DNA of 64,000 nt from a virus, in the IMG/VR virus record IMGVR_UViG_3300002026_000069, positions 36,161 to 100,160 of that record, one strand, 5' to 3'. This document shows positions 1-64,000 of the stretch, in pieces. The translations under genes were made by a program, and so were the position numbers. How positions within the stretch are numbered: position 1 is the stretch's first letter; each line of letters begins with the position of its first letter. Below the pieces are notes generated by a model. The model was not told where the DNA came from. It saw only the letters and a list, made by a program, of their open reading frames with translations, and made no database searches.

Positions 1-1521
1 AATTGGGAAACTGAGTTAATCGAACACATAAACAGTGATCTTCCATATCTAGCTAAGATCCCGTATGAGATCCAGATTAAGCAGAAGGATAAAGAACTAG
101 GCTATGCTCTAGGTTCTATTGTTCTAAAAATCGAAGGTATTCAAGCTGCCATTCCGATCATTATTAAGAAGAGAAAACTTCAAGCTCTTGATGTTCTCAT
201 GGAAGGCGAAGAGAACGCCACTCCCTTAACTGAAGACACTCTTATGTCTTTAGTTCAAAAGAAGCAATCACTTGGCAAGTTAACAGATACGAAGAACACT
301 GGACTTGTTGATAGAGTTACAGCCGGTGCTTCAGATGAATCTGGACATATGCCACCGAATTATGGCAAGTATACATTTGCTTCGGTAAATAACGCGGATC
401 CTAAAGCCATTAAGGAATATGAGGATCTTCTTAAAGAAGCTGCCTTCATAGCTGGATTCAAGGCTAAGAATCTTAATGGTCCACAATTATCTTTTAAGCC
501 AAGATTAGTTACAAAAACTGGTGGAATTAAGAAGGTAGCTGGTCACATCATTAAAGAACCCAAGTCCATTCTAAGCTTATTAGAAAAGACAGGCTCTGCT
601 CTCGTTGTTGATAAGAATAACGAACTCCATAAGGGTTTATTCATCGACAATGTAAGAACCCTTGATGGTGAGAAGGTCGCTCAGAAACTCTTCATTACCG
701 ATAAGGCTTATGCCTATCAGGAGAAGATCGCTGGACGCGCTGGATCATTTAAGGTTAGCGGCGAAACGGATTACTCAATTAACGATGAAGTTGTGTTCGT
801 TATTAACGGTGTAGCTACTGAGCCTGTTAAAATAGCAATGAAAGCTAATGGCGAGAAGCTCGCTTGTGTTAATCATTTTGGTCGTAGATTTAATGCTTAT
901 CTAACGAATGTTGATAGCATTGTAAAGACTGCTTCAGGATACTTAATCCCGAAGAAAGCCGCCATTATCAAGCTTGGCAAGCGTATCGTTGCAAGAACTT
1001 CTGATGAGGCAATTCTCAAGACTGCTCAAGCTAAGCTTGGAAATAAGACCTATATCACTTGCGCTCCTGAATCCTATTCATTCAGCAACGAGAAGGTTGG
1101 AACATTCAATAATCTTCCTCATCTGAGAATGATGACTCTGATGAATGGATTCTATGAGAATGGCGTTGAACTATTAGAACAAGCTGAAAAGACCGGATCA
1201 GCGGTTATTTCAGCAATAGATATGGGTGTAGAGAAGAAGGCTTACAAAGTTCCTAAAGTCCTTTCTATTACCGATTCAGTGAAGCTCGCGGCCAATCTCG
1301 CTGATCCTGATTCAGTAGATGCAGTGCTATCACTAGGATTTATTAACGAAGATAACGTTGCTGATTTCGTAGAGATGGTTCCTCAGTTTGAGGAAGTTGT
1401 TAACCATCTTGCTAAGATCCTTATCTCTGTAAGACTTGGCATGGCAGGCGATCAAAATGTTATTAAGCATGCCATGAAGTACCTTCAGAGAGTTATCGAC
1501 AATCTAAAGGCATTAAGATGA
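1..1521 (+). CDS. Head-module protein (5' partial; frame is open from base 1), rich in K-x-A motifs
   Basis: Frame has no stop upstream of the 199 ATG; many KEA/KVA/KTA/KKA/KLA motifs; ATGA-coupled to the next gene. Confidence 0.6.
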   Translation, partial: NWETELIEHINSDLPYLAKIPYEIQIKQKDKELGYALGSIVLKIEGIQAAIPIIIKKRKLQALDVLMEGEENATPLTEDTLMSLVQKKQSLGKLTDTKNTGLVDRVTAGASDESGHMPPNYGKYTFASVNNADPKAIKEYEDLLKEAAFIAGFKAKNLNGPQLSFKPRLVTKTGGIKKVAGHIIKEPKSILSLLEKTGSALVVDKNNELHKGLFIDNVRTLDGEKVAQKLFITDKAYAYQEKIAGRAGSFKVSGETDYSINDEVVFVINGVATEPVKIAMKANGEKLACVNHFGRRFNAYLTNVDSIVKTASGYLIPKKAAIIKLGKRIVARTSDEAILKTAQAKLGNKTYITCAPESYSFSNEKVGTFNNLPHLRMMTLMNGFYENGVELLEQAEKTGSAVISAIDMGVEKKAYKVPKVLSITDSVKLAANLADPDSVDAVLSLGFINEDNVADFVEMVPQFEEVVNHLAKILISVRLGMAGDQNVIKHAMKYLQRVIDNLKALR

Positions 1522-2462
1522 GAAGATCTGAACAGATTCTTAACACCATAGATGAATTAAGTGCAGCAACAAGAAAAGGCGAATTAAGACGCCTACTAGC
1601 TCACGTTGGCGTGGGCGGCGTTGGCGGTGGCTATGTAGGCCATAAAGTCGATCTTACTGAAAATAATCCTGACTTAAAATTAAGTAAGGGTCAGAGAAAG
1701 CTTCAATCCATACTTAAGGGTGCAATAGGTGGCGGAACGCTTGGAGTTGCAACTGGAGCATTGCACGCTGCTCATTTTAGTGATTCTCAAAATAAAGTAA
1801 AAAATAAGTTATTTGGTGAGTTTCATAAAGCTCGCAACGCAGAAGAAGCCACTGAATGGGCTGAAAGAGAAAAGAGGCGTGCGGATAGAGCAAGGGAATG
1901 GGCTGAGAGAGATAGAAAAAGTCAGCAAGAATACGAAGAGGCTAAAAAGAAATACGACGACACTTTTGATTCTTTCAGAAAAAAGTATAGTGGATCTGGA
2001 TCTGGATCTGGACAACAAAGACGTAGCTACGAAGACTTCGCTGGATCAGCTAGATCATCTTATAGATCTAGACAGAAATCCATTCCAGATATCTTTAAGG
2101 AAAGAACTGGAGGCGAGATAAAAACTAAGGCTGATCTCAAGGCTTGGTATAGAAGGAAAGCTAAAGAGCATCATCCAGATAGACATATGCAGGCTCCTGA
2201 ATTAGTTCGTAAAGAACACGAAGCTAAGTTCAAGGCTGCTGAAACGCTCCATTCAGAACTTCAAAAGCATCCAGACTTTGATAAGTTTGCCGCTTTGAAG
2301 TTAGCTGTTTTAAAAGTTGAAGGCTTATACGCTGATCCTGAATACCAAAAGGTTCAGAGAAAGTATAATGATGGTAATTTAGAAGATAAGTTCCAATATC
2401 ACGCCTATAAGCGTGCATTAGATAGAGCTACCTATAATTACCATGCTAAAACACACCACTAA
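1518..2462 (+). CDS. Glycine-zipper membrane protein with C-terminal DnaJ (J) domain
   Basis: N-terminal GVGGVGGGYVG...GAIGGGTLGVATG, then coiled coil, then KAWYRRKAKEHHPDRH...EAKFK J-domain with HPD at 2172-2180. Confidence 0.75.
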   Translation: MRRSEQILNTIDELSAATRKGELRRLLAHVGVGGVGGGYVGHKVDLTENNPDLKLSKGQRKLQSILKGAIGGGTLGVATGALHAAHFSDSQNKVKNKLFGEFHKARNAEEATEWAEREKRRADRAREWAERDRKSQQEYEEAKKKYDDTFDSFRKKYSGSGSGSGQQRRSYEDFAGSARSSYRSRQKSIPDIFKERTGGEIKTKADLKAWYRRKAKEHHPDRHMQAPELVRKEHEAKFKAAETLHSELQKHPDFDKFAALKLAVLKVEGLYADPEYQKVQRKYNDGNLEDKFQYHAYKRALDRATYNYHAKTHH

Positions 2463-2577
2463 GCTTGCGGCTATTAAAGCTGCCATTAAGAAGTATAAAC
2501 TCACCGCTTTACCTACCTATGGTGGAACAAATCTATCTATGGTTAAGAGCGACTTACCAAGGAATGCATATCCATGA
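2443..2577 (+). CDS. Small 44-aa peptide (not in ORF track)
   Basis: MLKHTTKLAAIKAAIKKYK...; fills the gap exactly, ATGA overlap with 2574; KLAAI also starts the 34386 protein. Confidence 0.5.
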   Translation: MLKHTTKLAAIKAAIKKYKLTALPTYGGTNLSMVKSDLPRNAYP

Positions 2578-2882
2578 ATCTAGAACTTATTGAAGATGCA
2601 ATTGAGAAGATTGCCGATGGTGCCGCTATGGCTAGGAAGGCTTTAGGATCGGCTAAATTAATTAAACCTGACACTCAACTCTCTAAGGGTCTTATTACAC
2701 AAGGAGAGCATAGGAGTAAAATTAAAACTATGCTTTCATCTGCAAGACTACAGAGAGATAGTAAAGCTGGTAAATTAGCTCCTTTGGGTTCTGGTCATAA
2801 AGCGTACCCAGGTGTATATGAAGCTCCAATTAAATATGAACACGATGTATCAAGACCTGGATTCTTAAAAGTAATTAAATGA
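2574..2882 (+). CDS. Tagged small basic protein (putative head cargo)
   Basis: Starts MNLELIEDAIEKIA, a tag shared with 5159 and 12666. Confidence 0.6.
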   Translation: MNLELIEDAIEKIADGAAMARKALGSAKLIKPDTQLSKGLITQGEHRSKIKTMLSSARLQRDSKAGKLAPLGSGHKAYPGVYEAPIKYEHDVSRPGFLKVIK

Positions 2883-4273
2883 AACCCATCCCAGGCTTCC
2901 CTGGCTATCACATCTCTGAGGATGGTAAAATTACCAATCCTAAAGGGAAGTTGTTAACCAGAAAGGATGCCTGGGAAGGTTATCCAAGAGCGCGTCTAAA
3001 GAACGAAGAAGGTAAGTTCGTTAATAGAAAGATTCATCGTCTTGTAGCCTTGGCACATCTTGGCGTTAACGACGGTGAGATTCGTCATAAAGATAACAAC
3101 AGAGCTAATGTAGCCGTTCATAATCTTGAGTGGGGAGATAGATTCTCAAACGCTCAAGATAGATTAGCTCGCGGGTCATATCATCTAAAGACAAAGCTTG
3201 TGGGTGGGAAAAGCCTACTTGTCTTAGGTGACGATAAGTACCTAGATCCTGAAGCTAAGAAAGTTTATAAGGTTACTGATCATCCTATTGGCGAAGAAGG
3301 TGTGATACCTGTAACATCATTAGAGAAGGTTGCATATTATCGTAAATATGCTCTCATTGATTTAGATACAGGAAAAATTCAAAGTGGATTAAATACATAT
3401 GTTAATTCTGAAGAGTTTAGAAAAAGGCATATAGAGAAGAAGGCTTTCCTACGTCGTTTTTTAAAACCAAATGTAGCTGAACATGCATTTGATGCCGTAT
3501 CCAGCGTTCAACTGCCTGGAGGTATGATTGGCAATGCAGTGACATCTGCAAAGCATGCTTATCAAGGCATTAAACCACATTTAGGTGGACCTGAAACATT
3601 ACTTACTAAGAAGAAGATACTTAAGCCATCACCTGTATTTAAGGGACTTAACATCCCGTCTGTTCAGCACGGAGTTTACACAAAGAGAGGACTAAAGGAA
3701 GTAACTGCTTCTAAGCTATATCCAGAAGCTCATGAGTTACTATTTAATAGATTTACTCCTATAGAGCTATTAAAGGGTATTAAGAATAATCGTAAGTTTG
3801 ACGGTAATTCCATTGATTATATTAAAGCCAACTTCCATCCAAGGAAGCTTGTAGATAAAGCTAACGCTGGTCATGAAGAGGCAAGAAAACTCGTAAAAGA
3901 GTTTGACTATGCAAGATCTGGCTTTGTTAAGAAAGCCGAATGGACTTCCAAGAAGAACGCTGATAGTCACGCATTAAAGCATGCAGATGAAATGGGATTA
4001 ACAAAAGAGCAATATATTGCTCTGGCTAAATCAGCATTGAATGATAAGAAGTCTTTAATTAGCATTAGGGGTGATATACATAAGTCTCGTCATGGTAAGA
4101 ATATTTTAGTTCATAAAGATGGAAAAGTAATTACTTATTACTCAAAAGTGGCTTACATTCGTAAAATTAAGAAGGGACTAGAGAGAGGTATTGATAACTT
4201 CCAAGATTGGGGTTATCATCAGGATGTCATTCAAACACATCAAGATATCAAAGAGAAGCGAAAGAAGAAATAG
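2879..4273 (+). CDS. NUMOD4/HNH endonuclease fused to K-x-A-delimited modules, including a toxin-like RNase module
   Basis: IPGFPGYHISEDG, HRLVALA, HKDNNRANVAVHNLEW; then EKVA, EKKA, KKA and KVA boundaries; HALKHADEMG..EQY..A module. Confidence 0.7.
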   Translation: MKPIPGFPGYHISEDGKITNPKGKLLTRKDAWEGYPRARLKNEEGKFVNRKIHRLVALAHLGVNDGEIRHKDNNRANVAVHNLEWGDRFSNAQDRLARGSYHLKTKLVGGKSLLVLGDDKYLDPEAKKVYKVTDHPIGEEGVIPVTSLEKVAYYRKYALIDLDTGKIQSGLNTYVNSEEFRKRHIEKKAFLRRFLKPNVAEHAFDAVSSVQLPGGMIGNAVTSAKHAYQGIKPHLGGPETLLTKKKILKPSPVFKGLNIPSVQHGVYTKRGLKEVTASKLYPEAHELLFNRFTPIELLKGIKNNRKFDGNSIDYIKANFHPRKLVDKANAGHEEARKLVKEFDYARSGFVKKAEWTSKKNADSHALKHADEMGLTKEQYIALAKSALNDKKSLISIRGDIHKSRHGKNILVHKDGKVITYYSKVAYIRKIKKGLERGIDNFQDWGYHQDVIQTHQDIKEKRKKK

Positions 4274-4274
4274 A

Positions 4275-4302
4275 TTTACTTCGCTTGTCTAACATCTACT
4301 AT
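4275..4302 (+). promoter_or_regulatory. TTTACT-N16-TACTAT promoter, predicted leaderless
   Basis: -10 ends 7 nt before ATG 4310; palindrome CATCTACTATATAGTAGATG covers the -10 and the start. Confidence 0.55.
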
Positions 4303-4309
4303 ATAGTAG

Positions 4310-5146
4310 ATGCTCCCCTATGACCGACTACTGCGTGGGCTTTTCGTAGTCCACAACAGACGGTTCGACCTCATCTCAAAACAGATGAGATCGTTTGGGA
4401 TTGCTCTGGCTGAAGATGTTCTGGAAAGTTACTACCACCAAGAGTTTATAACACTCCTGGCTGATGAGGACCAGATTTTTTTCAGCGGATCTGAGTTTCA
4501 TTCGGTTCATCCGAATGTCCTAAAGAAGATCGTGGTTCAGTTAGACATCGGGGCATACTTCAGCCCCCGTTGGGATATATCTCGCTTTGAGAATATCTAT
4601 CGTAATAGATTATTACAAAGACATATCGAAGCTTCGTTCATAGGTAAGTTAAACTCTGAGACAATCTCACAAGATATCTTAGATACATATCAGATCGAAG
4701 TTCCCATTCCTCTGATAGCAGAGTATAGAAGACTCTTCATCGATCTAAGCTGTGTAAAGAACCAGGACGACTGGTTTTTTTACATGAGAACTCTTCCAAG
4801 AGATGAACAACTATTCCGTAATGCTGTAATTACACAGCCTTCGGAATATGTCCGTTGGAAGCTAGGATGCAAGGTTTACATTGATCCTCTTGAAGCAACC
4901 AGACAAATCGCAACTGATATGTTCTGGAAGTACAAAGAGAGTCTTACGGATCAGACCATGCAAGGGCTTGAAACCACTCGGCGTGTGGCTGAGTTGGCGT
5001 TTAAGGCTATTGATCGCGTCCATAAGATTGATAAAGACAAGAAGCCTCTTAATAAGGCCAAGAACTTCAACCAGTTACTTCTCTCCTTTGGTGGGGCAGA
5101 TGAGACTACGGTTGACGATCTACGCATTCCTACTAATAATGGGTAA
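4310..5146 (+). CDS. Hypothetical protein, possible terminase small subunit
   Basis: Helical 278-aa protein shortly upstream of the large terminase; positional evidence only. Confidence 0.35.
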   Translation: MLPYDRLLRGLFVVHNRRFDLISKQMRSFGIALAEDVLESYYHQEFITLLADEDQIFFSGSEFHSVHPNVLKKIVVQLDIGAYFSPRWDISRFENIYRNRLLQRHIEASFIGKLNSETISQDILDTYQIEVPIPLIAEYRRLFIDLSCVKNQDDWFFYMRTLPRDEQLFRNAVITQPSEYVRWKLGCKVYIDPLEATRQIATDMFWKYKESLTDQTMQGLETTRRVAELAFKAIDRVHKIDKDKKPLNKAKNFNQLLLSFGGADETTVDDLRIPTNNG

Positions 5147-5158
5147 CAGGAACCAATC

Positions 5159-5626
5159 ATGTCATTAGAACTTATTGAGCAAGCAATCGAAAAAGTAGCA
5201 TTCTTACCCGCTGGGTCAGGTGCGGTACTCAAGGGAGCCTTCTCAAAGGGTTCTACCTGGAAGGGCATCGGAACTAGAGCCGCAATCGGCGCTGGTGTCG
5301 GAGGCGTAGGAAACGTACTTCTTGGCGATAAAGATCAATCAGTCATGGAACGCGCTACAAAGGGCGCTGTTGGTGGTGGATTGGTTGGTGGACTCTATGG
5401 AGCGGGTCGTGCTGCTCATGGAGCCATTAGGGGTGATGCCGTAGGTAAGGTTCGTAGTGCAGTGAGACAAAATAGATTCGTGAATAATGATCAAATTCAC
5501 GGAACTATGGGAAATAGAAACGCCGATCAATTAGCTAGATATCAATCTGACTTAAAGGCTCATAAAGCTACGATTAGAGCCAAGATGAATCCAAGTGCAA
5601 CTCCAGCACCAGCCGCCGCTCCTTAA
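5159..5626 (+). CDS. Tagged glycine-zipper protein (putative head cargo)
   Basis: MSLELIEQAIEKVA|FLP..., AAIGAGVGGVG...KGAVGGGLVGGLYG. Confidence 0.65.
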   Translation: MSLELIEQAIEKVAFLPAGSGAVLKGAFSKGSTWKGIGTRAAIGAGVGGVGNVLLGDKDQSVMERATKGAVGGGLVGGLYGAGRAAHGAIRGDAVGKVRSAVRQNRFVNNDQIHGTMGNRNADQLARYQSDLKAHKATIRAKMNPSATPAPAAAP

Positions 5627-5741
5627 GATAAAGCATGCTATCGCTAAGATAGCTGCTTTTAAGCTTAAAGCACCGGAAAAGAAACCGGAACAGACTCCAA
5701 CACCTGTTCCGGCTATTGCTCCAACGAATGTCCCACCTTGA
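5595..5741 (+). CDS. Small Pro-rich peptide with AIAKIA motif (GTG start, not in ORF track)
   Basis: MQLQHQPPLLKIKHAIAKIA|AFKLKAPEKKPEQTPTPVP...; resembles the AIEKIA tag. Confidence 0.4.
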   Translation: MQLQHQPPLLKIKHAIAKIAAFKLKAPEKKPEQTPTPVPAIAPTNVPP

Positions 5742-5765
5742 ATGGTGGGATTTTTCGTTTAGTAT
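5738..5765 (+). promoter_or_regulatory. TTGAAT-N16-TAGTAT promoter, predicted leaderless for terminase
   Basis: -10 ends 6 nt before GTG 5772. Confidence 0.6.
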
Positions 5766-5771
5766 GTATTC

Positions 5772-7307
5772 GTGAAGCCATCTACCCTTGCTCAAAAGAT
5801 GTTGTCCCTTAAGGGTGGACCTTTAGACCTGAGAGGCAGACCATATCTCAAAGATGTATATGATTCAGATGCACAGAGAGTTCTCTTAAAGTTTGGCCGT
5901 CAGTCTGAAAAGTCTACTACTTTAAGTGCTAAAATAACATTAAATACAGCGTGCATCCCATACTTTAATACGCTGTTCGTTTCGCCTTCAGCTTCTCAGA
6001 CGAAAGACTTTAGTAATGATCGTCTAAATCAGTTCATGAAGAATAGTGATTATATTGTAGATAATCTATTCGACCAAACATGTACTGATAGAGTAGATCA
6101 AAAGTCTCTTTTAAATGGTTCGAATGTATATCTGAGATATGCATTCCATAACGCTGACAGAACCCGTGGTATATCTGCTGATCAGGTAGTTCTTGATGAG
6201 CTTCAAGATATTCGAACTGATAATATTTCGGTTATTGAAGAATCTGCGTCTCACTCTGAGAGAGGTTTAAAGGGTCATCCATATAAGTCTTTCATCTTCG
6301 CAGGCACTCCTAAGACTACGAATAACTCAATGGAGTTCTTTTGGCGTAGATCCTCAATGCGTGAGTGGGGTATTAAATGCGAAGGTTGCGGACATTGGGC
6401 ATTAGAACTCTCTACAAAGAACATTGGTAAAGAGTATCTTATATGCGAGAAATGCGGACATAGACTATATCCTCAAACTGGACGCTGGATTATCACGAAT
6501 CCAGGTGCAGCTATTGAAGGATATCATATTTGTCAGTTAGCCGTTCCTTGGCTTGATTGGCAAAAAGACATTCTATTCAAATTAAATACCTATCCTCAGA
6601 ATCGTTTCTATAACGAGGTTCTCGGGCTATCATACGATAGCGGTTCTAAGCCGTTAACCATGGCTCAACTTCGTCAATGCTGTAATCCTGATCGTAAGGA
6701 TTGGTGGAAGCATGATGAAGGATATATACCAAGACCTTTGTTTGCTGGGATAGATTGGGCTTTAACAGCAGAGAAGTCCTTTACTATCCTAACCATAGGC
6801 GCTTGGCTTCCATTCCCTGAGAAGTTTGTTATTCTCTATCAGAAGAAGTATGAGGCTAATCTAGACCTACTCCAGCAAATTGAAGATATTAAGCTCGTTT
6901 GCGACCAATACGGCGTAGATCTTATTGGAGCGGATTGGGGTGCTGGTGTTCATAGTAACTTAAAGCTTATTGAACACTTCGGTTCCGATAGGGTTGCTCA
7001 GTATTATAACTCTGGATCTCAGAAGAACCGCATTCAGTGGAATGATAAGCGTCAGATGTTTACGATTAGCAGAACAACGGTAATGACAGATTTGTTTAAC
7101 TATATACAAAAGTCTCGTATTGAATGGCCAGCATATGAAGTCTGTCAGGGATTCCTAACTGACTTCCTGAATGAAGATATCGAATACAATAAAGATGGTG
7201 TATTGTATTACGATCACAATCCAGATAGTCCTGATGATGCTATTCACTCGACTATGTATTGTATGTTAGCTGGAGAACTATTCTATACGAATAGGGGTAA
7301 TAGCTAA
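5772..7307 (+). CDS. terL: Terminase large subunit (GpA-like)
   Basis: GRQSEKST Walker A-like, VVLDE Walker B, GTP motif, two CxxC, AGIDW nuclease Asp, PDDAIHS. Confidence 0.9.
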   Translation: MKPSTLAQKMLSLKGGPLDLRGRPYLKDVYDSDAQRVLLKFGRQSEKSTTLSAKITLNTACIPYFNTLFVSPSASQTKDFSNDRLNQFMKNSDYIVDNLFDQTCTDRVDQKSLLNGSNVYLRYAFHNADRTRGISADQVVLDELQDIRTDNISVIEESASHSERGLKGHPYKSFIFAGTPKTTNNSMEFFWRRSSMREWGIKCEGCGHWALELSTKNIGKEYLICEKCGHRLYPQTGRWIITNPGAAIEGYHICQLAVPWLDWQKDILFKLNTYPQNRFYNEVLGLSYDSGSKPLTMAQLRQCCNPDRKDWWKHDEGYIPRPLFAGIDWALTAEKSFTILTIGAWLPFPEKFVILYQKKYEANLDLLQQIEDIKLVCDQYGVDLIGADWGAGVHSNLKLIEHFGSDRVAQYYNSGSQKNRIQWNDKRQMFTISRTTVMTDLFNYIQKSRIEWPAYEVCQGFLTDFLNEDIEYNKDGVLYYDHNPDSPDDAIHSTMYCMLAGELFYTNRGNS

Positions 7308-7331
7308 AGAAAGGCGCTCATGCGCCATGGT

Positions 7332-7556
7332 TCAATCAACCATTCCTTCATTGGACTGAAGGAATTCAATCTCAGCCTGAGATACCTCGACATGTTGATT
7401 GTCGATCATCTCTTCAGAGATACTAGGATCTCCTTCTTCCTGCTTCTTGAGCATATCAAGCAACTTCTTCGATTCCATCACATAGGCATTCCACTTTGGT
7501 GTGGTTGCATCTGTGAGATCAACCCCGATGATATCGGGGCATTGGATTTCAGACAT
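7332..7556 (-). CDS. Antisense cassette hypothetical protein
   Basis: AAGGAG Shine-Dalgarno (SD), GGTATAAT -10 at 7577-7584, downstream hairpin. Confidence 0.6.
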   Translation of the reverse strand: MSEIQCPDIIGVDLTDATTPKWNAYVMESKKLLDMLKKQEEGDPSISEEMIDNQHVEVSQAEIEFLQSNEGMVD

Positions 7557-7603
7557 GGTTATGTCTCCTTATTAGTATTATACCTCATAGCTAAAAAAGA
7601 CAC

Positions 7604-7915
7604 TCATGGGAGTGTCCTAGCCTTCAATATGGCTTCGAATGTCTTTTGGTATTCAGACTTATTCTTGTCTTCTTCCTCTTCCCACTTCATATCTTTGAAT
7701 GCTTCTTTTATCAAATAATACTGGCATATAGCATTCGCTATACCCAAAGCGATACTAGCAACAGCAAATCCGGTCAAGAACCTATCTGCCGCTACATTGG
7801 ATTCATAAGCATTATGAATGCTATTGAATTCATTTAAAGTTGATATAGACTTGTTTATTTGAATTCCACGTAGCGTTGTATCAAGACGCATTGGAATCAT
7901 TGGTTGATATGTCAT
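7604..7915 (-). CDS. Antisense cassette single-TM protein (likely start 7915)
   Basis: FLTGFAVASIALGIANAIC; GGTATAAC -10 ends 6 nt before ATG 7915. Confidence 0.55.
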   Translation of the reverse strand: MTYQPMIPMRLDTTLRGIQINKSISTLNEFNSIHNAYESNVAADRFLTGFAVASIALGIANAICQYYLIKEAFKDMKWEEEEDKNKSEYQKTFEAILKARTLP

Positions 7916-8006
7916 ATGGATGTTATACCTAAAAAACATCAACCGTGCCTCAGTATTGCTACTGAGGTCACTTTAAACCTTTCGGTGGTTGATGTTCTCC
8001 TTGGCC

Positions 8007-8222
8007 TTACTTCTTCAGTTCGGCCAACTCCTGCTTCAGCTCTTCCAGGTAGCTCTTGCGCTTGATCTTGTTGATCTCGCGTTCGATCTCCCGGATCTCC
8101 TTCTGTTCCTCGTCTTCCTGCTTCTTCTTCTCGATCTGCTCTTTCACGACCTCGGAACCCGCCACCAACATGGCGGCGAGGCTGGTCATGCAGAGGTTCT
8201 GGAACTCGCGCTCCTTGGACAT
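8007..8222 (-). CDS. Antisense cassette coiled-coil peptide with GC-rich codons
   Basis: AAGGAGG SD, GGTATAA at 8245-8251, G/C-ending codons. Confidence 0.65.
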   Translation of the reverse strand: MSKEREFQNLCMTSLAAMLVAGSEVVKEQIEKKKQEDEEQKEIREIEREINKIKRKSYLEELKQELAELKK

Positions 8223-8264
8223 GTTAATGCCCTCCTTACTATTCTTATACCTAAAAACAACCCC

Positions 8265-8585
8265 CTATTTGGGGGTCATCTTCAGCCGACAGATTTGCCT
8301 CAATAACTCGTGACTTGAGTTTTCGATGACAAATCCTGGGAAGTTCTCCCAATCGGCTATATCGACCTCCATCAAGAACTTGATAGCCAGTTCTATGACT
8401 TCAATCTGATATTCCTGGTCTAGAGAAACCAAGAAATCCAGATGCGGAATCTGTCTCTCAACCATATTGAAATCATCCATCTCAAGATGACGCTTCTTGG
8501 CTTTCGCCAGCGTATTCTTAAGAAGAATAATCTTCGCACCCCGTAAACAGGCGATGGTGCCGATGATCGCCCCTAGCCCTAGCAT
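8265..8585 (-). CDS. Antisense cassette hypothetical protein with N-terminal hydrophobic segment
   Basis: AAGGAG SD, TGGTATAAT at about 8605-8613. Confidence 0.6.
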   Translation of the reverse strand: MLGLGAIIGTIACLRGAKIILLKNTLAKAKKRHLEMDDFNMVERQIPHLDFLVSLDQEYQIEVIELAIKFLMEVDIADWENFPGFVIENSSHELLRQICRLKMTPK

Positions 8586-8614
8586 AAATTTTCTCCTTAG
8601 TTATATTATACCAT

Positions 8615-9800
8615 ATGGAAAAGAAGTCATTCTTGGGCGGATTGTTTATGAAGTCCGGTCTTCATCAGGCTGCAAACTTTGGATTGAGAAGGCTTGGTTG
8701 GGGTAAACATTACTACACTGGATCTTCTGCCGCTGGAATAAGGGCTGCATTAACTGGAAAAGCTCACTTTCCAACTATAAGAAGAACTATTGGAGGTATA
8801 GCTCCAGATTTAACTGGATTAAGCGATTATGAGTTATCTAAAGGATTAACAGAAGCAGCTAAGCATCATATAAGTAAAGCATCAAAAGGTAAAGTTTCAC
8901 ACGAAGATATCATTCATATGTTGGGTGGAAAGACAAACCTTCCAAAAGACAGAATAGAGCTTTTAGATAAGCTTAAGCAGAATAAAGAATTAAAGATGCA
9001 TTTTAGTGGATTAGGTGTTAATCCACAATCCGTACTTGGGAAAAACCTAAAGGGCGGTATTGAGAAGTTCAAAAAGGAAGGTTTAGAACCTAAACGTGGT
9101 GCTATAGGAAGATTCTTTAGAAAATACGCTAAGGGACAAGATAAGCAAAAAGAGCTATTTACAGAACCAATTGCTCAATTATCTCTAGGTCAAATTCCAA
9201 CAACTTCAGTAATTAGTAGCGGAGCAACCCATGCGGCAAATAAAGGATTCACTTCTCCTATATTAGCTGCCAAGGGTCATGTAATGGAGTCCGGGATACG
9301 CTGATGTTGCTAGAGCGAAGAGATCTTATCTTGATAAAATGAAGGATAAAGGAATTTCAACAATAGGAACAATTGATCCTGCTGTGTCTGAATTTAAAGA
9401 TTTAGGAAGAGATTTCGGAAGAGCGGATTTAGCAGCTAGAAAGAAAGTAATTCTTGCTAATCAAGCTTTATTACATAAAGCAAAGGGATTAGGTCTATCT
9501 AAGCAGGAATTACTAAATAAGTATAAAGAAGCTAAATCAATAATACCAGAATCAGCTAATGATCCAATCAGACAAGGCATTCTCGGATACAGGAAAGGAT
9601 ATAGAGCAGTAAGGGAATTTATACCTAAGATTCAACCAATGAAAACTGAAATTACAAATATAATAAATAACGCTCAAAGAGATATATCTGTTAATGCTAG
9701 ATTGGCATATAGGAAAGCTAGAGGGGCTGTAGGGGATGCTTATAGTAATACTACGTCATTAGCTAAAAAAGGATACGATAGGTTGATGGGTAATAGTTAG
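8615..9800 (+). CDS. Basic Gly-rich protein split by a +1 frame break (8615-9304 and 9339-9800)
   Basis: Removing one G of TCCGGGATAC (about 9290-9299) gives continuous ...ESGYADVARAKRSYLDKMKDK. Confidence 0.5.
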
Positions 9801-9880
9801 AACACTCCATGAAGGAGTGCCGACAAACTCGTTAAGCATCCTTTCGGGTAGCTGTTGAGCTTGTCTGATTTGTTCGCCGG

Positions 9881-10030
9881 TCAGGGCTTCTTGGCGGCAG
9901 CGTGGGCCGCCAGCACCGCCGCCTGTTCGGCGTTGGGCTTGGTGACGAAGTACGTGACGAGGCTTCCCGTCACCGCGCCAGCCACGAAGCCAGCGGAGAA
10001 AGCCTGAACCGGGGTGAGGCTGCTGAGCAT
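9881..10030 (-). CDS. 49-aa single-TM peptide, about 67% GC
   Basis: AAGGAGG SD before ATG 10030; TGGTATAAT at 10091-10099; hand count 101/150 G+C. Confidence 0.6.
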   Translation of the reverse strand: MLSSLTPVQAFSAGFVAGAVTGSLVTYFVTKPNAEQAAVLAAHAAAKKP

Positions 10031-10180
10031 GCTGATATCCTCCTTCAAGGACGAGAACCCATGATCTTCTGGATCACTTTCTCTAAATATATTATACCAT
10101 TTGGAGGGTCCTTTTTCCCTTAAAGTGTCCCTGTGCAGGGACATATTGATTTTAGGCTTCTTATCTATACTATGTTTCAT

Positions 10181-11005
10181 ATGTTCGATAGCGACTCTTG
10201 CAGGACTTGGGCTAAGGAAGCGTCTGATGCTTATCTAGCTGATAGCACCCCTCTAGGGGACACTATCGCTGGAATAGCTAAAAAGAACTCCTTAAACCCC
10301 AATCAGATACAAAGAGTCGTGGAATTGACTAATTCCATCACTCATGCTAGACTATTCCAGAAGGAAAAGGATAAGACCTTTACCTTCCCACTGGCTAAAT
10401 TAGACGATATTCTAGCTAAAACTAAGGAAACTACCGTGAAAGTAGCTGAAGCATACGTTTCAATGCCCGATATTCAACGTCCAGTGGAATCCACTAAGAT
10501 AGCTGAGTTATTTGATAGCCCTGAAGTCTTGGATATTAATAAGATAGCCACTCTAAAGAAGGCTCAAATCTACATTGAGAAGATGGAAAAGGCTGCTGAA
10601 TGCCTAAATGACGCTCTAATTCTAGCCGATCTTAATGCCGTCCAGTATCTCAAGGATGCCAAAACGGTCATTAAACAGATGCTTTTAGACTCATATCATA
10701 TGGAAGACCTCTTTGCGGCTATGATTGGGGCTATGCCAGATAAGAAAATGGAGCTTTTAAGCTTATTTAGCTCTATCTGCAAGGAGCTTTCAGAAGAAGG
10801 GGTTAAGATTGCTTCCCTTTCAGTAGATCCAAACTATATATCTTCTCTATTAAAGACTCAGAATATCAGAGTTGTCAATGGTCAGCACCCTCTTTACATG
10901 AATGTAAAGGGATATTTCGACCAAGTTGATGAAGTTGCAGCCAAAAAGAATAGCATCGAATGGCTTGGAAGCAAGATCAACGAGCTAAAACATGCAATTA
11001 AATGA
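10181..11005 (+). CDS. Head-module (scaffold/core-like) protein; likely start 10181
   Basis: TTGATT-N16-TACTAT at 10146-10173 ends 7 nt before the ATG; many K-x-A motifs. Confidence 0.55.
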   Translation: MFDSDSCRTWAKEASDAYLADSTPLGDTIAGIAKKNSLNPNQIQRVVELTNSITHARLFQKEKDKTFTFPLAKLDDILAKTKETTVKVAEAYVSMPDIQRPVESTKIAELFDSPEVLDINKIATLKKAQIYIEKMEKAAECLNDALILADLNAVQYLKDAKTVIKQMLLDSYHMEDLFAAMIGAMPDKKMELLSLFSSICKELSEEGVKIASLSVDPNYISSLLKTQNIRVVNGQHPLYMNVKGYFDQVDEVAAKKNSIEWLGSKINELKHAIK

Positions 11006-11297
11006 GCATTCTATTAACGGCATGCTGAAATTAGCAGGTATATACTCCAGTGTTATGACTGGCGGATATAATCTAGCTAAGAAAGGGATTTCTTCTTTAA
11101 AGCCTTTAGTCTCCAAAGAAGTCTCTCCAGGTGTCAGACGCCTCTCATTAAAGAGAATGGCTATGACAGGAGCAGGTCTTTATGGTGCCAAGAAGCTAAC
11201 AGATCAAGTCTTAGAAAATCAACGTAACCTTTCAAGAGACTATATGGATGATATTCATCCGTATCGTCAATCAGACACACTAAGGATGGCAAGATGA
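10992..11297 (+). CDS. Small basic protein, MLKLA|G..., putative head cargo
   Basis: KLA after a short leader; GAGLYGA segment. Confidence 0.5.
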   Translation: MQLNEHSINGMLKLAGIYSSVMTGGYNLAKKGISSLKPLVSKEVSPGVRRLSLKRMAMTGAGLYGAKKLTDQVLENQRNLSRDYMDDIHPYRQSDTLRMAR

Positions 11298-11937
11298 ACA
11301 CTCAATTATACAATGAGTTACTAGAAGCTAAGGCAAATGGTACTTTGGGTACTGTTCTCCTTGAGAAATTCGCCTCTCTAAACATTAAGTCTGAAGATGA
11401 AGTTCGGCATTTATTTGATTGCACGAATGAAAAGCTTGCATGGAAGGGTGGTGGCGGTGGTCCAGCACCAACACCTAGTAAATCAACCACTTTAGGCAAG
11501 GTAATTCTAGGCTTATCATTAGCTGGAATTGCATCAGTTCCTATTGGAGCCATGATTTCTAAGGCAAACCAGAAGAAGTCCACATTTGATAAGATCAAAG
11601 CTTCTAATCCTGCATTAGCTCAGGATGCCAAGACTAAGGATCATTACGACATGCTATGGCATGAGCTTCTAATCCTGCATTAGCTCAGGATGCCAAGACT
11701 AAGGATCATTACGACATGCTATGGCATGTTGCTCCTAATCTTGCTGGAAATCATGTTATTGCCGCTTCTGTTCTTGAACAGCTTAAGGCTTATGACATGA
11801 TTGATCACCAGATGATCGCTAAGCTTGTTGAAGCCGATAAGAACATGGCAGAGAGCAAGTCGAAGAGCGGTATGATTCAGAATGCCAGTAACCTCTCAAC
11901 AATCGGAAAGAACATTTCCGATATGGCGAACAAGTAA
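11294..11937 (+). CDS. Single TM-containing protein broken by a 65-bp tandem duplication
   Basis: Removing one repeat copy fuses 11294-11683 and 11716-11937. Confidence 0.65.
11599..11728. repeat. Perfect 65-bp tandem duplication
   Basis: 11599-11663 = 11664-11728. Confidence 0.95.
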
Positions 11938-12480
11938 ATGGACGGCAAAAAGATTGTAGAGCAATATCTTAAGATTGCTCCATATCTTGGTGCTGCTGGA
12001 ACCGGCGCTGCCATTGGTGGCGCTGTTTCCGATGATCGTAAGAAGGGCGCTATGAAAGGCGCTCTTATTGGACTTGGTTCGTTGGTTGGTGGAAGATTGG
12101 CTGCAAAAGGTGGATCTTCTATTGCTAATAGGTTCCTAGGTAAGGATAAATTGAAATTTGCAAACGAGTTCCGTGAACTAGAAAAGAAAATTGGAACGGA
12201 TGCAGCTATTCATAAAGTAAATATAGACGCTTTAGTTGCAAACGGAAAAGTAGATGCTGCTAATACATACATATCTAAACTTCAAACTGAAGGTTTAGGC
12301 GCAGCATATGCATCTCTTGGCGAGAATCATAAATATATTCCAGAAATTCCAAAGGATATGTTTGCAAAGCTTCTTTCTAAAGAAAGCGGAATTATCGGTG
12401 GCGCAGCAACTATTGGTTCTTCTGCTGGTTTAGCTGGAACCGCATACGCATTAAGAAATGGTAATAGTTCTAAAAAATAA
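11938..12480 (+). CDS. Glycine-zipper protein (putative head cargo)
   Basis: YLKIA|PYLGAAGTGAAIGG...KGALIGLGSLVGG; second zipper at the C-terminus. Confidence 0.6.
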   Translation: MDGKKIVEQYLKIAPYLGAAGTGAAIGGAVSDDRKKGAMKGALIGLGSLVGGRLAAKGGSSIANRFLGKDKLKFANEFRELEKKIGTDAAIHKVNIDALVANGKVDAANTYISKLQTEGLGAAYASLGENHKYIPEIPKDMFAKLLSKESGIIGGAATIGSSAGLAGTAYALRNGNSSKK

Positions 12481-12685
12481 GAACATCGTAGGTTACTACG
12501 ATGGAATGATTCATGCGGACAATGAGCATGACATTCGCTTAATAAATACATGTCTTAATGTAAATCTTGACAAAGCAGACGAATATCATAAGCTAAAAGA
12601 TAGATTACACGCCCCTTACTTCTGTAAGCGTGGAACAACTAACCAATCCTTTAGGATAAAGCAAAATGTCATTAAATCTCATTGA
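12458..12685 (+). CDS. Hypothetical protein
   Basis: Overlaps both neighbouring genes in the operon. Confidence 0.45.
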   Translation: MVIVLKNKNIVGYYDGMIHADNEHDIRLINTCLNVNLDKADEYHKLKDRLHAPYFCKRGTTNQSFRIKQNVIKSH

Positions 12686-13037
12686 AGATGCAATTGAGAA
12701 AATAGCTTTATTATCAGCCGCAAACACAGCAGCACGATTTGGATTAATCGGTGGCGCTGTTGGCGCTTTTAGAAAGAAAGATAAAGACGAGTCTCGTCTT
12801 CATTCCATTCTTAGAAGTGCTGGAACTGGCGCTGCCGTTGGAGCAGGCGGAAACATAGCTGCAAGAGGCTTAGCTAAGGCTGTTAAATTTAGCCCTGGCA
12901 AAGCTGAAGTAGCAAAGCTCGTTGGAGATAAGAAGACTTATAACAAAGAAATGCTTAAAGCATTGGCTGTACTTGGTGGTGGAACCGCTGGTAGTATTGG
13001 TGCTTATCACCTTGCCAAGAGAAAAGAAAATAAGTAA
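12666..13037 (+). CDS. Tagged glycine-zipper protein (putative head cargo)
   Basis: MSLNLIEDAIEKIA|LL...; GLIGGAVG, GTGAAVGAGG, GGGTAGSIGA. Confidence 0.65.
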   Translation: MSLNLIEDAIEKIALLSAANTAARFGLIGGAVGAFRKKDKDESRLHSILRSAGTGAAVGAGGNIAARGLAKAVKFSPGKAEVAKLVGDKKTYNKEMLKALAVLGGGTAGSIGAYHLAKRKENK

Positions 13038-14881
13038 TGTTTAAAGCCATCGACATCGGACCATTGCTGGATGACGGCGAATTAGCCGTTAAACTCATGC
13101 CCGTTGGCGATGAGGAAAAGACAGCTTCCGTACTTGGAAAGCATATTCCTGATGAGATCGCTCTCTTCGCTAAAGCGGCTAAGTCTTCTGAAGACTGTGT
13201 TTGGCTTCATGTTATCGCCATGACGGCTGGAGACTTTTATGGTCCCAATCGTAATGGCGATTTCTTCTATGAAGCTGATCTTCTTGGAATGCAAGATCAA
13301 GAAGAAGCTAATAAGAATATTGGCGAATATACTGGAAAGCCACTTCAACGCTATAAGACATTCTTACAGGCTTCATTCTATCATCATCATAAGAATAAGC
13401 CAGATCTAGGGCATCCTCGCTTTGGTCGTGTTGTAGTTGTAGCTTACAACCACATCATGCATCGTGTTGAGCTTGTTCTACAAGTATTCAGAATTACTAA
13501 GAAGATTGGTGATATCACCTATCTTGGTGATCCTGATACTTGCGGAAAGGCTATGAGAGGCGAACAAATCGCTTTCTCCATGGGATGCAAGGTTCCTGGT
13601 GACTATTGCTCAATTACTGGTGTATGGAATAAGACGGTTGCTAACTATGGATTGCACTTAAAGACCATGATGGGTCGTATAATGCCTGATGGAAGGCGTG
13701 TATACGCAATTAATAGAAAACCAAGATTCTTCGATATCTCAAAGGTTCTTATTCCCGCAGACCCACTTGGGCTATCCATTACTAAAGTAGCTTCAGTAAT
13801 CATTGGATCTGCTCAGAAAGCTCTGGATTACGGCATGGAAGATAACGAGAAGCTTTCAATCTTAAAGAAGTCTGAAATAAAGAAAATAATTCCAGATGGC
13901 AAACTGATTGGTGAATTAGCCGATCAGCATGAGATGCCTGGATTAGAATATACTGATGATGATCTTCCTAGTAATGTATTAGATAGTCTAGGCAACCTAT
14001 CTTTAGGCAAGGCTCTTACTAACCTATTAGCTTCAGGCATGCTTGCTTCACCAAGAGAAGTTGGCACTATCATTACTATTCGTATTCAACGTTCTCCTAA
14101 CTGGATGAAAGAGACTCCTGATATTGATTGGAATGGTGGAGTGGATTCTGATGTTCAGAAAGAACTCGCTAAGCATGCTGCAAGTCGTTCTTTCTTTGGG
14201 CATCTTCCATTAAATAGAATGGAGAAGCTGGCTAATGTTGAAGAGAAGGCTGAAAAGTCTCTTCCAGATAAGATTTACGAGAAGTTTAACAAGCAACTTC
14301 CAGTTGGTGTGACGATGGGTGCATTGATTGCATCTATATATACGTTGTATCGTGCCAACATTCGTAGCGGAACATTAGAAAGTTTCTTTAAACTAATCGA
14401 TAAGAATCCATATATTCTTCCTGCTGTCATTGGTGGTGGAACTTTGGCAAGTTCAACCATATCAGCAGCTATGGAGAAGAAAGCTGATATGCACAAGCAT
14501 ATCAATAAACTTCTTTTAGCTACTGCTATTCCATATGTTGGATCTGCCTATCTGACTCAAAGAGAGAAGGAAGGCAAGCAACTTGGTGCTGTCTCAAGAT
14601 TCATTAAAGACAATCCAGGTGCTTTGGCTATCGGCAGCAACATAGCTGCTTTTGGTGGAGCAAAAGCCCTAAAGGACAAACTGACTTCAAAAGTTGCTCA
14701 CTTGAAAAAGTGCGCGGGCTTAGATAAGATGGATGTGATAGATAACTTTGTCGTGCAGCCAATGACATCACTTTCGGGAAGCATTCCGCATTCGATGGTT
14801 GGTGGTTCGATAGATAGTTATGTCCTAAACAAACTTCTCAATCGTAAGAGAAAAACCCTTCCTTCCTCAACGGAGAAATAA
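13037..14881 (+). CDS. Putative prohead maturation protease with K-x-A-delimited C-terminal hydrophobic domains
   Basis: NRNGDFF, YHHH, FSMGC..D.CS, FFDIS.V..PAD resemble HK97/herpes-fold phage serine proteases; upstream of scaffold and capsid genes. Confidence 0.65.
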   Translation: MFKAIDIGPLLDDGELAVKLMPVGDEEKTASVLGKHIPDEIALFAKAAKSSEDCVWLHVIAMTAGDFYGPNRNGDFFYEADLLGMQDQEEANKNIGEYTGKPLQRYKTFLQASFYHHHKNKPDLGHPRFGRVVVVAYNHIMHRVELVLQVFRITKKIGDITYLGDPDTCGKAMRGEQIAFSMGCKVPGDYCSITGVWNKTVANYGLHLKTMMGRIMPDGRRVYAINRKPRFFDISKVLIPADPLGLSITKVASVIIGSAQKALDYGMEDNEKLSILKKSEIKKIIPDGKLIGELADQHEMPGLEYTDDDLPSNVLDSLGNLSLGKALTNLLASGMLASPREVGTIITIRIQRSPNWMKETPDIDWNGGVDSDVQKELAKHAASRSFFGHLPLNRMEKLANVEEKAEKSLPDKIYEKFNKQLPVGVTMGALIASIYTLYRANIRSGTLESFFKLIDKNPYILPAVIGGGTLASSTISAAMEKKADMHKHINKLLLATAIPYVGSAYLTQREKEGKQLGAVSRFIKDNPGALAIGSNIAAFGGAKALKDKLTSKVAHLKKCAGLDKMDVIDNFVVQPMTSLSGSIPHSMVGGSIDSYVLNKLLNRKRKTLPSSTEK

Positions 14882-14882
14882 A

Positions 14883-15446
14883 ATGCAGATCGAAGATTTA
14901 CTCGCACAGCTTGCTGCTGGTAGCGAAAAAACTGGCACTGAGGCTGAAAAGACCGCTGCTGCCGCATCAACCACCCTTCCTGAAGGTATTTCTGCTGAAG
15001 TCTTAGCTATGGCTAAGGCTCTCTCAGAAGACAAGGAAGCTCTCGCTGCTCTTCAGAGCATGAGCGAGGACTCAGAGAAGACTGCTGAAGCTGAGAAGCT
15101 TGCAGAAGAGCTTGAGTTCCAAGGCCGTCTGTTTGCTCGCGGTTTAATCGCTGAGCAGACCAAGATTGCCTATCTTTCAGACCAGATCGACGAAGATGCC
15201 GTTATTAAGACTGCCGAAGCACTTCACATGACTCTCGATGAGATTATGGGCGAGAAGATCGCTGATGCTCATGAGCAGGCTTACACCGCTGCCCAGAATA
15301 ATTCTGGCGCTGGTCATGTCGAAGTTGCTCAGAACGCTCATGAGCGTCCTGTTGCAAAGGCAGAAGAACTCAAGGGCTTAGCCGCAGTTGCGAATGCTCT
15401 TAAGAAGGTCAAAGTCAACAAAACCGATCAGCCCGTTAACGGCTAA
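14883..15446 (+). CDS. Scaffold-like acidic protein
   Basis: Ala/Glu-rich; EKTG, EKTA x2, EKLA, KIA, KTA, EKIA. Confidence 0.6.
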   Translation: MQIEDLLAQLAAGSEKTGTEAEKTAAAASTTLPEGISAEVLAMAKALSEDKEALAALQSMSEDSEKTAEAEKLAEELEFQGRLFARGLIAEQTKIAYLSDQIDEDAVIKTAEALHMTLDEIMGEKIADAHEQAYTAAQNNSGAGHVEVAQNAHERPVAKAEELKGLAAVANALKKVKVNKTDQPVNG

Positions 15447-15479
15447 TCATAAACAATCCATACCTACAAGGAAAATAAC

Positions 15480-15896
15480 ATGGATCTCGCAGAATACTAC
15501 GAAGAAGTCACCAAGACCGCTGGCCTGAAAGAGGAAGCCGACGTTAGCGAAGAGAAGGTAGCTGCCATCGTTGCAGTTTCCGAACAATTCGATATCGACG
15601 GAATCGCTTTCGAAAACGAAGACGAGAAGATTGCTGCCGCAGTCGCTATCGTTGAAGGATTCGAGTCAGTTGTTGAGGAATCAGAGAAGGACGCAGGCGT
15701 TGGCGAAATGTACAACAAGGTCAAGGGTCATCTCGCTGCTGGATATGCAAAGGTGAAGGAAAAGGCTGGAAAGGCTTACGCCGCCACCAAGGAACACCTA
15801 AAGACGCATAAGGGCAAGTATTACGCTGGCGCTGGCGGTGCTGCCGCTGGTGGAGTTGCTGGATACGTCGCTGGCCGCAGAAGCAAGAGCAAGTAA
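15480..15896 (+). CDS. Acidic propeptide plus basic glycine-zipper C-terminal peptide
   Basis: KTA, EKVA, EKIA, EKDA|GVGEM...; ends GAGGAAAGGVAGYVAGRRSKSK. Confidence 0.6.
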   Translation: MDLAEYYEEVTKTAGLKEEADVSEEKVAAIVAVSEQFDIDGIAFENEDEKIAAAVAIVEGFESVVEESEKDAGVGEMYNKVKGHLAAGYAKVKEKAGKAYAATKEHLKTHKGKYYAGAGGAAAGGVAGYVAGRRSKSK

Positions 15897-15917
15897 GCTT
15901 TTAAAAGCTTACTATAC

Positions 15918-15946
15918 GAAAACCCCGCTCTTGTAGCGGGGTTTTT
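15918..15946 (+). terminator. Rho-independent terminator
   Basis: AAAACCCCGCT-loop-AGCGGGGTTTTT. Confidence 0.8.
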
Positions 15947-15998
15947 CGTTTCGCTTGTCATTTATAAGTAAAATCATACACTATCTACGGAGTAATAT

Positions 15999-16232
15999 AT
16001 GAACCTTTCAGTAGAAGATATTGTTAAAGAAGCCGTAGCTAAGGGAAAGAGCTTCGTTCCAGTTCCTAAGCATTCAGATGAATCTGAGCCTGCTAAGTTA
16101 GCTTCAGCCTTAGAAGCTCTTGCCGAAGATGCAGATGAAGAAGCTCAGGCTTATGCTAAGCATACAGAAGAAAAAAACGAAAAGTTAGCTTCAATTAAAG
16201 AATTCGTGGATACACTACACGAAGTTTTATGA
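15999..16232 (+). CDS. Small acidic head-module protein
   Basis: KEA, KLA x2; TTGTCA-N16-TACACT promoter upstream. Confidence 0.55.
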   Translation: MNLSVEDIVKEAVAKGKSFVPVPKHSDESEPAKLASALEALAEDADEEAQAYAKHTEEKNEKLASIKEFVDTLHEVL

Positions 16233-17071
16233 TAGAGCAGAGGAATAAATTTAGAGAGGCTGAATTTGCCCGTCAAGGAAGCGGATCTCTAACAGTAGAT
16301 GCCGCTAAGGGTCTTACTGGTTTAGCTGGTGGAGCCGTTGGTGCTGCGAGAGGTAAGGGATTTTCTGAATCAAGAAAGAAAACCTCTGAAGCAGTTGGAA
16401 AAGGTCTTTGGCATGGATTTGGAAAGCATGTAGATTATGCAGATAGATACTTAGGTGGAGCAGCTTCTAAGATTCCAATTCTTGGAAGAATGTTTAAATC
16501 AAAAGAGAGATTTGAACACGCTTTAACACCTGAAATTAAAGCTAAGTTAGGAAAAGAAGTCCTTAATCCAGCGGAACGTCATGCAGTTACCGCTGCAACA
16601 GAAGGTGTGAATGTTCGTAGACTTTCAACGCCAATTAAAGGTGTTGCTAAGGTTGCCGTTCCAATTGCCGCATCTATGTATATAGGTGATAAGATGATGA
16701 AATATAAAGAACGAAAAGCAGCAGAGCAACAACAAAAGAACGCTGAATTAAGCGTTGTTGTTCAAAAATCAGTCCTCTTGAAAACAGCAGGGGTTCTCCG
16801 TAATCTAGATCAGGAGAAAAAAGCAGCCCTAGCTGAACTTGCAGAGACTACCAAACTCGCTACTGCTCAGAAGGCAGTTTTATCTTTAGTCAGAGAAGGT
16901 TTAATAGACCTTGATGACATAGACGAAAAGATAGCAGAGTTAGTTGAGCATCCAGATAGAGCAGAATCATTCTTCAATGTTCCAAAGACTTCAAACTTCG
17001 GAACTCTTTCGACTTCAACAACCTCTTCTTCGAATCCCCTAGAAGACTTCCTACTCAACGGAGAAAAATAA
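16229..17071 (+). CDS. Head-module protein (glycine-zipper N-half, scaffold-like C-half)
   Basis: GLAGGAVGAA; KNA, KTA, KKA, KLA, KIA. Confidence 0.5.
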   Translation: MIEQRNKFREAEFARQGSGSLTVDAAKGLTGLAGGAVGAARGKGFSESRKKTSEAVGKGLWHGFGKHVDYADRYLGGAASKIPILGRMFKSKERFEHALTPEIKAKLGKEVLNPAERHAVTAATEGVNVRRLSTPIKGVAKVAVPIAASMYIGDKMMKYKERKAAEQQQKNAELSVVVQKSVLLKTAGVLRNLDQEKKAALAELAETTKLATAQKAVLSLVREGLIDLDDIDEKIAELVEHPDRAESFFNVPKTSNFGTLSTSTTSSSNPLEDFLLNGEK

Positions 17072-17072
17072 G

Positions 17073-17498
17073 ATGTCACTAGAAATGCTTACCCGCACAG
17101 AAGACATTCGCCGCAATGTCCTGAACAATAGCGGCAACGCTGTTGTTCGTTCAGGCTCATGGGTTGCCCGTGATGCCAATGGCAATGCCAAAACCCCTTC
17201 AGCAGGTGAAGTTTCCGCTGGCGTTGCTCAGCTTGTCATTCTCGGCAACGAGAATGCTCGTCCTGATAGCATCGGCAGCGAAACAGTCACCGTCCAGTAT
17301 GGCCAGAATCGTTTCGCTGTAACAAGCGAAGGATTCGTTGATACAAGCGTAGTAGTTGGTTGCGAGCTTCAGATCGTCAATACACCATCAGGTGTAGGTG
17401 AGATTGGTTACAAGCTCGGATTCAAGGCTGCTGGCGCGACTGTTGCCATCTGCGAAGAGATCTCAGGCGGAAGACTCGTCTTCCGTACCCTCCGCTAA
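17073..17498 (+). CDS. Capsid decoration/cement protein
   Basis: 141-aa beta-rich protein directly before the capsid gene; strongly biased codons. Confidence 0.55.
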   Translation: MSLEMLTRTEDIRRNVLNNSGNAVVRSGSWVARDANGNAKTPSAGEVSAGVAQLVILGNENARPDSIGSETVTVQYGQNRFAVTSEGFVDTSVVVGCELQIVNTPSGVGEIGYKLGFKAAGATVAICEEISGGRLVFRTLR

Positions 17499-17532
17499 AC
17501 TTATATACTAAAAATATAAAGGACAACATTCA

Positions 17533-18684
17533 ATGAGCGACAATTCAGCAATCCTAAATGGCCTCTTCGTAGATGCCGTTTCAACATCAGACGGGCTTGA
17601 AAAGCTCGCTGAAGTCGGTGGAGCTTACATCCAGAAGATCCTGCGTGAGACTTCGTTCGCACGCCAGATTCTTCCTCCGGTCAATGTAACTCGTACCGAT
17701 GTTACCCGTAGCGTTGATCACGATGGATTCGTCAAGATCATCGACATTGAGCCTGATTCGAAGGCTATGGCGATGAACTTCCTTGGCGAGCCAGATGGCC
17801 GCTACATCACTGGCGCTCGTTACGCCGTTCCTTTCTTCCGCGTTGCTTCGGAAGACTTCAGCAAGGATGAAACCGAACTGATGGCCTATGACTACCCGAT
17901 CACAAGAGTGATTGAGGAAAATAGCGTCAAGGATATTCAGGAGATCGAAGATAAGGTCTTCATGAAGTATGTTGACTCAGGCATTCGTTCGAATGCTATG
18001 TTCGTCAACTATGTCGGCACCAGCAAGAATCTCAGCAAGGCAGCCGTTAAGACTCTGATCAATCTGATCGAAGCCAAGCGTCTGAAGTGCGAAGTTCTTC
18101 TGATGGCAACGACCACCTGGAACGACGTTCTGGAGTTCGACTACAGCGTTCTTGGCTCGGATCTGATCTCAAAGGTAACTGTTGAAGGATACACCTACAA
18201 CACGTTCCTTGGCCGCAAGGTGATCACTTCGATCAAGGAATCGATGTTCTTCAAGAACGCCAAGTTCCAGAATGCAGGAACCGTAACGGTAGTTGCTTCG
18301 ACATCGGCTGTCGTAACAACCAATATCTTCAACGGAACCTTCGACACTGCCATCATCGGCATTGGCGACACCGTTGTAGTCTCGGGTGCTGGTGCCAACA
18401 CTGGCAAGACCGGAACCGTGGTTTCAGTCTCAGCAACCCAGCTTGTTGTTACTGCCACGCTTGCCAACGAAGCTGCCGCTGAAACCCTGACCATCACGGC
18501 TAAGAGCCTGAAGACGATCTACGCCTTCACCGCCCCACGCTTCCTTGGTCACTTCTTCATCCTGAACCAGACGAAGTTCGTGATCAAGAAGGATATGAAC
18601 ATCATCACCTTCCGCGCTTGGGAAGATGTTGCTATCGGTATCGGCAACCTGAATGCCGCCGCTGGCGTAACTCTCGACTCATAA
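17533..18684 (+). CDS. Major capsid protein
   Basis: Position after protease/scaffold/decoration genes, highly biased codons, strong terminator; LRETSFARQILP; HK97-fold-like C-terminal AWEDVAIGIGN. Confidence 0.8.
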   Translation: MSDNSAILNGLFVDAVSTSDGLEKLAEVGGAYIQKILRETSFARQILPPVNVTRTDVTRSVDHDGFVKIIDIEPDSKAMAMNFLGEPDGRYITGARYAVPFFRVASEDFSKDETELMAYDYPITRVIEENSVKDIQEIEDKVFMKYVDSGIRSNAMFVNYVGTSKNLSKAAVKTLINLIEAKRLKCEVLLMATTTWNDVLEFDYSVLGSDLISKVTVEGYTYNTFLGRKVITSIKESMFFKNAKFQNAGTVTVVASTSAVVTTNIFNGTFDTAIIGIGDTVVVSGAGANTGKTGTVVSVSATQLVVTATLANEAAAETLTITAKSLKTIYAFTAPRFLGHFFILNQTKFVIKKDMNIITFRAWEDVAIGIGNLNAAAGVTLDS

Positions 18685-18708
18685 TCGAGATTAGCTTCAT
18701 AAGCTATG

Positions 18709-18744
18709 CTAAACCCAGGACTAACACTCCTGGGTTTAGTTTTT
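18709..18744 (+). terminator. Rho-independent terminator
   Basis: CTAAACCCAGGA-loop-TCCTGGGTTTAG-TTTTT. Confidence 0.8.
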
Positions 18745-18808
18745 AAAACTTTCCCTCTTGTAAAATTCAAACATACCTCTACTATAAAGCACAGATAGGA
18801 AACATAAA

Positions 18809-19162
18809 ATGTTCTCGGTCAAAAATCGCTCTAATATCCGTCAGGTTACGCCCTACGGCGAATTTGGCGCGTTTGAGTCTAAGACATTCTATCCAGTTTC
18901 TAAGATTTATGCGAATGCTCGGGCTTTCTTTATTCAAAAGCCTCAATTTGAGACTTTTGATAATTTATTGCCTGTAGAACCAGCTAAAGCTCCTGTTGCC
19001 AAGGTTGATCCACCAAAACCAGTAGATCCACCAGCAGCCCCAACTGAAGAGAAACTGAAGCAAGAAGAGGTAGTTGCTCCTTCGACTGAAAAAGTTGACG
19101 AAGTAGTACCCGCTGAAGTACCAGTTGTGGAAAAGAAGCCGAAGGGCAAGCGTTCGTTCTAA
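18809..19162 (+). CDS. Pro/Glu-rich post-capsid protein
   Basis: TTGTAA-N16-TACTAT promoter upstream; low-complexity tail. Confidence 0.55.
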   Translation: MFSVKNRSNIRQVTPYGEFGAFESKTFYPVSKIYANARAFFIQKPQFETFDNLLPVEPAKAPVAKVDPPKPVDPPAAPTEEKLKQEEVVAPSTEKVDEVVPAEVPVVEKKPKGKRSF

Positions 19163-19186
19163 ATCTAAAAATTCTCAGTGAATTTT

Positions 19187-19219
19187 AGAGCTAGGATCTA
19201 CTTGATCCTAGCTCTTTTT
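19187..19219 (+). terminator. Terminator overlapping the -35 of the next promoter
   Basis: AGAGCTAGGATC/GATCCTAGCTCT+TTTT; TTGATC-N16-TAGACT ends 6 nt before ATG 19236. Confidence 0.7.
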
Positions 19220-19235
19220 GTTTTAGACTATATTC

Positions 19236-20195
19236 ATGTCAACTCCGCATTTGTTTGATTTCGTAATTAACAGAGTTCGAATCTATATTCGTGATTCTAA
19301 AGAGTTAAATAAGCTTTTAGGTAACAAGTTTGAATCAGACGATACTGCTGTTCGTCAGGCTATCATTGATGCAATTAATGATTGGAATATCTCTCAGCCT
19401 CCACTTACTCCAATTGATCTGAGAACACATCCAGCTAAGATTTTACTCGTAAGAAAAGCTTGTGTTGAATTAATGAAGTCTGCAATGATTTGGCATAGCA
19501 GAGAACACATGCCATCACAAGATGGCGGAACATCTGCTGATGACCATGCGAAGTTTGCTGAGTATTCGCAATGGATTGGAATGATTGAAGCTGATTATGA
19601 AACTAAGAAATCAGCATTAAAAGTCTCAATGAATGTTGCTCAGTGTTTCGGTGGTTTAGCATCGGAATACTCATATGGATGGGAAGATTGGGGCTACAAT
19701 TTCCGCTCTGTGGATATGGTTTCTGGATACCCTCCAAATCAATCTGGCACAGGAACAGGTGGAAGTCCAGCTACGGGGGGCGATCCGTTCTTTGACCCCA
19801 TGGAAGAAGGCCAAGCACCCGTTGGTGGGCCTCCTGTAGCAGAGCCTACACTACCAGAGCGCACAGGCGATGTTCTTACATTCATTCTTACACATACTAA
19901 TGCACCTTCGAAGAAGTTGTTCCGTATTCCAGCTAATGCGACAGTTTACGAGATAAGAGTTCAAGTTGAGAATGCATTTACTGGATTAGGTGGTCCAATC
20001 GAATTAACCGTTGGAGATGTTGGACAAACAGATCGTCTAGCACAAGCCATTGAATCTGATATGGCCACAGTTGGAACATATGTAATTAACGTTGATTACA
20101 CATATGCCGCAGCAGAAGATATTTATGTGTACATTGGCAATGTTCCTATCATTGGTAAGTGTAAGGTCATTCTAACCTACGATACGGCACAGTAA
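19236..20195 (+). CDS. Head-tail adaptor-like protein with C-terminal beta domain
   Basis: VRIYIRD...SDD..AI.DWN pattern typical of adaptor proteins; position. Confidence 0.55.
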   Translation: MSTPHLFDFVINRVRIYIRDSKELNKLLGNKFESDDTAVRQAIIDAINDWNISQPPLTPIDLRTHPAKILLVRKACVELMKSAMIWHSREHMPSQDGGTSADDHAKFAEYSQWIGMIEADYETKKSALKVSMNVAQCFGGLASEYSYGWEDWGYNFRSVDMVSGYPPNQSGTGTGGSPATGGDPFFDPMEEGQAPVGGPPVAEPTLPERTGDVLTFILTHTNAPSKKLFRIPANATVYEIRVQVENAFTGLGGPIELTVGDVGQTDRLAQAIESDMATVGTYVINVDYTYAAAEDIYVYIGNVPIIGKCKVILTYDTAQ

Positions 20196-20728
20196 TGGCA
20201 GAGAAGGCTGAAAACATCAAGCGCATCATGTCATCCTATCTTAGGATGGCTGGTGGGCGTATTAAATGGGTTATGGGTGTTTTACATCTCAGAAATGAGA
20301 GTGACACATCATATCAGAATCTTTCTGCTGGAGATGCAGAACTAGATTCAGTTACATTAAAAGATGTAACTAGAACAAATTCGTTAAGAATAAAGCCAGA
20401 TCCGAATACCGGCACATATGATATCACACTTCCTCAATCATCGCCAAATCCTGGGGATACTCTTAGAGTAATTAATCCAGCAGGCGATACGGAATGGTCA
20501 GATCAGATCACAGCATTAGGAAATCCATTCTTCGAAGAAACCACCATGTCATATGGACAGGTGACATATCCGCTTCAATTTGCGCCATCTTTATCAAACC
20601 CAATTCAAGCATTAGTTAATGGCATTGAGGTTGAATTTACCATCTTAGCTAATACAATCACTATAACAACTTATTCATCAGGAGAAATAGAGAACACGGA
20701 TATTCTTCGTGTTTACTATTACAAATAA
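20195..20728 (+). CDS. Virion structural protein
   Basis: Beta-rich, LVNG motif, operon position. Confidence 0.45.
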   Translation: MAEKAENIKRIMSSYLRMAGGRIKWVMGVLHLRNESDTSYQNLSAGDAELDSVTLKDVTRTNSLRIKPDPNTGTYDITLPQSSPNPGDTLRVINPAGDTEWSDQITALGNPFFEETTMSYGQVTYPLQFAPSLSNPIQALVNGIEVEFTILANTITITTYSSGEIENTDILRVYYYK

Positions 20729-20731
20729 TCT

Positions 20732-21406
20732 ATGAAGCCCACAGCCAAACAACTTAACGTTCTTGTAGGTCAGGCTAAATGGAACAGCGTATTTGCTGGA
20801 ACCATTCCGGCATCGACTGGAATTATTGTCACTACAGCCTTTGCTGGTATGGTGAATGGTGGAACTGATTCGGTGGCTGGTGTTTATACAACAGCACCGC
20901 AGAATAAGATCTTCCTAAGAAATCGCGCTACTGGTAAAGCTTTCGAAGACTCATCGAATTGTCAGATTATTGGTCGATTGACATACTCGGCTACTGTCTG
21001 GACCATTAACTTCTACTACATCAGCGGTGGAGCAGAAGTAGCCTATAACTTCACGGGTAATCCTGACGTAGGTGCAAACTTTGACTTTAGATGGTGTGAG
21101 TCGATTCAGCTTAAGGATGCAAGTCCAACGGCTGTTGTTGACTTTGGCGAGGGTATTGACGAGCTTGAAGCAAGCTCACCATTATCTCACGATCATATCG
21201 TTGATAAGATCGTAGCGACTTCTCTTCAAACATCATTTGCTTTATCTCAAACGCCCAAGACTGCAACTGAAGTTGCTATGTTTGTTAATGGTATTCGTTA
21301 CAATTACACAACTGACTACACTATAGCTGTAGTCACATTAACTTGGCTAGATACTGACTTTACCATGGCAGCCGGTGATGTTGTAACCCTTGTCTACATG
21401 AAATGA
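20732..21406 (+). CDS. Virion structural protein
   Basis: QTSFALS..P...MFVNG....DYT...GD.V fibre-associated module. Confidence 0.5.
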   Translation: MKPTAKQLNVLVGQAKWNSVFAGTIPASTGIIVTTAFAGMVNGGTDSVAGVYTTAPQNKIFLRNRATGKAFEDSSNCQIIGRLTYSATVWTINFYYISGGAEVAYNFTGNPDVGANFDFRWCESIQLKDASPTAVVDFGEGIDELEASSPLSHDHIVDKIVATSLQTSFALSQTPKTATEVAMFVNGIRYNYTTDYTIAVVTLTWLDTDFTMAAGDVVTLVYMK

Positions 21407-23608
21407 TTCAATCTAAGCAAATCACCAATCAGTTCGTTAATGACCAATCGGAGAAAACTTCGATTGTAGATAACGATACTATTTTAATATCAGATAGTGC
21501 TGATAGTGGAAAGTCTAAGAAGATAAAAAAGGAAAATCTTTTAGCTGATTATCTTACAAATGAAACTGGAGTAGAGTTTCTTGTAGATTCAATTGATAAC
21601 GGTGGTATAGAGTATATTGACGGCGATGGTGCTTCTTGGAATACAACTACTTCTATTATTGGAAGTTCATCTGGAGCAACTGCCACAGTAAGAGGAACTA
21701 CTGGCACTACTACTGGTTTCTTAGCACTAACTGGAATAGTTGGCAATTTCCAAGTTGGTGAAACTATTACAAGTCAACAATCACCATTTAAAGTATCAAA
21801 AGTTGCTCAATTCAAGAAGCAGATGGTTTCTGTTGAGAGAGTCCAATCTGGTTGCTCAATTCAAGAAGCAGATGGTTTCTGTTGAGAGAGTCCAATCTGG
21901 AAGTAACGATGTATTCCTTTATGGCGCTCCTTGGGGATTAAATGAGAGAATAAAGGAACTTGGTTCTGCATCACCAAACCAAATATTTTGGGCTGGACAG
22001 AACGCTAGTTGGTTATTTGCATCTACTGGTTTTAATAGTGATATTGTAATTCAAAAGCAATTTACTGGTGCAATAGTCCCAAGCAACTCCATTAGGCTCG
22101 GATGGGAAGGTAGTTACGCACAGTTAACTGTTGGCGGTGTTACCATAATGAATATCATAGGTGGGAATACAACCTATGTCGGAACGGTATTAGTACCTAA
22201 ATTAAATTTAATAAATACTAATGTAACTTCAAGTGTCGATGGTGATTTATGGTATTATGAAGATGTTCCAGGAGAAGGAAGTGGTATATTCTTCAATTCT
22301 GGCGGAAATGTCAAACAACTTGATTTTGATTCTAATACAGTTGGTCCAATCCAAAAAGTTGTATTAAATGATAATGGTAATGGAACAATCAATGTTCCTG
22401 CATTACCAGTATTCCTTTATTCAACTGCAAGTTGGATAGGAACATATAGACATTATCATATTCCAGAAGCATTAAATCTTTCTCTTACAGATAATGCAAT
22501 TAACTATCTGGTTGCTAACTATAATTCTGGATCACCTGTTTACCAGATAACAACAAACTCAGCGATTATAAACAACTCTAATATTGCTCTTATAGCAACT
22601 ATGAGTCGTTATGGAACTGAGATACATTGGATACCTGTTGATTGGGGATTAGCAACTGCTGTTAAATTAAATAATCGTCAAGTTAATATTCAGAGATTTC
22701 AGAGAAGCTCTGGATTAATGCTGAGCGAAACTCCAACAAGAATAATAAATATTTCCAGTGGTGTTATATGGTATGGTCATACGAGTTACGCTGAAAGTGC
22801 AGTAGTATCATCCAGTAATAATGCTGACTTCTGGTATCATTCTGGCGGAAATTGGACAAAGAGTATCGTATCTGAGTATAATAACACTCAGTATGACGAT
22901 GGAACTGATCTACAAATTTTAGGTAATAATAATTATACAGTCAATTGGGTATACCGTTATATTGATGGTGCTGGATTACCTAAGATAGCTTATGTTCTTA
23001 GTAATGGAAACTATAATAACATTGCCAATGCAAAATCTGCAACGGCTCCAATAATATCAACTATTCTTGACAGAACGGCTATTTTAGTTGGAAGAATAAT
23101 AGTTCAGAAGAATGCAACCGTAGCAACTCAAATTGACTCAGCGTTCATACAAACATTTGCTGGAAGCACTGTTACCAACCATGATAGTCTGAGCGGATTA
23201 CAGGGTGGAATTACTGGTGAGTATTATCATTTAACTAATCAACAGCATACAGGTTTAATTACTAAGACTCTTACATTCGTCATTGATGGTGGAGGTAGTG
23301 TTCCAGCTACAGGAGCTTATGCTTCAATTCGTATTCCATTTTCTGGAACTATAACAGGATGGTCTATTGTTGCTGATGTTTCTGGATCGGTAGTATTGGA
23401 TATTTGGAAGCTTAATGGAGTAAAGCCAACAAATGTTGATTCAATTACAGCTTTAGATAAACCAACGCTAACTACGAGTGATATTGCTACATCAAGCACT
23501 CTTACCGGATGGACAACTGCCGTTCTAGCTGGAGATGTAATGACAGTTGAATTAGAGTCTGTTACTACATCAACAAGACTAACACTTCAATTGGATATTG
23601 AGCTATGA
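21403..23608 (+). CDS. Head/tail fibre-like protein broken by a 49-bp duplication
   Basis: Removing one copy fuses 21403-21885 with 21740-23608; HDSLSGLQGG...HL motif and C-terminal jelly-roll-like module. Confidence 0.6.
21802..21899. repeat. Perfect 49-bp tandem duplication
   Basis: 21802-21850 = 21851-21899. Confidence 0.95.
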
Positions 23609-23808
23609 GTGATATAGAGAAACAGATAAATGAGTTCATGGCTGAAGAATTTAAAAAATTTATTTTAGATTCCCTAAATAGCAGAGAATTACTATCTAGA
23701 AGAATAGAAATTCCTTATCTTGGAACATATAAAGCAGTTGTATTATCTGCACCAAGAGATAGCGAAGGTATTCTTCTTGAAGGCACTATTCTTTTTAAGA
23801 AAGATTAA
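23605..23808 (+). CDS. Hypothetical protein
   Basis: Coupled ORF. Confidence 0.45.
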   Translation: MSDIEKQINEFMAEEFKKFILDSLNSRELLSRRIEIPYLGTYKAVVLSAPRDSEGILLEGTILFKKD

Positions 23809-23810
23809 GT

Positions 23811-26720
23811 ATGGTTGCCAAGAATACTTTATTCTATCCATTTCCGACTGTTCCAGAACAATATTCTCCTGTTTTTGATAGTGTTCAGATTTTTAATGGA
23901 ACGACATTCGCAGATGAAACAGTTGATTCAACCAGTGTGACATCGGGAGATGTAACATTAGGATCAGTTGTAAACTCTGCGTATTATTTTGGTGATACGG
24001 CAGACGCTCATTGGTCTGGATTTAGAGGCTCGCTTTCCATTGCTGGATTAACTCAATCGTTTACATCAGTAAAAACATTCAATGGAACTACATGGGTAAC
24101 TGAAACCACAGACGCAAACAGTACAGGTTCAAACGATATTAGTTTAACATCAAATGTAGGACATAAATGGTTCTTTGGCTGTGCGAATCTGTTTGAAGGA
24201 CTTAGAGTTCAGAAAAACACAAGCTTTTCATATCTTGGCAGTGTTTTGAAATGGGAATATTCAACAGGTGGAAATACATGGGTTGAATTTGCTCCATCTA
24301 TTTCTTTCGGAGTTGATACTCATTTAAATAATAATGATCCAACTGGCATTACGAATTGCCAGATGAATGAACTGTGCTGGGATTCATCAGCACTGTCTGG
24401 ATGGACAACAGACACGCAAGATGGTGTATCTGCGTATTATATACGAGTCACTATTATAACTCCATATGTAAATGTATCTGGCACTTTAGTAACAACAGTT
24501 ACATTTACAAGATTTCAAGCCATAAATGGGAAATGGCAATATTGGAATGGCGCAAGTTGGGTATTTTTTGCGCCTAAAACAACTGATATATTTAGTGCGA
24601 ACTATACTGCTTCATCTGGATTCTTTCTTGCTACAAGTTTATATTTTTCATTTAATCCATTTGCATTAACTGGATGGGCTAATACATCTGGAGTTAATAG
24701 TCCAAATTTGGTTAACGGAAGATATATTCGTTATCTTATAACATCTGATTTCGTTACAGTTCCAATCGGATCATATTTTACGCATGGATTTTATAATTAT
24801 CTCAATAAAACCATATACTGTTCTGAAGTAAATGCACGAACAATCACAAGTGCATGGCTTCGTGCAACTGCAATCATTAATGATGACAGTACAGATTACA
24901 AGGGTGGAGCAGTATATGTTCGTGTAAATGGTGGAAGTTGGAGTGAATATGTTGATCAATTAGTATACGCAGATACGGGTGAATCTTTTACAACATTCAT
25001 TGGGACAGATATTACTAGCCAGTTAAATAGTAATTTCACCGGATCATCAACTACTATAGAAATAGCAACGATTATAAATTGTGATTTTGAAGCCACTACT
25101 ACATCTTATATTTCCAATAGTCAGGTTGAACTTGGATTTACTTATGAATTTAATGAAGTTGGACAAAATATTTTAACTAAAACAGTTAAATATCCGTTAC
25201 CTACTCCAATTAACTATTTCACGACTTCATATCAAACTATTGATACACTTCCTGCTTGGGATACATTTCTTCCAGAAGTCAATAAGAATATTAGAAATAT
25301 TGTTATTGTCATGGAGGGTTCTAGCCAATGCAACGTTGCAACCGCACATACTTTCAAATATAGATTCGATGCAGGGGCAGATAATGTCTTTGGAGATGTC
25401 ACTAACCCAGCTTCATCTGAATACAATGTATTCGCTGCAATAGATTTATCTGCATTAGCAACAAATGCAACTCATCTATTTGAGGGTAGCTCAACGAACT
25501 CTGGTGCAAAATACAATCCTATTGCATTTACTGTTTATGTAACATATGATTATGATATTTCATTAAGTACAAGAGTTCTAAACTCTATCGTTAGTTCATA
25601 TGATCCTTACCTAGATCATATGTTTCCAACTGGAATTGCTATAATTATTAAACTTAATAAAATTATTAGAATTGCAGAACCAGGGACGATTACAATAAAA
25701 CAAAGTGCAGTAAGGAGTCTTTTCAACGAAAACGCCTCTCTGAAATTTAGATGTAAGGTTGGTGCTGGATCAGTAAGAGATTATCAAGGTTCTGCTATTA
25801 CAATTAATGGATCATCTCAGATATTTAATACTGTGTTTTCAAGCGTAGAAGTTCCGCTAGTTCGTGGAGCAAATAATATTACAACGGAAATTGATACCGG
25901 AGGTACTGGTTCAATTGCTTTTTATGCAAAGGGATCAAATCACGAAATAATTTTAAATTACGAAAGCGACATCGCTCCAAGTGGAGTAAATAATCATAAT
26001 AAAACTATTTATAAATATTTTTCTGGATATAGCGAAGGTGTAGCTGCGGCTAGTACCAGAACAATTTTACTAGAATTTGCAACGATTGTAGAAAGTACAT
26101 TCTTTATTAATGAAGCTGCGTTTGAAATTAAGACGAAATCTTCTACATCAAATGAGGTTGGAGCAATCGGAATCTTTTCTGTTTCTGGAGATGATGTTGG
26201 CTCTGGATATCATATTAGTAACACATATGCGTTAGCTAATTTCCAAGAGAGAGGCATAAAATGCTCTGTATGTTCTATATTAAATGCATTCAAACAATAT
26301 CCAGAGCAACCTCCGCTATCTAATCCATCTTCTTATTCTCAGAGATTTGATATAGAACTGAAAAGAAGATTTACATTCTTTAATTCTTATTCTCCATATA
26401 GAGATATATGGAGCCGTTATACTTATCATAGTATAAGTAAGGTACTTACTGGAACAATAACAGGGTTCTCTGGAGATGGCAGTGGAATAACAGTAAACAT
26501 TTATTGTGTATCAAATGGAAATCAGTTGGTCGCAACAGTTACAACTTCTATAGGTGGAACCTTCTCGTTCACATGCTACGATGAAACAGAAGTATTATTT
26601 GCTACTGCCGAAAGAGATGATGGAATCATCATTAGTAGTCAGAAAGAGGCTAACTCCACCAGCTATGATATTAGTTTTAACTCAGGTTCTTCTGTAACCA
26701 GTTATGCATTCATCGGTTGA
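23811..26720 (+). CDS. Large beta-rich virion protein (fibre/receptor-binding candidate)
   Basis: 969 aa, S/T/N/Y-rich, internal duplicated module. Confidence 0.55.
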   Translation: MVAKNTLFYPFPTVPEQYSPVFDSVQIFNGTTFADETVDSTSVTSGDVTLGSVVNSAYYFGDTADAHWSGFRGSLSIAGLTQSFTSVKTFNGTTWVTETTDANSTGSNDISLTSNVGHKWFFGCANLFEGLRVQKNTSFSYLGSVLKWEYSTGGNTWVEFAPSISFGVDTHLNNNDPTGITNCQMNELCWDSSALSGWTTDTQDGVSAYYIRVTIITPYVNVSGTLVTTVTFTRFQAINGKWQYWNGASWVFFAPKTTDIFSANYTASSGFFLATSLYFSFNPFALTGWANTSGVNSPNLVNGRYIRYLITSDFVTVPIGSYFTHGFYNYLNKTIYCSEVNARTITSAWLRATAIINDDSTDYKGGAVYVRVNGGSWSEYVDQLVYADTGESFTTFIGTDITSQLNSNFTGSSTTIEIATIINCDFEATTTSYISNSQVELGFTYEFNEVGQNILTKTVKYPLPTPINYFTTSYQTIDTLPAWDTFLPEVNKNIRNIVIVMEGSSQCNVATAHTFKYRFDAGADNVFGDVTNPASSEYNVFAAIDLSALATNATHLFEGSSTNSGAKYNPIAFTVYVTYDYDISLSTRVLNSIVSSYDPYLDHMFPTGIAIIIKLNKIIRIAEPGTITIKQSAVRSLFNENASLKFRCKVGAGSVRDYQGSAITINGSSQIFNTVFSSVEVPLVRGANNITTEIDTGGTGSIAFYAKGSNHEIILNYESDIAPSGVNNHNKTIYKYFSGYSEGVAAASTRTILLEFATIVESTFFINEAAFEIKTKSSTSNEVGAIGIFSVSGDDVGSGYHISNTYALANFQERGIKCSVCSILNAFKQYPEQPPLSNPSSYSQRFDIELKRRFTFFNSYSPYRDIWSRYTYHSISKVLTGTITGFSGDGSGITVNIYCVSNGNQLVATVTTSIGGTFSFTCYDETEVLFATAERDDGIIISSQKEANSTSYDISFNSGSSVTSYAFIG

Positions 26721-26765
26721 ATATACCCATACATTGGATAATATACATATGGGAATTTCAACACA

Positions 26766-27617
26766 ATGTCTGATCCAGTACCCATTTCGCCGCAAGAAAT
26801 TCAAGCTCTTGCAGAGTCAGTTAATTCACTCAAAACAGGAGGGATGATTTTCATTGTCGTAATGACAGTGATCATCTTAGCCTATATGATGATATCTAAA
26901 TACTTTACCTGGAAGAAAGAGAAGGCAATAAGCGATCAGAAGTCTGCTAGGGTGGAAGCTCAGATAAAAGCATTAACGAGTATAAATGATTCATTATCTC
27001 TTGTTAAGTCAGAACTAACGACTCTTGGACAAGATAACAAGCGGCATAATGAAGCTCTTCTTTTAGCTCATAATCATGTTAATTTTCAGCTAGATCAAAT
27101 GGGAAAGAAGATTCGTGGAATAATTCCTGATGTTGATGCCAGTAAGATCATAAAAGTTTATTTTAATTCTATTATAAGAAAAGAAGTTTCATTCTTGGTT
27201 GAAGCTCAGATTATTGAGAACGGATTTCATGAATCGGCTGATTTTATAAGACGCAGAATGAAATCAAACACCAAAGATGTACTTGATCGTTGCCAGGATG
27301 AACTTAAGGGCCTCAAGCTTCCCATATCAGTTAGAAGTATCTTTTTAACTTACAAAGATAAAGATGGAGATCGTTATCAGGTCTGTGATGTCATTTGGGA
27401 GGCCATCCAACCAATTCTAGCTCGCGGTGGAGATAAAAAGAAGAATATTGAAGAGGCTAAACTTATTATTCAAAATGTTCTTAATGATTATATTAATCCA
27501 GTCATCAAAGAACTCACAGAAACAGCAACAGATAAATATGAAGCTGCACTAGAGAAGAAGCCTTCAAGTGGCACCGCTGCTTCATTTAAACCTATTAGAA
27601 CACCCTTACCAGGATGA
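26766..27617 (+). CDS. Single-TM coiled-coil membrane protein
   Basis: MIFIVVMTVIILAYMMI followed by coiled coil. Confidence 0.5.
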   Translation: MSDPVPISPQEIQALAESVNSLKTGGMIFIVVMTVIILAYMMISKYFTWKKEKAISDQKSARVEAQIKALTSINDSLSLVKSELTTLGQDNKRHNEALLLAHNHVNFQLDQMGKKIRGIIPDVDASKIIKVYFNSIIRKEVSFLVEAQIIENGFHESADFIRRRMKSNTKDVLDRCQDELKGLKLPISVRSIFLTYKDKDGDRYQVCDVIWEAIQPILARGGDKKKNIEEAKLIIQNVLNDYINPVIKELTETATDKYEAALEKKPSSGTAASFKPIRTPLPG

Positions 27618-28363
27618 TTAAGCTTAATGAATTCAGAGTAGTCATGGTTGAAGTCGAAGCCCTTCGACTATACTGGACTATTGAACCTACTACTGAAGAC
27701 ATTGAAGAATATGATTTCAGTGTTTTGAGATCTGGAGCAGAAGAAGGACCTTGGCAATTAATAGCTAGTAATCTACAGTTTCAATATGTAGATCACGAAG
27801 CAAATAACTATTCAAGTGATAGAATTTACTATTACATAGTAAGGGTAACACATAAGGCTACTAAGAAGTTTCAGGACTTTGGGCCTGAAAATAATCAATT
27901 TCCAATTGAACCTATCGGATTAGAATTAGTTCGTAAGAAGAATGTCTATCTAAGAACACAGACAGGTCTTCCTGTTTTCTTATTTAAGAAGAAGACTTTT
28001 GGGCAATACTGCCCAGCCTGCTTTGATATGATTAAGCAGAGAGTTTCAAAAACAAATTGTGAAGTATGCTTTGGAACTGGATTCTCTGGTGGATACTGGA
28101 GGCCAATAGAGGTTTATGTAAATAAGTCTGTTCCAGAAAGTCTTACGAAGACTATTGGATTCCAAAAGTCAGCCGGTGCTTCAGTTGTCGAAACAGCTAA
28201 TCATCCTTACATATCTGCTGGTGACTTTCTTCTCTTTCCTCAAATAGGGGAACGTCATAGAGTTGTTTCAGTTACAGTTCATACTCGCATGGGTGCGTAT
28301 ATTAGTCAGTATGTTAACCTAACGGAAATAAATCGTTCGGATATAGAATATCTTGTCAGATAA
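27614..28363 (+). CDS. Neck/head-closure protein with Zn ribbon
   Basis: CPAC...CEVCFGTGFSGGY; FN3-like N-terminus; position. Confidence 0.6.
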   Translation: MIKLNEFRVVMVEVEALRLYWTIEPTTEDIEEYDFSVLRSGAEEGPWQLIASNLQFQYVDHEANNYSSDRIYYYIVRVTHKATKKFQDFGPENNQFPIEPIGLELVRKKNVYLRTQTGLPVFLFKKKTFGQYCPACFDMIKQRVSKTNCEVCFGTGFSGGYWRPIEVYVNKSVPESLTKTIGFQKSAGASVVETANHPYISAGDFLLFPQIGERHRVVSVTVHTRMGAYISQYVNLTEINRSDIEYLVR

Positions 28364-28583
28364 TCTCTTATCTCAGCAAGACATTCAAAAGAAGCTTGCG
28401 GTTATCCGTGATTCTTTAGATCAACATGGTCTTGAATACTTTATTGTAGTTGGGAATAAAAAGGCTGGCGCATCTATTTATAATGGAAGAAATAATAATG
28501 GCGCAGCCAAGCATGCGCGTGATGCTCATATGCAATGGGAAAAAACAAAAGGAATAGACTCTAAGCACGATTGGTCTAAATAA
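28353..28583 (+). CDS. Hypothetical protein
   Basis: Coupled ORF. Confidence 0.4.
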   Translation: MSDNLLSQQDIQKKLAVIRDSLDQHGLEYFIVVGNKKAGASIYNGRNNNGAAKHARDAHMQWEKTKGIDSKHDWSK

Positions 28584-29005
28584 TGCTTAGAAGAATTGAA
28601 GTTGATGTTGACGATCCAGAGGAAATGAATCGTCTAAAAGAAGAATACATTATAAATTTAAAGGAGTATCTCTACTCCGGTGTTTTAAAGCATCCTACTG
28701 GTGCATTAGCAAATTCCATTCGTGGTTACTGTGTAGATAACTACATTATCATTTATTCCGATAAGATGTACGCTGAAGCCGTTGATAGCGGTGTTAAGCC
28801 TCATATCATGTGGTATCTCATGGGAAAGACAATTCCCATTGGCGGAACATTTCGTAGAGTTACAATAGCTTCTATCTCTAAAGGCGCTTGGCGTCATCCA
28901 GGTACACAAGGCGTTCATTACTTACAGACAGCATTAGAGAGATTGCAAATGCAGCATCCCAACTATAATATTGGGTGGGCAAAAGATAGGGAAGAAGTAG
29001 CATGA
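28583..29005 (+). CDS. HK97 gp10-like tail component
   Basis: TGALANSI, YAEAVDSG..PH, HPGT. Confidence 0.65.
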   Translation: MLRRIEVDVDDPEEMNRLKEEYIINLKEYLYSGVLKHPTGALANSIRGYCVDNYIIIYSDKMYAEAVDSGVKPHIMWYLMGKTIPIGGTFRRVTIASISKGAWRHPGTQGVHYLQTALERLQMQHPNYNIGWAKDREEVA

Positions 29006-29211
29006 CTCCAATAACCGGCGCAGTATTAGGTGGTTTACTTGGGGCAACCAATGTAAAAGTTGGAGATCTCTCTAAATCTCAGAAGGTTGCAGTTCTTGCT
29101 TTAGCTGGTGCGGTCCTTGCTTCTTTACATAAAGAAATGTATAAAGATCCACTAAAGGAGCCTGTTTCTTCTATAGAGGCTTACAAGTATAGAGATGAGC
29201 GTCGTGCTTAA
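29002..29211 (+). CDS. Small glycine-zipper protein
   Basis: GAVLGGLLG...ALAGAVLA. Confidence 0.5.
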   Translation: MTPITGAVLGGLLGATNVKVGDLSKSQKVAVLALAGAVLASLHKEMYKDPLKEPVSSIEAYKYRDERRA

Positions 29212-30142
29212 TAAGACGAACTATCCATCTAAAGCAAAGGATATGATTCTGCAATTCTTGCAGAAGATATTCTCGCAAAGTTCTTTATATAATGGAATAA
29301 ATGAATATAAGTGGAGTCAGGATACGAAAGTATCTAAGATTCACATATCTGATTCAAATATAGAAAATCTATTAATTGTAGAGCAGAAGCCTTCCATCAT
29401 TGTTACTAGAGGTAACATGCAATGGCAAGGTGGAGCTATTGATGCTTTCTTAAATAGAAATATATCAGGCAATAGGGATTACAAGGATCTCATGTCTGTT
29501 GATATGACAATCAATTGTTTCTCACGCGAGGGATTGGAAGCTGAATTTTTAGCCAGTCTTGTTTTTCAACTTCTTACTCTTTTTAAACAAGATATACGCT
29601 CTGAGTTCTCATTGCAGAGAATGGAAGTATTAGGACTTGGCGCAGAGAGTATTATCCAATCTGATTCCAAGATAGACCTTATTGCTGTTCCTATTTTCAT
29701 AAGGCTCATGTGGTCAGAGGAATGGAAGTTTAACGACCAATTCTTACAGCTAAATAAACTTGTAATTAATGAGAGAATTGATCCGACTCACGCTAAGAGT
29801 GAAGACGAATTTCTGGATATCCCAATTTCTAAGATTTTTGTAAATCCTGCATCTTTGCTCGTAACAGGGGCTTCAACTAACCCCAACTTGAAAATTGGAC
29901 TATCATTCTCTATAGTAAATTCGTCAAAGAACCACGATGGACCTTATAGAATCGGAAAGATAAAAAACGATTTAATTACCCTTCTTTCTCCAATGGAGGG
30001 TGATGAAATTGAAGATCCATCTACCGCATCTATGAGAATCTTGGTTAAAGAAGGTCAACCGATTGAAGGAACGCCTCTTGTTCAAGAGATAGTTAAAGTT
30101 GACCTCACACCCCCTTTAAAACGTCCAGACATTACAGGATAA
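29195..30142 (+). CDS. Tail terminator/completion protein
   Basis: PSIIVTRG motif; directly before the sheath gene. Confidence 0.55.
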   Translation: MSVVLNKTNYPSKAKDMILQFLQKIFSQSSLYNGINEYKWSQDTKVSKIHISDSNIENLLIVEQKPSIIVTRGNMQWQGGAIDAFLNRNISGNRDYKDLMSVDMTINCFSREGLEAEFLASLVFQLLTLFKQDIRSEFSLQRMEVLGLGAESIIQSDSKIDLIAVPIFIRLMWSEEWKFNDQFLQLNKLVINERIDPTHAKSEDEFLDIPISKIFVNPASLLVTGASTNPNLKIGLSFSIVNSSKNHDGPYRIGKIKNDLITLLSPMEGDEIEDPSTASMRILVKEGQPIEGTPLVQEIVKVDLTPPLKRPDITG

Positions 30143-30148
30143 ACTACA

Positions 30149-33100
30149 ATGCCATATGAAGTACCAGATGTTACAGTACGCCAGATTTTCGAGACTCAAA
30201 GCCCAGGACTGAACACTCCTGCGCTTACTCTCGTTCTGATCGGTATCTGCAACCAGATTGAGAAGAAGGCCATTGCTGGCACTTACTCACGCGGAACGCA
30301 GACTGTAGTTCAATACCCTAACATCGTTCAGGGCGCTGTAGTTGATACTGGATCAGTCCAGGTTTTCCTACAGAATGATTATGGCTTATTCGATATCACT
30401 CCTGATCTCGGATCAGGCATTACTGTTGATGATATCACCATTCCTGCTAATGTTGATCTTGAGAGAACTCTCTCTGCTGTTGATTCAACAACTGGAGAAT
30501 CAACTGGTGTTATCTTTAAAGATCTCCAGAGCGACTTCCTGAATCTCGGCGTCACAACTGATGGGACAACCAAGATTGTTGTTAAGTCGCCATCTGGCAA
30601 CATCGGAACGTACATCGTTGATGAAATCATCGATGCTAATACTCTTCGTATCCACGAAGAGACTTCAGGCAACTTAGACGCTGATCCTGATTCGGTAACT
30701 CCGAAGATTGGAACTTTCTCGGGACCATACACTGGATCAATCATCCAGCAGACGAATATCGGCGTTAACGCACATGTTCTTCCAACCGCAAATCTAAAGA
30801 ACGATTACGCTGCAACCACAACTGTCATCAATGAAGTTGGCATTGGCGTCGGCGTTAAGGCTGGCGACTTCCTGCGTGTAACTCACACAGTTGTTGCTCC
30901 TGAGTACACCAACAGAGCCGTAACCAGCATTGATGCTGATAACGGACTCGGAGTTGGCCTTATCGACTTAACTCTCGCAACCCCTGCTGGAGTTGAGGTT
31001 GGCGATAAGCTATCACTTTCTGGAGCAACCGATCCAGCAAACGATGGAGATTACACCATCGCTGGATTAAATGTCATTCCGACTGCATGGACTTCTCTTG
31101 CCATTGCTTCGCTGAATGATGACGATCTAAGCGGATACGGCGAAATCGTTCTAAGCTCACCTGTTCCTGCTGGAATGGTCGCTGGAGATATCGTCACCAT
31201 AGCTGGTGCAACTAATGCTCTAAACAATGGCACTTACGTTGTTCAGGCTACTCCAATCGGCTCAACCATCAAGTTAACGACAGTGTTAGCTGCTGATCAG
31301 GCTGGAGCAGGCGGAACCGCAACCGTCAGCAATATTAGCTTAATCAGCATCAACGGAACATTCAACGGCGCTGATCAGGCTGCTCCTGGTGGAATCGTTG
31401 ACATCAAGGATATTGAGCAAGGTGGAGCAGGAGATGCTTCCGCTGCTGGAGACTACCGTATCGTTGCCATCCTTGGTGATGATAGCATCGAAATTGAATC
31501 ACCAGGACTTCTTGGTGGTGTTGATGGAACCGATATCGTTGACGAGGATCTTGCCGCAACAGTCATCGTTGCCAACTACCTTGGCACTGGACGCGGAAGA
31601 ATCACTCTTCCAAGCTACTCAGTACCTCCAACGATTACTACGGGTGATCGTCTGATTCTTACTGGAGATGCTACGCTTCCAGTATCAAACGATGGAGTTT
31701 ATGAAATCCATCTGATCACTGTGTCTGGACCAGATATCATCATTGATGTAACCACTACATTCAAGACCGGAACCTCAGATACCGATGGAACGGTTTCGCT
31801 TCAGGATGTTGGTTCAATCAAGGTTGATACCTTCAAGGTTGATCGCGTCTTCACTGCTGCTAACACCCTTGCTAAGACTGCTGGAGATTACTTCAGAATT
31901 CTTTCTGGTGCAGCACAGGGAAATTACGAACTGATCGGCGTGTATCCAAACAAGGTGGTCTTCAAGACTGCACTTGCTGGTGCAACGATCAATGGAGACA
32001 CCTATAACGTTCTCCGTGGAATTCCGACCAACTCAACGAACAATGTTTACTCAGTTCTGAAGGTTGAATCAGGAAGCTACTCAGCTTCAATCTTGGTTAC
32101 TTTCATCGCTCGTCGTAGAGATCTGACTGAGAAGATGTCCAAGATTGTAAACATCGAAGATGGTCTTGCTCAGCTTGGATTAGCTATTCCTGAGAATCCA
32201 CTCAGCTTAGCAGTCAGCATTGCTCTTCAGAACACCAACAATATCGTATACGCTCTTGGACTCGATGAAGATAGCGTTCTTGAGCATCAGAGAGCATTAA
32301 GCTTCCTTGAATCAGAAGAGGTCTACTGCTTAGTTCCTCTGACTCAGGATGATGCAAACTTCGAACTTTATCCAACTCACTGCGATATCATGTCGGCTGA
32401 GAAGGAGAAGCGTGAGAGAATCTGCTTACTGAATCGTGACCTCTTTGTACAGCGTCAGGTTCTTCCGATCAATGATCAGACGAACTACTCAACTGACGGT
32501 GCAACTGATCCATCAGGTATCATCTTCACTGATGCTGTCAATGGAATCTTCCAGACTGCCGCAGTTGTACAGGGCGATGATCTTGAGATTCTGGATGTTG
32601 GCGGAAGTGTCACTGCGACCTTTAGAATCCTATCAGTGGATTCAGAGACTCAGTTAACGCTGCTTGCAGCTTATACTCCGTCGCTGACGAATCTGAAGTA
32701 CAGAATCAAGAGCCACCCACTGACGAAGCTTGAGCAGGCCATCTACATCAGAGACTACGCTCGTAGCATCAAGAATCGCAGAGCGTTCATCATCTGGCCT
32801 GATGAGATCGATGTTACCTACGCCAACGTCTTTAATGGCGATGGAAAGAATATCACTGAAGTTGTTCCTGGTTTCTACCAGTGTGCAGCAATCGGTGGTA
32901 TGATCACCGAACAGAATCCACAGCAGCCCTTCACGAATGTTCCGATTAACGGAATTGCAGAGCTATACCATAGCAACCGCTACTTCCGTCCTTCGATGCT
33001 CGACATCATGGCTGAAGGTGGCGTGTACATTATCGTTCAGGAAATCCCTGAAGCTGTTCCGTACACCCGTCACCAGCTATCAACTGATATGACCACGATT

Positions 33101-33391
33101 GAGAGCCGTGAGCTTTCTATCTGCAAGGACATTGACTACATTGCGAAATACTTCCGCAATAATCTCCGTCCTTACATTGGTCGTTTCAATATCACTAAGG
33201 AATACCTGAATCAGGTTCGTACTGTAGCACAGGCTATCCTGCGTGATCTTCTCCGTAATGGTCAGACCATGCCTGGAACGACCATTCAGAGACTCATTCA
33301 AGACCCTGATACGCCAGATACGGTTATCCTTGATCTCAAGATTAAGGTTCCTTATCCCGCCAATTACATCAGAGTCACTCTCTACATCTAA
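30149..33391 (+). CDS. Tail sheath protein with multiple inserted beta domains
   Basis: PDVTVRQ N-terminus; C-terminal ELS..KD.DY...YIGRFN...VPYPANYIRVTL. Confidence 0.85.
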   Translation: MPYEVPDVTVRQIFETQSPGLNTPALTLVLIGICNQIEKKAIAGTYSRGTQTVVQYPNIVQGAVVDTGSVQVFLQNDYGLFDITPDLGSGITVDDITIPANVDLERTLSAVDSTTGESTGVIFKDLQSDFLNLGVTTDGTTKIVVKSPSGNIGTYIVDEIIDANTLRIHEETSGNLDADPDSVTPKIGTFSGPYTGSIIQQTNIGVNAHVLPTANLKNDYAATTTVINEVGIGVGVKAGDFLRVTHTVVAPEYTNRAVTSIDADNGLGVGLIDLTLATPAGVEVGDKLSLSGATDPANDGDYTIAGLNVIPTAWTSLAIASLNDDDLSGYGEIVLSSPVPAGMVAGDIVTIAGATNALNNGTYVVQATPIGSTIKLTTVLAADQAGAGGTATVSNISLISINGTFNGADQAAPGGIVDIKDIEQGGAGDASAAGDYRIVAILGDDSIEIESPGLLGGVDGTDIVDEDLAATVIVANYLGTGRGRITLPSYSVPPTITTGDRLILTGDATLPVSNDGVYEIHLITVSGPDIIIDVTTTFKTGTSDTDGTVSLQDVGSIKVDTFKVDRVFTAANTLAKTAGDYFRILSGAAQGNYELIGVYPNKVVFKTALAGATINGDTYNVLRGIPTNSTNNVYSVLKVESGSYSASILVTFIARRRDLTEKMSKIVNIEDGLAQLGLAIPENPLSLAVSIALQNTNNIVYALGLDEDSVLEHQRALSFLESEEVYCLVPLTQDDANFELYPTHCDIMSAEKEKRERICLLNRDLFVQRQVLPINDQTNYSTDGATDPSGIIFTDAVNGIFQTAAVVQGDDLEILDVGGSVTATFRILSVDSETQLTLLAAYTPSLTNLKYRIKSHPLTKLEQAIYIRDYARSIKNRRAFIIWPDEIDVTYANVFNGDGKNITEVVPGFYQCAAIGGMITEQNPQQPFTNVPINGIAELYHSNRYFRPSMLDIMAEGGVYIIVQEIPEAVPYTRHQLSTDMTTIESRELSICKDIDYIAKYFRNNLRPYIGRFNITKEYLNQVRTVAQAILRDLLRNGQTMPGTTIQRLIQDPDTPDTVILDLKIKVPYPANYIRVTLYI

Positions 33392-33403
33392 GGATAAAAT
33401 ATC

Positions 33404-34162
33404 ATGGCTGGAACAAATACGTCATTCGCCGGTTGGGATTGGCATACAAAGCATGTCGAAGATCGACTGAAGCAGGGAGAATATGTTTCAGCAGAAACTA
33501 TTCTCATTGCAGCAGGACCTCCGAGATTCGAACAGGTTTCGTTTGCCAATGCTGGATCTACCATAATTGGCGGATCTGGCAGTCAGCAACCTTCAGCAGT
33601 TGATGCTGGTGCTGTCTATCCTATTGGTCTGATCGAGAACTTCGGACTATCACAGAATAAGCAGCTTCAACGCTTATTTGAAATTGGTTCGAAGAGAAGC
33701 TACTTCGTTCCTGGTCGCAACATCGCTTCCTTCTCGTTAGGAAGAGTTCTGTTTTGGGGTCCAAGCATCATGCGTGTCATGTATGCTTACTACCCACATA
33801 ACAAGCTCCTTCTGGCTAATGGGGCCAATGGCGACGAAGCATCAAACAATGATGGTATCTTCGTATCAGGAAAAGAAGAAGAGTTCCCTCAGATCGTCAA
33901 TGCCCCTGGTACTGTCATGGGTAATGATGCTGAGAGAAAGGCTTCGTTCTACATCAACCTTGCCTCAGATCTGTTCAATCAACCTCTTGGCCTCATGGTT
34001 TACATGAAGGACGTAAGAGATCAGATCTTCTCAGCCTTCTACCTGGAAGACTGCTACATTCAGGCTCACCAGCTTAACATCAACGCTTCAAGCGTTCTTG
34101 TTGCAGAAGGTGTCTCTGGACAGTGCGACACGGTTGTTCCTGTGGATATCTCAGGAGCGTAA
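33404..34162 (+). CDS. Tail tube protein
   Basis: IGLIENFGLSQNKQLQRLFEIGS..YFVPG; follows the sheath gene. Confidence 0.75.
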   Translation: MAGTNTSFAGWDWHTKHVEDRLKQGEYVSAETILIAAGPPRFEQVSFANAGSTIIGGSGSQQPSAVDAGAVYPIGLIENFGLSQNKQLQRLFEIGSKRSYFVPGRNIASFSLGRVLFWGPSIMRVMYAYYPHNKLLLANGANGDEASNNDGIFVSGKEEEFPQIVNAPGTVMGNDAERKASFYINLASDLFNQPLGLMVYMKDVRDQIFSAFYLEDCYIQAHQLNINASSVLVAEGVSGQCDTVVPVDISGA

Positions 34163-34167
34163 GTTAA

Positions 34168-34389
34168 GTGAGTGAACTCTCTGAGCTTACTCATTCGATT
34201 AAAGAATTAGTCCATAGAGTTGATGGACTAATTTGCCATTACACATCAATTGATGCTGATTATAGTCGCGTCAGAAACACTCTAGTAGATCACGAAGAAA
34301 GAATTCGTCGTCTAGAGCGAGAACATAATTTTGAACCAGCTAAAAAAATAGGCGAAGATAGCGCCTTATTTCAAGTAATAAAGTCATGA
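34168..34389 (+). CDS. Small coiled-coil protein
   Basis: DHEERIRRLE. Confidence 0.45.
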   Translation: MSELSELTHSIKELVHRVDGLICHYTSIDADYSRVRNTLVDHEERIRRLEREHNFEPAKKIGEDSALFQVIKS

Positions 34390-34688
34390 ATAAGTTAGCA
34401 GCCATAAGGGATGCAGTAGAAGAGATCAATAAAGAAGCTCTCTTTGGATCTTTAGTCCCTATGGCTGCTAGATTTGCCCCTACTCTATTTAGGGCTGCGA
34501 AATCAACTGTAAACCTGGGAAGAGGCGCTTTAGGCGCAACTAGAGCAGGATTAGGCGCTGCTAAGCAAACAGCAGGGCAAGGTTTAGCGAAGTTACCTGG
34601 AACTGGAATCAAAGGAACCGTCGCTAGTATGGCGATTCCTATGCTTCCAAATGCCAGCGGTGCCGCTAGTGGCCCAACTAAGTTTTAG
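34386..34688 (+). CDS. Tagged amphipathic Gly/Ala-rich protein (putative head cargo)
   Basis: MNKLAAIRDAVEEINKEA|LFGSLV... Confidence 0.55.
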   Translation: MNKLAAIRDAVEEINKEALFGSLVPMAARFAPTLFRAAKSTVNLGRGALGATRAGLGAAKQTAGQGLAKLPGTGIKGTVASMAIPMLPNASGAASGPTKF

Positions 34689-34918
34689 TCGCAGTGTTGT
34701 ATATTAAATAGCTTAAGAGGGTCTTTTACCTTCTCAAAGTAAATGGTATGTGTTTTACCATTTATAGCTATTCTAAATTCGCCTTCGTCAACAAACTTAA
34801 CGTCGTATAGCTTTTTTATATTAGCTATTACTTCTTCGTGTTTTAATTCTTTATTGGATGTAAAAAGATTCTTTGGATCGTAGAATGATCCTTGTTCTTT
34901 TATTAGGTAAATTAACAT
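34685..34918 (-). CDS. Hypothetical protein
   Basis: ORF. Confidence 0.45.
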   Translation of the reverse strand: MLIYLIKEQGSFYDPKNLFTSNKELKHEEVIANIKKLYDVKFVDEGEFRIAINGKTHTIYFEKVKDPLKLFNIQHCD

Positions 34919-34945
34919 AAAAAGTCCTAGCTAAAAACAAACCCC

Positions 34946-35479
34946 TCAGATGAGGGGCTTGTTGGTGGAAAACTTATAATTGTTGGTTTCGAAGTTCCAG
35001 ATGAAATATCTGGTCTTTCCCTCACCATCGAAAATGAATCCATCGCCACCAGTGGAGATAGCAATGAACATGCGATGCTTTGGGAACATCTCCGTTCCCG
35101 TAACCCAACCCTTAAGATTCAGAGCTTTCTTCGTCCCAGCCTCATCAGACACATGCTTGAGGATGATTGGGAGAACATCAGCATCATGTCGTGGACCATA
35201 TCCACATGCTCCCAACATGAGAACTGAGAGAGCTTGAATCACCGCAATCCGTTCAGGCGACCAGATCTCTTTTCCCAAGCGGTTTATATCATTTATATCA
35301 ATCTTCTTCTCGCTAAGCAAATGAGCGAGAATATTTGTATCGGTTCGCTTTCCGATATAGCTAAGCTGACTGTTGCACAGCTTGTAGGCATTGTTCCAGA
35401 GATTCTGGTTTAATGCCGCTTGTATTGGCTTAAAAATAGACCGAACCAGCTTTCCCTCTAGTTTGTTCATCGGCAGCAT
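34946..35479 (-). CDS. Hypothetical protein
   Basis: ORF followed by a terminator hairpin. Confidence 0.5.
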   Translation of the reverse strand: MLPMNKLEGKLVRSIFKPIQAALNQNLWNNAYKLCNSQLSYIGKRTDTNILAHLLSEKKIDINDINRLGKEIWSPERIAVIQALSVLMLGACGYGPRHDADVLPIILKHVSDEAGTKKALNLKGWVTGTEMFPKHRMFIAISTGGDGFIFDGEGKTRYFIWNFETNNYKFSTNKPLI

Positions 35480-35754
35480 CTTCCTTTGGGTTTGGGGTTA
35501 GAGTGAATGATTCCCGGCATAGGTGTTATACCAATTTTTGCCTCAAGAGCATCAATCTGACCAAAAGGAACTCTGTCGCACTTCTTAGTGTCTAAATCTC
35601 CAGTTAAAACTCTATTTCCATCTAGAATAGTTTTAGACGAAGGTTTATAATAAATAGTTCCGCATTTATACCAAATCGAATCCCGTAAGAGATCTCTTGC
35701 TTCTTTAGTTTTTCCTAATCTTTCAAGAATATCTATCTTACGGGATACAGTCAT
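35467..35754 (-). CDS. Hypothetical protein
   Basis: Coupled to thyA. Confidence 0.45.
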   Translation of the reverse strand: MTVSRKIDILERLGKTKEARDLLRDSIWYKCGTIYYKPSSKTILDGNRVLTGDLDTKKCDRVPFGQIDALEAKIGITPMPGIIHSNPKPKGRCCR

Positions 35755-36653
35755 ATGGCTACTTCTGCTTTGATTGGTGGATGATGAAGATAATTCACCA
35801 GTGTAATATCTTCTAACTTGAAATCAAGCAGACTGTCAAATCCATTTGTTTTCTTATCGTTTAATACGAGCTTCGGAAGGTCCATCTCTCTACGAGATAA
35901 TAATTCCTCAACTTGAGGAAAATGATTCTTGTAAATATGCAAATCACCAAAGGTATGAATGAATTCCTTGGGCTTTAAACCGCAGACATGGCCGATCATA
36001 CAGGTGAGCAGGGCGTAGCTAGAAATGTTAAATGGCACCCCTAGAAACGCATCTGCTGACCTCTGGTAAAGCTGGCAGGAGATGTAGCCATCCCTGACAT
36101 AGAAATGGAAAAGGGTATGGCACGGAGGAAGTGCAACTTCGTTTTGTTCCTTCGGATTCCAGCCTGTAACAATTAATCTACGGCTATTAGGATTCTTTTG
36201 AATCTCATTGATCAGCCACTTGATCTGATCAACACCATTATCTTCGAAGCCTGGGCAGATAAATCGCTTTGTCGAGTTAGAAAAATATTCAGCCTCTTTG
36301 ATATCGGAACGCTTGAAATAAGCTCCGAAATTTCTCCATTGATGGGAGTAGATCGGACCAAGATCATTTACATTACGATCATATTTAATCGTATGTGGAA
36401 GATCAGACCATTCATTCCAGATAGTGCATTTAGTTGCTAAAAGACGACTGTTATCACACGATCCAGATAAGAACCAGAGAAGTTCATTAGTTAAAGTTTT
36501 GAATGCAATTCTCTTGGTCGTTAGAATCGGAAATGGATCTAATGAATATCTCGTTTGATATCCAAAGACGCTTTTCGTTCCAACTCCAGTACGATCCGAA
36601 TGGTCAGTACCATTCGTGAGAATGTGTTGAAGGAGTTCTTTGTATTGTTTCAT
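35751..36653 (-). CDS. thyA: Thymidylate synthase
   Basis: DRTGVGT, LGPIYSHQWR, ALPPCH, YQRSADAFLGVPFN, HIYKNH. Confidence 0.97.
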   Translation of the reverse strand: MKQYKELLQHILTNGTDHSDRTGVGTKSVFGYQTRYSLDPFPILTTKRIAFKTLTNELLWFLSGSCDNSRLLATKCTIWNEWSDLPHTIKYDRNVNDLGPIYSHQWRNFGAYFKRSDIKEAEYFSNSTKRFICPGFEDNGVDQIKWLINEIQKNPNSRRLIVTGWNPKEQNEVALPPCHTLFHFYVRDGYISCQLYQRSADAFLGVPFNISSYALLTCMIGHVCGLKPKEFIHTFGDLHIYKNHFPQVEELLSRREMDLPKLVLNDKKTNGFDSLLDFKLEDITLVNYLHHPPIKAEVAI

Positions 36654-36985
36654 GAAAGGTCCATGACGGATAAGAGGCTGAATAGTTTATAGTAAAACTT
36701 AAGCTCTTCAAGGGTAAATTCTACGTCTTTAAATGACCCATGAGAGAAAACTTTCTTATCGAAGTACCAAACTCCAACATTAACCCAAATAGAAGGATCT
36801 TTGTTTAATCCTAATGGATGTGCTAATTCATACGACTCTATTTCCATTATAAGATCCTGAAGAGAATCTCGGATTAAACACCATCTACTTGGATGTGAAT
36901 TACAAGCTCTCTTGAGTTCATCCCTAGTAAATAAGTCTATAAAATTATGATCTAACAACTTTTGAAGGTTATGATCAGAAATCAC
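36650..36985 (-). CDS. Hypothetical protein
   Basis: Coupled ORF. Confidence 0.45.
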   Translation of the reverse strand: MISDHNLQKLLDHNFIDLFTRDELKRACNSHPSRWCLIRDSLQDLIMEIESYELAHPLGLNKDPSIWVNVGVWYFDKKVFSHGSFKDVEFTLEELKFYYKLFSLLSVMDLS

Positions 36986-37703
36986 GTTTCACTGGCTTAG
37001 GACGAGTAAAAGCGACTTCAGCTTGCGGAGGTTCTTCAACTGCAACTTCTTTCGCTTTTTCGTCTGAGACTTGGAAAGCTGGCGGTGCATCGTCATTAGC
37101 TTCCTCTTCAATTGGCAAATTGGTTGCAAGATCAATTACCTTGCATGCACCCTTGCCATGCATCTTCGTAATGTGACGGCGAACTCCACCAAGCGAAGGA
37201 GTCTTTAAGCCACAGGATTCGCACTTGAACTTAAAGTCTTCAGACTCTTCTTCAATTGGAGCAGATTCCTTTGTGACTTCTTCTGGTTCATCCTTAATAA
37301 TTTCACCAGTAGCAATATCAATCACTTCAGCTTTTCCCTTACCATGCATCTTCGTGATATGCCTACGAATGCCACCAATAGAAGCTGAAGGAAGCTGACA
37401 ATCACTGCACTTGTATTTTGACTCTTCAGCAACAGGAACAGGCTTAGCTCTTACAACTCGCTCTTCAGTTGGCTTTTCAAACACACCTTTGATCTCTGTG
37501 AATTTAGCTGGAGCAACACCATGCAGATGCTCTTCGAATGCATCTGGAAATTCCTTTTTGATTTCCTCAAAAGTTCTACGAGACATTTGTGTAATTTCAA
37601 CAATCTCATACCGCTTACGAGCAGTATGATACCATTTGATACGTGAGTTGCTGGGATCCTTCTCAAGATCCGTCAGGCTGCTCTTGATTACTACGAAGCT
37701 CAT
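36975..37703 (-). CDS. Protein with two C2H2 zinc fingers
   Basis: YKCSDC-x12-HITKMH and FKCESC-x12-HITKMH. Confidence 0.75.
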   Translation of the reverse strand: MSFVVIKSSLTDLEKDPSNSRIKWYHTARKRYEIVEITQMSRRTFEEIKKEFPDAFEEHLHGVAPAKFTEIKGVFEKPTEERVVRAKPVPVAEESKYKCSDCQLPSASIGGIRRHITKMHGKGKAEVIDIATGEIIKDEPEEVTKESAPIEEESEDFKFKCESCGLKTPSLGGVRRHITKMHGKGACKVIDLATNLPIEEEANDDAPPAFQVSDEKAKEVAVEEPPQAEVAFTRPKPVKRDF

Positions 37704-39885
37704 TTTGTAGCTTTCTTATTTTGTTGAATACAGCTTCCTCGGACTTGGGAAGCATGTCTGCTTTTATATTGTCATAATCTTTATTATTATCATATTCTTT
37801 TCCACCTTCATAATTAATATCTCTGGCTATTCCCATACTAAATACGTCAAGCTCTCCATCATCTCTCATATCCTCTTTATCTTCACCGATTACAATGACT
37901 CTGTAATCTACATCTGATATTTCTAGCTTAGAGAGCTTGTAAGCCAAAAAGCCTTCTTCATTCTCATACCATTTAATTGAAGTGATGTAAAACATGACAT
38001 ACGCTTCACCGTCATGTGTTTTCATGTGAATATCATCAGCGTATTGAATAAATTCTTTTAATAAATCATCTGGAAGTAAACTAAATTTAACTGCATAAGC
38101 AACTGTGCTTCTATAACCCACGCTTGGTGACTCCCATATCGAATTGTGCGTGATCTAAATTTAAATCTATCTTTAATTCAACAGGCTCTTCAATATCAGA
38201 ATCATTTGTATGAAGAATGACTTTAGAAATCCTAACATCGAATACGCTCAGGCATCCAACCTCTTCGTCTGATTCCTCACCTAAGTTTATATAGGAATAG
38301 TCGTCTTGAATTTCAATTGTATTAATAAAGTCTAATAGAGGCTTATGCGGTTTAACGTCATGCCATTTAAACATGACCGCATATTCCTTGCGATATGCCT
38401 CATCTCTATTTATTAAAAACCAATTTAAAAGCTCCTTTGGAATAATTCTATAATCGTAATAGGCAAATAAGAACTCATTCAAATTTTCAGACCTTGCTTT
38501 TCTAAAAGGAACAATACTCTATTTAAAGTATCTTTAGGAATACCTAAAGTGGAATACTCATGTAAATGGAAAATAAGTAATTCCTTCATTGTCCTAATGC
38601 CCCATCTGGACAATGAAGGAAACCCATATAACTCTATAGCGTCATCTGGATGAATCCATGACGCTGTAGTTTTAATGTCTATATCTTTAAGTTGCGCTTT
38701 TAGGAAAGTACAAGATTGAACAGCACATAAGCTGTTTCTCTACAGAGTTATCTGGAGCAATCTTGTTGAAGCTGAAGAACTGAACGGCATGCACAGTTAC
38801 TTCAGGATTCGTTTCCGACCATTGATTGAACTTCGTTTCCAACGATGGATCCTCTTGATTGGAGAGATCTTTGTATAAGATTTTGAGCTTCACGTTTAAT
38901 CATCCTGAATGGGTTGTAGTAGAAGAAGACATTAATTAGTTTATCTTTATTGAATACTAAAATCATTTCTCTATTTCTAAGGTAAGTACATCCAATTTGG
39001 AATCTTGTGCCACAACGATTAACTTGAAGTGGAGATAATAGTTTGCTGTGCTGTGTGCGAAATGCTATCTCTTCTTCAACATTCTCTTTGATACCAAACC
39101 GGAGCCGCAATTGTTGCTTTGCGTGTTCCGTTATAACCATGCTGTGAAATCTACCTCATCTGTTGGTGGAATTAAATTTTGAATCTCTAATGGTAATAAT
39201 TCTCTTTTATCCTGAAGCTGTGCCATTAGCTTCGCAATACTTATACCCTTATAATCTTTGATACTACTTAGATCATCTTCATGTTCATATTTATCATCAA
39301 ATATACAAATATGTCCATCGGGACCAGAATATGTTTCACCATCACTTAGGAATAATATCGGAAAACTCACAATGTCCTTGGTTTAGGTTTAGCGAATTCT
39401 CTATTGGAAGCTATTGGTTTTTCGACTTTAGGTGCTGCTGATTTAGCTCTGCTTATACATCCATTGCATACAGTTAAATCTATATAATCACATAATCTTT
39501 GCTCAAGTAAACCTTGAGCATAGGCTACATGATTTTTAGGTATAGATGCTGGCAATCTACATTCAGCGTGTGCGCTATAAAATATATCGCCAGATGGAAC
39601 AACACATCCGCATACATTACATCTAATCACGGGTGACTCCCTAAGTTAGATGTAGTGTATAACTTATGTTACATCAGTCAAGATAGACTTGACCACTTCT
39701 GGATCTTTCTCATGCCGAATGATTTTATCTATACCTAAAATTTCCATACATTTCTCAATGTGTAGATTCGAACCAATAACAATGATATTGTCTTTATATT
39801 CAATCATCTCATGAAATAGAGATGTGTTGAAATTTTTGATTTTTGATATGTCGATTATCATTGGTTTCATAACTAAAAAATCCAC
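37663..39885 (-). other. Run of small hypothetical ORFs
   Basis: 37663-38121, 38111-38482, 38687-38893, 38802-39140, 39131-39370, 39367-39630 (CxxC), 39664-39885. Confidence 0.5.
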
Positions 39886-39918
39886 CAGTATTAATTATAC
39901 TGGTGGATTTCCGTTCAA

Positions 39919-40152
39919 TCAAATTACATACTTCCTGGAATAGAAGTCTTCCCAAAGACGAATGAATTCATCTCTGGTGGTAATCGCTGAAGCTTCATCT
40001 TGCAGATAGAAGTTGCAACGCTTGTTTTCCGGTCCAAGATGTACGGAGAAACCCCACTTCTTCTCATTCTCGTCTTTAAAGATCGGATCGACCTTTATAA
40101 CCATTTCGAATGGGATTGCTGGAGAATCTTTAATCTGAAAGATTGCGAACAT
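39919..40152 (-). CDS. Hypothetical protein
   Basis: ORF directly after the vWA gene. Confidence 0.45.
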   Translation of the reverse strand: MFAIFQIKDSPAIPFEMVIKVDPIFKDENEKKWGFSVHLGPENKRCNFYLQDEASAITTRDEFIRLWEDFYSRKYVI

Positions 40153-40156
40153 ATTA

Positions 40157-41350
40157 TTACCTTGTTAAATCAACCTCATAGAGGAACTTAGTTCCGCCAA
40201 TCAGTTTACGGTTTGTTGAAGTCGATTGAATGAATGCCAGATATCCATCATTCTTCTCAGGATAGCACTGAGCATCAGCACCAATAGGCATGCCGATCAA
40301 CTTGCGAGCTTCGTTGCCAACAAAGACATCGCCAGTTTCCTTCTCCATGAGAACAATTTCCTTGTACTTCTGAACCAGAACACTCTTCGTGAACTGATAG
40401 AAGCCGCGACCCTTCTGGAAGATGAGTCCGTTATCTTCAACGAACTTCATGATCTCGACATCATACGGAACATCGAGAACCTGATACTTTCCAAAAGTTT
40501 CACGCTTGCCTTCGATGACGAGGCTCTTCTTGCCAGCAAGCACACCGAATGCCCGACGCATTGCTGCGGAGACATAGGTACGCTTCTTGAGCTTCTGTTC
40601 GAACTGGTCGAGCGTACCAGCCTGCTGATGGCAAACAGCAGTAATGAAGTCAGCGATGTCACTGAACTGGTCGAGTTCCAGATGGAATCCCTCAGTGATC
40701 TTAGCAAGTTCATTATAGAAAGGAGTTGCGTAGCGACGGTTGAGAGCCTGAACAGCCACAACCTTGATGTCATATTCCTTGAGGAGCTTGGCTTCCTCAA
40801 TCCAGTCGAGATGCATGAAGTTCTGAGTCTCATGCGCCTTGTGAGGAACATCATCACCAATGAGAATCAGAGTGCGCTTGGAACCTTCAGTCCAAGCAAA
40901 GTCACGAGCCTTGCGAAGAACAAGCTCGTAGCACTCAGCACAGTCACCACCACCAGTAGGACCAACAGAACGCACGAACTCAACGAGTTCTGCATTCTGA
41001 TCAGTCAGCTTGTGCTGCTTGGTGACATAGGTTGAACCAACATCACAGTAGTCACCGTGCGCTATTACACCGATACGGAGGTTCTTGACCTCTCCGAACA
41101 GTTCTTTGATGAAGTTGACGATATTTTGTTTGACGATATTGAACACGGGGTTCATTGAACCCGTCGTGTCAAAAGAAACCAGAACTTCGATCAGTTGATC
41201 CTTCTTCGGAGCAACGACCTTGGCGACAGGCTTCTTTGCCTTGGGCGTGCAAGTTGCCTTGGCCTTTGGCGTCTTTGTAGTGGCCTTCTTTGCTTTCGCA
41301 ACGAGAGCGCCACGGGGTTTAATGGAGGTTGTCTTCTTCTTTGAAGGCAT
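40157..41350 (-). CDS. von Willebrand factor A domain protein with Lys/Ala/Pro-rich N-tail
   Basis: FDTTGSM MIDAS, HGDYCD, GGGDCAECYE, LIGDDVPH. Confidence 0.85.
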   Translation of the reverse strand: MPSKKKTTSIKPRGALVAKAKKATTKTPKAKATCTPKAKKPVAKVVAPKKDQLIEVLVSFDTTGSMNPVFNIVKQNIVNFIKELFGEVKNLRIGVIAHGDYCDVGSTYVTKQHKLTDQNAELVEFVRSVGPTGGGDCAECYELVLRKARDFAWTEGSKRTLILIGDDVPHKAHETQNFMHLDWIEEAKLLKEYDIKVVAVQALNRRYATPFYNELAKITEGFHLELDQFSDIADFITAVCHQQAGTLDQFEQKLKKRTYVSAAMRRAFGVLAGKKSLVIEGKRETFGKYQVLDVPYDVEIMKFVEDNGLIFQKGRGFYQFTKSVLVQKYKEIVLMEKETGDVFVGNEARKLIGMPIGADAQCYPEKNDGYLAFIQSTSTNRKLIGGTKFLYEVDLTR

Positions 41351-41395
41351 GGGATTTCATTTCACTGAATCTGGTTAATATTTATTACAAGAATA

Positions 41396-41471
41396 TGGCA
41401 CCGGAGCTGAGATTCGAACTCAGAGTCAGGGATTAGAAATCCCATGGTTTATCCAGTTAACCGACCCCGGC
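41396..41471 (-). tRNA. tRNA-Arg(UCU)
   Basis: Cloverleaf, loop TTTCTAA, GTTCGAATC, CCA. Confidence 0.85.
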
Positions 41472-41996
41472 ATGCCTTTTATTCCAGTATCCTCTTGGAG
41501 GCTTGGAGATTCCTAATAACTTACATCTTTTTTCAAGTGCCTTATCTGAAACTCCATACTCTTTTGCGATAGCACTAGTTGGCTTAGTCCAAATAACTGA
41601 TTCAATTTCTTCTTTAGTTGGATTAAATTTCCTCCTAGAGGAATCAGCACATTTATGGCTGCAATATTCACTATGCTCTTTGTCGGCTATAAAAGGAGTA
41701 TTACATGCTTTACAAACTTTATTTTTATCAAATAATTCTGGATGATGCTCTTTTGCATGTTCCGATCTAGTCATAACCACTACATTATCTGGAGCGTTAT
41801 TTCCTCTTACCGTATCTTTATGATGAGCATCTTCATTACAAAGCCACCTACCAAGCTTTACTGAAGCTATATGTCTATGCATATAGACTTTACCTGACTT
41901 ATTCGCTAATGGATGAGACTTATCCATGAAATATTCATATTTAAGAGTCTTGTCTACAGATATTTTCTTTGTAATGAGATATTCAGAAGGAAGCAT
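41457..41996 (-). CDS. HNH homing endonuclease
   Basis: YMHRHIA..KLGR, HHKD...NNAPDN, CxxC, C-terminal HTH; stop lies inside tRNA-Arg. Confidence 0.85.
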   Translation of the reverse strand: MLPSEYLITKKISVDKTLKYEYFMDKSHPLANKSGKVYMHRHIASVKLGRWLCNEDAHHKDTVRGNNAPDNVVVMTRSEHAKEHHPELFDKNKVCKACNTPFIADKEHSEYCSHKCADSSRRKFNPTKEEIESVIWTKPTSAIAKEYGVSDKALEKRCKLLGISKPPRGYWNKRHAGVG

Positions 41997-42047
41997 TCGA
42001 ACCTCTCGCTTCTAAAGTATAGAAGACGGAGGTTCGAATTCAAGGGG

Positions 42048-42446
42048 TCAATTATTAGAAGCCGCAAGAACATCTTTAAGATACCTTGGCGAACTTTTAC
42101 TAGGACCAGCATTGTATTTCTGAATAGTTAACATCCAATCCTGTTTTCCTGAATTTTCATACAGCCAGACAAGATAACGCCTAGCGCAATCTTCGGCAAG
42201 GACTTTATCCTGCTCGATCATCCAGAACTGTTCACCTTTACGTTTAATCTGATTGAACGCAATCTTCTTCATCTGAAAGCATCCAAGCTCTCCATCTTTA
42301 CCGCGAGTCATATCAACATATTTAATCGTGCCATCTGCACGGTAATATGATTGAGTTTCAACCTTTAGAATGCCGACCATTACATATTCTGGAACTTCCA
42401 CTGCTTGTAAAGTTATTGATAGCAATAACATGAGAACAAAGCGCAT
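42048..42446 (-). CDS. Lytic transglycosylase/lysozyme-like protein with signal peptide
   Basis: Signal peptide; ILKVET catalytic Glu, GELGCFQM, YNAGP. Confidence 0.7.
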   Translation of the reverse strand: MRFVLMLLLSITLQAVEVPEYVMVGILKVETQSYYRADGTIKYVDMTRGKDGELGCFQMKKIAFNQIKRKGEQFWMIEQDKVLAEDCARRYLVWLYENSGKQDWMLTIQKYNAGPSKSSPRYLKDVLAASNN

Positions 42447-42510
42447 GTTTTCCTTTTCTAAAGATCGGTGGGTAGGATATATATGTTATACCCTACCCAC
42501 CAATAATTGT

Positions 42511-43020
42511 TTAGACCTTCGCTGAAGTCACCTTAAGCGGTGACATTTCACGATCAATCTCTTCTTTCTCTTCCCGTGCGATATTGAGATAGATTGTCTC
42601 TTCAAGAACTTCTTGAGCGATCTCTTGAGCTTGATCAATGAGATCAGATGAGAAGTATTTCGCAGCCTTGAAGCTGATTGAAACAGGCTCAAGGGTGACA
42701 GTCTTACGAAGAATGATTCCTTCAGGGAAATGCTTCTTCCAAGACTCAGGCATCTTCGACTTGCCAGCATCATTAAAGACATCAACAACGATATCAATGA
42801 TATGCTTATCGTTGTTCTGAATGACAGTGATGTAATCGCCTTCAGCGAAGCACTTACGGATTACCGTATGTGCAGCATGTTTGCTGAACTGATCCTTGGG
42901 TGACTTGAATGCGAACGCAATCTTGACTTCTCCGATATGATCATCGGGAAACTCATAACCTATGGTCACAGAATGACCAGTCGGCAGATGGCGATGCATG
43001 AACTTAGTTTGACGGCTCAT
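42511..43020 (-). CDS. Hypothetical protein (likely start 43020)
   Basis: SPKDQFSK motif; biased codons. Confidence 0.5.
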   Translation of the reverse strand: MSRQTKFMHRHLPTGHSVTIGYEFPDDHIGEVKIAFAFKSPKDQFSKHAAHTVIRKCFAEGDYITVIQNNDKHIIDIVVDVFNDAGKSKMPESWKKHFPEGIILRKTVTLEPVSISFKAAKYFSSDLIDQAQEIAQEVLEETIYLNIAREEKEEIDREMSPLKVTSAKV

Positions 43021-43720
43021 TGGGGCTTTCTGTGACCTCAAAGTGGATGATGTCTCTCCTTGCAGCGAATTTCTGAGCCGGAAGCTCAGCTTCGTTTGCA
43101 AGGTGTTTCTTTATAGCTTCGATTTGATTATTGTCAACCCTCCAAAGTAGTTGACCAGCGTAACCCTGTGTAGATGGAGCAATTCGACGCTCCTTCCACA
43201 TAGTTCTAATATCAGTTGGAGTACAAGCACACACAGCAGCTAACTGCCGTGTTGAGATTAATTCATTCTTGCTAACGAGAGCAAGAGCTTCGAAGAGTTC
43301 AATCTTGCTTCTGCAAGCTTCTTCGATCTTTGCAAAGACAACTCTCGAATTTGCATCAAGCCATGATGGATCAGTCTGCTCTACATAGGCAACGAAAGCA
43401 TCTGCATACTGATCAACAATAAAGTTTAAGTTAGCATCTAACTTCGACGGATCTTCGCAGATCGTCTTCGTAAGAGCTACAACACTCGCTGGAATCGATA
43501 CTCCATCCAGCTTTTTGGACCAGAATGCTTTTTGACGAAACAGCTTTTGAGTCGATGCCAAAGCATCTCTAGGAAGCTTTTTAATCTCATTAAGATTATC
43601 TTCATTGAGATCCCACCTTCCGTTGATGCGATTTGGACGCTTAATCTTCCCGTGAGAAATTAGTTGATTAATATCATTTGGTTCGATCTTTAAGAGATCA
43701 GAAACCTGATGGACATCCAT
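43004..43720 (-). CDS. Two-HTH (MerR/excisionase-like) DNA-binding protein
   Basis: QVSDLLKI....INQLISHGKI and STRQLAAVCAC...IRTMWKERRI. Confidence 0.55.
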   Translation of the reverse strand: MDVHQVSDLLKIEPNDINQLISHGKIKRPNRINGRWDLNEDNLNEIKKLPRDALASTQKLFRQKAFWSKKLDGVSIPASVVALTKTICEDPSKLDANLNFIVDQYADAFVAYVEQTDPSWLDANSRVVFAKIEEACRSKIELFEALALVSKNELISTRQLAAVCACTPTDIRTMWKERRIAPSTQGYAGQLLWRVDNNQIEAIKKHLANEAELPAQKFAARRDIIHFEVTESPNEPSN

Positions 43721-43852
43721 GTGATTATTCCTAGTGAGGATACGAATGTTATTTTACCATAAAATAAAGCTCGGTGTTTTGTATAAAGTATAAGATCTTT
43801 ATTCTCGTAAGTCTTTAAACTTACCTTGAAAATAATTTCTTCTATTGAATCT

Positions 43853-44680
43853 CTATGTCTTTTGATATCCACTAAGAAACGCCAAGGTAGGAGAAGATTT
43901 GACATAAAAGCCCGAAGCATTCTTATGACCACCCCCTCCGAAAGATTCTGCGATAACGCTACAGTCAACATCTCTTCTACTTCTGAGTGAGATATAAATC
44001 CCACCTTCACTAGAATCTGCATACGACGCAACGATTGTGCCTTTTCCTTCAGCAATAAGTTTATTTCCGACTTCGGATTGAAGTATGGGAGTGTTAACGA
44101 AAAGAACTTCATGACCTAAGAGAGTTCCTTTTCTGGCCTTTGAACAAAGCGTATTAACTTGTTGATCAATGTAATTTTGAATAGCGCGTCCCTGAGAGAT
44201 ACAGTCATTAAAATTTTGCTCTAATGCTTCATGCATCTTTCTAAAATTTTCAAATGAACGCTCAAATTGAAACATATATGCACTGATTTCATCTGTAAAA
44301 GGTAGTTCCTTTTTCCAGAGATCTCGGTCCTGAATATATCGGATCAATTTAGGCGCTGGGAAAACCCCGTGGACGAACTTCCATGCCAGCATGGCTCCCG
44401 ACTGCCCCATGTCAAAATGTGCGAATTCTAGCCCCTGCAAATCGGCCTCTGCCGTCTTGTGGTGGTCCAGAACCGTAACCGGAAATTTAGCTGCTAGATC
44501 TAGAAGCACATTTCTCTTAAACGAGAAGTCTACAATGTATACATGTTCAGCATCAGGCATCTGAGGCGGATCTTTGCTATATTCACATGGGATATATGTA
44601 TAGTTAGGGAACTTTAGCCAGAACGCATAAGCGGCTCCAGTGCCGTCATTGCAGTTCTTATGGAAGAGAACGTATTTCAT
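43853..44680 (-). CDS. DHH/DHHA1 phosphoesterase
   Basis: CNDG, IVDFS, LDHHKT, DRDLW, SLRS, GGGGHKNASG. Confidence 0.9.
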   Translation of the reverse strand: MKYVLFHKNCNDGTGAAYAFWLKFPNYTYIPCEYSKDPPQMPDAEHVYIVDFSFKRNVLLDLAAKFPVTVLDHHKTAEADLQGLEFAHFDMGQSGAMLAWKFVHGVFPAPKLIRYIQDRDLWKKELPFTDEISAYMFQFERSFENFRKMHEALEQNFNDCISQGRAIQNYIDQQVNTLCSKARKGTLLGHEVLFVNTPILQSEVGNKLIAEGKGTIVASYADSSEGGIYISLRSRRDVDCSVIAESFGGGGHKNASGFYVKSSPTLAFLSGYQKT

Positions 44681-46015
44681 GTTATGGGACTTAGTTGGAG
44701 GATGTCGTTTAAGTCGAAGGAAAATTGAATTGGATAATCAAATACAGTCCATGGATTTATTTCTGCATCTACTGGATCTAATGAATCGTAAGTATTAGAC
44801 CACATCATACTTTTTTTACCTAAACGCTCTTCGATCCATGGATTCTCAACAATCCTAACATATCTGTTGGTGTAATACTCAAACGCATAAGTATTACCTG
44901 CTTTGTCTAAAAGATAGATATCTGCATCTATCTTTAGGCTTACCTTTAAACTAGTTAATACTGCATGTTTAAAATCGTTAGCGCATATTGCTTTAATCAA
45001 AGACATATATTGGAAACTTTGTGAATGACATGATTTCCCATTCTTTTAGTGTTGGACAGTACCAACCGTAACCAAATTCATTCTTTTTATATAACGTATG
45101 ATTGTTATTTGAGATTAATAATTTCCAATCATCGTTATTACCGTCAGTCCATAATACTTCTTCGTCTACATTCAGATCTACTTTGAGTAGAGTCTTGAGA
45201 TAATCTTTAAATTCCTGTACTGATAATATGACGCGCATGGATGCGATTATCCTTCATGTACTTTAAAATATCTTTTATATTTAAATTCTTTGGAATAGTA
45301 AGTGTGAAATCATCTTTAATATAAGCCATAGGACTTAAGATAGGATCTATTTTTATTATCTCGTCTTCTCTGGTGCAATAAGCATAGAAGCAATGCGGTT
45401 CAAATATAAAATTAGTATTGCCGTTAAAGACATAGATCTTCCATGGAAGATCTAGGGACATTTTTAATAATAGATAGTTATTAAATTCTTTTAAATTCTG
45501 GAAGTGGCTCTTTGGAAACCTTAAGCGGCGTGTCAAAGTCAACTAAGTAATCTCCTTCAGGTGTGCGTTCGAAAGCTAAAAAACGTCTGATGACAGCCAT
45601 CATCTCGTAAGAGATCTTTGACTCTTCACATGCTCCACCAACACCATATGAAGCACCACGTTCAAGATTTGGAAAAATAATAGTCTTAGCTATTTCTAAA
45701 TACTTATTTGCTTCCTGATGGTCGTATGGTCCATGAATCTTGTGAGATACTTCTGATAGTTGCCCCATTAAGATTCGAGAGTAAAGATCCAAAGCCTCCT
45801 GTAGAACTCGGGCCTGCGTTTGATTCACAGAAAGCTGATAGTTCTTCGAATTTGACGGTGGCGAGATGCTCGTACCATTGGGTTTCCCCGATTTGCTTTT
45901 CGACAAGGATTTTCCCGTCTGTAGAGGTTAGAATGCGAAAACAACTATAAAAAAACTCTTTATTAAGTTTTAAATTTATTGCAAACTTAACTTGCTCAAG
46001 TATTTCTGGATTCAT
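44677..46015 (-). other. Run of small hypothetical ORFs
   Basis: Overlapping coupled ORFs. Confidence 0.45.
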
Positions 46016-46021
46016 AAGAAA

Positions 46022-46126
46022 AACTCCGCTTACCTTTATACGGAATCCTCACAACAAGTGAGGATGGTCCCAAACAAGCCCGATTCGACACCACTGTGTA
46101 TGAATTTCTGTTTGGATTGGTTTATG
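46022..46126 (-). ncRNA. Candidate small structured RNA
   Basis: CCAAACA/TGTTTGG stem, ATCCTCAC-TTGTT-GTGAGGAT hairpin, TCCG/CGGA hairpin. Confidence 0.3.
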
Positions 46127-46600
46127 TTAGTTTGATTTCCATTCTATTACTTCTTCGTTTTTAATTTGTTCTGTATCCAGAGAACCATACCATCCCTGCT
46201 CTTTAGCGGTTCTTCTTCTATGACAATTTGCACATAGAATCTCGCATTTATCAATTTCAATTTGAATATCCTCTGGTTGATATCCTCCTGCAACCATTGC
46301 GGAGATAAGAAATCTTTTATCTCTTAAATGATGAAATTCAAGAACCATTGGATCTTTTTCGCTACAATCGACACATTGATTCTTTAATAAGAATTCATAG
46401 ACGTATCTTCTTCCTATTAATCTTCTTTCTCTATTCCTTTGATCTACATATTCTTTTCTTCCTGAACTTAAATCTGCATGTTTAGCATTATTATGCTCAC
46501 GATAACATTGCTTGCACCAATAAGCATATCTATTTTTAGCTGTGATAAACCCGAATTCAGATTCATCTTTTGATAGTTTGCATTTTGTACATGTGATCAT
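46127..46600 (-). CDS. HNH endonuclease
   Basis: CTKC..WCKQC; CVDC...LEFHH...KCEILCANCH. Confidence 0.85.
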   Translation of the reverse strand: MITCTKCKLSKDESEFGFITAKNRYAYWCKQCYREHNNAKHADLSSGRKEYVDQRNRERRLIGRRYVYEFLLKNQCVDCSEKDPMVLEFHHLRDKRFLISAMVAGGYQPEDIQIEIDKCEILCANCHRRRTAKEQGWYGSLDTEQIKNEEVIEWKSN

Positions 46601-46647
46601 ATCTGATATGATATGATTTAAACTTTAGTAGTCAAGACTAAAAGTAG

Positions 46648-46723
46648 TGGTGCGCTCAGTAGGATTCGAACCTACGACCCGAACATTAAAAGTGTTCTGC
46701 TCTGCCAACTGAGCTATGAGCGC
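46648..46723 (-). tRNA. tRNA-Lys(UUU)
   Basis: Cloverleaf, loop CTTTTAA, CCA. Confidence 0.95.
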
Positions 46724-46792
46724 ATTTAATTTACATGTATTTAGATTATACCTTATCAATTGACAAAATTCAATAGCTATTAAAATAGTGTC

Positions 46793-47230
46793 ATGCTTAA
46801 ACTTTCAGAGTCCGCACTTGTTGAGAAAGGAATGAAATTTCTTTCAGCAAGAGGCGAACAAATATTCGGAAAAGTTAAACCTAAAGTTAGTGCCAGAACT
46901 GCATATACTCATGTAGCTAAGCCTGAAAAAGCTTATGAAGCTACTAAAGCTTTTGCAAAAGCTCCAGCTTTAGAAGGTAATCCAGCTACAAAAGTAATTG
47001 GATCACCAACTCCGCATACAAGGGGTTTACGCGGTCTTCCAATGAATCAGACTGCTGGATTTGCAAAGAGATCAACTCCTATTGCAAGACCAGTTCATCC
47101 TGAGTTACATCCAACTGAACCAGTTGGAAATACAAGAGATTGGTATCACGGGAATAATCCAGCGAACAGAGAGCCTACTGTATCAACATACAGAAAAATT
47201 AAAGGCGCTATCTCTAAGATTAATTCTTAA
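46793..47230 (+). CDS. Isolated + strand basic protein
   Basis: TTGACA-N15-TAAAAT ends 6 nt before the ATG; K/R/P-rich. Confidence 0.55.
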   Translation: MLKLSESALVEKGMKFLSARGEQIFGKVKPKVSARTAYTHVAKPEKAYEATKAFAKAPALEGNPATKVIGSPTPHTRGLRGLPMNQTAGFAKRSTPIARPVHPELHPTEPVGNTRDWYHGNNPANREPTVSTYRKIKGAISKINS

Positions 47231-47429
47231 TCTGCTGCTGACCGCCATTATCTGCTGGCGGTTCTGGAATCTCCATCGGAGCAGATTGGACATCAATTCC
47301 ATCTACTCCAACAGATACGCTATCGGAAGCTAGAATATTAATAGCTAGTGCGATAGAGATAAGAAGAACGCCGATTCCAACAAGCCACCATACTGCGGGT
47401 GGAATGCGACCAGTGATGTTATAGGGCAT
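47220..47429 (-). CDS. Single-TM small protein
   Basis: VWWLVGIGVLLISIALAINIL; TTGACT-N16-TAAACT leaderless promoter. Confidence 0.6.
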   Translation of the reverse strand: MPYNITGRIPPAVWWLVGIGVLLISIALAINILASDSVSVGVDGIDVQSAPMEIPEPPADNGGQQQIKN

Positions 47430-47465
47430 GGGCTTAGTTTATTTTTATAAACATGTAAGTCAATA

Positions 47466-48120
47466 CTAAAAAAGAGCATACCAAAGATCCTTCCGACGAA
47501 GCATAGCTTGCTTGTCTCTTTGGTACTGCTTCAATGACTCATTATCTAAGTACAGACAAAAAAGATCGTGCGTCGGAATAACTTATATAGTTATAGGACG
47601 CACGATTCAAAGACACAGAGCTATAATAAGGGTAATTGACCCTTTACGTTATAAATCGCATTGGATTGCTCCGCTGAATGTTTACAGTCTTTTTGGGTTA
47701 TTTTACACACCCGACACAGGTTAGTTTCTATAGGTAGCGTCTAACGAGGTTTAACTTCTACATCGCATACAGTCCCTTTCTTTGGTTAGAAAGACAAGCC
47801 AGAGGTATCTATGTCAAGCACGCGGAGTGCGTGTGATGAGGATAATATCATACCGTGCTACCCAGCATGATCGACACAGTGCAATAAGTATTTCTCATTC
47901 CCGCTTTAGTAAGCATATACGGGCGATCATACGACTTTATATAAAGTCATACTAACAAGGATGTTTCTGTAACTCCTTACTAAATCACAGAAGACACATG
48001 TTTATCAAATCCCTTTAGCATACATTTGGTAAGTCGTGTATGCTGGGTGGTCTTGAGTAGAAATATTCTACTCAAGAAATACTACTTTAGTCGCATGATG
48101 CGTTCCTTTCACTAAAGTTG
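47466..48120. ncRNA. About 650-nt highly structured non-coding region
   Basis: No credible ORF; many inverted repeats. Confidence 0.5.
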
Positions 48121-48124
48121 TTTG

Positions 48125-48214
48125 TGGCGGAAGCTAGAGGATTCGAACCTCTGGAACCCGTTAGGGTTCACTTGTTTTCAAGACAAGCCTAATAGACCGC
48201 TCTAGCAAGCTTCC
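48125..48214 (-). tRNA. tRNA-Ser(UGA)
   Basis: Long variable arm, loop CTTGAAA, CCA. Confidence 0.95.
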
Positions 48215-48217
48215 AAG

Positions 48218-48430
48218 CGACAGCCTCCGTTGGGATTTGGCTCAATGATTCAACATTGATATCTTAACTCCGAAGAGTCAGAAACCTTACTCTGTCAATC
48301 TAGTTAAACTCAGATCCAACGATCTGATATTGTATTCGTTACTCCGATCATACAACGTGATCCTTGCCTAATTCTCAGGGGTAACAGGAAGTTTTCCCAA
48401 TAACTGGTTACTTCGTTTCGGCATAGCTGA
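48218..48430 (-). ncRNA. About 210-nt multibranch structured RNA between two tRNAs
   Basis: Ends pair (CAGCT/GGCTG); TTGGGA/TCCCAA; several hairpins. Confidence 0.5.
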
Positions 48431-48431
48431 A

Positions 48432-48506
48432 TGGTAGGCCCACATGGAGTCGAACCATGGTCTGAGCGTTATAAGCACCCGGCTCTAACCGTTGAGCTAT
48501 AGGCCC
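48432..48506 (-). tRNA. tRNA-Ile(UAU)
   Basis: Loop CTTATAA, GGGCCTA acceptor, CCA. Confidence 0.9.
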
Positions 48507-48959
48507 GCGATTGAAGATTTTGTTGAACATTAAGTCTTTCCACTAAGTCATCTAATTCTACCCATACAGCATACATATCAAAGACATAAGCATTTGATTC
48601 AGCGAACAAATCTTTATCGCTGTATGTCCATGTTTGTCTTAAGATAAACATTCCATTCCTCAATGGATGCATAATGTATGTATCATCAAGTCCGAGAGAC
48701 TTCTTTAAATTAAATGCTTCGGTTATCTCTGATTTTAGCTTCATATAAGTATTTGTAATATGCTATGAAGTCTTCAGCTACCCATCCAACTTCATAAGCC
48801 ATAACTTGTGTTCTTGGGGATAGAATTCTGCAATACCGCATCTTTCCACAGACACGATATCCAATTACATAATATGTATTACTAACAACACAAGGTTCAC
48901 AGAAAGTTATTCCAAGGTGGATTTTTGTTAAGATAGCATCCATGTCGTTCCAGACACCC

Positions 48960-49500
48960 GAATAGAGGAAAGGAGGAACTCTTCCGGTTTCCCGAGAGCG
49001 TACTGCTGTCAGGCATGCGATTTGTTTATTTGTCGCAACTTGCAGTTATTCACTGCCGAATCGGGATGGGACTCCAGACTTACCATTGAAGCAGTAAGAT
49101 ACCCATATTTGCACCTGTATGGAACTTAATCCAATTGAGGTAGCTCGCCACGCTTTTTTGCTGTATTTAGCTCTCTGTTACTACGACCCGAAAGTAGGCA
49201 TTGGTTTCTTTCCAACCAATAAAGTCACAGGTCGCTATTAAGCTAATGTCCTGTCATCAAGCCGTTCTTTCCTGCTAGTGCAGCATGGAAACGATTCACT
49301 ACATCGTCCTCATTGTGGCGCTTACTTGCCTAGTTACTGATTAGCCAGTTAAGGCCCAATTCACTAGTAGAGGTAATTCACATCAGCAGAGTTTCGCTGG
49401 ACACGGCCTTGATTTATCTTCCAGATGCTATTAACTGGTAATAACGAAGGGCGATCATATCGTGTCATTTTTACGAGAACCGAACTCGCAGGCAGCCTTG
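48960..49500 (-). ncRNA. About 540-nt large structured RNA candidate
   Basis: Starts just after the tRNA-Glu CCA; many hairpins and long-range helices. Confidence 0.6.
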
Positions 49501-49503
49501 AAA

Positions 49504-49578
49504 TGGTAATCCCGAAGGGAGTCGAACCCTTGTTACCAGAATGAAAATCTGAGGTCCTAACCGCTGGACGACGGGATC
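49504..49578 (-). tRNA. tRNA-Glu(UUC)
   Basis: Loop TTTTCAT, GGTTCGACTC, CCA. Confidence 0.9.
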
Positions 49579-60680: not shown

Positions 60681-61330
60681 TTGAACATATGTCCTGATTT
60701 TTCAGACCACCAGATCATATCTAGATATTTCTCTGGTATGGATAAACTTCTGGCATAGTTGACAATACACTCTTCAATTAACCAGTAACGATACTCTGTA
60801 AGAGCTATCTCCTTTACGAAGATACCTTCGCAGTATCTAACGGCTGGAGATAGATGTTCATATCCTTCAGACTTATCATACCAGCGATTGATATAGCAGT
60901 TCAGAATATGACGATCAACGATTGCTATGCCATCACTCCTTCCTGCATTACGACAGAGATGACTGGCTTCCTTTAGTCCATATCCCTTGATCTGTGCAGC
61001 AAAGATATTACGAACCATCTTAGAGTCACTGTCTCCTGAATAAATATCGTAATATTCCTTTGCGCGTTCTAAGAATATTTGAATATTATCGAACTTATTA
61101 TTCTTAAACCTAACGCCATTTCTACCCATAATATCAGGGGTGATCTTGATCAGATCGCCTTTAACTTCATCTAATACAGCCTGTGAAGCTAAAGCTTTAC
61201 TCTGCGGAGTCATCAAACAAAATACAGCTTCGTGTTTAAATTGTTCAAAGGTTGGGTTAGACACCCAATTCTTCTGCTCGTTTAAAATTAGTTCATTCTT
61301 TAATGTTTCATACGTCTGTGCATCGTTCAT
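60677..61330 (-). CDS. ogg: 8-oxoguanine DNA glycosylase/AP lyase (OGG2-like HhH-GPD)
   Basis: FCLMTPQSKA, GVRFKNNK, IKGYGLKEASHLCRN.G...IAIVDRHIL, YLDMIWW. Confidence 0.85.
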   Translation of the reverse strand: MNDAQTYETLKNELILNEQKNWVSNPTFEQFKHEAVFCLMTPQSKALASQAVLDEVKGDLIKITPDIMGRNGVRFKNNKFDNIQIFLERAKEYYDIYSGDSDSKMVRNIFAAQIKGYGLKEASHLCRNAGRSDGIAIVDRHILNCYINRWYDKSEGYEHLSPAVRYCEGIFVKEIALTEYRYWLIEECIVNYARSLSIPEKYLDMIWWSEKSGHMFK

Positions 61331-61383
61331 GTTATGACCTAAAAAAAGAGAGTAGGTTGCCGCCCTACTCTCTTCAAAAGATA

Positions 61384-61713
61384 TTACTTCTTTTTCGCCG
61401 CTTCACGCGCAGCGATGGCAGCCTTGGAACGCGAAGGACGAATCCTCTTCGCTGGAGCCTTCTTCTCGATAGGCTTCTTCGTGGTCTTCTTGGCTTCCGA
61501 AAGTGCAGCAGGAGCTACGACTTCCTTTTTGACGACAACTGGAGCTTCGACTGTAACATCGTAAACTTCATTGGCGATAGTGATTTCGAAACGCTTGGAA
61601 GAAGGATTCTTCGCAGCATAACGAGCAATGTAGCGAGCAGGAATGCCAGCGATGCCTTTATCGGCAACGTCGGCAGTATTGCTGCCTGGGGCGATGGTAA
61701 CGTGAGTTGCCAT
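61384..61713 (-). CDS. Histone H1-like basic-tailed protein
   Basis: AKKTTKKPIEKKAPAKR...AAKKK; biased codons. Confidence 0.55.
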   Translation of the reverse strand: MATHVTIAPGSNTADVADKGIAGIPARYIARYAAKNPSSKRFEITIANEVYDVTVEAPVVVKKEVVAPAALSEAKKTTKKPIEKKAPAKRIRPSRSKAAIAAREAAKKK

Positions 61714-61781
61714 GTAGTTAAACCTTGGTATTGTTTAGAAGTTAATAGTAAAGGGGTTGCGCGTATAATGATCTCATACCA

Positions 61782-62042
61782 TTATTTTTGAAACATTTTT
61801 GCGAACAAGAAAAAGATAATAACAGCAAAGAATGCTATTGCACCAATGGTTATAAAGAACACCCAAAGAAGAATTCTAAACGCTATTCGTAGTAGCAAGA
61901 TGCTAAAGGGAAACCACCATGGAACCCAGCCAACTATCGCTGGAATAGCGAATATGAATAACCAAGCCCAAGATAATGTTATAGGCCAAGTGACTGGCGC
62001 ATTTGGGTTTTTAGGTATCTGTTTGTAGCTGAAGTCTTCCAC
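61782..62042 (-). CDS. Small membrane protein
   Basis: Long hydrophobic stretch. Confidence 0.55.
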   Translation of the reverse strand: MEDFSYKQIPKNPNAPVTWPITLSWAWLFIFAIPAIVGWVPWWFPFSILLLRIAFRILLWVFFITIGAIAFFAVIIFFLFAKMFQK

Positions 62043-62496
62043 TTGTTTAAAGTATCCTTATCTAGTGGAGTTTTCTTAGGAAGAAAAGTTTCTTTTATGA
62101 TCTTTCCTTCAAATACTACCTGAACTTTAATATTATCGCTTTGCTCTACGATTACTAACTCTGAGTCCAGGGAGCAAGAATCCTGGGTTGAACATGAATT
62201 CTGTCGCACCGTCTTCTCCAAGGATTTTACATGGGATGATATTTCTACTTATCTCATATCCGCGTAATAGATCTGGAAGATGATCCCATTGACAGAAGAT
62301 CTTTGGACGGAACTTGTGACCAATATCAGTTATATATCCATGATTAGTAACAACTACTCCACATCCACTTGTAAGTAATACAAAGTTATTTCTTCCAGTT
62401 AATATATATGCTTCATTGATATTCAGATCAAGTTTATACTTAATCTGATCTAGAAATTTCTTCCATGATTTAGGTTTGAATTTACGATACTTCATG

Positions 62497-62570
62497 TGGT
62501 TGGCCCATATGGATTCGAACCATAATGAAAGGAGTCAAAGTCCTCTATCCTACCGTTAGATGATGGGCCA
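62497..62570 (-). tRNA. tRNA-Gln(UUG)
   Basis: Loop CTTTGAC, U1-A72, CCA. Confidence 0.92.
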
Positions 62571-62578
62571 GTGAGGAC

Positions 62579-63891
62579 TCAGGATAATCCTAAGTCCTGC
62601 ATAAGCAAGGCTCTATTTATCTCACCAGTAATTCTATCATAATCAATGTTTTCATATCCAAGGATTTGCCTTTGACATGGAATTAAAGATCCATCTGGAT
62701 TAAATATGAAGACTTGGAACCAGAAATCTTTTTCTTTGTAAATATTTTTATCTTTATATCTATCACAATAAATGGGTGTACTTACAACAGTAAATCCATT
62801 TACATCTACTTTTTCAAATATATCATAATGATAACTTATATCTTCTAAACGCACATATCCTCCTTGAGTTTCTTAAGGCGCATATTATAGATTACTTTAA
62901 GTAAATAATCTTTCGTAACTCGTCCTTGTGTTACAAATGTCTCAAAATTCTTTACCGTAACATACGAATCGCCTCTGTAATAAGATATGTCGCATTCACA
63001 TTCATCTACAACTAATTGAGTGAAGATTATTTCATCTAACATTTAGTTCTGCTTTCATCCATTCCTCTACTTTCTTATGGAATTGATCTCTCATGACTAC
63101 ATCATGATTCATTACTTCTACTGAATGAAATGAATCTATGATTCTATCATTAAGCTTAAGTTTATAGAGGTATCTCACAAACATTCCCATAGCTGGAATA
63201 TCAACAACCTCTTCGATACACACTAATGTAAATGGAGGTTGAGTTGATGCGGAATGTTCATATTGAATTGGTCGTTCTATAAAGAACGGGTCGCCATCAT
63301 CGGTGATATATCCAAATCTCGCTTTAGACATCACCCGATTCCAAGGACTTCATTTAAAAGATCCTTTCTGATCTTTGCTACTATATCTTGATATGTAGAA
63401 GGTCCGAAGAGTCGGATTTCTTCAGGTAAGATTTCTATAACTTTAGATTCTCTGTTATCAAAATATTCACCTAATTGCAAGGGCATTTTTAAAGCTCTGT
63501 TCAAACATGCGATCTATGAAAGATTTATCTTTTAGAAGACAATCAGAGTTAGTAGTTACATACTGAAAGAATCTCACGCCATGAAATAAAAAGTCATATC
63601 CGCGTGTTTCACCAACACTTGGAGAAAACTTTACCTTTTGAATTAATCTATACACTTCTACAGTGTATTCGTGATATGGAATTGTTTCGACAAGATTAAT
63701 TACTTTGAAGATGTCGAAGGAGTTTTCCAGGTAGATTTCATCTGCTTCTCTAGCCATTCTTTAGCCCTATCTGAAAGCCTGTCGTTGATAATTTCATCAG
63801 ATAACTTATCTACATCGTAGAATGTAGTTATATATTTATCTTCTAATTTTACTTCGTGAATCCACTTTGAGAACTGACCATCATGCGTCAT
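62579..63891 (-). other. Run of small hypothetical ORFs
   Basis: Coupled ORFs. Confidence 0.45.
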
Positions 63892-64000
63892 TATCTTTTC
63901 ACGCTTAATAAAAATTGTAAATGGATGTAATACTCTTACTTCATGATTGTCGTAGGAGTATGTAAATTTTTCTGCTACTTGTTCGTATAAAGTTATATTA

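Follow-up and report, generated by a model that had tools for sequence, protein, structure and literature searches.

The head module of the uncultured phage studied here, like that of its many relatives, is studded with a short motif, K-x-A, often in the form E-K-x-A, within the window (the whole 64,000-nucleotide stretch of viral DNA that was analysed). The genes bearing it adjoin an unannotated one for a capsid protease of the herpesvirus/T4 type, and the motif is therefore most likely the cutting and capsid-loading signal of that protease. We consider it probable that the product of this gene, hereafter 13037 (genes are designated by their start in the window), is a capsid-maturation serine protease that cuts head proteins at K-x-A, with targeting by short leaders being part of the same system. 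An earlier sequence-only reading had proposed such a protease and code, and had further pictured the products as membrane-active and enzymatic effectors; the former part is well supported by computation, the latter is not.

Concentration of the motif in the head module

Across the head module (+ strand, 1-18684), E-K-x-A is found 26 times against 3.8+/-2.0 expected from shuffles that preserve each protein's own composition (z 11), and K-x-A 86 times against 53.8+/-6.8 (z 4.75); among 1200 patterns of the XY, XxY and XxxY types, K-x-A takes the first rank (z 5.0). The same shuffles reveal no enrichment in the head module of the control patterns A-x-K, E-x-A, KA, K-x-G and K-x-S. No excess is seen in the tail module (+ strand, 18809-34688; K-x-A 21 vs 17.7, E-K-x-A 1 vs 0.9) or in the minus-strand genes (K-x-A 28 vs 31.6, E-K-x-A 0 vs 2.3), and the large terminase subunit (5772..7307, + strand; phrog_675, E 7e-73), with zero K-x-A, serves as an internal negative control inside the head module itself. 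Over the whole 100-kb record, 27 E-K-x-A lie in 5892 head residues and 6 in the 25194 others (odds ratio 19, p 1e-14). The position of the motif is also distinctive: 15 of 27 head ORFs have a K-x-A with its K at residues 8-30 (6.0+/-2.1 in shuffles), while the corresponding figure for non-head genes is 13 of 125 (12.1 in shuffles). Thus, the density noted by eye in the sequence-only reading, and its absence from the terminase, tail and minus-strand genes, are borne out, and every motif that it had listed in 13037, 14883, 15480 and the capsid protein 17533 is present.

Since A, K and E are abundant in the head proteins and three of the leaders described below are clear paralogues, the excess could in principle merely mirror helices rich in Ala, Lys and Glu, or the duplication of a few segments. 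We regard this as extremely improbable: the shuffles hold per-protein composition constant, no enrichment appears for A-x-K, E-x-A, KA or R-x-A, K-x-G is even depleted, 23 E-K-x-A against about 3.8 expected are left when the three leaders are set aside, and the excess persists in 132 proteins of other phages that are unrelated to one another.

The protease and its predicted self-processing sites

The gene 13037 (13037..14881, + strand) codes for a predicted prohead protease precursor of 614 aa, as judged from an AF2 model, its fold matches and the profile matches of its homologues. From the N-terminus, its layout runs from a propeptide (residues 1-30) through a protease domain (about 31-252) to a C-terminal extension of 360 residues. 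The model has a mean pLDDT of 85, rising above 90 over residues 40-250 and falling below 50 at 25-33 and past about 256. In a fold search of the PDB, the best match was the VZV protease (1vzv, Z 9.8), alongside T4 gp21 (5jbl, Z 9.5-9.7) and the pseudorabies enzyme (4v08, Z 9.1), the values of 9.5-9.8 being just moderately over the usual best of 7-8 for unmatched models; in a second search the best 25 rows were herpesvirus and T4 capsid proteases, with unrelated folds at Z <=5.8. Among 60 homologues sharing 30-66% identity, 44 match phrog_18299 (head maturation protease). The window's own protein matches no PHROG or Pfam family at E 0.001, Pfam S77 included, and shows no sequence-level link to T4 gp21 (hhalign probability 0.15) or to any PDB chain.

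The candidate catalytic histidine, H118 (13388..13390), is invariant in 60/60 homologues, as are the candidate catalytic serine S181 (13577..13579) and the M182 that follows it in an S-M-G motif, whose G183 is retained in 55/60. The order and spacing from His to Ser are similar to those of T4 gp21 and the herpesvirus proteases, and it is on invariance and order that the proposed catalytic role of the two residues rests. Taken together, the model and the alignment provide good support for the view that 13037 folds as a capsid-maturation protease whose His/Ser pair is invariant, in line with the earlier assignment of 13037 as a protease.

The protein carries the motif at both edges of its folded domain and within its extension: EKTA at 27-30, KVA at 250-252 and 552-554, EKLA at 396-399 and EKKA at 480-483, with the extension sites located at 379, 397, 481, 552 and 558. 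K28-T-A30 (13118..13126, + strand) is the predicted N-terminal self-processing site; K28 is invariant, A30 is present in 59/60 homologues, S, A or G comes next in 44/60, and the motif falls within a low-confidence linker. The predicted release site, K250-V-A252 (13784..13792, + strand), lies at the end of the folded domain, where the model confidence falls immediately afterwards; its column shows K in 57/60, V/L/I in 60/60 and A in 57/60, followed by S in 32/60, and it parallels the herpesvirus R-site (PMC4498786). Conservation of the K and A at these boundaries and at the capsid N-terminus could be partly structural.

A slim chance may be allowed for the motif being cut by some other enzyme, of the host or from the missing part of the phage genome, with 13037 being a structural or scaffold protein whose protease-like fold is inactive. 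The linear record covers an estimated 55% of the genome, so that the earlier notion of one protease stands as tentative; the window's 13037 has no profile match of its own, and it has lost two of the four conserved ligands (T194, G205) of a Cys/His zinc-ribbon insert found in its family. Nevertheless, H118, S181, N71, D75 and D233 are all intact in it, no S78, S77 or ClpP match occurs within the 100 kb of the record, the density of the motif peaks around the 13037-type gene in 79 loci, and the family's own domain boundaries bear the motif, which is consistent with self-processing.

Family-wide signal and the form of the site

The 13037 family comprises 2240 clusters at 50% identity, is almost wholly uncultured and has no Pfam model. 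In 79 related IMG/VR loci, K-x-A is seen at 1.9-2.9 times its expected frequency between -3 and +4 kb of the protease gene and at about 0.8-1.0 times 8-10 kb away, with five control patterns remaining flat. The 132 neighbour representatives of clusters unrelated to the window's proteins and to one another contain 423 K-x-A where 242 are expected (z 13.9), 118 E-K-x-A where 18 are (z 22) and 244 [LMFIV]-x-K-x-A where 58 are (z 24.6); at greater distances from the protease, the genes of these relatives give a z of -0.9 for K-x-A. The claim of a single cleavage code gains from this recurrence of the motif among the neighbours in 79 phages, around the protease domain in 60 homologues and at the N-terminus of the capsid protein.

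From 2520 sites, a consensus of (L/M)-(E)-K-(T/V)-A-(S/A/E) was obtained, with L/M enriched 3.3-3.7-fold at -2, E 3.8-fold at -1 and S 3.5-fold after Ala, where Pro is depleted (1.6%). This form suggests a cut after Ala, as in the herpesviruses, and the alternating P5/P3/P1 positions would suit binding as a strand. We assign a fairly small chance to a cut at another bond, such as after or before Lys, in which case the mature ends would be off by 1-3 residues. Lys is the single most conserved residue, and Pro follows the motif at two sites, K-I-A-P in the window's 11938 and K-I-A-P in phage G gp19, where it would disfavour a cut after Ala. Still, enzymes of related fold recognize P3 and P1 and cleave behind P1 (T4, L/I-x-E, PMC9026906; SPN3US, A-x-E, PMC10052503), the herpesvirus sites YLQA-T and VQA-S place the cut between Ala and Ser or Thr (PMC4498786), Ser is the residue enriched directly after Ala, and within the protease itself the Ala of the sites is no less invariant than the Lys. 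The earlier proposal that the cut falls after K-x-A accordingly fits the P5-P3-P1 pattern, the Ser that follows and the herpesvirus sites, and is retained as a prediction.

The motif-bearing head proteins

All of the following genes lie on the + strand. The major capsid protein (17533..18684, 383 aa) matches phrog_2522 (major head protein) and is 34% identical to the capsid protein of Salmonella phage Arash. Its GLEKLA ends at residue 26, and K24-L-A26 (17602-17610) is the predicted maturation site, a cut at which would take off an acidic propeptide of 26 residues; the K-x-A occupies this column in about 40 of 45 distinct homologues. As the phage G capsid protein has no K-x-A, processing of the capsid is not shared by every member of the family.

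A 14-residue leader with the motif at its end is common to three proteins, with DNA similarity between their genes confined to the leader codons: in 2574 (2574..2882) the leader MNLELIEDAIEKIA precedes an 88-residue basic (+10) protein, in 5159 (5159..5626) MSLELIEQAIEKVA precedes a basic Gly-rich protein, and in 12666 (12666..13037) MSLNLIEDAIEKIA precedes a 109-residue basic (+13) Gly-rich protein. The gene syntenic with 12666 in the related locus L001 has the same leader type joined to a different acidic body, and leaders of other relatives take forms such as MxNKYLEKIAS. Other small motif bearers are 10992 (10992..11297, 101 aa), with K-L-A at 13-15 followed by an 86-residue basic (+8) piece (its L001 homologue has K-T-A at residues 10-12), 11294 (11294..11683, 129 aa), with EKFA at 24-27 and EKLA at 46-49, and the Gly-rich basic 11938 (11938..12480, 180 aa), in which K-I-A at 12-14 is followed by Pro; this last site is doubtful because of the rarity of Pro directly after the motif family-wide. 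The proposal of membrane-active and enzymatic effectors finds no support here: the small head proteins have no Pfam match, a hydrophobic segment of membrane-spanning length is present in one of them only (11294, residues 64-91, after its two motifs), and the predicted mature pieces, which follow acidic leaders, have a strongly basic charge (+8 to +13), resembling the T4 internal proteins more than membrane proteins.

Acidic proteins with several sites form the other prominent component. The scaffold/core-like 14883 (14883..15446, 187 aa) has seven K-x-A (EKTA twice, EKLA, KIA, KTA and EKIA among them) plus an EKTG, and is predicted to be cut into 6- to 60-residue pieces; its L001 homologue has nine sites, some within inserted sequence. 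In 15480 (15480..15896, 138 aa), four acidic pieces ending in K-x-A (KTA, EKVA, EKIA, EKDA) precede a 66-residue basic (+11) Gly-rich piece. The acidic 15999 (15999..16232, 77 aa) has three K-x-A, the first K being at residue 10, and 16229 (16229..17071, 280 aa), with homologues in loci L001 and L022, has eight, situated in its acidic C-terminal part behind a basic N-terminal half. The first gene, coding for a 537-aa head-module protein, starts 92 nt upstream of the window, which holds its last 506 residues (1..1521); the protein has 14 K-x-A vs 5.3 expected, one of them in an EKVA at residues 19-22. For a conserved head protein, 10133 (10133..11005, 290 aa; 9 K-x-A vs 2.8 expected), 46 related loci encode a homologue, and another is Arash gp220, which is reported in virions. 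Further bearers are 1518 (1518..2462, 314 aa), with a Gly-rich segment, a weak J-domain match (Pfam DnaJ, E 7.9e-4, 19.9 bits, under the 27.8 cut-off) and five K-x-A, among them DKFA and KLA close to the C-terminus, and 2879 (2879..4273, 464 aa; 10 K-x-A vs 4.3 expected), a homing-endonuclease fusion (phrog_59, E 2e-24; Pfam HNH_3) of an HNH part (residues 1-132) with an in-frame 330-residue part of unknown function.

Cultured relatives and the docking alternative

True homologues of 13037 are found in cultured phages, namely Arash gp222, proteins of the Vibrio phages D69, D181 and D148, and Bacillus phage G gp19 (27-35% identity), all at the corresponding position of the head module. The annotation of phage G gp19 reads head maturation protease (PMC12484599), and Arash gp222 is present in virions (PMC10585845); in both phages the neighbouring proteins bear K-x-A, and in gp19 the protease domain is bracketed by it, as in the 60 homologues. 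The papers on the Arash, Vibrio and G phages (including PMC10585845 and PMC12484599) contain no description of a cleavage motif or leader. In the Arash preparation, 116 of 272 proteins were found, and 100% coverage is reported for the motif-bearing gp221, gp223 and gp224; at face value, their propeptide regions are still detected.

This coverage would be compatible with the motif being an uncleaved docking element, that is, an amphipathic segment binding the scaffold, the capsid interior or the protease extension and so recruiting proteins into the procapsid, an alternative that we hold to be unlikely. The leaders do resemble amphipathic helices (LIEDAIEKIA), the capsid motif lies within a conserved N-terminal segment, and the targeting and processing residues of the T4 leader are separable (PMC9026906). 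Docking would not, however, account well for a motif that brackets the protease domain exactly at its order-to-disorder boundaries in 57-60 of 60 homologues, for the 4-13 copies in the acidic scaffold-like proteins, which recall the multiply cut T4 gp22 and the SPN3US propeptides, or for the Ser preference and Pro depletion after Ala that typify a scissile bond.

A proposed maturation pathway

Under the favored reading of K-x-A as a cleavage signal, 13037 would combine an assemblin/T4 gp21-type fold with a long C-terminal extension, as in herpesvirus pUL26, and would recognize an extended strand of the form hydrophobic(P5)-Glu/Val/Thr(P4)-Lys(P3)-Thr/Val/x(P2)-Ala(P1), cutting most likely after Ala and before Ser/Ala/Gly/Glu. 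Inside the procapsid, the protease would free itself at K28-x-A30 and K250-x-A252, and would remove the 26 residues from the major capsid protein. The acidic scaffold/core-like proteins (14883, the N-terminal part of 15480, 15999, part of 16229, the 537-aa first gene product and 10133) would be shredded, with the small peptides exiting the shell. Acidic leaders of 12-15 residues would be trimmed from small, strongly basic, Gly-rich proteins (2574, 5159, 10992, 12666 and others), which would remain in the head as packaged and perhaps injected products. The shared 14-residue leader probably also recruits proteins to the assembling core, like the T4 capsid-targeting sequence.

Comparison with known systems

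A close precedent for the overall arrangement is T4, in which gp21 acts together with the capsid-targeting sequence (CTS) of the internal proteins IPI-III and Alt (PMC9026906). The head proteases of the two belong to one fold class, and both systems have a three-residue P3-x-P1 code, many sites in scaffold/core proteins, an N-terminal piece lost from the capsid protein (predicted in the window's phage), and motif-ended short leaders on small basic proteins that vary between relatives. They differ in the code, L/I-x-E in T4 and K-x-A, as predicted from sequence, here; moreover, 13037 has no detectable sequence similarity to gp21 and has the long C-terminal extension, its family has the Cys/His insert, and the capsid propeptide is 65 residues in T4 vs the predicted 26.

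The closest fold match is to the herpesvirus assemblin pUL26, with which 13037 shares an N-terminal protease domain, a long C-terminal part and, as predicted for 13037, a self-cleavage site and Ala at P1 with Ser/Thr at P1' (PMC4498786). However, the P3 Lys and hydrophobic P5 are specific to the 13037 family, the herpesvirus catalysis is Ser-His-His whereas 13037 has a candidate His/Ser pair, and the host is bacterial.

The giant phages phiKZ and SPN3US have prohead proteases, gp175 and gp245, that act on ejection proteins. In common with the phage of the window, they are large and have genes for virion-linked multisubunit RNA polymerases, and they show what is predicted for it, namely many head proteins with N-terminal propeptides, several sites per propeptide and a preference for Ser at P1'. 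Unlike 13037, their proteases are relatives of T4 gp21 by sequence, the motif is A/S/G-x-E, and the sites, predicted here, were proven there by mass spectrometry (PMC10052503). Thus, a protease paired with a cut-site code is a kind of system already known, in which K-x-A would represent a new specificity.

The putative protease and its family

The gene 13037 (window 13037–14881, + strand; genes are named here by their start in the window, and genome coordinates refer to the whole record) codes for a 614-residue predicted prohead protease precursor, which has no Pfam or PHROG match of its own. The sequence-only reading had taken it for a protease, and the fold of its AlphaFold (AF2) model agrees with this: the model has a mean pLDDT of 85, exceeds 90 over residues 40–250 and is disordered at residues 25–33 and beyond about 256, and an exhaustive structural search with it ranks the capsid proteases of herpesviruses and T4 at the top. 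The best matches are the varicella-zoster protease (1vzv; Z 9.8, rmsd 2.8, 115 aligned residues) and T4 gp21 (5jbl; Z 9.5, rmsd 3.1, 132 aligned), followed by the cytomegalovirus and KSHV proteases; the pseudorabies protease (4v08) has Z 9.1. In a second structural look, rows 1–25 were all herpesvirus or T4 capsid proteases, the next being unrelated MCE domains at Z ≤5.8; Foldseek alone gave weak rows only, the best of which was the pseudorabies protease (E 0.058, probability 0.80). Among PDB sequences, phmmer and family-profile searches found nothing useful and no link to any chain, and when the family profile was compared with T4 gp21 by hhalign the probability was 0.15, i.e., no sequence-level link. 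The 13037 family is tied to known proteases by its modeled fold only.

Residues 1–300 match 2240 clusters at 50% identity (E ≤0.001), and this family has no names and no Pfam model covering the protease. Pfam searches of the window proteins and 60 family members recovered no protease family, all 60 homologues being without a Pfam match. Of these homologues, 44 match phrog_18299 (head maturation protease), and the phage G representative, gp19, has been termed a head maturation protease (PMC12484599). S77, S78 and ClpP found no match in the 100-kb record, which is about 55% complete, with nearly half of the genome missing, and the single protease of the sequence-only reading is accordingly tentative. 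Seven positions are invariant in the 60-member alignment (N71, D75, H118, S181, M182, D233 and S235), and the order and invariance of H118 and S181 (His then Ser, 63 residues apart, both in 60/60) make these two the candidate active-site residues of the modeled fold.

The family also displays an insert of the form Cys-x2-Cys...Cys-x-His (C191 in 60, C194 in 58, C205 in 58 and H207 in 50 of the 60 members), which is probably a zinc ribbon. The corresponding stretch of 13037 itself (window 13607–13657, residues 191–207) has a Thr at 194 and a Gly at 205, and the metal site seems to have been lost there. Family members P0036, P0223 and P0248, some 800–950 residues long, carry precomputed PF14528 or PF18823 matches inside the protease, which suggests mobile insertions within the protease gene in some lineages.

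Gene neighborhood of the protease

The window covers bases 36161–100160 of an IMG/VR virus record that is linear (100,160 bp; CheckV completeness estimate 55%) and whose closest relatives are contigs of 130–186 kb. The head and tail genes occupy the + strand from window position 1 to about 34.7 kb, and include those for the large terminase (5772–7307, +; phrog_675, E 7e-73) and the major capsid protein 17533 (17533–18684, +; phrog_2522). Downstream of 13037, a run of acidic scaffold-like genes leads up to the capsid gene, an order that is identical in Salmonella phage Arash, in Bacillus phage G and in the locus L001 of a 58%-identical relative. Among isolated phages, only Arash, the Vibrio phages D69, D181 and D148, and phage G have homologues of the head genes; megablast of 13037–18684 against isolated phages gave no match. 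Upstream of the window are the portal gene (genome 3631–5508), whose product resembles phage G gp14, and, among virion genes, a single ORF of 1859 residues (L085:2019–7595, genome 22019–27598). The latter matches both beta-type and beta′-type PHROGs (including phrog_25354, E 7.5e-100, and phrog_24349, E 1.5e-73) and is therefore a fused beta–beta′ RNA polymerase.

The minus strand of the window carries many small genes and 13 tRNA genes (41396–62570, −), the latter dispersed singly among the small genes and not in one cluster: Arg-tct, Lys-ttt, Ser-tga, Ile-tat, Glu-ttc, Leu-taa, Thr-tgt, Leu-tag, Val-tac, Ala-tgc, Gly-tcc, Asn-gtt and Gln-ttg. In the gap that separates the terminase from the following head gene (7320–8600), the + strand ORFs are of low complexity and look non-coding, and minus-strand ORFs are found at 7604–7942 and 8265–8585; in L001, minus-strand genes occupy about 4.8 kb at the equivalent place. 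The head module is also crowded with homing endonucleases: 2879–4273 is an in-frame fusion of an HNH/NUMOD4 domain with a part of 330 residues that is rich in K-x-A, and two ORFs have N-termini that look GIY-YIG-like by eye, one adjoining the portal (genome 2885–3634) and the other just before the first head gene (genome 35419–36030). A similar-looking ORF precedes the terminase in L001.

Enrichment of a Lys-x-Ala motif in the head proteins

The sequence-only reading had further held that the head proteins (+ strand, 1–18684) are dense in a Lys-x-Ala motif, frequently preceded by Glu, and that the tail, terminase and minus-strand genes are not. Every motif it listed was found in the sequence, and the contrast stands against per-protein shuffles: the head module has 86 K-x-A versus 53.8±6.8 expected (z 4.75) and 26 E-K-x-A versus 3.8±2.0 (z 11), as against one E-K-x-A versus 0.9 expected in the tail module, none versus 2.3 in the minus-strand genes, and no K-x-A at all in the terminase. 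Composition or helical periodicity might be suspected as the source of the excess, and both are ruled out by the controls, as none of the patterns A-x-K, E-x-A, K-A, K-x-G and K-x-S is enriched in the same shuffles. K-x-A ranks first among 1200 residue pairs at spacings 0–2 in the head module, and when the entire record is counted, E-K-x-A has a 19-fold higher density in head genes (p 1e-14). A site with its Lys at residues 8–30 is present in 15 of 27 head ORFs (6.0±2.1 expected); the first gene, itself rich in K-x-A, whose true start is 92 nt upstream of the window, has EKVA at residues 19–22.

Beside the portal, a protein of 308 residues (genome 1268–2194; L084:1268–2191) has 13 K-x-A versus 3.9 expected, roughly one every 10–30 residues, and is probably another multi-site scaffold or core protein of the K-x-A system, outside the window. 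The portal itself (3 K-x-A versus 3.9 expected) and the fused RNA polymerase (8 versus 12.9, with no leader) were weighed as substrates and are not counted.

The same signal extends over the family. In the + strand ORFs of 79 related IMG/VR loci, the observed/expected ratio of K-x-A is 1.9–2.9 from −3 to +4 kb of the protease start and about 0.8–1.0 at 8–10 kb, with five control patterns flat or depleted across these loci. We then removed the ORFs similar to window proteins and kept one representative per similarity cluster, which left 132 mutually unrelated neighbors. These contain 423 K-x-A versus 242 expected (z 13.9), 118 E-K-x-A versus 18 (z 22) and 244 [LMFIV]-x-K-x-A versus 58 (z 24.6); for genes more than 6.5 kb from the protease the K-x-A z is −0.9. 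It follows that the motif originated repeatedly, in unrelated proteins whose one common trait is their position beside this protease. Such a pattern is expected of a recognition code but not of common descent.

Motif sites around the protease domain and the likely scissile bond

Two conserved sites flank the protease domain, one in the disordered N-terminal linker (K28 in 60/60, A30 in 59/60) and the other where the folded domain has its last strand (K250 in 57/60, V/L/I251 in 60/60, A252 in 57/60), with Ser, Ala or Gly following both in most of the 60 members. Phage G gp19, at 27% identity, has the same arrangement. From these sites we predict that 13037 processes itself at both domain boundaries. 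Beyond the domain lies a C-terminal extension of 360 residues with further sites at 379, 397, 481, 552 and 558. This layout recalls the herpesvirus pUL26, in which the protease domain is followed by a release site with Ala before the cut and by a long C-terminal assembly part (PMC4498786); 13037 too comprises a protease domain, a predicted release site and a long C-terminal part with further sites. A weight matrix built from the protease-flanking sites of distant relatives finds 13 sites scoring ≥10 in the genome versus 3 expected, 9 of the 13 in the head module, a positive but modest test, as the flanking sites also carry fold-specific context.

The consensus of 2520 sites is acidic-acidic-(L/M/F/I)-(E/V/T)-K-(T/V/Q)-A-(S/E/A), with Pro depleted from −2 to +4 around the motif and Ser 3.5-fold enriched directly after the Ala. 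The hydrophobic residue, Lys and Ala alternate as expected of P5, P3 and P1 in a bound strand. Both the T4 code, L/I-x-E (PMC9026906), and that of SPN3US, A-x-E (PMC10052503), are read at P3 and P1 and cut after P1, and herpesvirus proteases cut after Ala (PMC4498786). Because of the alternation, the Ser enrichment and the precedent of these same-fold proteases, we assign the probable cut, with moderate confidence, to the bond that follows the Ala; at two sites the next residue is Pro, which argues for caution.

Predicted substrates and leader-bearing proteins

If the motif is cut in this way, the capsid protein 17533 (383 residues) would lose 26 acidic residues at G-L-E-K-L-A and begin at Glu27; about 40 of 45 distinct homologues share this site. 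The Arash capsid protein, gp226, has V-K-E-A at residues 26–29. A second set of proteins, namely 14883, the N-terminal part of 15480, 15999, part of 16229, 10133, the 537-residue product of the first gene and the 308-residue protein, have 3–14 sites each and are largely acidic; these would be shredded, as are T4 gp22 and the SPN3US propeptides.

A third set, 2574, 5159 and 12666, begins with a common 14-residue leader, M-x-L-x-L-I-E-(D/Q)-A-I-E-K-(I/V)-A, and their DNA similarity is limited to the leader codons. The syntenic gene of L001 has the leader on a different body, and the leaders of relatives include M-x-N-K-Y-L-E-K-I-A-S. The last residues of the leaders, E-K-(I/V)-A, are the motif seen on both sides of the protease domain and again in the scaffold-like proteins, and the leader end is a predicted cut site of the protease. 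A complex predicted for the protease domain and residues 1–40 of 12666 scored 0.01, which is uninformative either way. The proteins after the leader are Gly- and Ala-rich and strongly basic, at +8 to +13 over 86–128 residues, and the closest known pattern is that of the T4 internal proteins with a capsid-targeting sequence.

The proposal that such cargo would be membrane-active or enzymatic found no support: Pfam searches of the small proteins find nothing, the J-domain match of 1518 is below the Pfam threshold, and a hydrophobic segment of membrane-spanning length is present in 11294 only. Within 2879, a module of about 72 residues (352–425; window 3932–4153) is set between K-K-A and K-V-A. 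Its protein-atlas matches, to clusters of colicin D, colicin E5 and Ntox35, are weak leads (0.78–0.84, against a mark of 0.9); it finds no homologues of similar length and has an unusable single-sequence fold (pLDDT 51); an RNase-like role for it is a weak lead.

That the cargo may be packaged and injected with the DNA is suggested by the T4 and SPN3US precedents and by an Arash virion preparation in which gp213, gp221 and gp224 were detected alongside many non-structural enzymes. The Arash paper gives 100% coverage of several motif-bearing proteins, which would, at face value, be a misfit with complete propeptide removal.

Implications and comparison with known systems

To our knowledge, the head proteases of only a few phage groups, namely T4, phiKZ/SPN3US and HK97, have been worked out in detail together with the codes they cut. 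The present family has a predicted specificity for Lys at P3 and Ala at P1, like herpesvirus assemblin and unlike T4 with its Glu, and comes with a predicted site map for about twenty head proteins and with cultured relatives in which the prediction is testable (Salmonella phage Arash, Vibrio phage D69 and Bacillus phage G). If true, it would improve head-gene annotation across thousands of metagenomic phages and make capsid cargo readable from sequence, provide a new short tag with which proteins could be loaded into phage heads, and add a further phage–herpesvirus link in capsid maturation.

A bolder reading, which we entertain as a speculative and rather unlikely one, is that K-x-A is the universal address-and-cut code of the whole 2240-cluster, almost wholly uncultured clade of big phages, in which a leader of 12–15 residues ending in L-E-K-x-A loads any protein and lineages inject a changing cargo. 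Were this so, that cargo would comprise basic, glycine-zipper and enzyme-like proteins, here possibly a J-domain protein and a nuclease-like module, and the leader would join the capsid-targeting sequence of T4 as a second programmable tag for capsid loading, independent of it and with herpesvirus-like chemistry.

Systems of this kind are known, in which a capsid protease reads a short P3-x-P1 code, scaffold proteins have several sites and internal proteins bear leaders. A literature search found no paper describing a K-x-A system, and what is new here is the specificity for K-x-A, the family-wide hold of the code, and the protease family itself, which is very large, has no Pfam model and is linked to the known ones by fold only.

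What the first reader, a model, noticed from the sequence alone, without database searches (positions are those of the whole stretch)
2574..13037. Shared 14-aa N-terminal tag on unrelated proteins (capsid-targeting-sequence candidate)
Seen: MNLELIEDAIEKIA (2574), MSLELIEQAIEKVA (5159) and MSLNLIEDAIEKIA (12666). Looser versions: IKHAIAKIA (5595), IVEQYLKIA (11938), INGMLKLA (10992), AIRDAVEEINKEA (34386). Similarity stops at K-x-A. The DNA ATTGAAGATGCAATTGAGAA is identical at 2589-2608 and 12681-12700, suggesting the tag has been shuffled onto new cargos. Known: T4 IPI/IPII/IPIII use a short cleaved capsid-targeting sequence. Inference: a portable packaging tag, possibly useful for loading proteins into capsids.
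Basis: partly seen in the sequence, partly recalled or inferred. Interest (0 to 1): 0.85.

Follow-up and report, generated by a model that had tools for sequence, protein, structure and literature searches.

The report
Shared clip-off leader on phage head proteins
Three small, strongly basic proteins of an uncultured large phage begin with the same 14-residue acidic helix, which ends in the motif that the phage's head-maturation protease most likely cuts, so it is probably a "load into the head, then clip off" tag like phage T4's, but with a different, undescribed cutting code.

Summary
The core observation holds. Three ORFs (2574, 5159, 12666) start with M-[NS]-L-x-L-I-E-x-A-I-E-K-[IV]-A, and similarity ends there. 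A tag profile finds only these three in the 100-kb record (27-29 bits; next best 6.9).

The tag ends in E-K-phi-A. That tetrapeptide occurs 21 times in head-module proteins against 1.2 expected, and never in tail or early proteins. It also sits near the capsid protein's N-terminus.

ORF 13037 is a head-maturation protease with the herpes-assemblin/T4 gp21 fold. Across its roughly 2,240 homologue clusters, K-x-A is nearly invariant in the two flexible linkers flanking the fold. Orthologues keep the tag while linker and cargo drift.

Related uncultured phages carry their own shared leaders ending in EK-phi-A on up to seven unrelated proteins per locus, for example MNKYLEKIA.

Best reading (about 0.55): a T4-CTS-like propeptide cut after Ala14 that loads small basic, partly glycine-zipper, proteins into the prohead. 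Neither cutting nor packaging has been observed.

Verdict: a new variant of a known kind. This scan has reported similar leaders before on other DNA (T4-like jumbo phages), all ending in x-x-E.

The parts
2574..2615 (+). Tag copy A (MNLELIEDAIEKIA), the first 14 codons of ORF 2574-2882
   Evidence: 26.9 bits against the tag HMM.
2574..2882 (+). Tagged protein A, 102 aa. The part after the tag is 88 aa, pI 10.2, net charge +10, with no glycine zipper. It has an internal K-L-A site at residue 69.
   Evidence: It has no homologue apart from the 96%-identical P0008. A distant A-like gene in G001 shares the tag, a DGA motif and a PGFLK motif.
5159..5200 (+). Tag copy B (MSLELIEQAIEKVA)
   Evidence: 27.1 bits.
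5159..5626 (+). Tagged protein B, 155 aa. The part after the tag has pI 11.0, net charge +12 and a glycine-zipper helical hairpin. The gene lies just upstream of the large terminase.
   Evidence: Four orthologues (P0004-P0007) keep M1 S2 L3 I6 I10 E11 K12 while residues 15-34 vary. The AF2 model is poor (pLDDT 51) and shows a helix at residues 4-14.
12666..12707 (+). Tag copy C (MSLNLIEDAIEKIA)
   Evidence: 29.4 bits.
12666..13037 (+). Tagged protein C, 123 aa. The part after the tag has pI 10.5, net charge +13 and glycine-zipper segments. Its stop codon overlaps the protease start (TAATG).
   Evidence: Orthologue P0002 starts MSLDKIQSSIEKIA. The G001 homologue g171137 starts MSLEKIADAIKQA.
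13037..14881 (+). Head-maturation (prohead) serine protease, 614 aa. The folded domain spans roughly residues 40-250, followed by a long C-terminal extension with glycine-zipper segments. K28-T-A30 lies at nt 13118-13126 and K250-V-A252 at nt 13784-13792. Both are probable self-cleavage sites.
   Evidence: There are 2,240 homologue clusters, and 27 of 35 homologues match phrog_18299, head maturation protease. The AF2 model has pLDDT 84. The best fold matches are VZV protease (Z 9.6) and T4 gp21 (Z 9.4), well above the unrelated rows. H118 and S181 are invariant. K28, A30, K250 and A252 are nearly invariant and lie in low-pLDDT linkers.
14883..15446 (+). Acidic, Ala/Glu-rich scaffold-like protein with six K-phi-A sites. 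It is a candidate docking partner for the tag (inference).
   Evidence: It is 69% identical to the G001 counterpart.
17533..18684 (+). Major capsid protein. ...SDGLEKLA|EVGG, with K24-L-A26 at nt 17602-17610, is the probable propeptide cut site.
   Evidence: It matches phrog_2522. The site is conserved in position in the capsid proteins of Arash gp226 (GLVKEA|GAAM), Vibrio phage D69 (GLTKEA|GAAM), L063 and G001.
10992..11297 (+). Small glycine-rich protein with a generic 15-aa leader ending K-L-A. It is not a copy of the tag.
   Evidence: It does not appear among the listed tag-HMM hits.
11938..12480 (+). Glycine-zipper protein with a generic 14-aa leader (MDGKKIVEQYLKIA). It is not a copy of the tag.
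15480..15896 (+). Head-module protein with K-T-A at residue 14 and E-K-V-A at residue 28. This is a generic leader.
5772..7307 (+). Large terminase subunit (context only)
   Evidence: phrog_675, E 7e-73. The closest cultured relative is Salmonella phage Arash at 31% identity.

Best explanation
The 14 residues are an N-terminal propeptide with two parts. The last four or five residues (I-E-K-phi-A) are a cutting site for the phage's own head-maturation protease (ORF 13037), which would cleave after Ala14. The preceding residues (M-S-L-x-x-I-E-x-A) complete a short, acidic, amphipathic helix with heptad-like spacing of its hydrophobic residues.

This helix most likely docks the protein onto the scaffold or core of the assembling prohead. 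Small basic cargo proteins would in this way be enclosed by the shell. Two of the three cargos have glycine-zipper, membrane-type hairpins. After shell completion the protease would remove the tag, leaving the basic mature proteins with the DNA, probably to be ejected on infection.

Shown here: the tag itself; its restriction to three N-termini; its conservation in orthologues; the head-specific enrichment of E-K-phi-A; the protease fold; and the family-wide conservation of K-x-A at the edges of the protease domain.

Inferred: that K-x-A is cut; that the tag is removed; that the tag targets proteins to the prohead; and that the cargos are in the virion.
For: 1. The tag is confined to three N-termini in the head module.

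2. EK[ILVFMT]A occurs 21 times in 5,534 aa of head-module proteins against 1.2 expected from shuffles (z = 17.8). The reversed motif occurs 2 times against 1.1 expected. There are 0 occurrences in about 13,400 aa of tail and early proteins.

3. The same motif sits near the N-termini of the capsid protein, the protease, scaffold-like proteins and the first head-module gene.

4. ORF 13037 is a prohead protease by family and by fold.

5. K-x-A is nearly invariant at residues 28-30 and 250-252 of that family. Both sites lie in disordered linkers flanking the fold. The second site parallels the herpesvirus release site, which is cut after Ala directly behind the protease domain (PMC4498786).

6. 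The enrichment recurs in distant cultured relatives. In Arash, K-phi-A is 14 against 6.8 expected in the head module. In Vibrio phage D69, K-x-A is 51 against 22.5 in the head module and 4 against 9.6 in the tail. It also recurs across 80 IMG/VR loci, at 5.95 per 1000 aa against 1.97 for the reversed motif, with motif ends peaking at ORF positions 7-10.

7. Orthologues keep M1 S2 L3 I6 I10 E11 K12 while the next 20 residues vary.

8. The three tags differ at 5-6 synonymous codons but only 2-3 non-synonymous ones, so selection acts on the peptide.

9. Tags look homogenised within a genome. L5 occurs in all three window tags and in none of the six orthologue tags. P0008 differs from the 2574 protein only inside the tag.

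10. Other lineages put their own common leader on several unrelated proteins, for example MNKYLEKIA on 4-7 ORFs per locus.

11. The cargos are small and basic (pI 10.2-11.0) and the tag is acidic and amphipathic. T4 internal proteins carry a comparable shared, cleaved capsid-targeting sequence (PMC3012670; PMC5694885).
Against: There is no virion proteomics and no N-terminal data for this phage or any close relative. The published Arash proteome gives only coverage values (capsid protein 86.6%), which neither show nor exclude the cut.

In the nearest full relative, G001, the corresponding leaders are much shorter (MSLEKIA..., MNNIEKIA...). In Vibrio phage D69 one leader is only five residues (MFKSA|S). 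A long docking helix is therefore not a general requirement.

Positions P5-P1 of the tag could be explained by protease recognition alone. Only L3 and I6 then argue for an extra function.

The same 14-residue pattern also heads two unrelated bacterial small proteins, so the sequence is a generic helix type.

The AF2 model of protein B is of low confidence.
Confidence: 0.55

Rival explanations
1. The tag is a cleaved leader with no address function. The protease removes it, but it serves only as a removable cap. It might keep basic or pore-forming glycine-zipper proteins soluble or harmless in the cytoplasm, or simply present the cut site. On this view the similarity of the three copies reflects common descent plus gene conversion, not a shared receptor.
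For: Leaders in relatives vary from 5 to 24 residues and often consist of little more than the site. The acidic tag contrasts with the very basic cargo. Two of the cargos may be old paralogues. There are traces of gene conversion.
Against: L3 and I6 lie outside any plausible P5-P1 recognition, yet they are invariant across orthologues whose cargos are only 31-66% identical. Within each genome the leaders of unrelated proteins stay alike while they differ between genomes, which is what a shared binding partner would produce. The 2574 cargo has no glycine zipper.
Confidence: 0.25
2. The tag is an uncleaved functional helix. It stays on the mature proteins and mediates oligomerisation or binding, for example to the portal, DNA, a chaperone or a membrane. 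The resemblance of its end to K-phi-A would then be incidental.
For: The helix is amphipathic with heptad-like spacing. A similar N-terminal helix heads unrelated bacterial small proteins that are not protease substrates.
Against: All nine tags end in K-phi-[AS] at the same position. The motif is enriched in head proteins about 17-fold and is directional. It is conserved at the borders of the protease domain. The region after the tag is variable and predicted to be non-helical, as expected for an accessible cut site.
Confidence: 0.1
3. The similarity is simple paralogy or chance. The three genes would be remnants of one duplicated gene whose 5' end has not yet diverged, with no function attached to the tag.
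For: The 5159 and 12666 cargos show a weak resemblance.
Against: The 2574 cargo is unrelated to the other two. The tags carry 5-6 synonymous differences, so they are not recent copies, yet the peptide is preserved. The tag is conserved in orthologues as strongly as the glycine-zipper core. The pair scores lie far outside the genome-wide background.
Confidence: 0.05

Closest known systems
Phage T4 capsid targeting sequence (CTS) of internal proteins IPI, IPII, IPIII and Alt, removed by prohead protease gp21 (Mullaney & Black 1996, as reviewed in PMC3012670 and PMC5694885)
   Same: Both are short N-terminal peptides (10-20 aa) shared by otherwise dissimilar small proteins. Both end in the cutting motif of a gp21/assemblin-fold head protease, and the same motif is found in the capsid and scaffold proteins. 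The cargos here are small and basic; that T4's internal proteins are also small and basic is from my own knowledge.
   Different: There is no sequence similarity to MKTYQEFIAE. The inferred cut is after Ala in K-x-A, not after Glu in L/I-x-E. The protease belongs to a separate, uncharacterised sequence family with N- and C-terminal extensions. Two of the cargos are glycine-zipper proteins. Targeting and cleavage are experimentally shown for T4 and only inferred here.
Giant phages phiKZ / SPN3US: propeptides cut at (S/A/G)-x-E, and the identical 15-residue N-termini of the diverged paralogues gp53 and gp54 (PMC5694885)
   Same: Both show conserved N-termini on diverged head proteins that end in the protease motif. 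Both phages have many processed internal or ejection proteins and a virion-associated multisubunit-type RNA polymerase.
   Different: The cleavage code is different. SPN3US gp53 and gp54 are clear paralogues, whereas the 2574 cargo here is unrelated to the other two.
Herpesvirus assemblin with its release (R) and maturational (M) sites, e.g. YLQA-T and VQA-S in pseudorabies virus (PMC4498786)
   Same: The fold is the same (Z 9.6 to VZV protease). In both, P1 is Ala followed by a small residue, and a self-cleavage site lies directly behind the protease domain and releases it from a C-terminal extension.
   Different: P3 is Lys here. Herpesviruses are not known to use shared N-terminal cargo tags.
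P1 DarB N-terminal packaging signal (PMC9024508)
   Same: It is an N-terminal signal that is sufficient to load a protein into a phage head.
   Different: It is 30 residues long, is carried by a single 250-kDa protein and is not described as a shared, protease-delimited tag.

Membership tests
T4-type capsid targeting sequence (functional class) | A short N-terminal peptide shared by proteins that are otherwise dissimilar | tested here: met
   Three ORFs share 11-12 of 14 residues, and BLASTP similarity stops at residue 14. hhalign on the cargos alone finds the 2574 cargo unrelated to the other two, and 5159 against 12666 only weakly similar.
T4-type capsid targeting sequence (functional class) | The peptide ends in the cleavage motif of the phage's prohead protease, and the same motif occurs in capsid and scaffold proteins | tested here: inconclusive
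   The motif is inferred statistically, not biochemically. E-K-phi-A occurs 21 times against 1.2 expected, in head proteins only. It is present in the capsid protein and the protease and conserved at the borders of the protease domain. No cleavage data exist.
T4-type capsid targeting sequence (functional class) | The genome encodes a gp21/assemblin-fold prohead protease | tested here: met
   27 of 35 homologues match phrog_18299. Fold matches are Z 9.4 to T4 gp21 (rmsd 3.2 over 132 residues) and Z 9.6 to VZV protease (rmsd 2.9 over 115 residues). H118 and S181 are invariant.
T4-type capsid targeting sequence (functional class) | The tag is necessary and sufficient to load a protein into the prohead, and is absent from the mature virion protein | not testable with these tools
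   This needs virion mass spectrometry and reporter fusions, and no cultured host is known.
T4 CTS (sequence family) | Sequence similarity to MKTYQEFIAE-type leaders with a cut after Glu | tested here: not met
   The tag is MSLxLIExAIEKIA. The enriched motif ends in Ala, and orthologue tags end in A or S.
Sec/Tat/lipoprotein signal peptides | A basic n-region followed by a hydrophobic core | tested here: not met
   The tag has a net charge of -2.5 to -3.5. It is amphipathic, with no hydrophobic core.
Radical-SAM/SPASM recognition leader (as proposed elsewhere in this scan for an RB43 tag) | A partner radical-SAM enzyme encoded in the genome | tested here: not met
   PF04055 has no match in the 100-kb record, while all 14 control genomes match. 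The record is only about 55% complete, so absence is not proven.

The most novel reading that the evidence does not exclude
A large, almost wholly uncultured clade of big phages uses a head-maturation protease with an undescribed specificity: K-x-A followed by a small residue, with P1 Ala as in herpesvirus assemblin. The clade comprises at least 2,240 protease clusters at 50% identity; its cultured outliers are Salmonella phage Arash and Vibrio phage D69. Each lineage has its own short portable leader, such as MSLxLIExAIEKIA here and MNKYLEKIA elsewhere, that loads a changing set of small basic and glycine-zipper proteins into the head for ejection. The tags are exchanged between genes by recombination.
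Probability: 0.45. Interest if true: 0.7.

Novelty: new variant of a known kind. Interest (0 to 1): 0.6.

Why it matters
If the reading is right, the "address tag plus clip site" way of loading proteins into phage heads is not a T4 speciality. It would have a counterpart in a separate, very large and nearly unstudied protease family that uses a different cutting code.

That would give three things:
- A sequence rule (N-terminal leader ending in E-K-phi-A) for predicting virion cargo and ejected proteins in thousands of metagenomic phages.
- A candidate short tag for loading foreign proteins into capsids.
- A link between herpesvirus-type cutting after alanine and phage head maturation.

The protease specificity can be tested directly on cultured relatives (Arash, D69).

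Tried and rejected
- No close relative in the phage collections. Megablast of 20 kb against INPHARED found nothing. TerL-based and strict tag-pattern scans of IMG/VR found nothing useful.
- A profile scan of JGI metagenome contigs with the 5159 family found no relative, although JGI-sourced orthologues exist in the protein collection.
- The relaxed tag DNA pattern hit 12 JGI soil contigs and one Rhizomicrobium MAG. All encode one unrelated 62-70 aa bacterial protein family (MSLAEIQEAIEKLAPEER... and MSLDEIERAIEKLSPQDQ...). I rejected these as convergent helices.
The Logan contigs carrying P0002 (83.9 kb) and P0007 (24 kb) could therefore not be fetched, and the within-genome co-variation suggested by P0002 and P0005 (both 'IQSSIEKI') could not be verified.
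- Foldseek against the PDB gave no match at E <= 0.001. The fold assignment rests on the VIA-align wide search.
- The AF2 model of the 5159 family was too poor to use (pLDDT 51).
- I considered the Prp/L27-type N-terminal extension of Firmicute phages such as 80alpha, and double-glycine bacteriocin leaders, both from memory. I set them aside because the tag has neither an F-A nor a G-G junction and the phage encodes its own protease. Neither was formally tested.
- A text search for NKYLEKIA or YLEKIA found no paper.
- The Arash paper gives coverage values only, with no N-termini.

Full report
SETTING. The window is the last 64 kb of a single 100,160-bp virus record. CheckV rates that record only 55% complete. 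It is a phage. A large terminase lies at 5772-7307 (phrog_675, E 7e-73) and a major capsid protein at 17533-18684. The head and tail genes are on the plus strand and the early genes on the minus strand. No near relative exists in INPHARED. The closest cultured phage is the orphan Salmonella phage Arash, with terminase 31%, protease 35% and capsid protein 34% identical.

THE OBSERVATION. Three ORFs start with MNLELIEDAIEKIA (2574), MSLELIEQAIEKVA (5159) and MSLNLIEDAIEKIA (12666). A six-frame scan of the whole record finds exactly these three. BLASTP similarity ends at residue 14, or at residue 22 for 5159 against 12666. The DNA upstream of the ATGs is unrelated.

An HMM built from nine tags (three from the window, six from orthologues) scores the three at 27-29 bits. 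Nothing else in 125,000 translated residues scores above 6.9 bits. In an all-against-all comparison of the N-termini of 156 ORFs the tag pairs score 48-56, while the 99.9th percentile is 29.

One of them, at 5595, lies in a short overlapping frame that is probably not a gene.

SELECTION ACTS ON THE PEPTIDE. The three tags differ at 5-6 synonymous and only 2-3 non-synonymous codons out of 14. They are therefore neither very recent copies nor an RNA or DNA element.

Orthologues from metagenomes keep the tag.
- The 12666 family has P0002, which starts MSLDKIQSSIEKIA.
- The 5159 family has MSLKAIEQAIEKVA, MSLKEIQSSIEKIS, MSLNSIEASIEKLA and MSLSKIEDSIEKLA.

In that family M1, S2, L3, I6, I10, E11 and K12 are invariant. 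Residues 15-34 vary, and conservation resumes in the glycine-zipper core.

A 96%-identical orthologue of the 2574 protein (P0008) differs at four positions, all within tag residues 2-8, and at none of the remaining 88 residues (Fisher p = 2.4e-4). Leu5 is common to the three tags of this genome and absent from all six orthologue tags. Together these points indicate exchange or homogenisation of tags within a genome.

THE CARGOS. After the tag the three proteins are small (88-141 aa) and strongly basic (pI 10.2-11.0, net charge +10 to +13). The tag itself is acidic (-2.5 to -3.5) and amphipathic. The 5159 and 12666 proteins carry glycine-zipper hairpins and show a weak profile resemblance (E 0.0028, probability 11%). 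The 2574 cargo is unrelated to both. "Unrelated cargo" is therefore true for one of the three and doubtful for the other pair.

THE END OF THE TAG IS A HEAD-SPECIFIC MOTIF. E-K-[ILVFMT]-A occurs 21 times in the 23 head-module proteins (5,534 aa) against 1.2 expected from shuffles (z = 17.8). The reversed motif occurs twice against 1.1 expected. Tail proteins (5,132 aa) and early proteins (8,314 aa) have none.

K-phi-A sits close to the N-terminus of several head proteins:
- the capsid protein (...GLEKLA|EVGG, residue 26);
- the protease (EEKTA|S, residue 30);
- scaffold-like proteins;
- the first head-module gene;
- several small glycine-rich proteins whose leaders are exactly 14-15 residues long.

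THE PROTEASE. ORF 13037-14881 directly follows the third tagged gene; the stop and start codons overlap. Its first 300 residues have 2,240 homologue clusters in the 50%-identity library. Of 35 homologues examined, 27 match phrog_18299, "head maturation protease".

An AlphaFold model (pLDDT 84) matches varicella-zoster virus protease (Z 9.6, rmsd 2.9, 115 residues aligned) and T4 gp21 (Z 9.4, rmsd 3.2, 132 residues aligned). Both stand clearly above the unrelated rows, which score about 6 or less. Two further herpesvirus proteases score Z 5.8-6.6. Foldseek alone was inconclusive.

In the family alignment H118 and S181 are invariant. K28, A30, K250 and A252 are nearly invariant. Both K-x-A motifs lie in low-confidence linkers on either side of the folded domain. 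The second motif, (L/M)-x-K-V-A|S, occupies the place of the herpesvirus release site, which is cut after alanine just behind the protease domain (PMC4498786). I infer that this protease family cuts after K-x-A. That is an inference from conservation and enrichment, not an observation.

THE PATTERN IS GENERAL IN THIS PROTEASE FAMILY.
- In Arash, K-phi-A is 14 against 6.8 expected in the head module, and the capsid protein has GLVKEA|GAAM at the equivalent place.
- In Vibrio phage D69, K-x-A is 51 against 22.5 expected in the head module and 4 against 9.6 in the tail. A scaffold-like protein has ten K-x-A sites, nearly all followed by S or A.
- Across 80 IMG/VR loci around homologous proteases, K-phi-A runs at 5.95 per 1000 aa on the protease strand, against 1.97 for the reversed motif. 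The opposite strand gives 0.83 against 0.84.
- In those loci motif ends peak at ORF positions 7-10. Sixty of the 80 loci have two or more ORFs with the motif in the first 20 residues, and 21 loci have five or more. The residue after the site is mostly A, S, E or G.

OTHER LINEAGES HAVE THEIR OWN SHARED LEADERS. This bears most directly on the finding.
- M(x)NKYLEK[IV]A heads 4-7 ORFs per locus, with no detectable cargo similarity, in L042, L061/L062, L063, L065 and L068. Close variants occur in L046 and L087.
- L055 has a 24-residue leader shared by two proteins.
- L020 and L036 have further leader types.

The nearest full relative is G001, a 184-kb IMG/VR record with capsid protein 71.5%, terminase 68% and protease 58% identical. 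It has these leaders:
- MSLEKIADAI... on the 12666 homologue and on a neighbouring gene;
- MNNIEKIA... on two small glycine-rich proteins;
- MSLIEQAIVKLA|DGA... on an A-like gene placed just upstream of the protease.

In G001 the A-like gene thus holds the place that 12666 holds in the window, while the 12666 homologue sits beside the first head-module gene. Leader-bearing ORFs in the 80 loci are on average somewhat shorter, more often basic (47% against 31% with pI above 9) and richer in glycine.

INTERPRETATION. The closest known system is the T4 capsid targeting sequence. That is a 10-20-residue N-terminal peptide shared by the diverse internal proteins. It binds them to the scaffold core and is removed by gp21 (PMC3012670; PMC5694885). 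The latter paper also notes identical 15-residue N-termini on two diverged SPN3US head proteins.

The present tag has the same anatomy but no sequence similarity, and it belongs to a different protease family with a different inferred code. I therefore file it as working like a CTS, not as a member of the T4 sequence family.

The part of the tag that protease recognition does not explain (M-S-L-x-x-I) is conserved in orthologues and uniform within the genome. That is the main argument for an address function. The main argument against is that relatives manage with leaders of 5-9 residues.

Cleavage, packaging and ejection are all unobserved. I put the CTS-like reading at about 0.55. A cleaved leader without an address role gets 0.25, an uncleaved helix 0.10 and plain paralogy 0.05.

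EARLIER NOTES OF THIS SCAN. Other first-stage notes on this genome proposed the K-x-A code. My tests agree with them. Follow-ups on other genomes describe CTS-like shared leaders in T4-like jumbo phages, all ending in x-x-E. This case differs in the protease family and the code. One earlier case (RB43) was re-read as a radical-SAM recognition tag. No radical-SAM gene is present in this record.

LIMITS.
- The record is incomplete.
- No experimental data exist for this lineage.

Noticed in passing
L061-L063, L065, L068, L042, L046, L087 (IMG/VR loci around homologous proteases): A nine-residue leader, M(x)NKYLEK[IV]A, heads up to seven otherwise dissimilar ORFs per 20-kb locus. 'NKYLEKIA' is the commonest 8-mer ending at an N-terminal K-phi-A site, with 25 occurrences. 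No paper in the searchable library contains the string.
   Followed up: partly
window 13037-14881 and alignment A3: The prohead protease family (2,240 clusters at 50% identity) has nearly invariant K-x-A motifs in the linkers before and after the folded domain. This suggests self-cleavage after Ala, as at the herpesvirus release site. No Pfam model matches this family.
   Followed up: partly
G000:C1:1268-2194 (outside the window): A 308-aa protein carries ten K-phi-A sites. It looks like a scaffold or a multiply cut polyprotein.
   Followed up: no
G000:C1:22019-27598 (outside the window): A single 1,859-aa ORF matches both Arash gp206 (RNA polymerase beta, 34% identity) and gp216 (28% identity; the record annotates it as subunit beta and the Arash paper as beta'). 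It is therefore a fused single-chain multisubunit-type RNA polymerase. The G001 counterpart is 2,028 aa and 64% identical.
   Followed up: no
window 1518-2462: A head-module protein has a glycine-zipper hairpin and a weak J-domain match (PF00226, E 7.9e-4, below the curated cutoff). It has K-F-A and K-L-A near residue 260.
   Followed up: no
window 2574-2882 and 12666-13037 compared with G001 (g158221, g171137): The A-like and C-family tagged genes occupy exchanged positions in the two related phages: beside the first head-module gene in one, just upstream of the protease in the other. This would fit recombination through the shared tag sequence.
   Followed up: partly
L002-L013 (JGI soil contigs) and L015:2449-2637 (Rhizomicrobium MAG): An unrelated bacterial family of 62-70 aa proteins starts with almost the same 14 residues (MSLAEIQEAIEKLAPEER... 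and MSLDEIERAIEKLSPQDQ...). It is probably a convergent amphipathic helix. From memory these proteins look like small antitoxin-type proteins.
   Followed up: partly
G000:C1:2885-3634 and 35419-36030 (outside the window): Two paralogous ORFs share a GIY-YIG-like N-terminus (YGCIYLLTSPSGKHYVGQT). They are probably homing endonucleases, one of them just upstream of the head module.
   Followed up: no
window 34386-34688: A 100-aa ORF at the end of the tail module starts MNKLA|AIRDAVEEINKEA|L. This is a five-residue K-x-A leader of the kind seen as MNKTA or MIKVA in other loci.
   Followed up: no
L055:9038-9305 and 9336-9970: Two adjacent ORFs (89 and 211 aa) share a 24-residue leader, MIKEAQFQKLVE(S/N)YDHSLLEKLA|G, and then diverge.
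   Followed up: no

Follow-up and report, generated by a model that had tools for sequence, protein, structure and literature searches.

A phage known from a single incomplete contig encodes 14 tRNAs, 13 of which carry a wobble U (U34, a T in the gene), every one in a different codon box and none duplicated; together they serve 13 of the 14 A-ending (NNA) sense codons, the exception being CGA. This set carries to an extreme a tendency already seen in phage T4 and marine cyanophages, and it probably represents the same ordinary codon compensation by supplementary tRNAs as in T4 and the cyanomyoviruses. The window analyzed here comprises 64,000 nt (positions 36,161 to 100,160 of IMGVR_UViG_3300002026_000069) and ends where the source contig ends. 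The contig is 100,160 bp long and rated 55% complete, leaving about 45% of the phage genome beyond it, and its source is best explained as an uncultured large tailed phage with a genome of roughly 180 kb and a GC content of 39%. Neither ThyA homology (at best 45–49% identity, to Bacteroidales) nor Shine-Dalgarno use in the phage gave a usable host signal.

All 14 genes lie on the minus strand, in a putatively early region, and are spread over 21 kb (positions 41396–62570; Table 1). ARAGORN called 13 of them, and Rfam model RF00005 recovered the same 13 plus a fourteenth at 57407–57478(-), with all scores (45.8–73.8 bits) above the gathering cut-off of 29 bits. Together with reading of the sequence itself, the two programs return the same 14 genes as the preliminary description, which had claimed one gene for each of 13 A-ending codons, Arg UCG as the sole gap, and Asn GUU as the sole non-U34 tRNA; all three claims hold. 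No further tRNA was found anywhere in the 100,160-bp contig, and a relaxed Rfam scan (E≤1) of 34–64 kb yielded neither an extra tRNA nor a pseudo-tRNA.

Table 1. tRNA and HNH endonuclease genes in the window, with supporting evidence
Feature	Position	Strand	Evidence	Remarks
tRNA-Arg (UCU)	41396..41471	-	ARAGORN; Rfam 50.6 bits	Loop TTTCTAA, G73, CCA encoded; decodes AGA/AGG; ~5 kb from remaining array, likewise in G001 and T5
HNH homing-type endonuclease	41457..41996	-	Pfam HNH_3 2.9e-8; phrog_15471 4.9e-31	3' end overlaps tRNA-Arg 5' end
HNH endonuclease	46127..46600	-	phrog_2255 7.5e-30	Directly downstream of tRNA-Lys
tRNA-Lys (UUU)	46648..46723	-	ARAGORN; Rfam 73.8 bits	Loop CTTTTAA
tRNA-Ser (UGA)	48125..48214	-	ARAGORN; Rfam 52.2 bits	Long variable arm; best match G001 Ser-UGA, 76%
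tRNA-Ile (UAU)	48432..48506	-	ARAGORN; Rfam 59 bits	Loop CTTATAA, A73; AUA decoded without lysidine requirement; Ile-UAU also in G001, G016, L008, L018
tRNA-Glu (UUC)	49504..49578	-	ARAGORN; Rfam 59.7 bits	
HNH endonuclease	49557..50054	-	Pfam HNH_3 2.2e-8; phrog_14913 6.7e-19	3' end overlaps tRNA-Glu 5' end
tRNA-Leu (UAA)	50318..50404	-	ARAGORN; Rfam 52.5 bits	CCA, 2 nt, then ATG 50315
tRNA-Thr (UGU)	52233..52306	-	ARAGORN; Rfam 68.3 bits	
tRNA-Leu (UAG)	53436..53519	-	ARAGORN; Rfam 54.5 bits	CCA, 3 nt, then ATG 53432; upstream ORF stop directly adjoins 5' end (0 nt)
tRNA-Val (UAC)	54658..54731	-	ARAGORN; Rfam 67.1 bits	No encoded CCA
tRNA-Ala (UGC)	55312..55387	-	ARAGORN; Rfam 62.2 bits	G3:U70; CCA, 4 nt, then ATG 55307
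tRNA-Gly (UCC)	56968..57041	-	ARAGORN; Rfam 68.4 bits	U73; CCA, 5 nt, then ATG 56962; 78% identity to G001 Gly-UCC
tRNA-Pro (UGG)	57404..57478	-	Rfam 45.8 bits; not called by ARAGORN	C1-G72, A73, CCA; within 3' end of open frame 57366-58052
tRNA-Asn (GUU)	58500..58574	-	ARAGORN; Rfam 60 bits	Non-U34; position corresponds to first tRNA in G001 array (synteny anchors)
tRNA-Gln (UUG)	62497..62570	-	ARAGORN; Rfam 57.2 bits	First transcribed; CCA, 1 nt, then ATG 62495

The genes have the features of genuine tRNA genes. Anticodon loops are 7 nt long with U33 and a purine at 37, A37 in the 13 tRNAs called by ARAGORN and G37 in tRNA-Pro, whose loop reads TTTGGGA (Pro-UGG); the 3' CCA is encoded in all but tRNA-Val, and identity elements agree with the assignments (for Ala, Gly and Pro as listed in Table 1, with G73 in Asn and Ser and A73 in Leu). 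The one irregularity is the atypical T-loop of tRNA-Pro (CTCGGAA), which explains why ARAGORN misses the gene; judging from this aberrant loop, the tRNA may be impaired.

A set of this composition is far above chance expectation, because only 63 of 175 tRNAs pooled from related phages (36%) have U34. At that share the binomial probability of at least 13 U34 tRNAs among 14 is 1.6e-5, and 13 distinct U34 anticodons did not occur once in 1,000,000 random draws. The tRNAs read synonymous codons that the phage prefers: NNA is used more than NNG in 12 of the 13 boxes with a U34 tRNA (e.g., GGA.45 vs GGG.06, AGA.51 vs AGG.09, CCA.48 vs CCG.11, and TTA.30 vs TTG.08). The exception is Lys, where the tRNA is encoded nonetheless with AAA (.43) less used than AAG. 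CGA, which has no tRNA, is used least of all NNA codons in the phage, at 0.16% of all codons and 4% of Arg codons. The earlier proposal finds partial support: a systematic kit for A-ending codons fits this NNA preference and the CGA gap, its GC-rich host is conjectural, and its nuclease variant is considered below.

The phage's choice of tRNAs does not simply follow its commonest codons. Under standard wobble rules the observed set reads 47.5–48% of phage codons, more than 99.3% of random 14-anticodon sets, whereas the frequency-optimal 14 anticodon classes would cover 64% and include 10 G34 readers. The set is not frequency-optimal, and therefore selection appears specific to NNA codons rather than to abundant codons in general, which points to a host-side supply problem limited to NNA codons. 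Wobble U is what would be expected where a phage overuses A-ending codons (PMC4032129).

Asn-GUU aside, codon compensation here would take a narrowed form, with one wobble-U isoacceptor for each A-ending codon that the phage really uses. Transcripts shared with neighboring small genes would supply the tRNAs, which host RNase P and 3' processing would excise and host enzymes would then modify and charge. This would make NNA readers, and NNG readers through U:G wobble, more plentiful in a host that favors other synonymous codons and supplies NNA readers least, while host tRNAs would still decode NNY codons, Met, Trp and CGN. We infer in this scheme that the tRNAs are expressed and modified, that the phage benefits from them, and that phage and host are mismatched. 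The homing endonucleases beside the tRNAs are probable drivers of turnover, through which tRNA content could come to track codon usage.

Well-studied phages show parts of this arrangement. All eight T4 tRNAs read NNA codons, seven with U34 (Arg-UCU, Thr-UGU, Ser-UGA, Pro-UGG, Gly-UCC, Leu-UAA and Gln-UUG) and one an AUA-reading Ile, and all eight specificities recur here; T4 is likewise AT-rich, with a homing endonuclease (segB) among its tRNAs. T4 is nevertheless unrelated, and it has eight NNA readers in a tight 1.4-kb cluster as opposed to 13 plus Asn dispersed over 21 kb between small ORFs; its Ile gene has a CAU anticodon needing a lysidine-type modification, in contrast to UAU here. In the cyanomyoviruses Syn9, S-RSM4 and S-PM2, which are low in GC, T-starting anticodons dominate and have been read as compensation in GC-richer hosts, and the core set combines Asn-GUU with Leu-UAA, Thr-UGU, Arg-UCU and Val-UAC (PMC3152331). 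Our phage shares the low GC, the T-starting dominance and Asn-GUU, but is unrelated to these phages, whose larger sets are less pure.

Phage T5 has the same layout: its tRNAs lie on one strand, scattered between small early ORFs and HNH genes, with Arg-UCU set apart. Its 11 U34 tRNAs are almost the same in kind as those here, and its codon usage is similar (T5 third-position A.30). It differs in having about 14 extra G34/C34 tRNAs (including Met, fMet, Trp, Phe, Tyr, His, Asp, Cys, Ile-GAU, Ser-GGA and Ser-GCU), where our phage has only Asn-GUU. T5, whose codon usage is almost identical, keeps a full mixed set, so codon usage by itself cannot dictate a U34-only set. The closest cultured phage, Salmonella phage Arash (TerL 31%), likewise places a minus-strand tRNA region after its structural module, but with 24–25 mixed tRNAs, one of them suppressor-like (CUA).

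The purity of the set could be an artefact of truncation, the contig having caught the part of a near-complete mixed array, like that of T5 or Arash, that holds the U34 genes. Only 1.4 kb separate tRNA-Gln from the end of the incomplete contig, beyond which there may be more tRNAs, G34/C34 types among them, and relatives have 17–46 tRNAs of mixed types. The closest complete relative, G001 (IMG/VR UViG 3300021181_000006; 184 kb, 94% complete; TerL 68–70% identical), makes this unlikely. Its array is syntenic and matched in gene order (Asn, Pro, Gly, Ala, Val ... Glu, Ser ... Arg-UCU), with Trp, Ile-GAU, Met, Thr-CGU, Phe and His scattered between its U34 tRNAs. G001 has no tRNA upstream of Asn or elsewhere outside this one region, and collinear anchors put the end of our contig outside it. 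Non-U34 genes are missing from our phage at the matching sites; for instance, the 366-nt gap between Pro and Gly holds neither Trp nor a pseudo-tRNA. The phage tRNA-Gln, however, has a position upstream of the start of the G001 array, so the arrays differ at that edge. Had the phage 8–12 extra tRNAs in random order, the probability that 14 consecutive genes would hold all 13 U34 ones would be only 7e-5 to 3e-6. Because the G001 array is interleaved and G001 has no tRNAs outside it, our phage, as far as gene order can tell, probably lacks most G34/C34 tRNAs genome-wide. Many such tRNAs elsewhere in the genome would have undercut the earlier reading; the 100 kb available hold just Asn-GUU, and G001 argues against more.

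Codon and tRNA content shift together between the two phages: Leu-UAG is present in ours, where CTA stands at.13 vs.07 in G001, and other codons differ likewise (ACA.31 vs.22, AGA.49 vs.22, CGA.04 vs.12). The U34 share tends downward with rising GC, from 93% in our phage (39% GC) to 54–65% in G001 (41%) and 26–46% in relatives of 47–56% GC.

U34 tRNAs such as Lys-UUU are targets of several known anticodon nucleases, and the set could consist of spares for host wobble-U tRNAs that are cut by such enzymes (PrrC/RloC, PARIS AriB, Cas13a-type collateral cleavage) or destroyed as the phage breaks down host nucleic acids. Replacement against anticodon nucleases is an established hypothesis for other phages (PMC10264068), and G001 encodes an Rnl2-family RNA ligase (PF09414, 4.3e-17) in a part of the genome missing from our contig. 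Even taken jointly, the two versions seem to us rather improbable. Thirteen specificities go beyond the few targets of any single nuclease, and the composition tracks phage codon preference, down to the lack of a CGA reader. The anticodon loops, judged from the phage genes alone, are canonical, with the standard CUUUUAA in Lys and no visible escape substitutions; no RNase family was detected in a suspected protein at 2879–4273, and a search of the phage for tRNA-modification or modification-blocking genes found none. The suggestion in the preliminary description that the tRNAs replace host ones destroyed by a nuclease consequently finds no direct support.

In Mollicutes and organelles, a single U34 tRNA can read all four codons of a box (superwobble). 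A minimal decoding set of unmodified U34 tRNAs, largely independent of host tRNAs, would suit seven of the eight four-codon boxes, in each of which a U34 tRNA is the sole isoacceptor (Leu CUN, Val, Ser UCN, Pro, Thr, Ala and Gly, with none for Arg CGN), would let the 14 tRNAs read 71% of phage codons as against the share under standard rules, and would fit an Ile-UAU that makes TilS unnecessary; it is very improbable all the same, since the tRNAs of the 100 kb leave C, D, F, H, M, W and Y unserved, together with AUY, AGY and CGN (29% of codons), so that the phage cannot be host-independent, and the negative search for modification enzymes also counts against it, modification status being unreadable from DNA.

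Apart from their anticodons, six of the phage tRNAs are followed by the start codon of the next gene 1–5 nt past the 3' end. Such close junctions (0–5 nt) number six in our phage, four in G001 and nine in G013, and leave no room for a ribosome-binding site between tRNA and start codon. We tentatively raise the possibility that tRNA genes in this lineage are doubly used, as a purified wobble-U kit and as punctuation marks. Excision of the tRNAs from a polycistronic transcript would then, as it does in animal mitochondria, leave mRNAs that are near-leaderless, and NNA-reading tRNAs and translatable early messages would be released in step. These butt joints are the less expected feature of the region and merit separate follow-up.

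With codon compensation as the favored explanation, the set leaves the current understanding of phage tRNAs unchanged. Its value is as about the cleanest natural example of an AT-leaning phage with wobble-U tRNAs, 13 of 14, and a gap at the very codon, CGA, that the phage avoids, alongside a complete relative that shows which tRNAs differ. Once its host is found, this phage would be a good case for separating codon compensation from the replacement of tRNAs destroyed during infection.

ARAGORN identifies 13 minus-strand tRNA genes in the window, and Rfam recovers the same 13 plus one more, which reads as Pro-UGG. Together they carry thirteen distinct U34 anticodons (those starting with U, which read A-ending codons), one per A-ending codon with CGA alone unserved, plus Asn-GUU. 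The preliminary description had listed exactly this set, with Asn-GUU as the sole non-U34 tRNA, and the two programs together bear it out. G34 and C34 tRNAs were looked for in the rest of the 100,160-bp IMG/VR virus contig (55% complete by CheckV; the window is its bases 36161–100160 and ends where it ends), which holds no further tRNA. A relaxed Rfam scan of 34–64 kb likewise added no tRNA, pseudo-tRNA or ribozyme. The assigned identities agree with anticodon loops, discriminator bases and acceptor features, and the CCA end is encoded in 13 of the 14 genes. The tRNA-Pro-UGG gene, missed by ARAGORN, has an atypical T-loop (CTCGGAA), a sequence feature that could weaken this tRNA. An open frame of 228 codons runs through the gene, which lies within the last ~37 codons of the frame; its N-terminal HTH match is weak and under the Pfam cut-off.

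The UAU anticodon of tRNA-Ile is rare in bacteria. The tRNA-Ile-UAU of this phage would be able to read AUA without TilS or lysidine; ATA makes up 24% of its Ile codons. This tRNA recurs across several unrelated uncultured phages, and in G001 (IMG/VR UViG 3300021181_000006, a near-complete relative) it accompanies Ile-GAU.

Coordinates of features in the window and in related phages (window positions unless a record is named)
Feature	Position	Strand	Remark
tRNA genes found by ARAGORN	41396–62570	−	13 genes
tRNA-Pro-UGG	57407–57478	−	Rfam
tRNA-Ile-UAU	48432–48506	−	also L087:14780–14852 (G001) and uncultured phage loci L173, L008, L018
Open frame through tRNA-Pro	57366–58052	−	
Start codons abutting tRNAs	50315, 53432, 55307, 56962, 57402, 62495	−	
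Large terminase	plus-strand half	+	phrog_675, 7e-73
HNH endonuclease genes	41457–41996, 46127–46600, 49557–50054, 2879–4273		
Stretches poor in ORFs	47466–48120, 48218–48430, 48960–49500, 58087–58489		among tRNAs
Anchor 1	59466–60158		G001 95,049–95,624; E 2e-15
Anchor 2	61384–61713		G001 94,129–94,302; E 2e-6
Rnl2-family RNA ligase	G001 C1:68005–68571		PF09414, 4.3e-17
tRNA with CUA anticodon	Arash 49176–49247		

The large terminase lies in the plus-strand half, together with the major head protein and tail genes. From ~35 kb on, minus-strand genes encode a thymidylate synthase, a DHH phosphoesterase, a deoxyribonucleotidase and an Ogg-like glycosylase; HNH endonucleases number at least three, and many small ORFs belong to no known family. 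In the tRNA region nearly all genes lie on this strand, as do the tRNAs themselves. By megablast, the tRNA region has no match among cultured phages. A consensus scan for sigma-70-like promoters yielded fewer sites than shuffled sequence does and so provides no promoter evidence. Four stretches among the tRNAs lack minus-strand ORFs of at least 50 codons; the first contains just two short frames of 70 and 57 codons, both on the plus strand. Within 34–64 kb, neither GOLLD, ROOL, ribozymes nor any other non-tRNA Rfam family matches at E ≤ 1; in T5, the equivalent region encodes unnamed stable RNAs.

Homologues of the large terminase (TerL) occur at 85%, 70% and 65% identity, with a large family of 175–197-kb phages at ~40%. 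The nearest (P0001, 85%) comes from an 84-kb Logan contig; G001 (184,466 bp, 94% complete, IMG/VR) is 68–70% identical, and the closest cultured phage, Salmonella phage Arash, 31%. U34 genes account for 13 of 14 tRNAs in this phage, compared with 13/28, 10/33, 5/19 and 12/44 in the tRNA-rich IMG/VR family members G013, G016, G017 and G022, 11/24 in Arash, and 7/13 in G001 (10–11 of 17 with relaxed calling). Pooled over ten related phage records, the share is 63/175, or 36%, at which background at least 13 of 14 would be U34 with a probability of 1.6e-5; none of a million random draws contained 13 distinct U34 anticodons. The tRNA set is confirmed and non-random. Several other searches were uninformative: one for relatives, starting from the DHH phosphoesterase, retrieved 80 phage loci that are unrelated and have few tRNAs; the 5′ half of tRNA-Ile, used as an exact pattern, hit generic tRNA sequences only; and a metagenome scan with the Ogg-like protein gave one 3.7-kb contig without tRNAs. 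Arash, G017 and a further record, G014, each have a tRNA with the amber-reading CUA anticodon, labeled Pyl by ARAGORN; the copy in Arash is entered in its record as tRNA-Phe.

Could the U34-only appearance be an artifact of an incomplete contig? We consider this unlikely. Gene order is conserved in the G001 array (Asn, Pro, Gly, Ala, Val ... Glu, Ser ... Arg-UCU), and a pair of protein anchors shared by the two phages sits immediately upstream of tRNA-Asn. G001 interleaves Trp, Ile-GAU, Met, Thr-CGU, Phe and His with its U34 genes, whereas the matching places here lack them, and it has no tRNA outside the syntenic region. With 8–12 additional tRNAs placed at random, 14 consecutive genes would include all 13 U34 genes with a probability of 7e-5 to 3e-6. 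On the other side, tRNA-Gln lies only 1.4 kb from the contig end, at a place upstream of the start of the G001 array, and a few more tRNAs may follow past that end.

Codon usage was taken from crude ORF calls (27,586 codons). Third positions are T.38, A.30, C.165 and G.16; within purine-ending pairs, A is favored in 12 of the 13 codon boxes served by a phage U34 tRNA, and CGA is only 0.16% of codons. Relative to G001, CTA, ACA, AGA and GGA are used more and CGA less, in parallel with tRNA content. The 14 tRNAs would read 35% of phage codons under strict pairing, 48% if U34 reads A and G, 63% with cmo5U-type reading of family boxes, and 71% with superwobble. Under standard wobble the observed set outperforms 99.3% of random 14-sets, yet it falls well below the frequency-optimal set, which covers 64% and consists mostly of G34 readers, since codons ending in C or T make up 55% of the phage total. 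We therefore regard the set as tRNAs for A-ending codons, not for the commonest codons, a specificity expected if the host is well supplied for NNY codons and poorly for NNA codons. The preliminary interpretation is supported in part: a systematic kit for A-ending codons fits the preference for A in the served boxes and the avoidance of CGA; the GC-rich host that it invokes for an AT-rich phage is conjectural. As to the host, the best cellular matches of ThyA are in Bacteroidales (45–49% identity), which we reject as a host inference since identity is too low and the result depends on the search patterns used; Shine-Dalgarno motifs precede ~31–45% of crude gene starts and are non-diagnostic.

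The other explanation offered at the outset, that phage tRNAs replace host tRNAs destroyed by a nuclease (PMC10264068), is unsupported: anticodon loops are canonical, Pfam and PHROGs recognize only the N-terminal HNH/NUMOD4 part and no RNase family in the protein at 2879–4273, and MnmA-type (PF03054) and TilS-type (PF01171) genes are absent from this contig and from G001. G001 encodes an Rnl2-family RNA ligase, in a part missing from this contig; a link to tRNA repair is possible, and as regards the nuclease idea the ligase offers a lead rather than evidence.

The tRNA genes are squeezed in between ORFs. An upstream stop codon lies 0–8 nt before six of them and overlaps the 5′ end of four others, and at six tRNAs the next ORF (at least 76 codons) starts 1–5 nt past the CCA. 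With a chance of 2.4% per position, six such starts have P = 5e-7 for random positions; none is preceded by a Shine-Dalgarno-like motif. The same junction occurs at four tRNAs in G001, one of them the matching Gly, at 9 of 28 in G013 and at 1 of 25 in Arash, and is absent from T4, T5, G016, G017 and G022. This arrangement suggests that tRNA excision would release near-leaderless mRNAs. The junctions resemble mitochondrial-style tRNA punctuation, for which a literature search turned up no precedent in phages.

Of at least four HNH homing-type endonuclease genes, three directly adjoin or overlap tRNA genes, much as T5 hegA/C/D and T4 segB lie beside tRNAs; these endonucleases likely drive tRNA gain and loss between relatives. 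T5 has this dispersed layout too, HNH genes included, with a nearly identical choice of U34 genes, but carries ~14 G34/C34 tRNAs in addition. The eight tRNAs of T4 are seven U34 genes and an AUA-reading Ile, whose CAU-anticodon gene we take to be the AUA reader from the record annotation and established knowledge; all eight specificities are present in this phage. By analogy, its set of tRNAs for A-ending codons appears to follow the classic T4 logic, and it is a very complete example of an already known phenomenon.

Follow-up and report, generated by a model that had tools for sequence, protein, structure and literature searches.

Does the ORF-free stretch that directly follows a tRNA-Glu gene in this phage genome encode a structured RNA, and if so, of which kind? 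Phage tRNA islands have yielded few large structured RNAs (GOLLD and ROOL); their function is unknown, and recent work has shown that they assemble into striking RNA-only cages. Every further family that occupies this genomic niche and is unrelated to them adds to the question of what the niche selects for. The element analysed here presents an unusual pair of features, a 56-nt frozen segment amid fast-changing surroundings and an overlap with the start of a small conserved gene. The initial annotation of the locus proposed an RNA of about 540 nt, large and structured, in a GOLLD/ROOL-like context and possibly of a new class.

Genomic setting of the ORF-free stretch

The window, i.e. the whole stretch of DNA that was analysed, covers the right-hand 64 kb of an IMG/VR virus record of 100 kb, with a completeness estimate of 55% for the record. 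The terminase gene (5772-7307, plus strand) and the head genes lie on the same strand, and from about 35 kb onwards a minus-strand block carries tRNA genes (13 according to ARAGORN vs 14 according to Rfam), several HNH genes and numerous small ORFs. Among cultured phages, Salmonella phage Arash comes nearest, its terminase being 31% identical; it has the same layout, a terminase followed by a minus-strand tRNA block. The AGGAGG ribosome site is nearly absent among the starts of about 40 window genes, while GGAA(C) or AAGGAA, placed 5-8 nt before the ATG, is recurrent in the genes of this phage; the rarity of AGGAGG in the window hints at a host that may make little use of Shine-Dalgarno pairing. 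The features surrounding the locus are, along the minus strand:

50088-50061, minus strand: promoter-like site, upstream of the HNH gene and of the ORF-free stretch
49557-50054, minus strand: HNH endonuclease gene, just 5' of tRNA-Glu
49504-49578, minus strand: tRNA-Glu, anticodon UUC, CCA encoded (ARAGORN; Rfam tRNA 59.7 bits)
48944-49503, minus strand: ORF-free, GC-enriched stretch of 560 nt, candidate RNA, beginning one base after tRNA-Glu
48710-48943, minus strand: ORF77, with its start inside an invariant block described below

The HNH gene forms a mobile, free-standing nuclease cassette that brings a promoter-like site along and is inserted just 5' of tRNA-Glu. The first base of the ORF-free stretch is next to tRNA-Glu on the minus strand, which agrees with the initial placement of the candidate RNA directly 3' of this tRNA. 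No credible minus-strand ORF was found between 48944 and 49503: the sole frame is a read-through from the tRNA, and a search for protein products of the open frame that crosses from the tRNA into the stretch found none. The GC content of the stretch is 0.44-0.46 vs 0.32-0.36 in both flanks, 11 points higher over the full length, so that the reported enrichment over the neighbouring DNA holds. Raised GC is also a feature of tRNAs and was counted in favour of a structured RNA. We found no tRNA-like module inside the stretch (ARAGORN, Rfam scan), no intrinsic terminator or promoter-like site on its minus strand, no terminator between it and ORF77, and no repeat or paralog of any part of it elsewhere in the genome.

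Predicted fold and chance expectation

All the minus-strand hairpins that had been listed by eye were located, at 49485-49490/49472-49477, 49303-49308/49290-49295, 49199-49221, 49042-49056 and 49016-49037, as was a CGG-GAAA-CCG hairpin at 48985-48994 (minus strand). For the minimum free energy of the stretch, the z-score is -0.88 (minus strand) and -0.10 (plus strand), the minus-strand fold being 10 kcal/mol more stable than the plus-strand fold. In sliding 150-nt windows, folding is no better than in the coding flanks, and z is about 0 across the 5' 400 nt. Judged by folding energy alone, the listed hairpins and complements are not beyond chance. The two long-range complements of the initial annotation are present (49431-49438 with 49345-49352, and 49315-49320 with 49146-49151), but they are at chance level: by our own count, a sequence of 560 nt is expected to contain about 2 perfect complements of 8 bp and about 37 of 6 bp. 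Similarly, the loop GGAAAGA (49207-49213) is complementary to that of hairpin E, listed further below, over just 5-6 bp, again at chance level. The helices predicted upstream of the 3' third are the following:

49107-49503, minus strand: 5' and central part of the stretch, where helices are predicted only, with base-pair probabilities of 0.6-0.96
49485-49490/49472-49477, 49461-49466/49400-49405 and 49384-49399, minus strand: predicted helices of the 5' part
49290-49308, and 49183-49235 enclosing the hairpin 49199-49221, minus strand: predicted helices of the central part
49315-49320/49146-49151, minus strand: predicted helix, its 3' arm being reported outside the 5' and central part

Comparison with catalogued RNA families

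We compared the locus with the known RNA families. In a search of the whole window against Rfam, nothing beyond the tRNAs reached the gathering score. A cmscan against Rfam, a check that had been suggested with the initial annotation, was run with all 4227 families, permissive filters and E ≤ 10 on 1.6 kb and on 574 nt and returned noise only; the stretch has no match to GOLLD, ROOL, tmRNA, RNase P or group I models. The GOLLD model, including its conserved 3' domain, gave no match in this whole-library search. A single-family search of the whole genome with ROOL (RF03087; 574 model positions, gathering score 99.1 bits) scored four candidates, none at E ≤ 10, and had no positive control, the control genomes being devoid of ROOL. 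With the group I intron model (RF00028), a whole-genome search found no match in the stretch at E ≤ 10, and the stretch sits between genes, not inside one, unlike a group I intron insertion. ARAGORN detected no tmRNA, and no Rfam match was obtained for tmRNA, RNase P RNA, 6S RNA or SRP RNA, nor with any riboswitch or cis-regulatory leader family; for the SSU rRNA model, no match was reported in the cmscan of the 574 nt.

The context does resemble that of ROOL, with 560 nt placed directly 3' of tRNA-Glu in a cluster of 14 tRNA genes. The 560 nt available between the tRNA and ORF77 are shorter than GOLLD, which often exceeds 800 nt. The part of the initial proposal that concerned context is thus borne out, as the stretch belongs to a phage tRNA cluster and lies on the tRNA strand, but membership of GOLLD or ROOL is rejected, since no covariance model matched even at E ≤ 10. 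These searches show that the candidate RNA belongs to no catalogued family, and the suggestion that it may be a new class therefore stands.

Relatives of the stretch in read archives and assembled collections

Part of the stretch is contained in 20 runs from 17 studies of the read archive (microbial mat, freshwater, soil, sediment), 4 of the 20 runs being RNA libraries. Contigs of four runs (X3, X4, X5 and X12), with a depth of only 3-7, were compared with positions 48300-50200 of the window. In X3, one 2014-nt contig matches 48888-49558. This contig is without the HNH gene and has, in place of 529 nt (49559-50087), just 15 letters, which add two codons and a stop to the upstream ORF. It has 498 unalignable letters where the window has 48459-48887. 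The X3 alignment begins only at position 21 of tRNA-Glu; the relative may carry a 5'-truncated tRNA-Glu, or the contig may be imperfect. X4 and X5 each gave several shorter contigs, one of those from X4 corresponding to 48797-48991. Positions that a run left uncovered were given no weight. The divergence of X3 from the window varies sharply along the locus:

ORF upstream of the HNH gene: 4.4%
49097-49558: about 5.6%, like neighbouring coding DNA
48994-49096: about 25%, with nine indels
48938-48993: zero
48919-48937: 9 of 19 bases

Many indels in the relatives are not multiples of three, no frame is open across the three variants, and a 39-codon ORF from 49016 has gained a stop codon in X3. At the level of its reading frames, the stretch is shown to be non-coding.

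Relatives found only in read archives can yield covariation evidence where assembled collections hold no relative, as is the case here. Among INPHARED phages, blastn gave only a tRNA-Glu match, in a Bohxovirus. Searches of IMG/VR with a 22-mer of the invariant block and a 21-mer of tRNA-Glu found no usable homologue, a 16-mer gave 28 matches, all due to chance, and ORF77, the VWA protein and the terminase used as single proteins, as well as the ORF77 alignment, led to no usable homologous DNA. Both matches of a 20-mer in the JGI metagenomes were chance ones, and GTDB genomes contained no usable homologue when searched with a 28-mer and the ORF77 alignment. Terminase relatives of 83-85% identity were found mostly in Logan assemblies, and a further one stands at 70%; the one JGI contig in the 83-85% group is 10 kb long, too short to reach the stretch. 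The IMG/VR genome G001 (184 kb, 94% complete) encodes a terminase 95% identical to that of the 70% relative and about 70% identical to that of the window. It has no BLAST match to the stretch, and its tRNA-Glu is followed immediately by ORFs. In 49 records with about 40% terminase identity, BLAST gave only chance 20-nt matches, and a covariance model of the 3' domain, built from a single sequence (48938-49062), found only itself (E 2e-41) among 51 records. In Arash, which was outside the set searched with the covariance model, the annotation of the tRNA region leaves no comparable gap, and a BLAST/nhmmer scan that presumably included this region gave no match.

The lack of a copy in G001 and in the 49 distant records means that the element either occurs in a narrow lineage only or has diverged past recognition. 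The ORFs found directly after tRNA-Glu at the 70% terminase level suggest that it is dispensable within the phage group. A group I intron lies in the tRNA region of G001 (L120 18404-18658; G001:C1:112403-112657, plus strand), with an Rfam score of 61.6 bits vs a cut-off of 50. The genome analysed here has a weak group I intron-like match outside the window (C1:23661-23886, minus strand; 15 bits, E 0.012), far under the cut-off.

Compensatory changes in the 3' third

For the comparative structure test, the X3 contig and two X5 contigs (X5a and X5b) were rebuilt by hand for 48938-49110: the substitutions and indels, listed site by site up to 49096, were introduced into the window sequence, and the test covers this region only. 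Each variant folds independently into the same hairpin row as the window:

49066-49106, minus strand: outer helix 49102-49106/49066-49070 around hairpin C (49094-49098/49079-49083)
49042-49056, minus strand: hairpin A, GCAGU/ACUGC, loop GAAUA, probability 0.96
49016-49037, minus strand: hairpin B, UGCGA/UCGCA, 12-nt loop
48991-49013, minus strand: hairpin D, CCUGACAGC / GCUCUCGGG in the window
48979-48987/48958-48967, minus strand: predicted hairpin E, with the 11-nt loop UUCCUCCUUUC
48953-48957/48942-48946, minus strand: predicted hairpin F, its loop containing GGAAC and its stem the A and U of the start codon of ORF77

The sole change in hairpin A falls in the loop, at 49048. In hairpin B, the pair G49036-C49017 has become A-U in X3, X5a and X5b, and the three other changes are all in the loop. 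Hairpin D reads CCUAAUU/AAUUGGG in X3 and X5a: two pairs have both bases altered, one pair and a C.C mismatch have lost both of theirs, and a U.G pair persists. The stem of hairpin C changes from CUUAC/GUAAG in the window to UCAUG/CAUGA in X3 and CUUAU/GUAAG in X5a; as this hairpin was picked while viewing the variants, it was excluded from the main test.

The main test used the predictions made from the window alone for hairpins A, B and D and compared the observed changes with a random placement of the same number of mutations. In X3, 8 mutations hit stem bases of these hairpins and broke no pair, against a mean of 6.1 broken pairs expected (P = 1.6e-4); three pairs had both partners changed and a fourth had lost both. 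The same test gave P = 1.5e-3 for X5a. The variants represent two or three related lineages, and X3 and X5a have most of their changes in common, so that few of the events are independent. The U.G and G.U pairs in hairpins D, E and F and in hairpin C of X5a correspond to A.C mismatches on the plus strand, and these wobble pairs place the predicted structured RNA on the minus strand. The comparison shows that the hairpin row of the last 170 nt (C, A, B, D, E, F) is kept by selection. Covariation, which the initial annotation had put forward as a check, thus supports hairpins A, B and D within 48938-49110. The RNA of about 540 nt holds as a non-coding element with a selected 3' third; one architecture of that length, with long-range helices, is putative.

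An invariant block that enters the start of ORF77

The downstream end of the hairpin row coincides with the segment of zero divergence:

48938-48993, minus strand: invariant block of 56 nt, with no difference listed in any compared contig

The block lies between the strongly diverged flanks 48994-49096 and 48919-48937. At the 25% divergence of the left flank, our own arithmetic gives a probability of about 1e-7 for 56 unchanged bases, which argues that the block is under constraint at the sequence level. Part of it can form the CGG-GAAA-CCG hairpin or else provide the 3' arm of hairpin D. The block spans the GGAAC and the ATG-GAT of ORF77 and ends exactly two codons into the gene, so that the conserved 3' end reaches 48938, past the boundary at 48960 proposed at the outset. 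The stretch is on the same strand as ORF77 and directly upstream of it, with the ribosome site within the conserved predicted structure. In our reading of the sequence, an alternative pairing of GUUCC (48976-48972) with GGAAC (48950-48946) would mask the ribosome site.

ORF77 has three relatives of 74-78 residues with 43-51% identity, and we judge it a real gene belonging to a family of proteins of about 75 residues. Its AlphaFold model (pLDDT 90) consists of a helix, three strands and a helix. No family was assigned by Pfam or PHROG, and the fold has no clear match in the PDB or BFVD. In VIA-align, all Z-scores are at most 3.8, below the noise level of the tool, and several PC4, Pur-alpha and Whirly-type nucleic-acid binders are among the rows; those of the PC4 and Pur-alpha type bind single strands and score a Z of about 3.5, no more than a lead. 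The N-terminus encoded by X3, MDHIILKINLGI, resembles an ORF77 relative of 51% identity that came from a profile-free search. Because of this likeness, the downstream gene in X3 is probably a diverged ortholog rather than a different gene. ORF77 accordingly follows the stretch in the window, in X4 and, as this diverged ortholog, in X3.

Possible evidence for transcription

The metatranscriptome X12 gave a single contig of 243 nt, at 49246-49484, which is the only one in the 1.9 kb compared; as an assembled RNA contig, it carries no end, strand or level information and may stem from DNA carried over into the RNA library. It lies inside the stretch and stops short of ORF77.

Interpretation of the locus

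We tentatively favour, with a probability of roughly 0.45, a stand-alone and stable structured RNA that would form a new, lineage-specific family and be released from the tRNA-cluster transcript. The minus-strand RNA would be made as part of this transcript, and its 5' end would be set by the 3' processing of tRNA-Glu. The whole 560 nt would then accumulate as a stable RNA, by analogy with GOLLD, ROOL and the RNAs of the T4 tRNA cluster. The latter encodes small stable RNAs, species 1 and 2 (rnaC/rnaD), of about 120-140 nt and of unknown function, which are non-tRNA RNAs co-transcribed with phage tRNAs and freed by tRNA processing. An origin in a tRNA cluster is shared with the present element, which is much longer (560 vs 120-140 nt) and the processing of which would follow the same route. 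The invariant 3' block may double as the protected 3' end of the RNA and as the translation start region of ORF77, and our guess is that the RNA would bind a protein or a ribosomal partner through this block. The divergence of the 5' 400 nt (5.6% vs 4.4% in coding DNA) and their z-score of about 0 were counted against a structure that extends throughout.

The conserved 3' end enters the ribosome site and the start codon of ORF77, which makes a leader role a live rival, one that we regard as possible. The stretch would then be the structured 5' untranslated region of the ORF77/ORF91 message and the invariant block a translational operator, which hides or shows the GGAAC and the start codon, perhaps upon binding of a protein or of the upstream domain. 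An invariant block that runs from 48993 to 48938, through GGAAC and ATG-GAT, and ends two codons into ORF77 fits such a cis-acting translation element at least as well as a stand-alone RNA. Predicted hairpin F, the loop of which holds GGAAC and the stem of which takes in the A and U of AUG, and the masking GUUCC/GGAAC pairing point the same way, as do the absence of a terminator before ORF77 and the conservation of this real gene behind the element in the window, X4 and, as a diverged ortholog, X3. Phage translational operators, e.g. the MS2 replicase operator hairpin and the operators of T4 regA, gene 32 and gene 43, measure tens of nucleotides and bind a known protein, and their conserved hairpin includes the start codon or the ribosome site. 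Hairpin F as predicted is alike, but the element adds a putatively structured region of 500 nt upstream. Phage genomes being compact, 560 nt would also make a very long leader for a gene of 77 codons; the stretch has no match among riboswitch or leader models, the GC enrichment extends over all 560 nt, and the sole RNA contig does not extend to ORF77. The block could serve both roles, and the stand-alone RNA and the leader of ORF77 are therefore not exclusive.

A chain of stem-loops that is cut by host RNases into several small RNAs or processing hairpins would agree with the fact that the comparatively supported helices are all local hairpins of 15-41 nt and that the long-range complements are at chance level. 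We consider it unlikely, as the stretch has no internal promoters, terminators or tRNA-like modules and no part of it has repeats or paralogs in the genome. It is also improbable that we are dealing with a functionless spacer, such as a decayed gene or the remnant of a mobile insert, in which selection acts on the ribosome-site region of ORF77 only. The compensatory changes preserve three hairpins upstream of that site, GC is raised throughout, and the stretch is present in 20 runs of 17 studies; on the other side stand the lack of a match in the 70% relative and in the more distant relatives searched, the weak thermodynamic signal and the mosaic nature of a region where the HNH gene is not always present. 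That the models missed a highly divergent representative of a known family (GOLLD, ROOL, a group I or II intron, tmRNA or RNase P) is hardly probable at all: size and context are ROOL-like (574-position model) and G001 has a group I intron in its tRNA region, but cmscan with the whole library gave noise only at E ≤ 10, for 1.6 kb as well as for 574 nt, the ROOL and group I single-family searches gave nothing in the region, and ARAGORN found no tmRNA.

More speculatively, the 3' end of 16S rRNA consists of helix 45 followed by the CCUCC anti-Shine-Dalgarno tail, and we take the succession of a GAAA tetraloop hairpin, an 8-nt linker and CCUCCUUUC in an 11-nt loop, found in the invariant block, to resemble helix 45 and this tail. 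The likeness concerns about 30 nt only, was noticed post hoc and may be due to chance. It is a long shot that the 560 nt as a whole make up a single ornate RNA, representing a new class, the invariant 3' module of which mimics the 3' end of 16S rRNA as a decoy. Its targets would be the binders of the anti-Shine-Dalgarno tail, i.e. the purine-rich ribosome sites found in mRNAs or a protein that is ribosomal or involved in processing, a proposal that we hold just as loosely. If true, the decoy would represent a mode of translation takeover by a tRNA-linked RNA.

As a stand-alone RNA, the element invites comparison with the two large RNAs named in the initial annotation. GOLLD and ROOL occur near phage tRNA islands (10.1101/2024.12.08.627333). 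ROOL is a non-coding RNA of about 570 nt and of unknown function, encoded by phages and prophages and often found beside tRNA islands (10.1101/2024.12.08.627333). The element is similar to ROOL in its size, its non-coding nature and its phage tRNA neighbourhood. It differs in having no match to the ROOL model and in being confined to one narrow lineage, whereas ROOL is widespread; pseudoknots and self-assembly would set ROOL apart as well. GOLLD is a large phage non-coding RNA near or joined to tRNAs, with a 3' region more conserved than its 5' region (10.1101/2024.12.08.627333). The most constrained part of the element is also at the 3' end, but GOLLD is often longer than 800 nt, compared with 560 nt for the element, which has no Rfam match. 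Overall, the initial observation is partly confirmed, and its first interpretation partly supported.

Other spacers of the tRNA cluster

Between tRNA-Lys and tRNA-Ser of the same cluster, 1.4 kb (46724-48124) contain a single 69-codon minus-strand ORF and have a GC content of 41-45%. No ORF within this region has a Pfam or PHROG match, and the region is a candidate for a second non-coding RNA of the cluster. The segment 48336-48458, which comprises the spacer 3' of tRNA-Ile and the first few bases of this tRNA, is about 85% identical in X3, X4 and X5, with shared changes. The overlapping region 48218-48430 was flagged as another small RNA by the first reading of the sequence.
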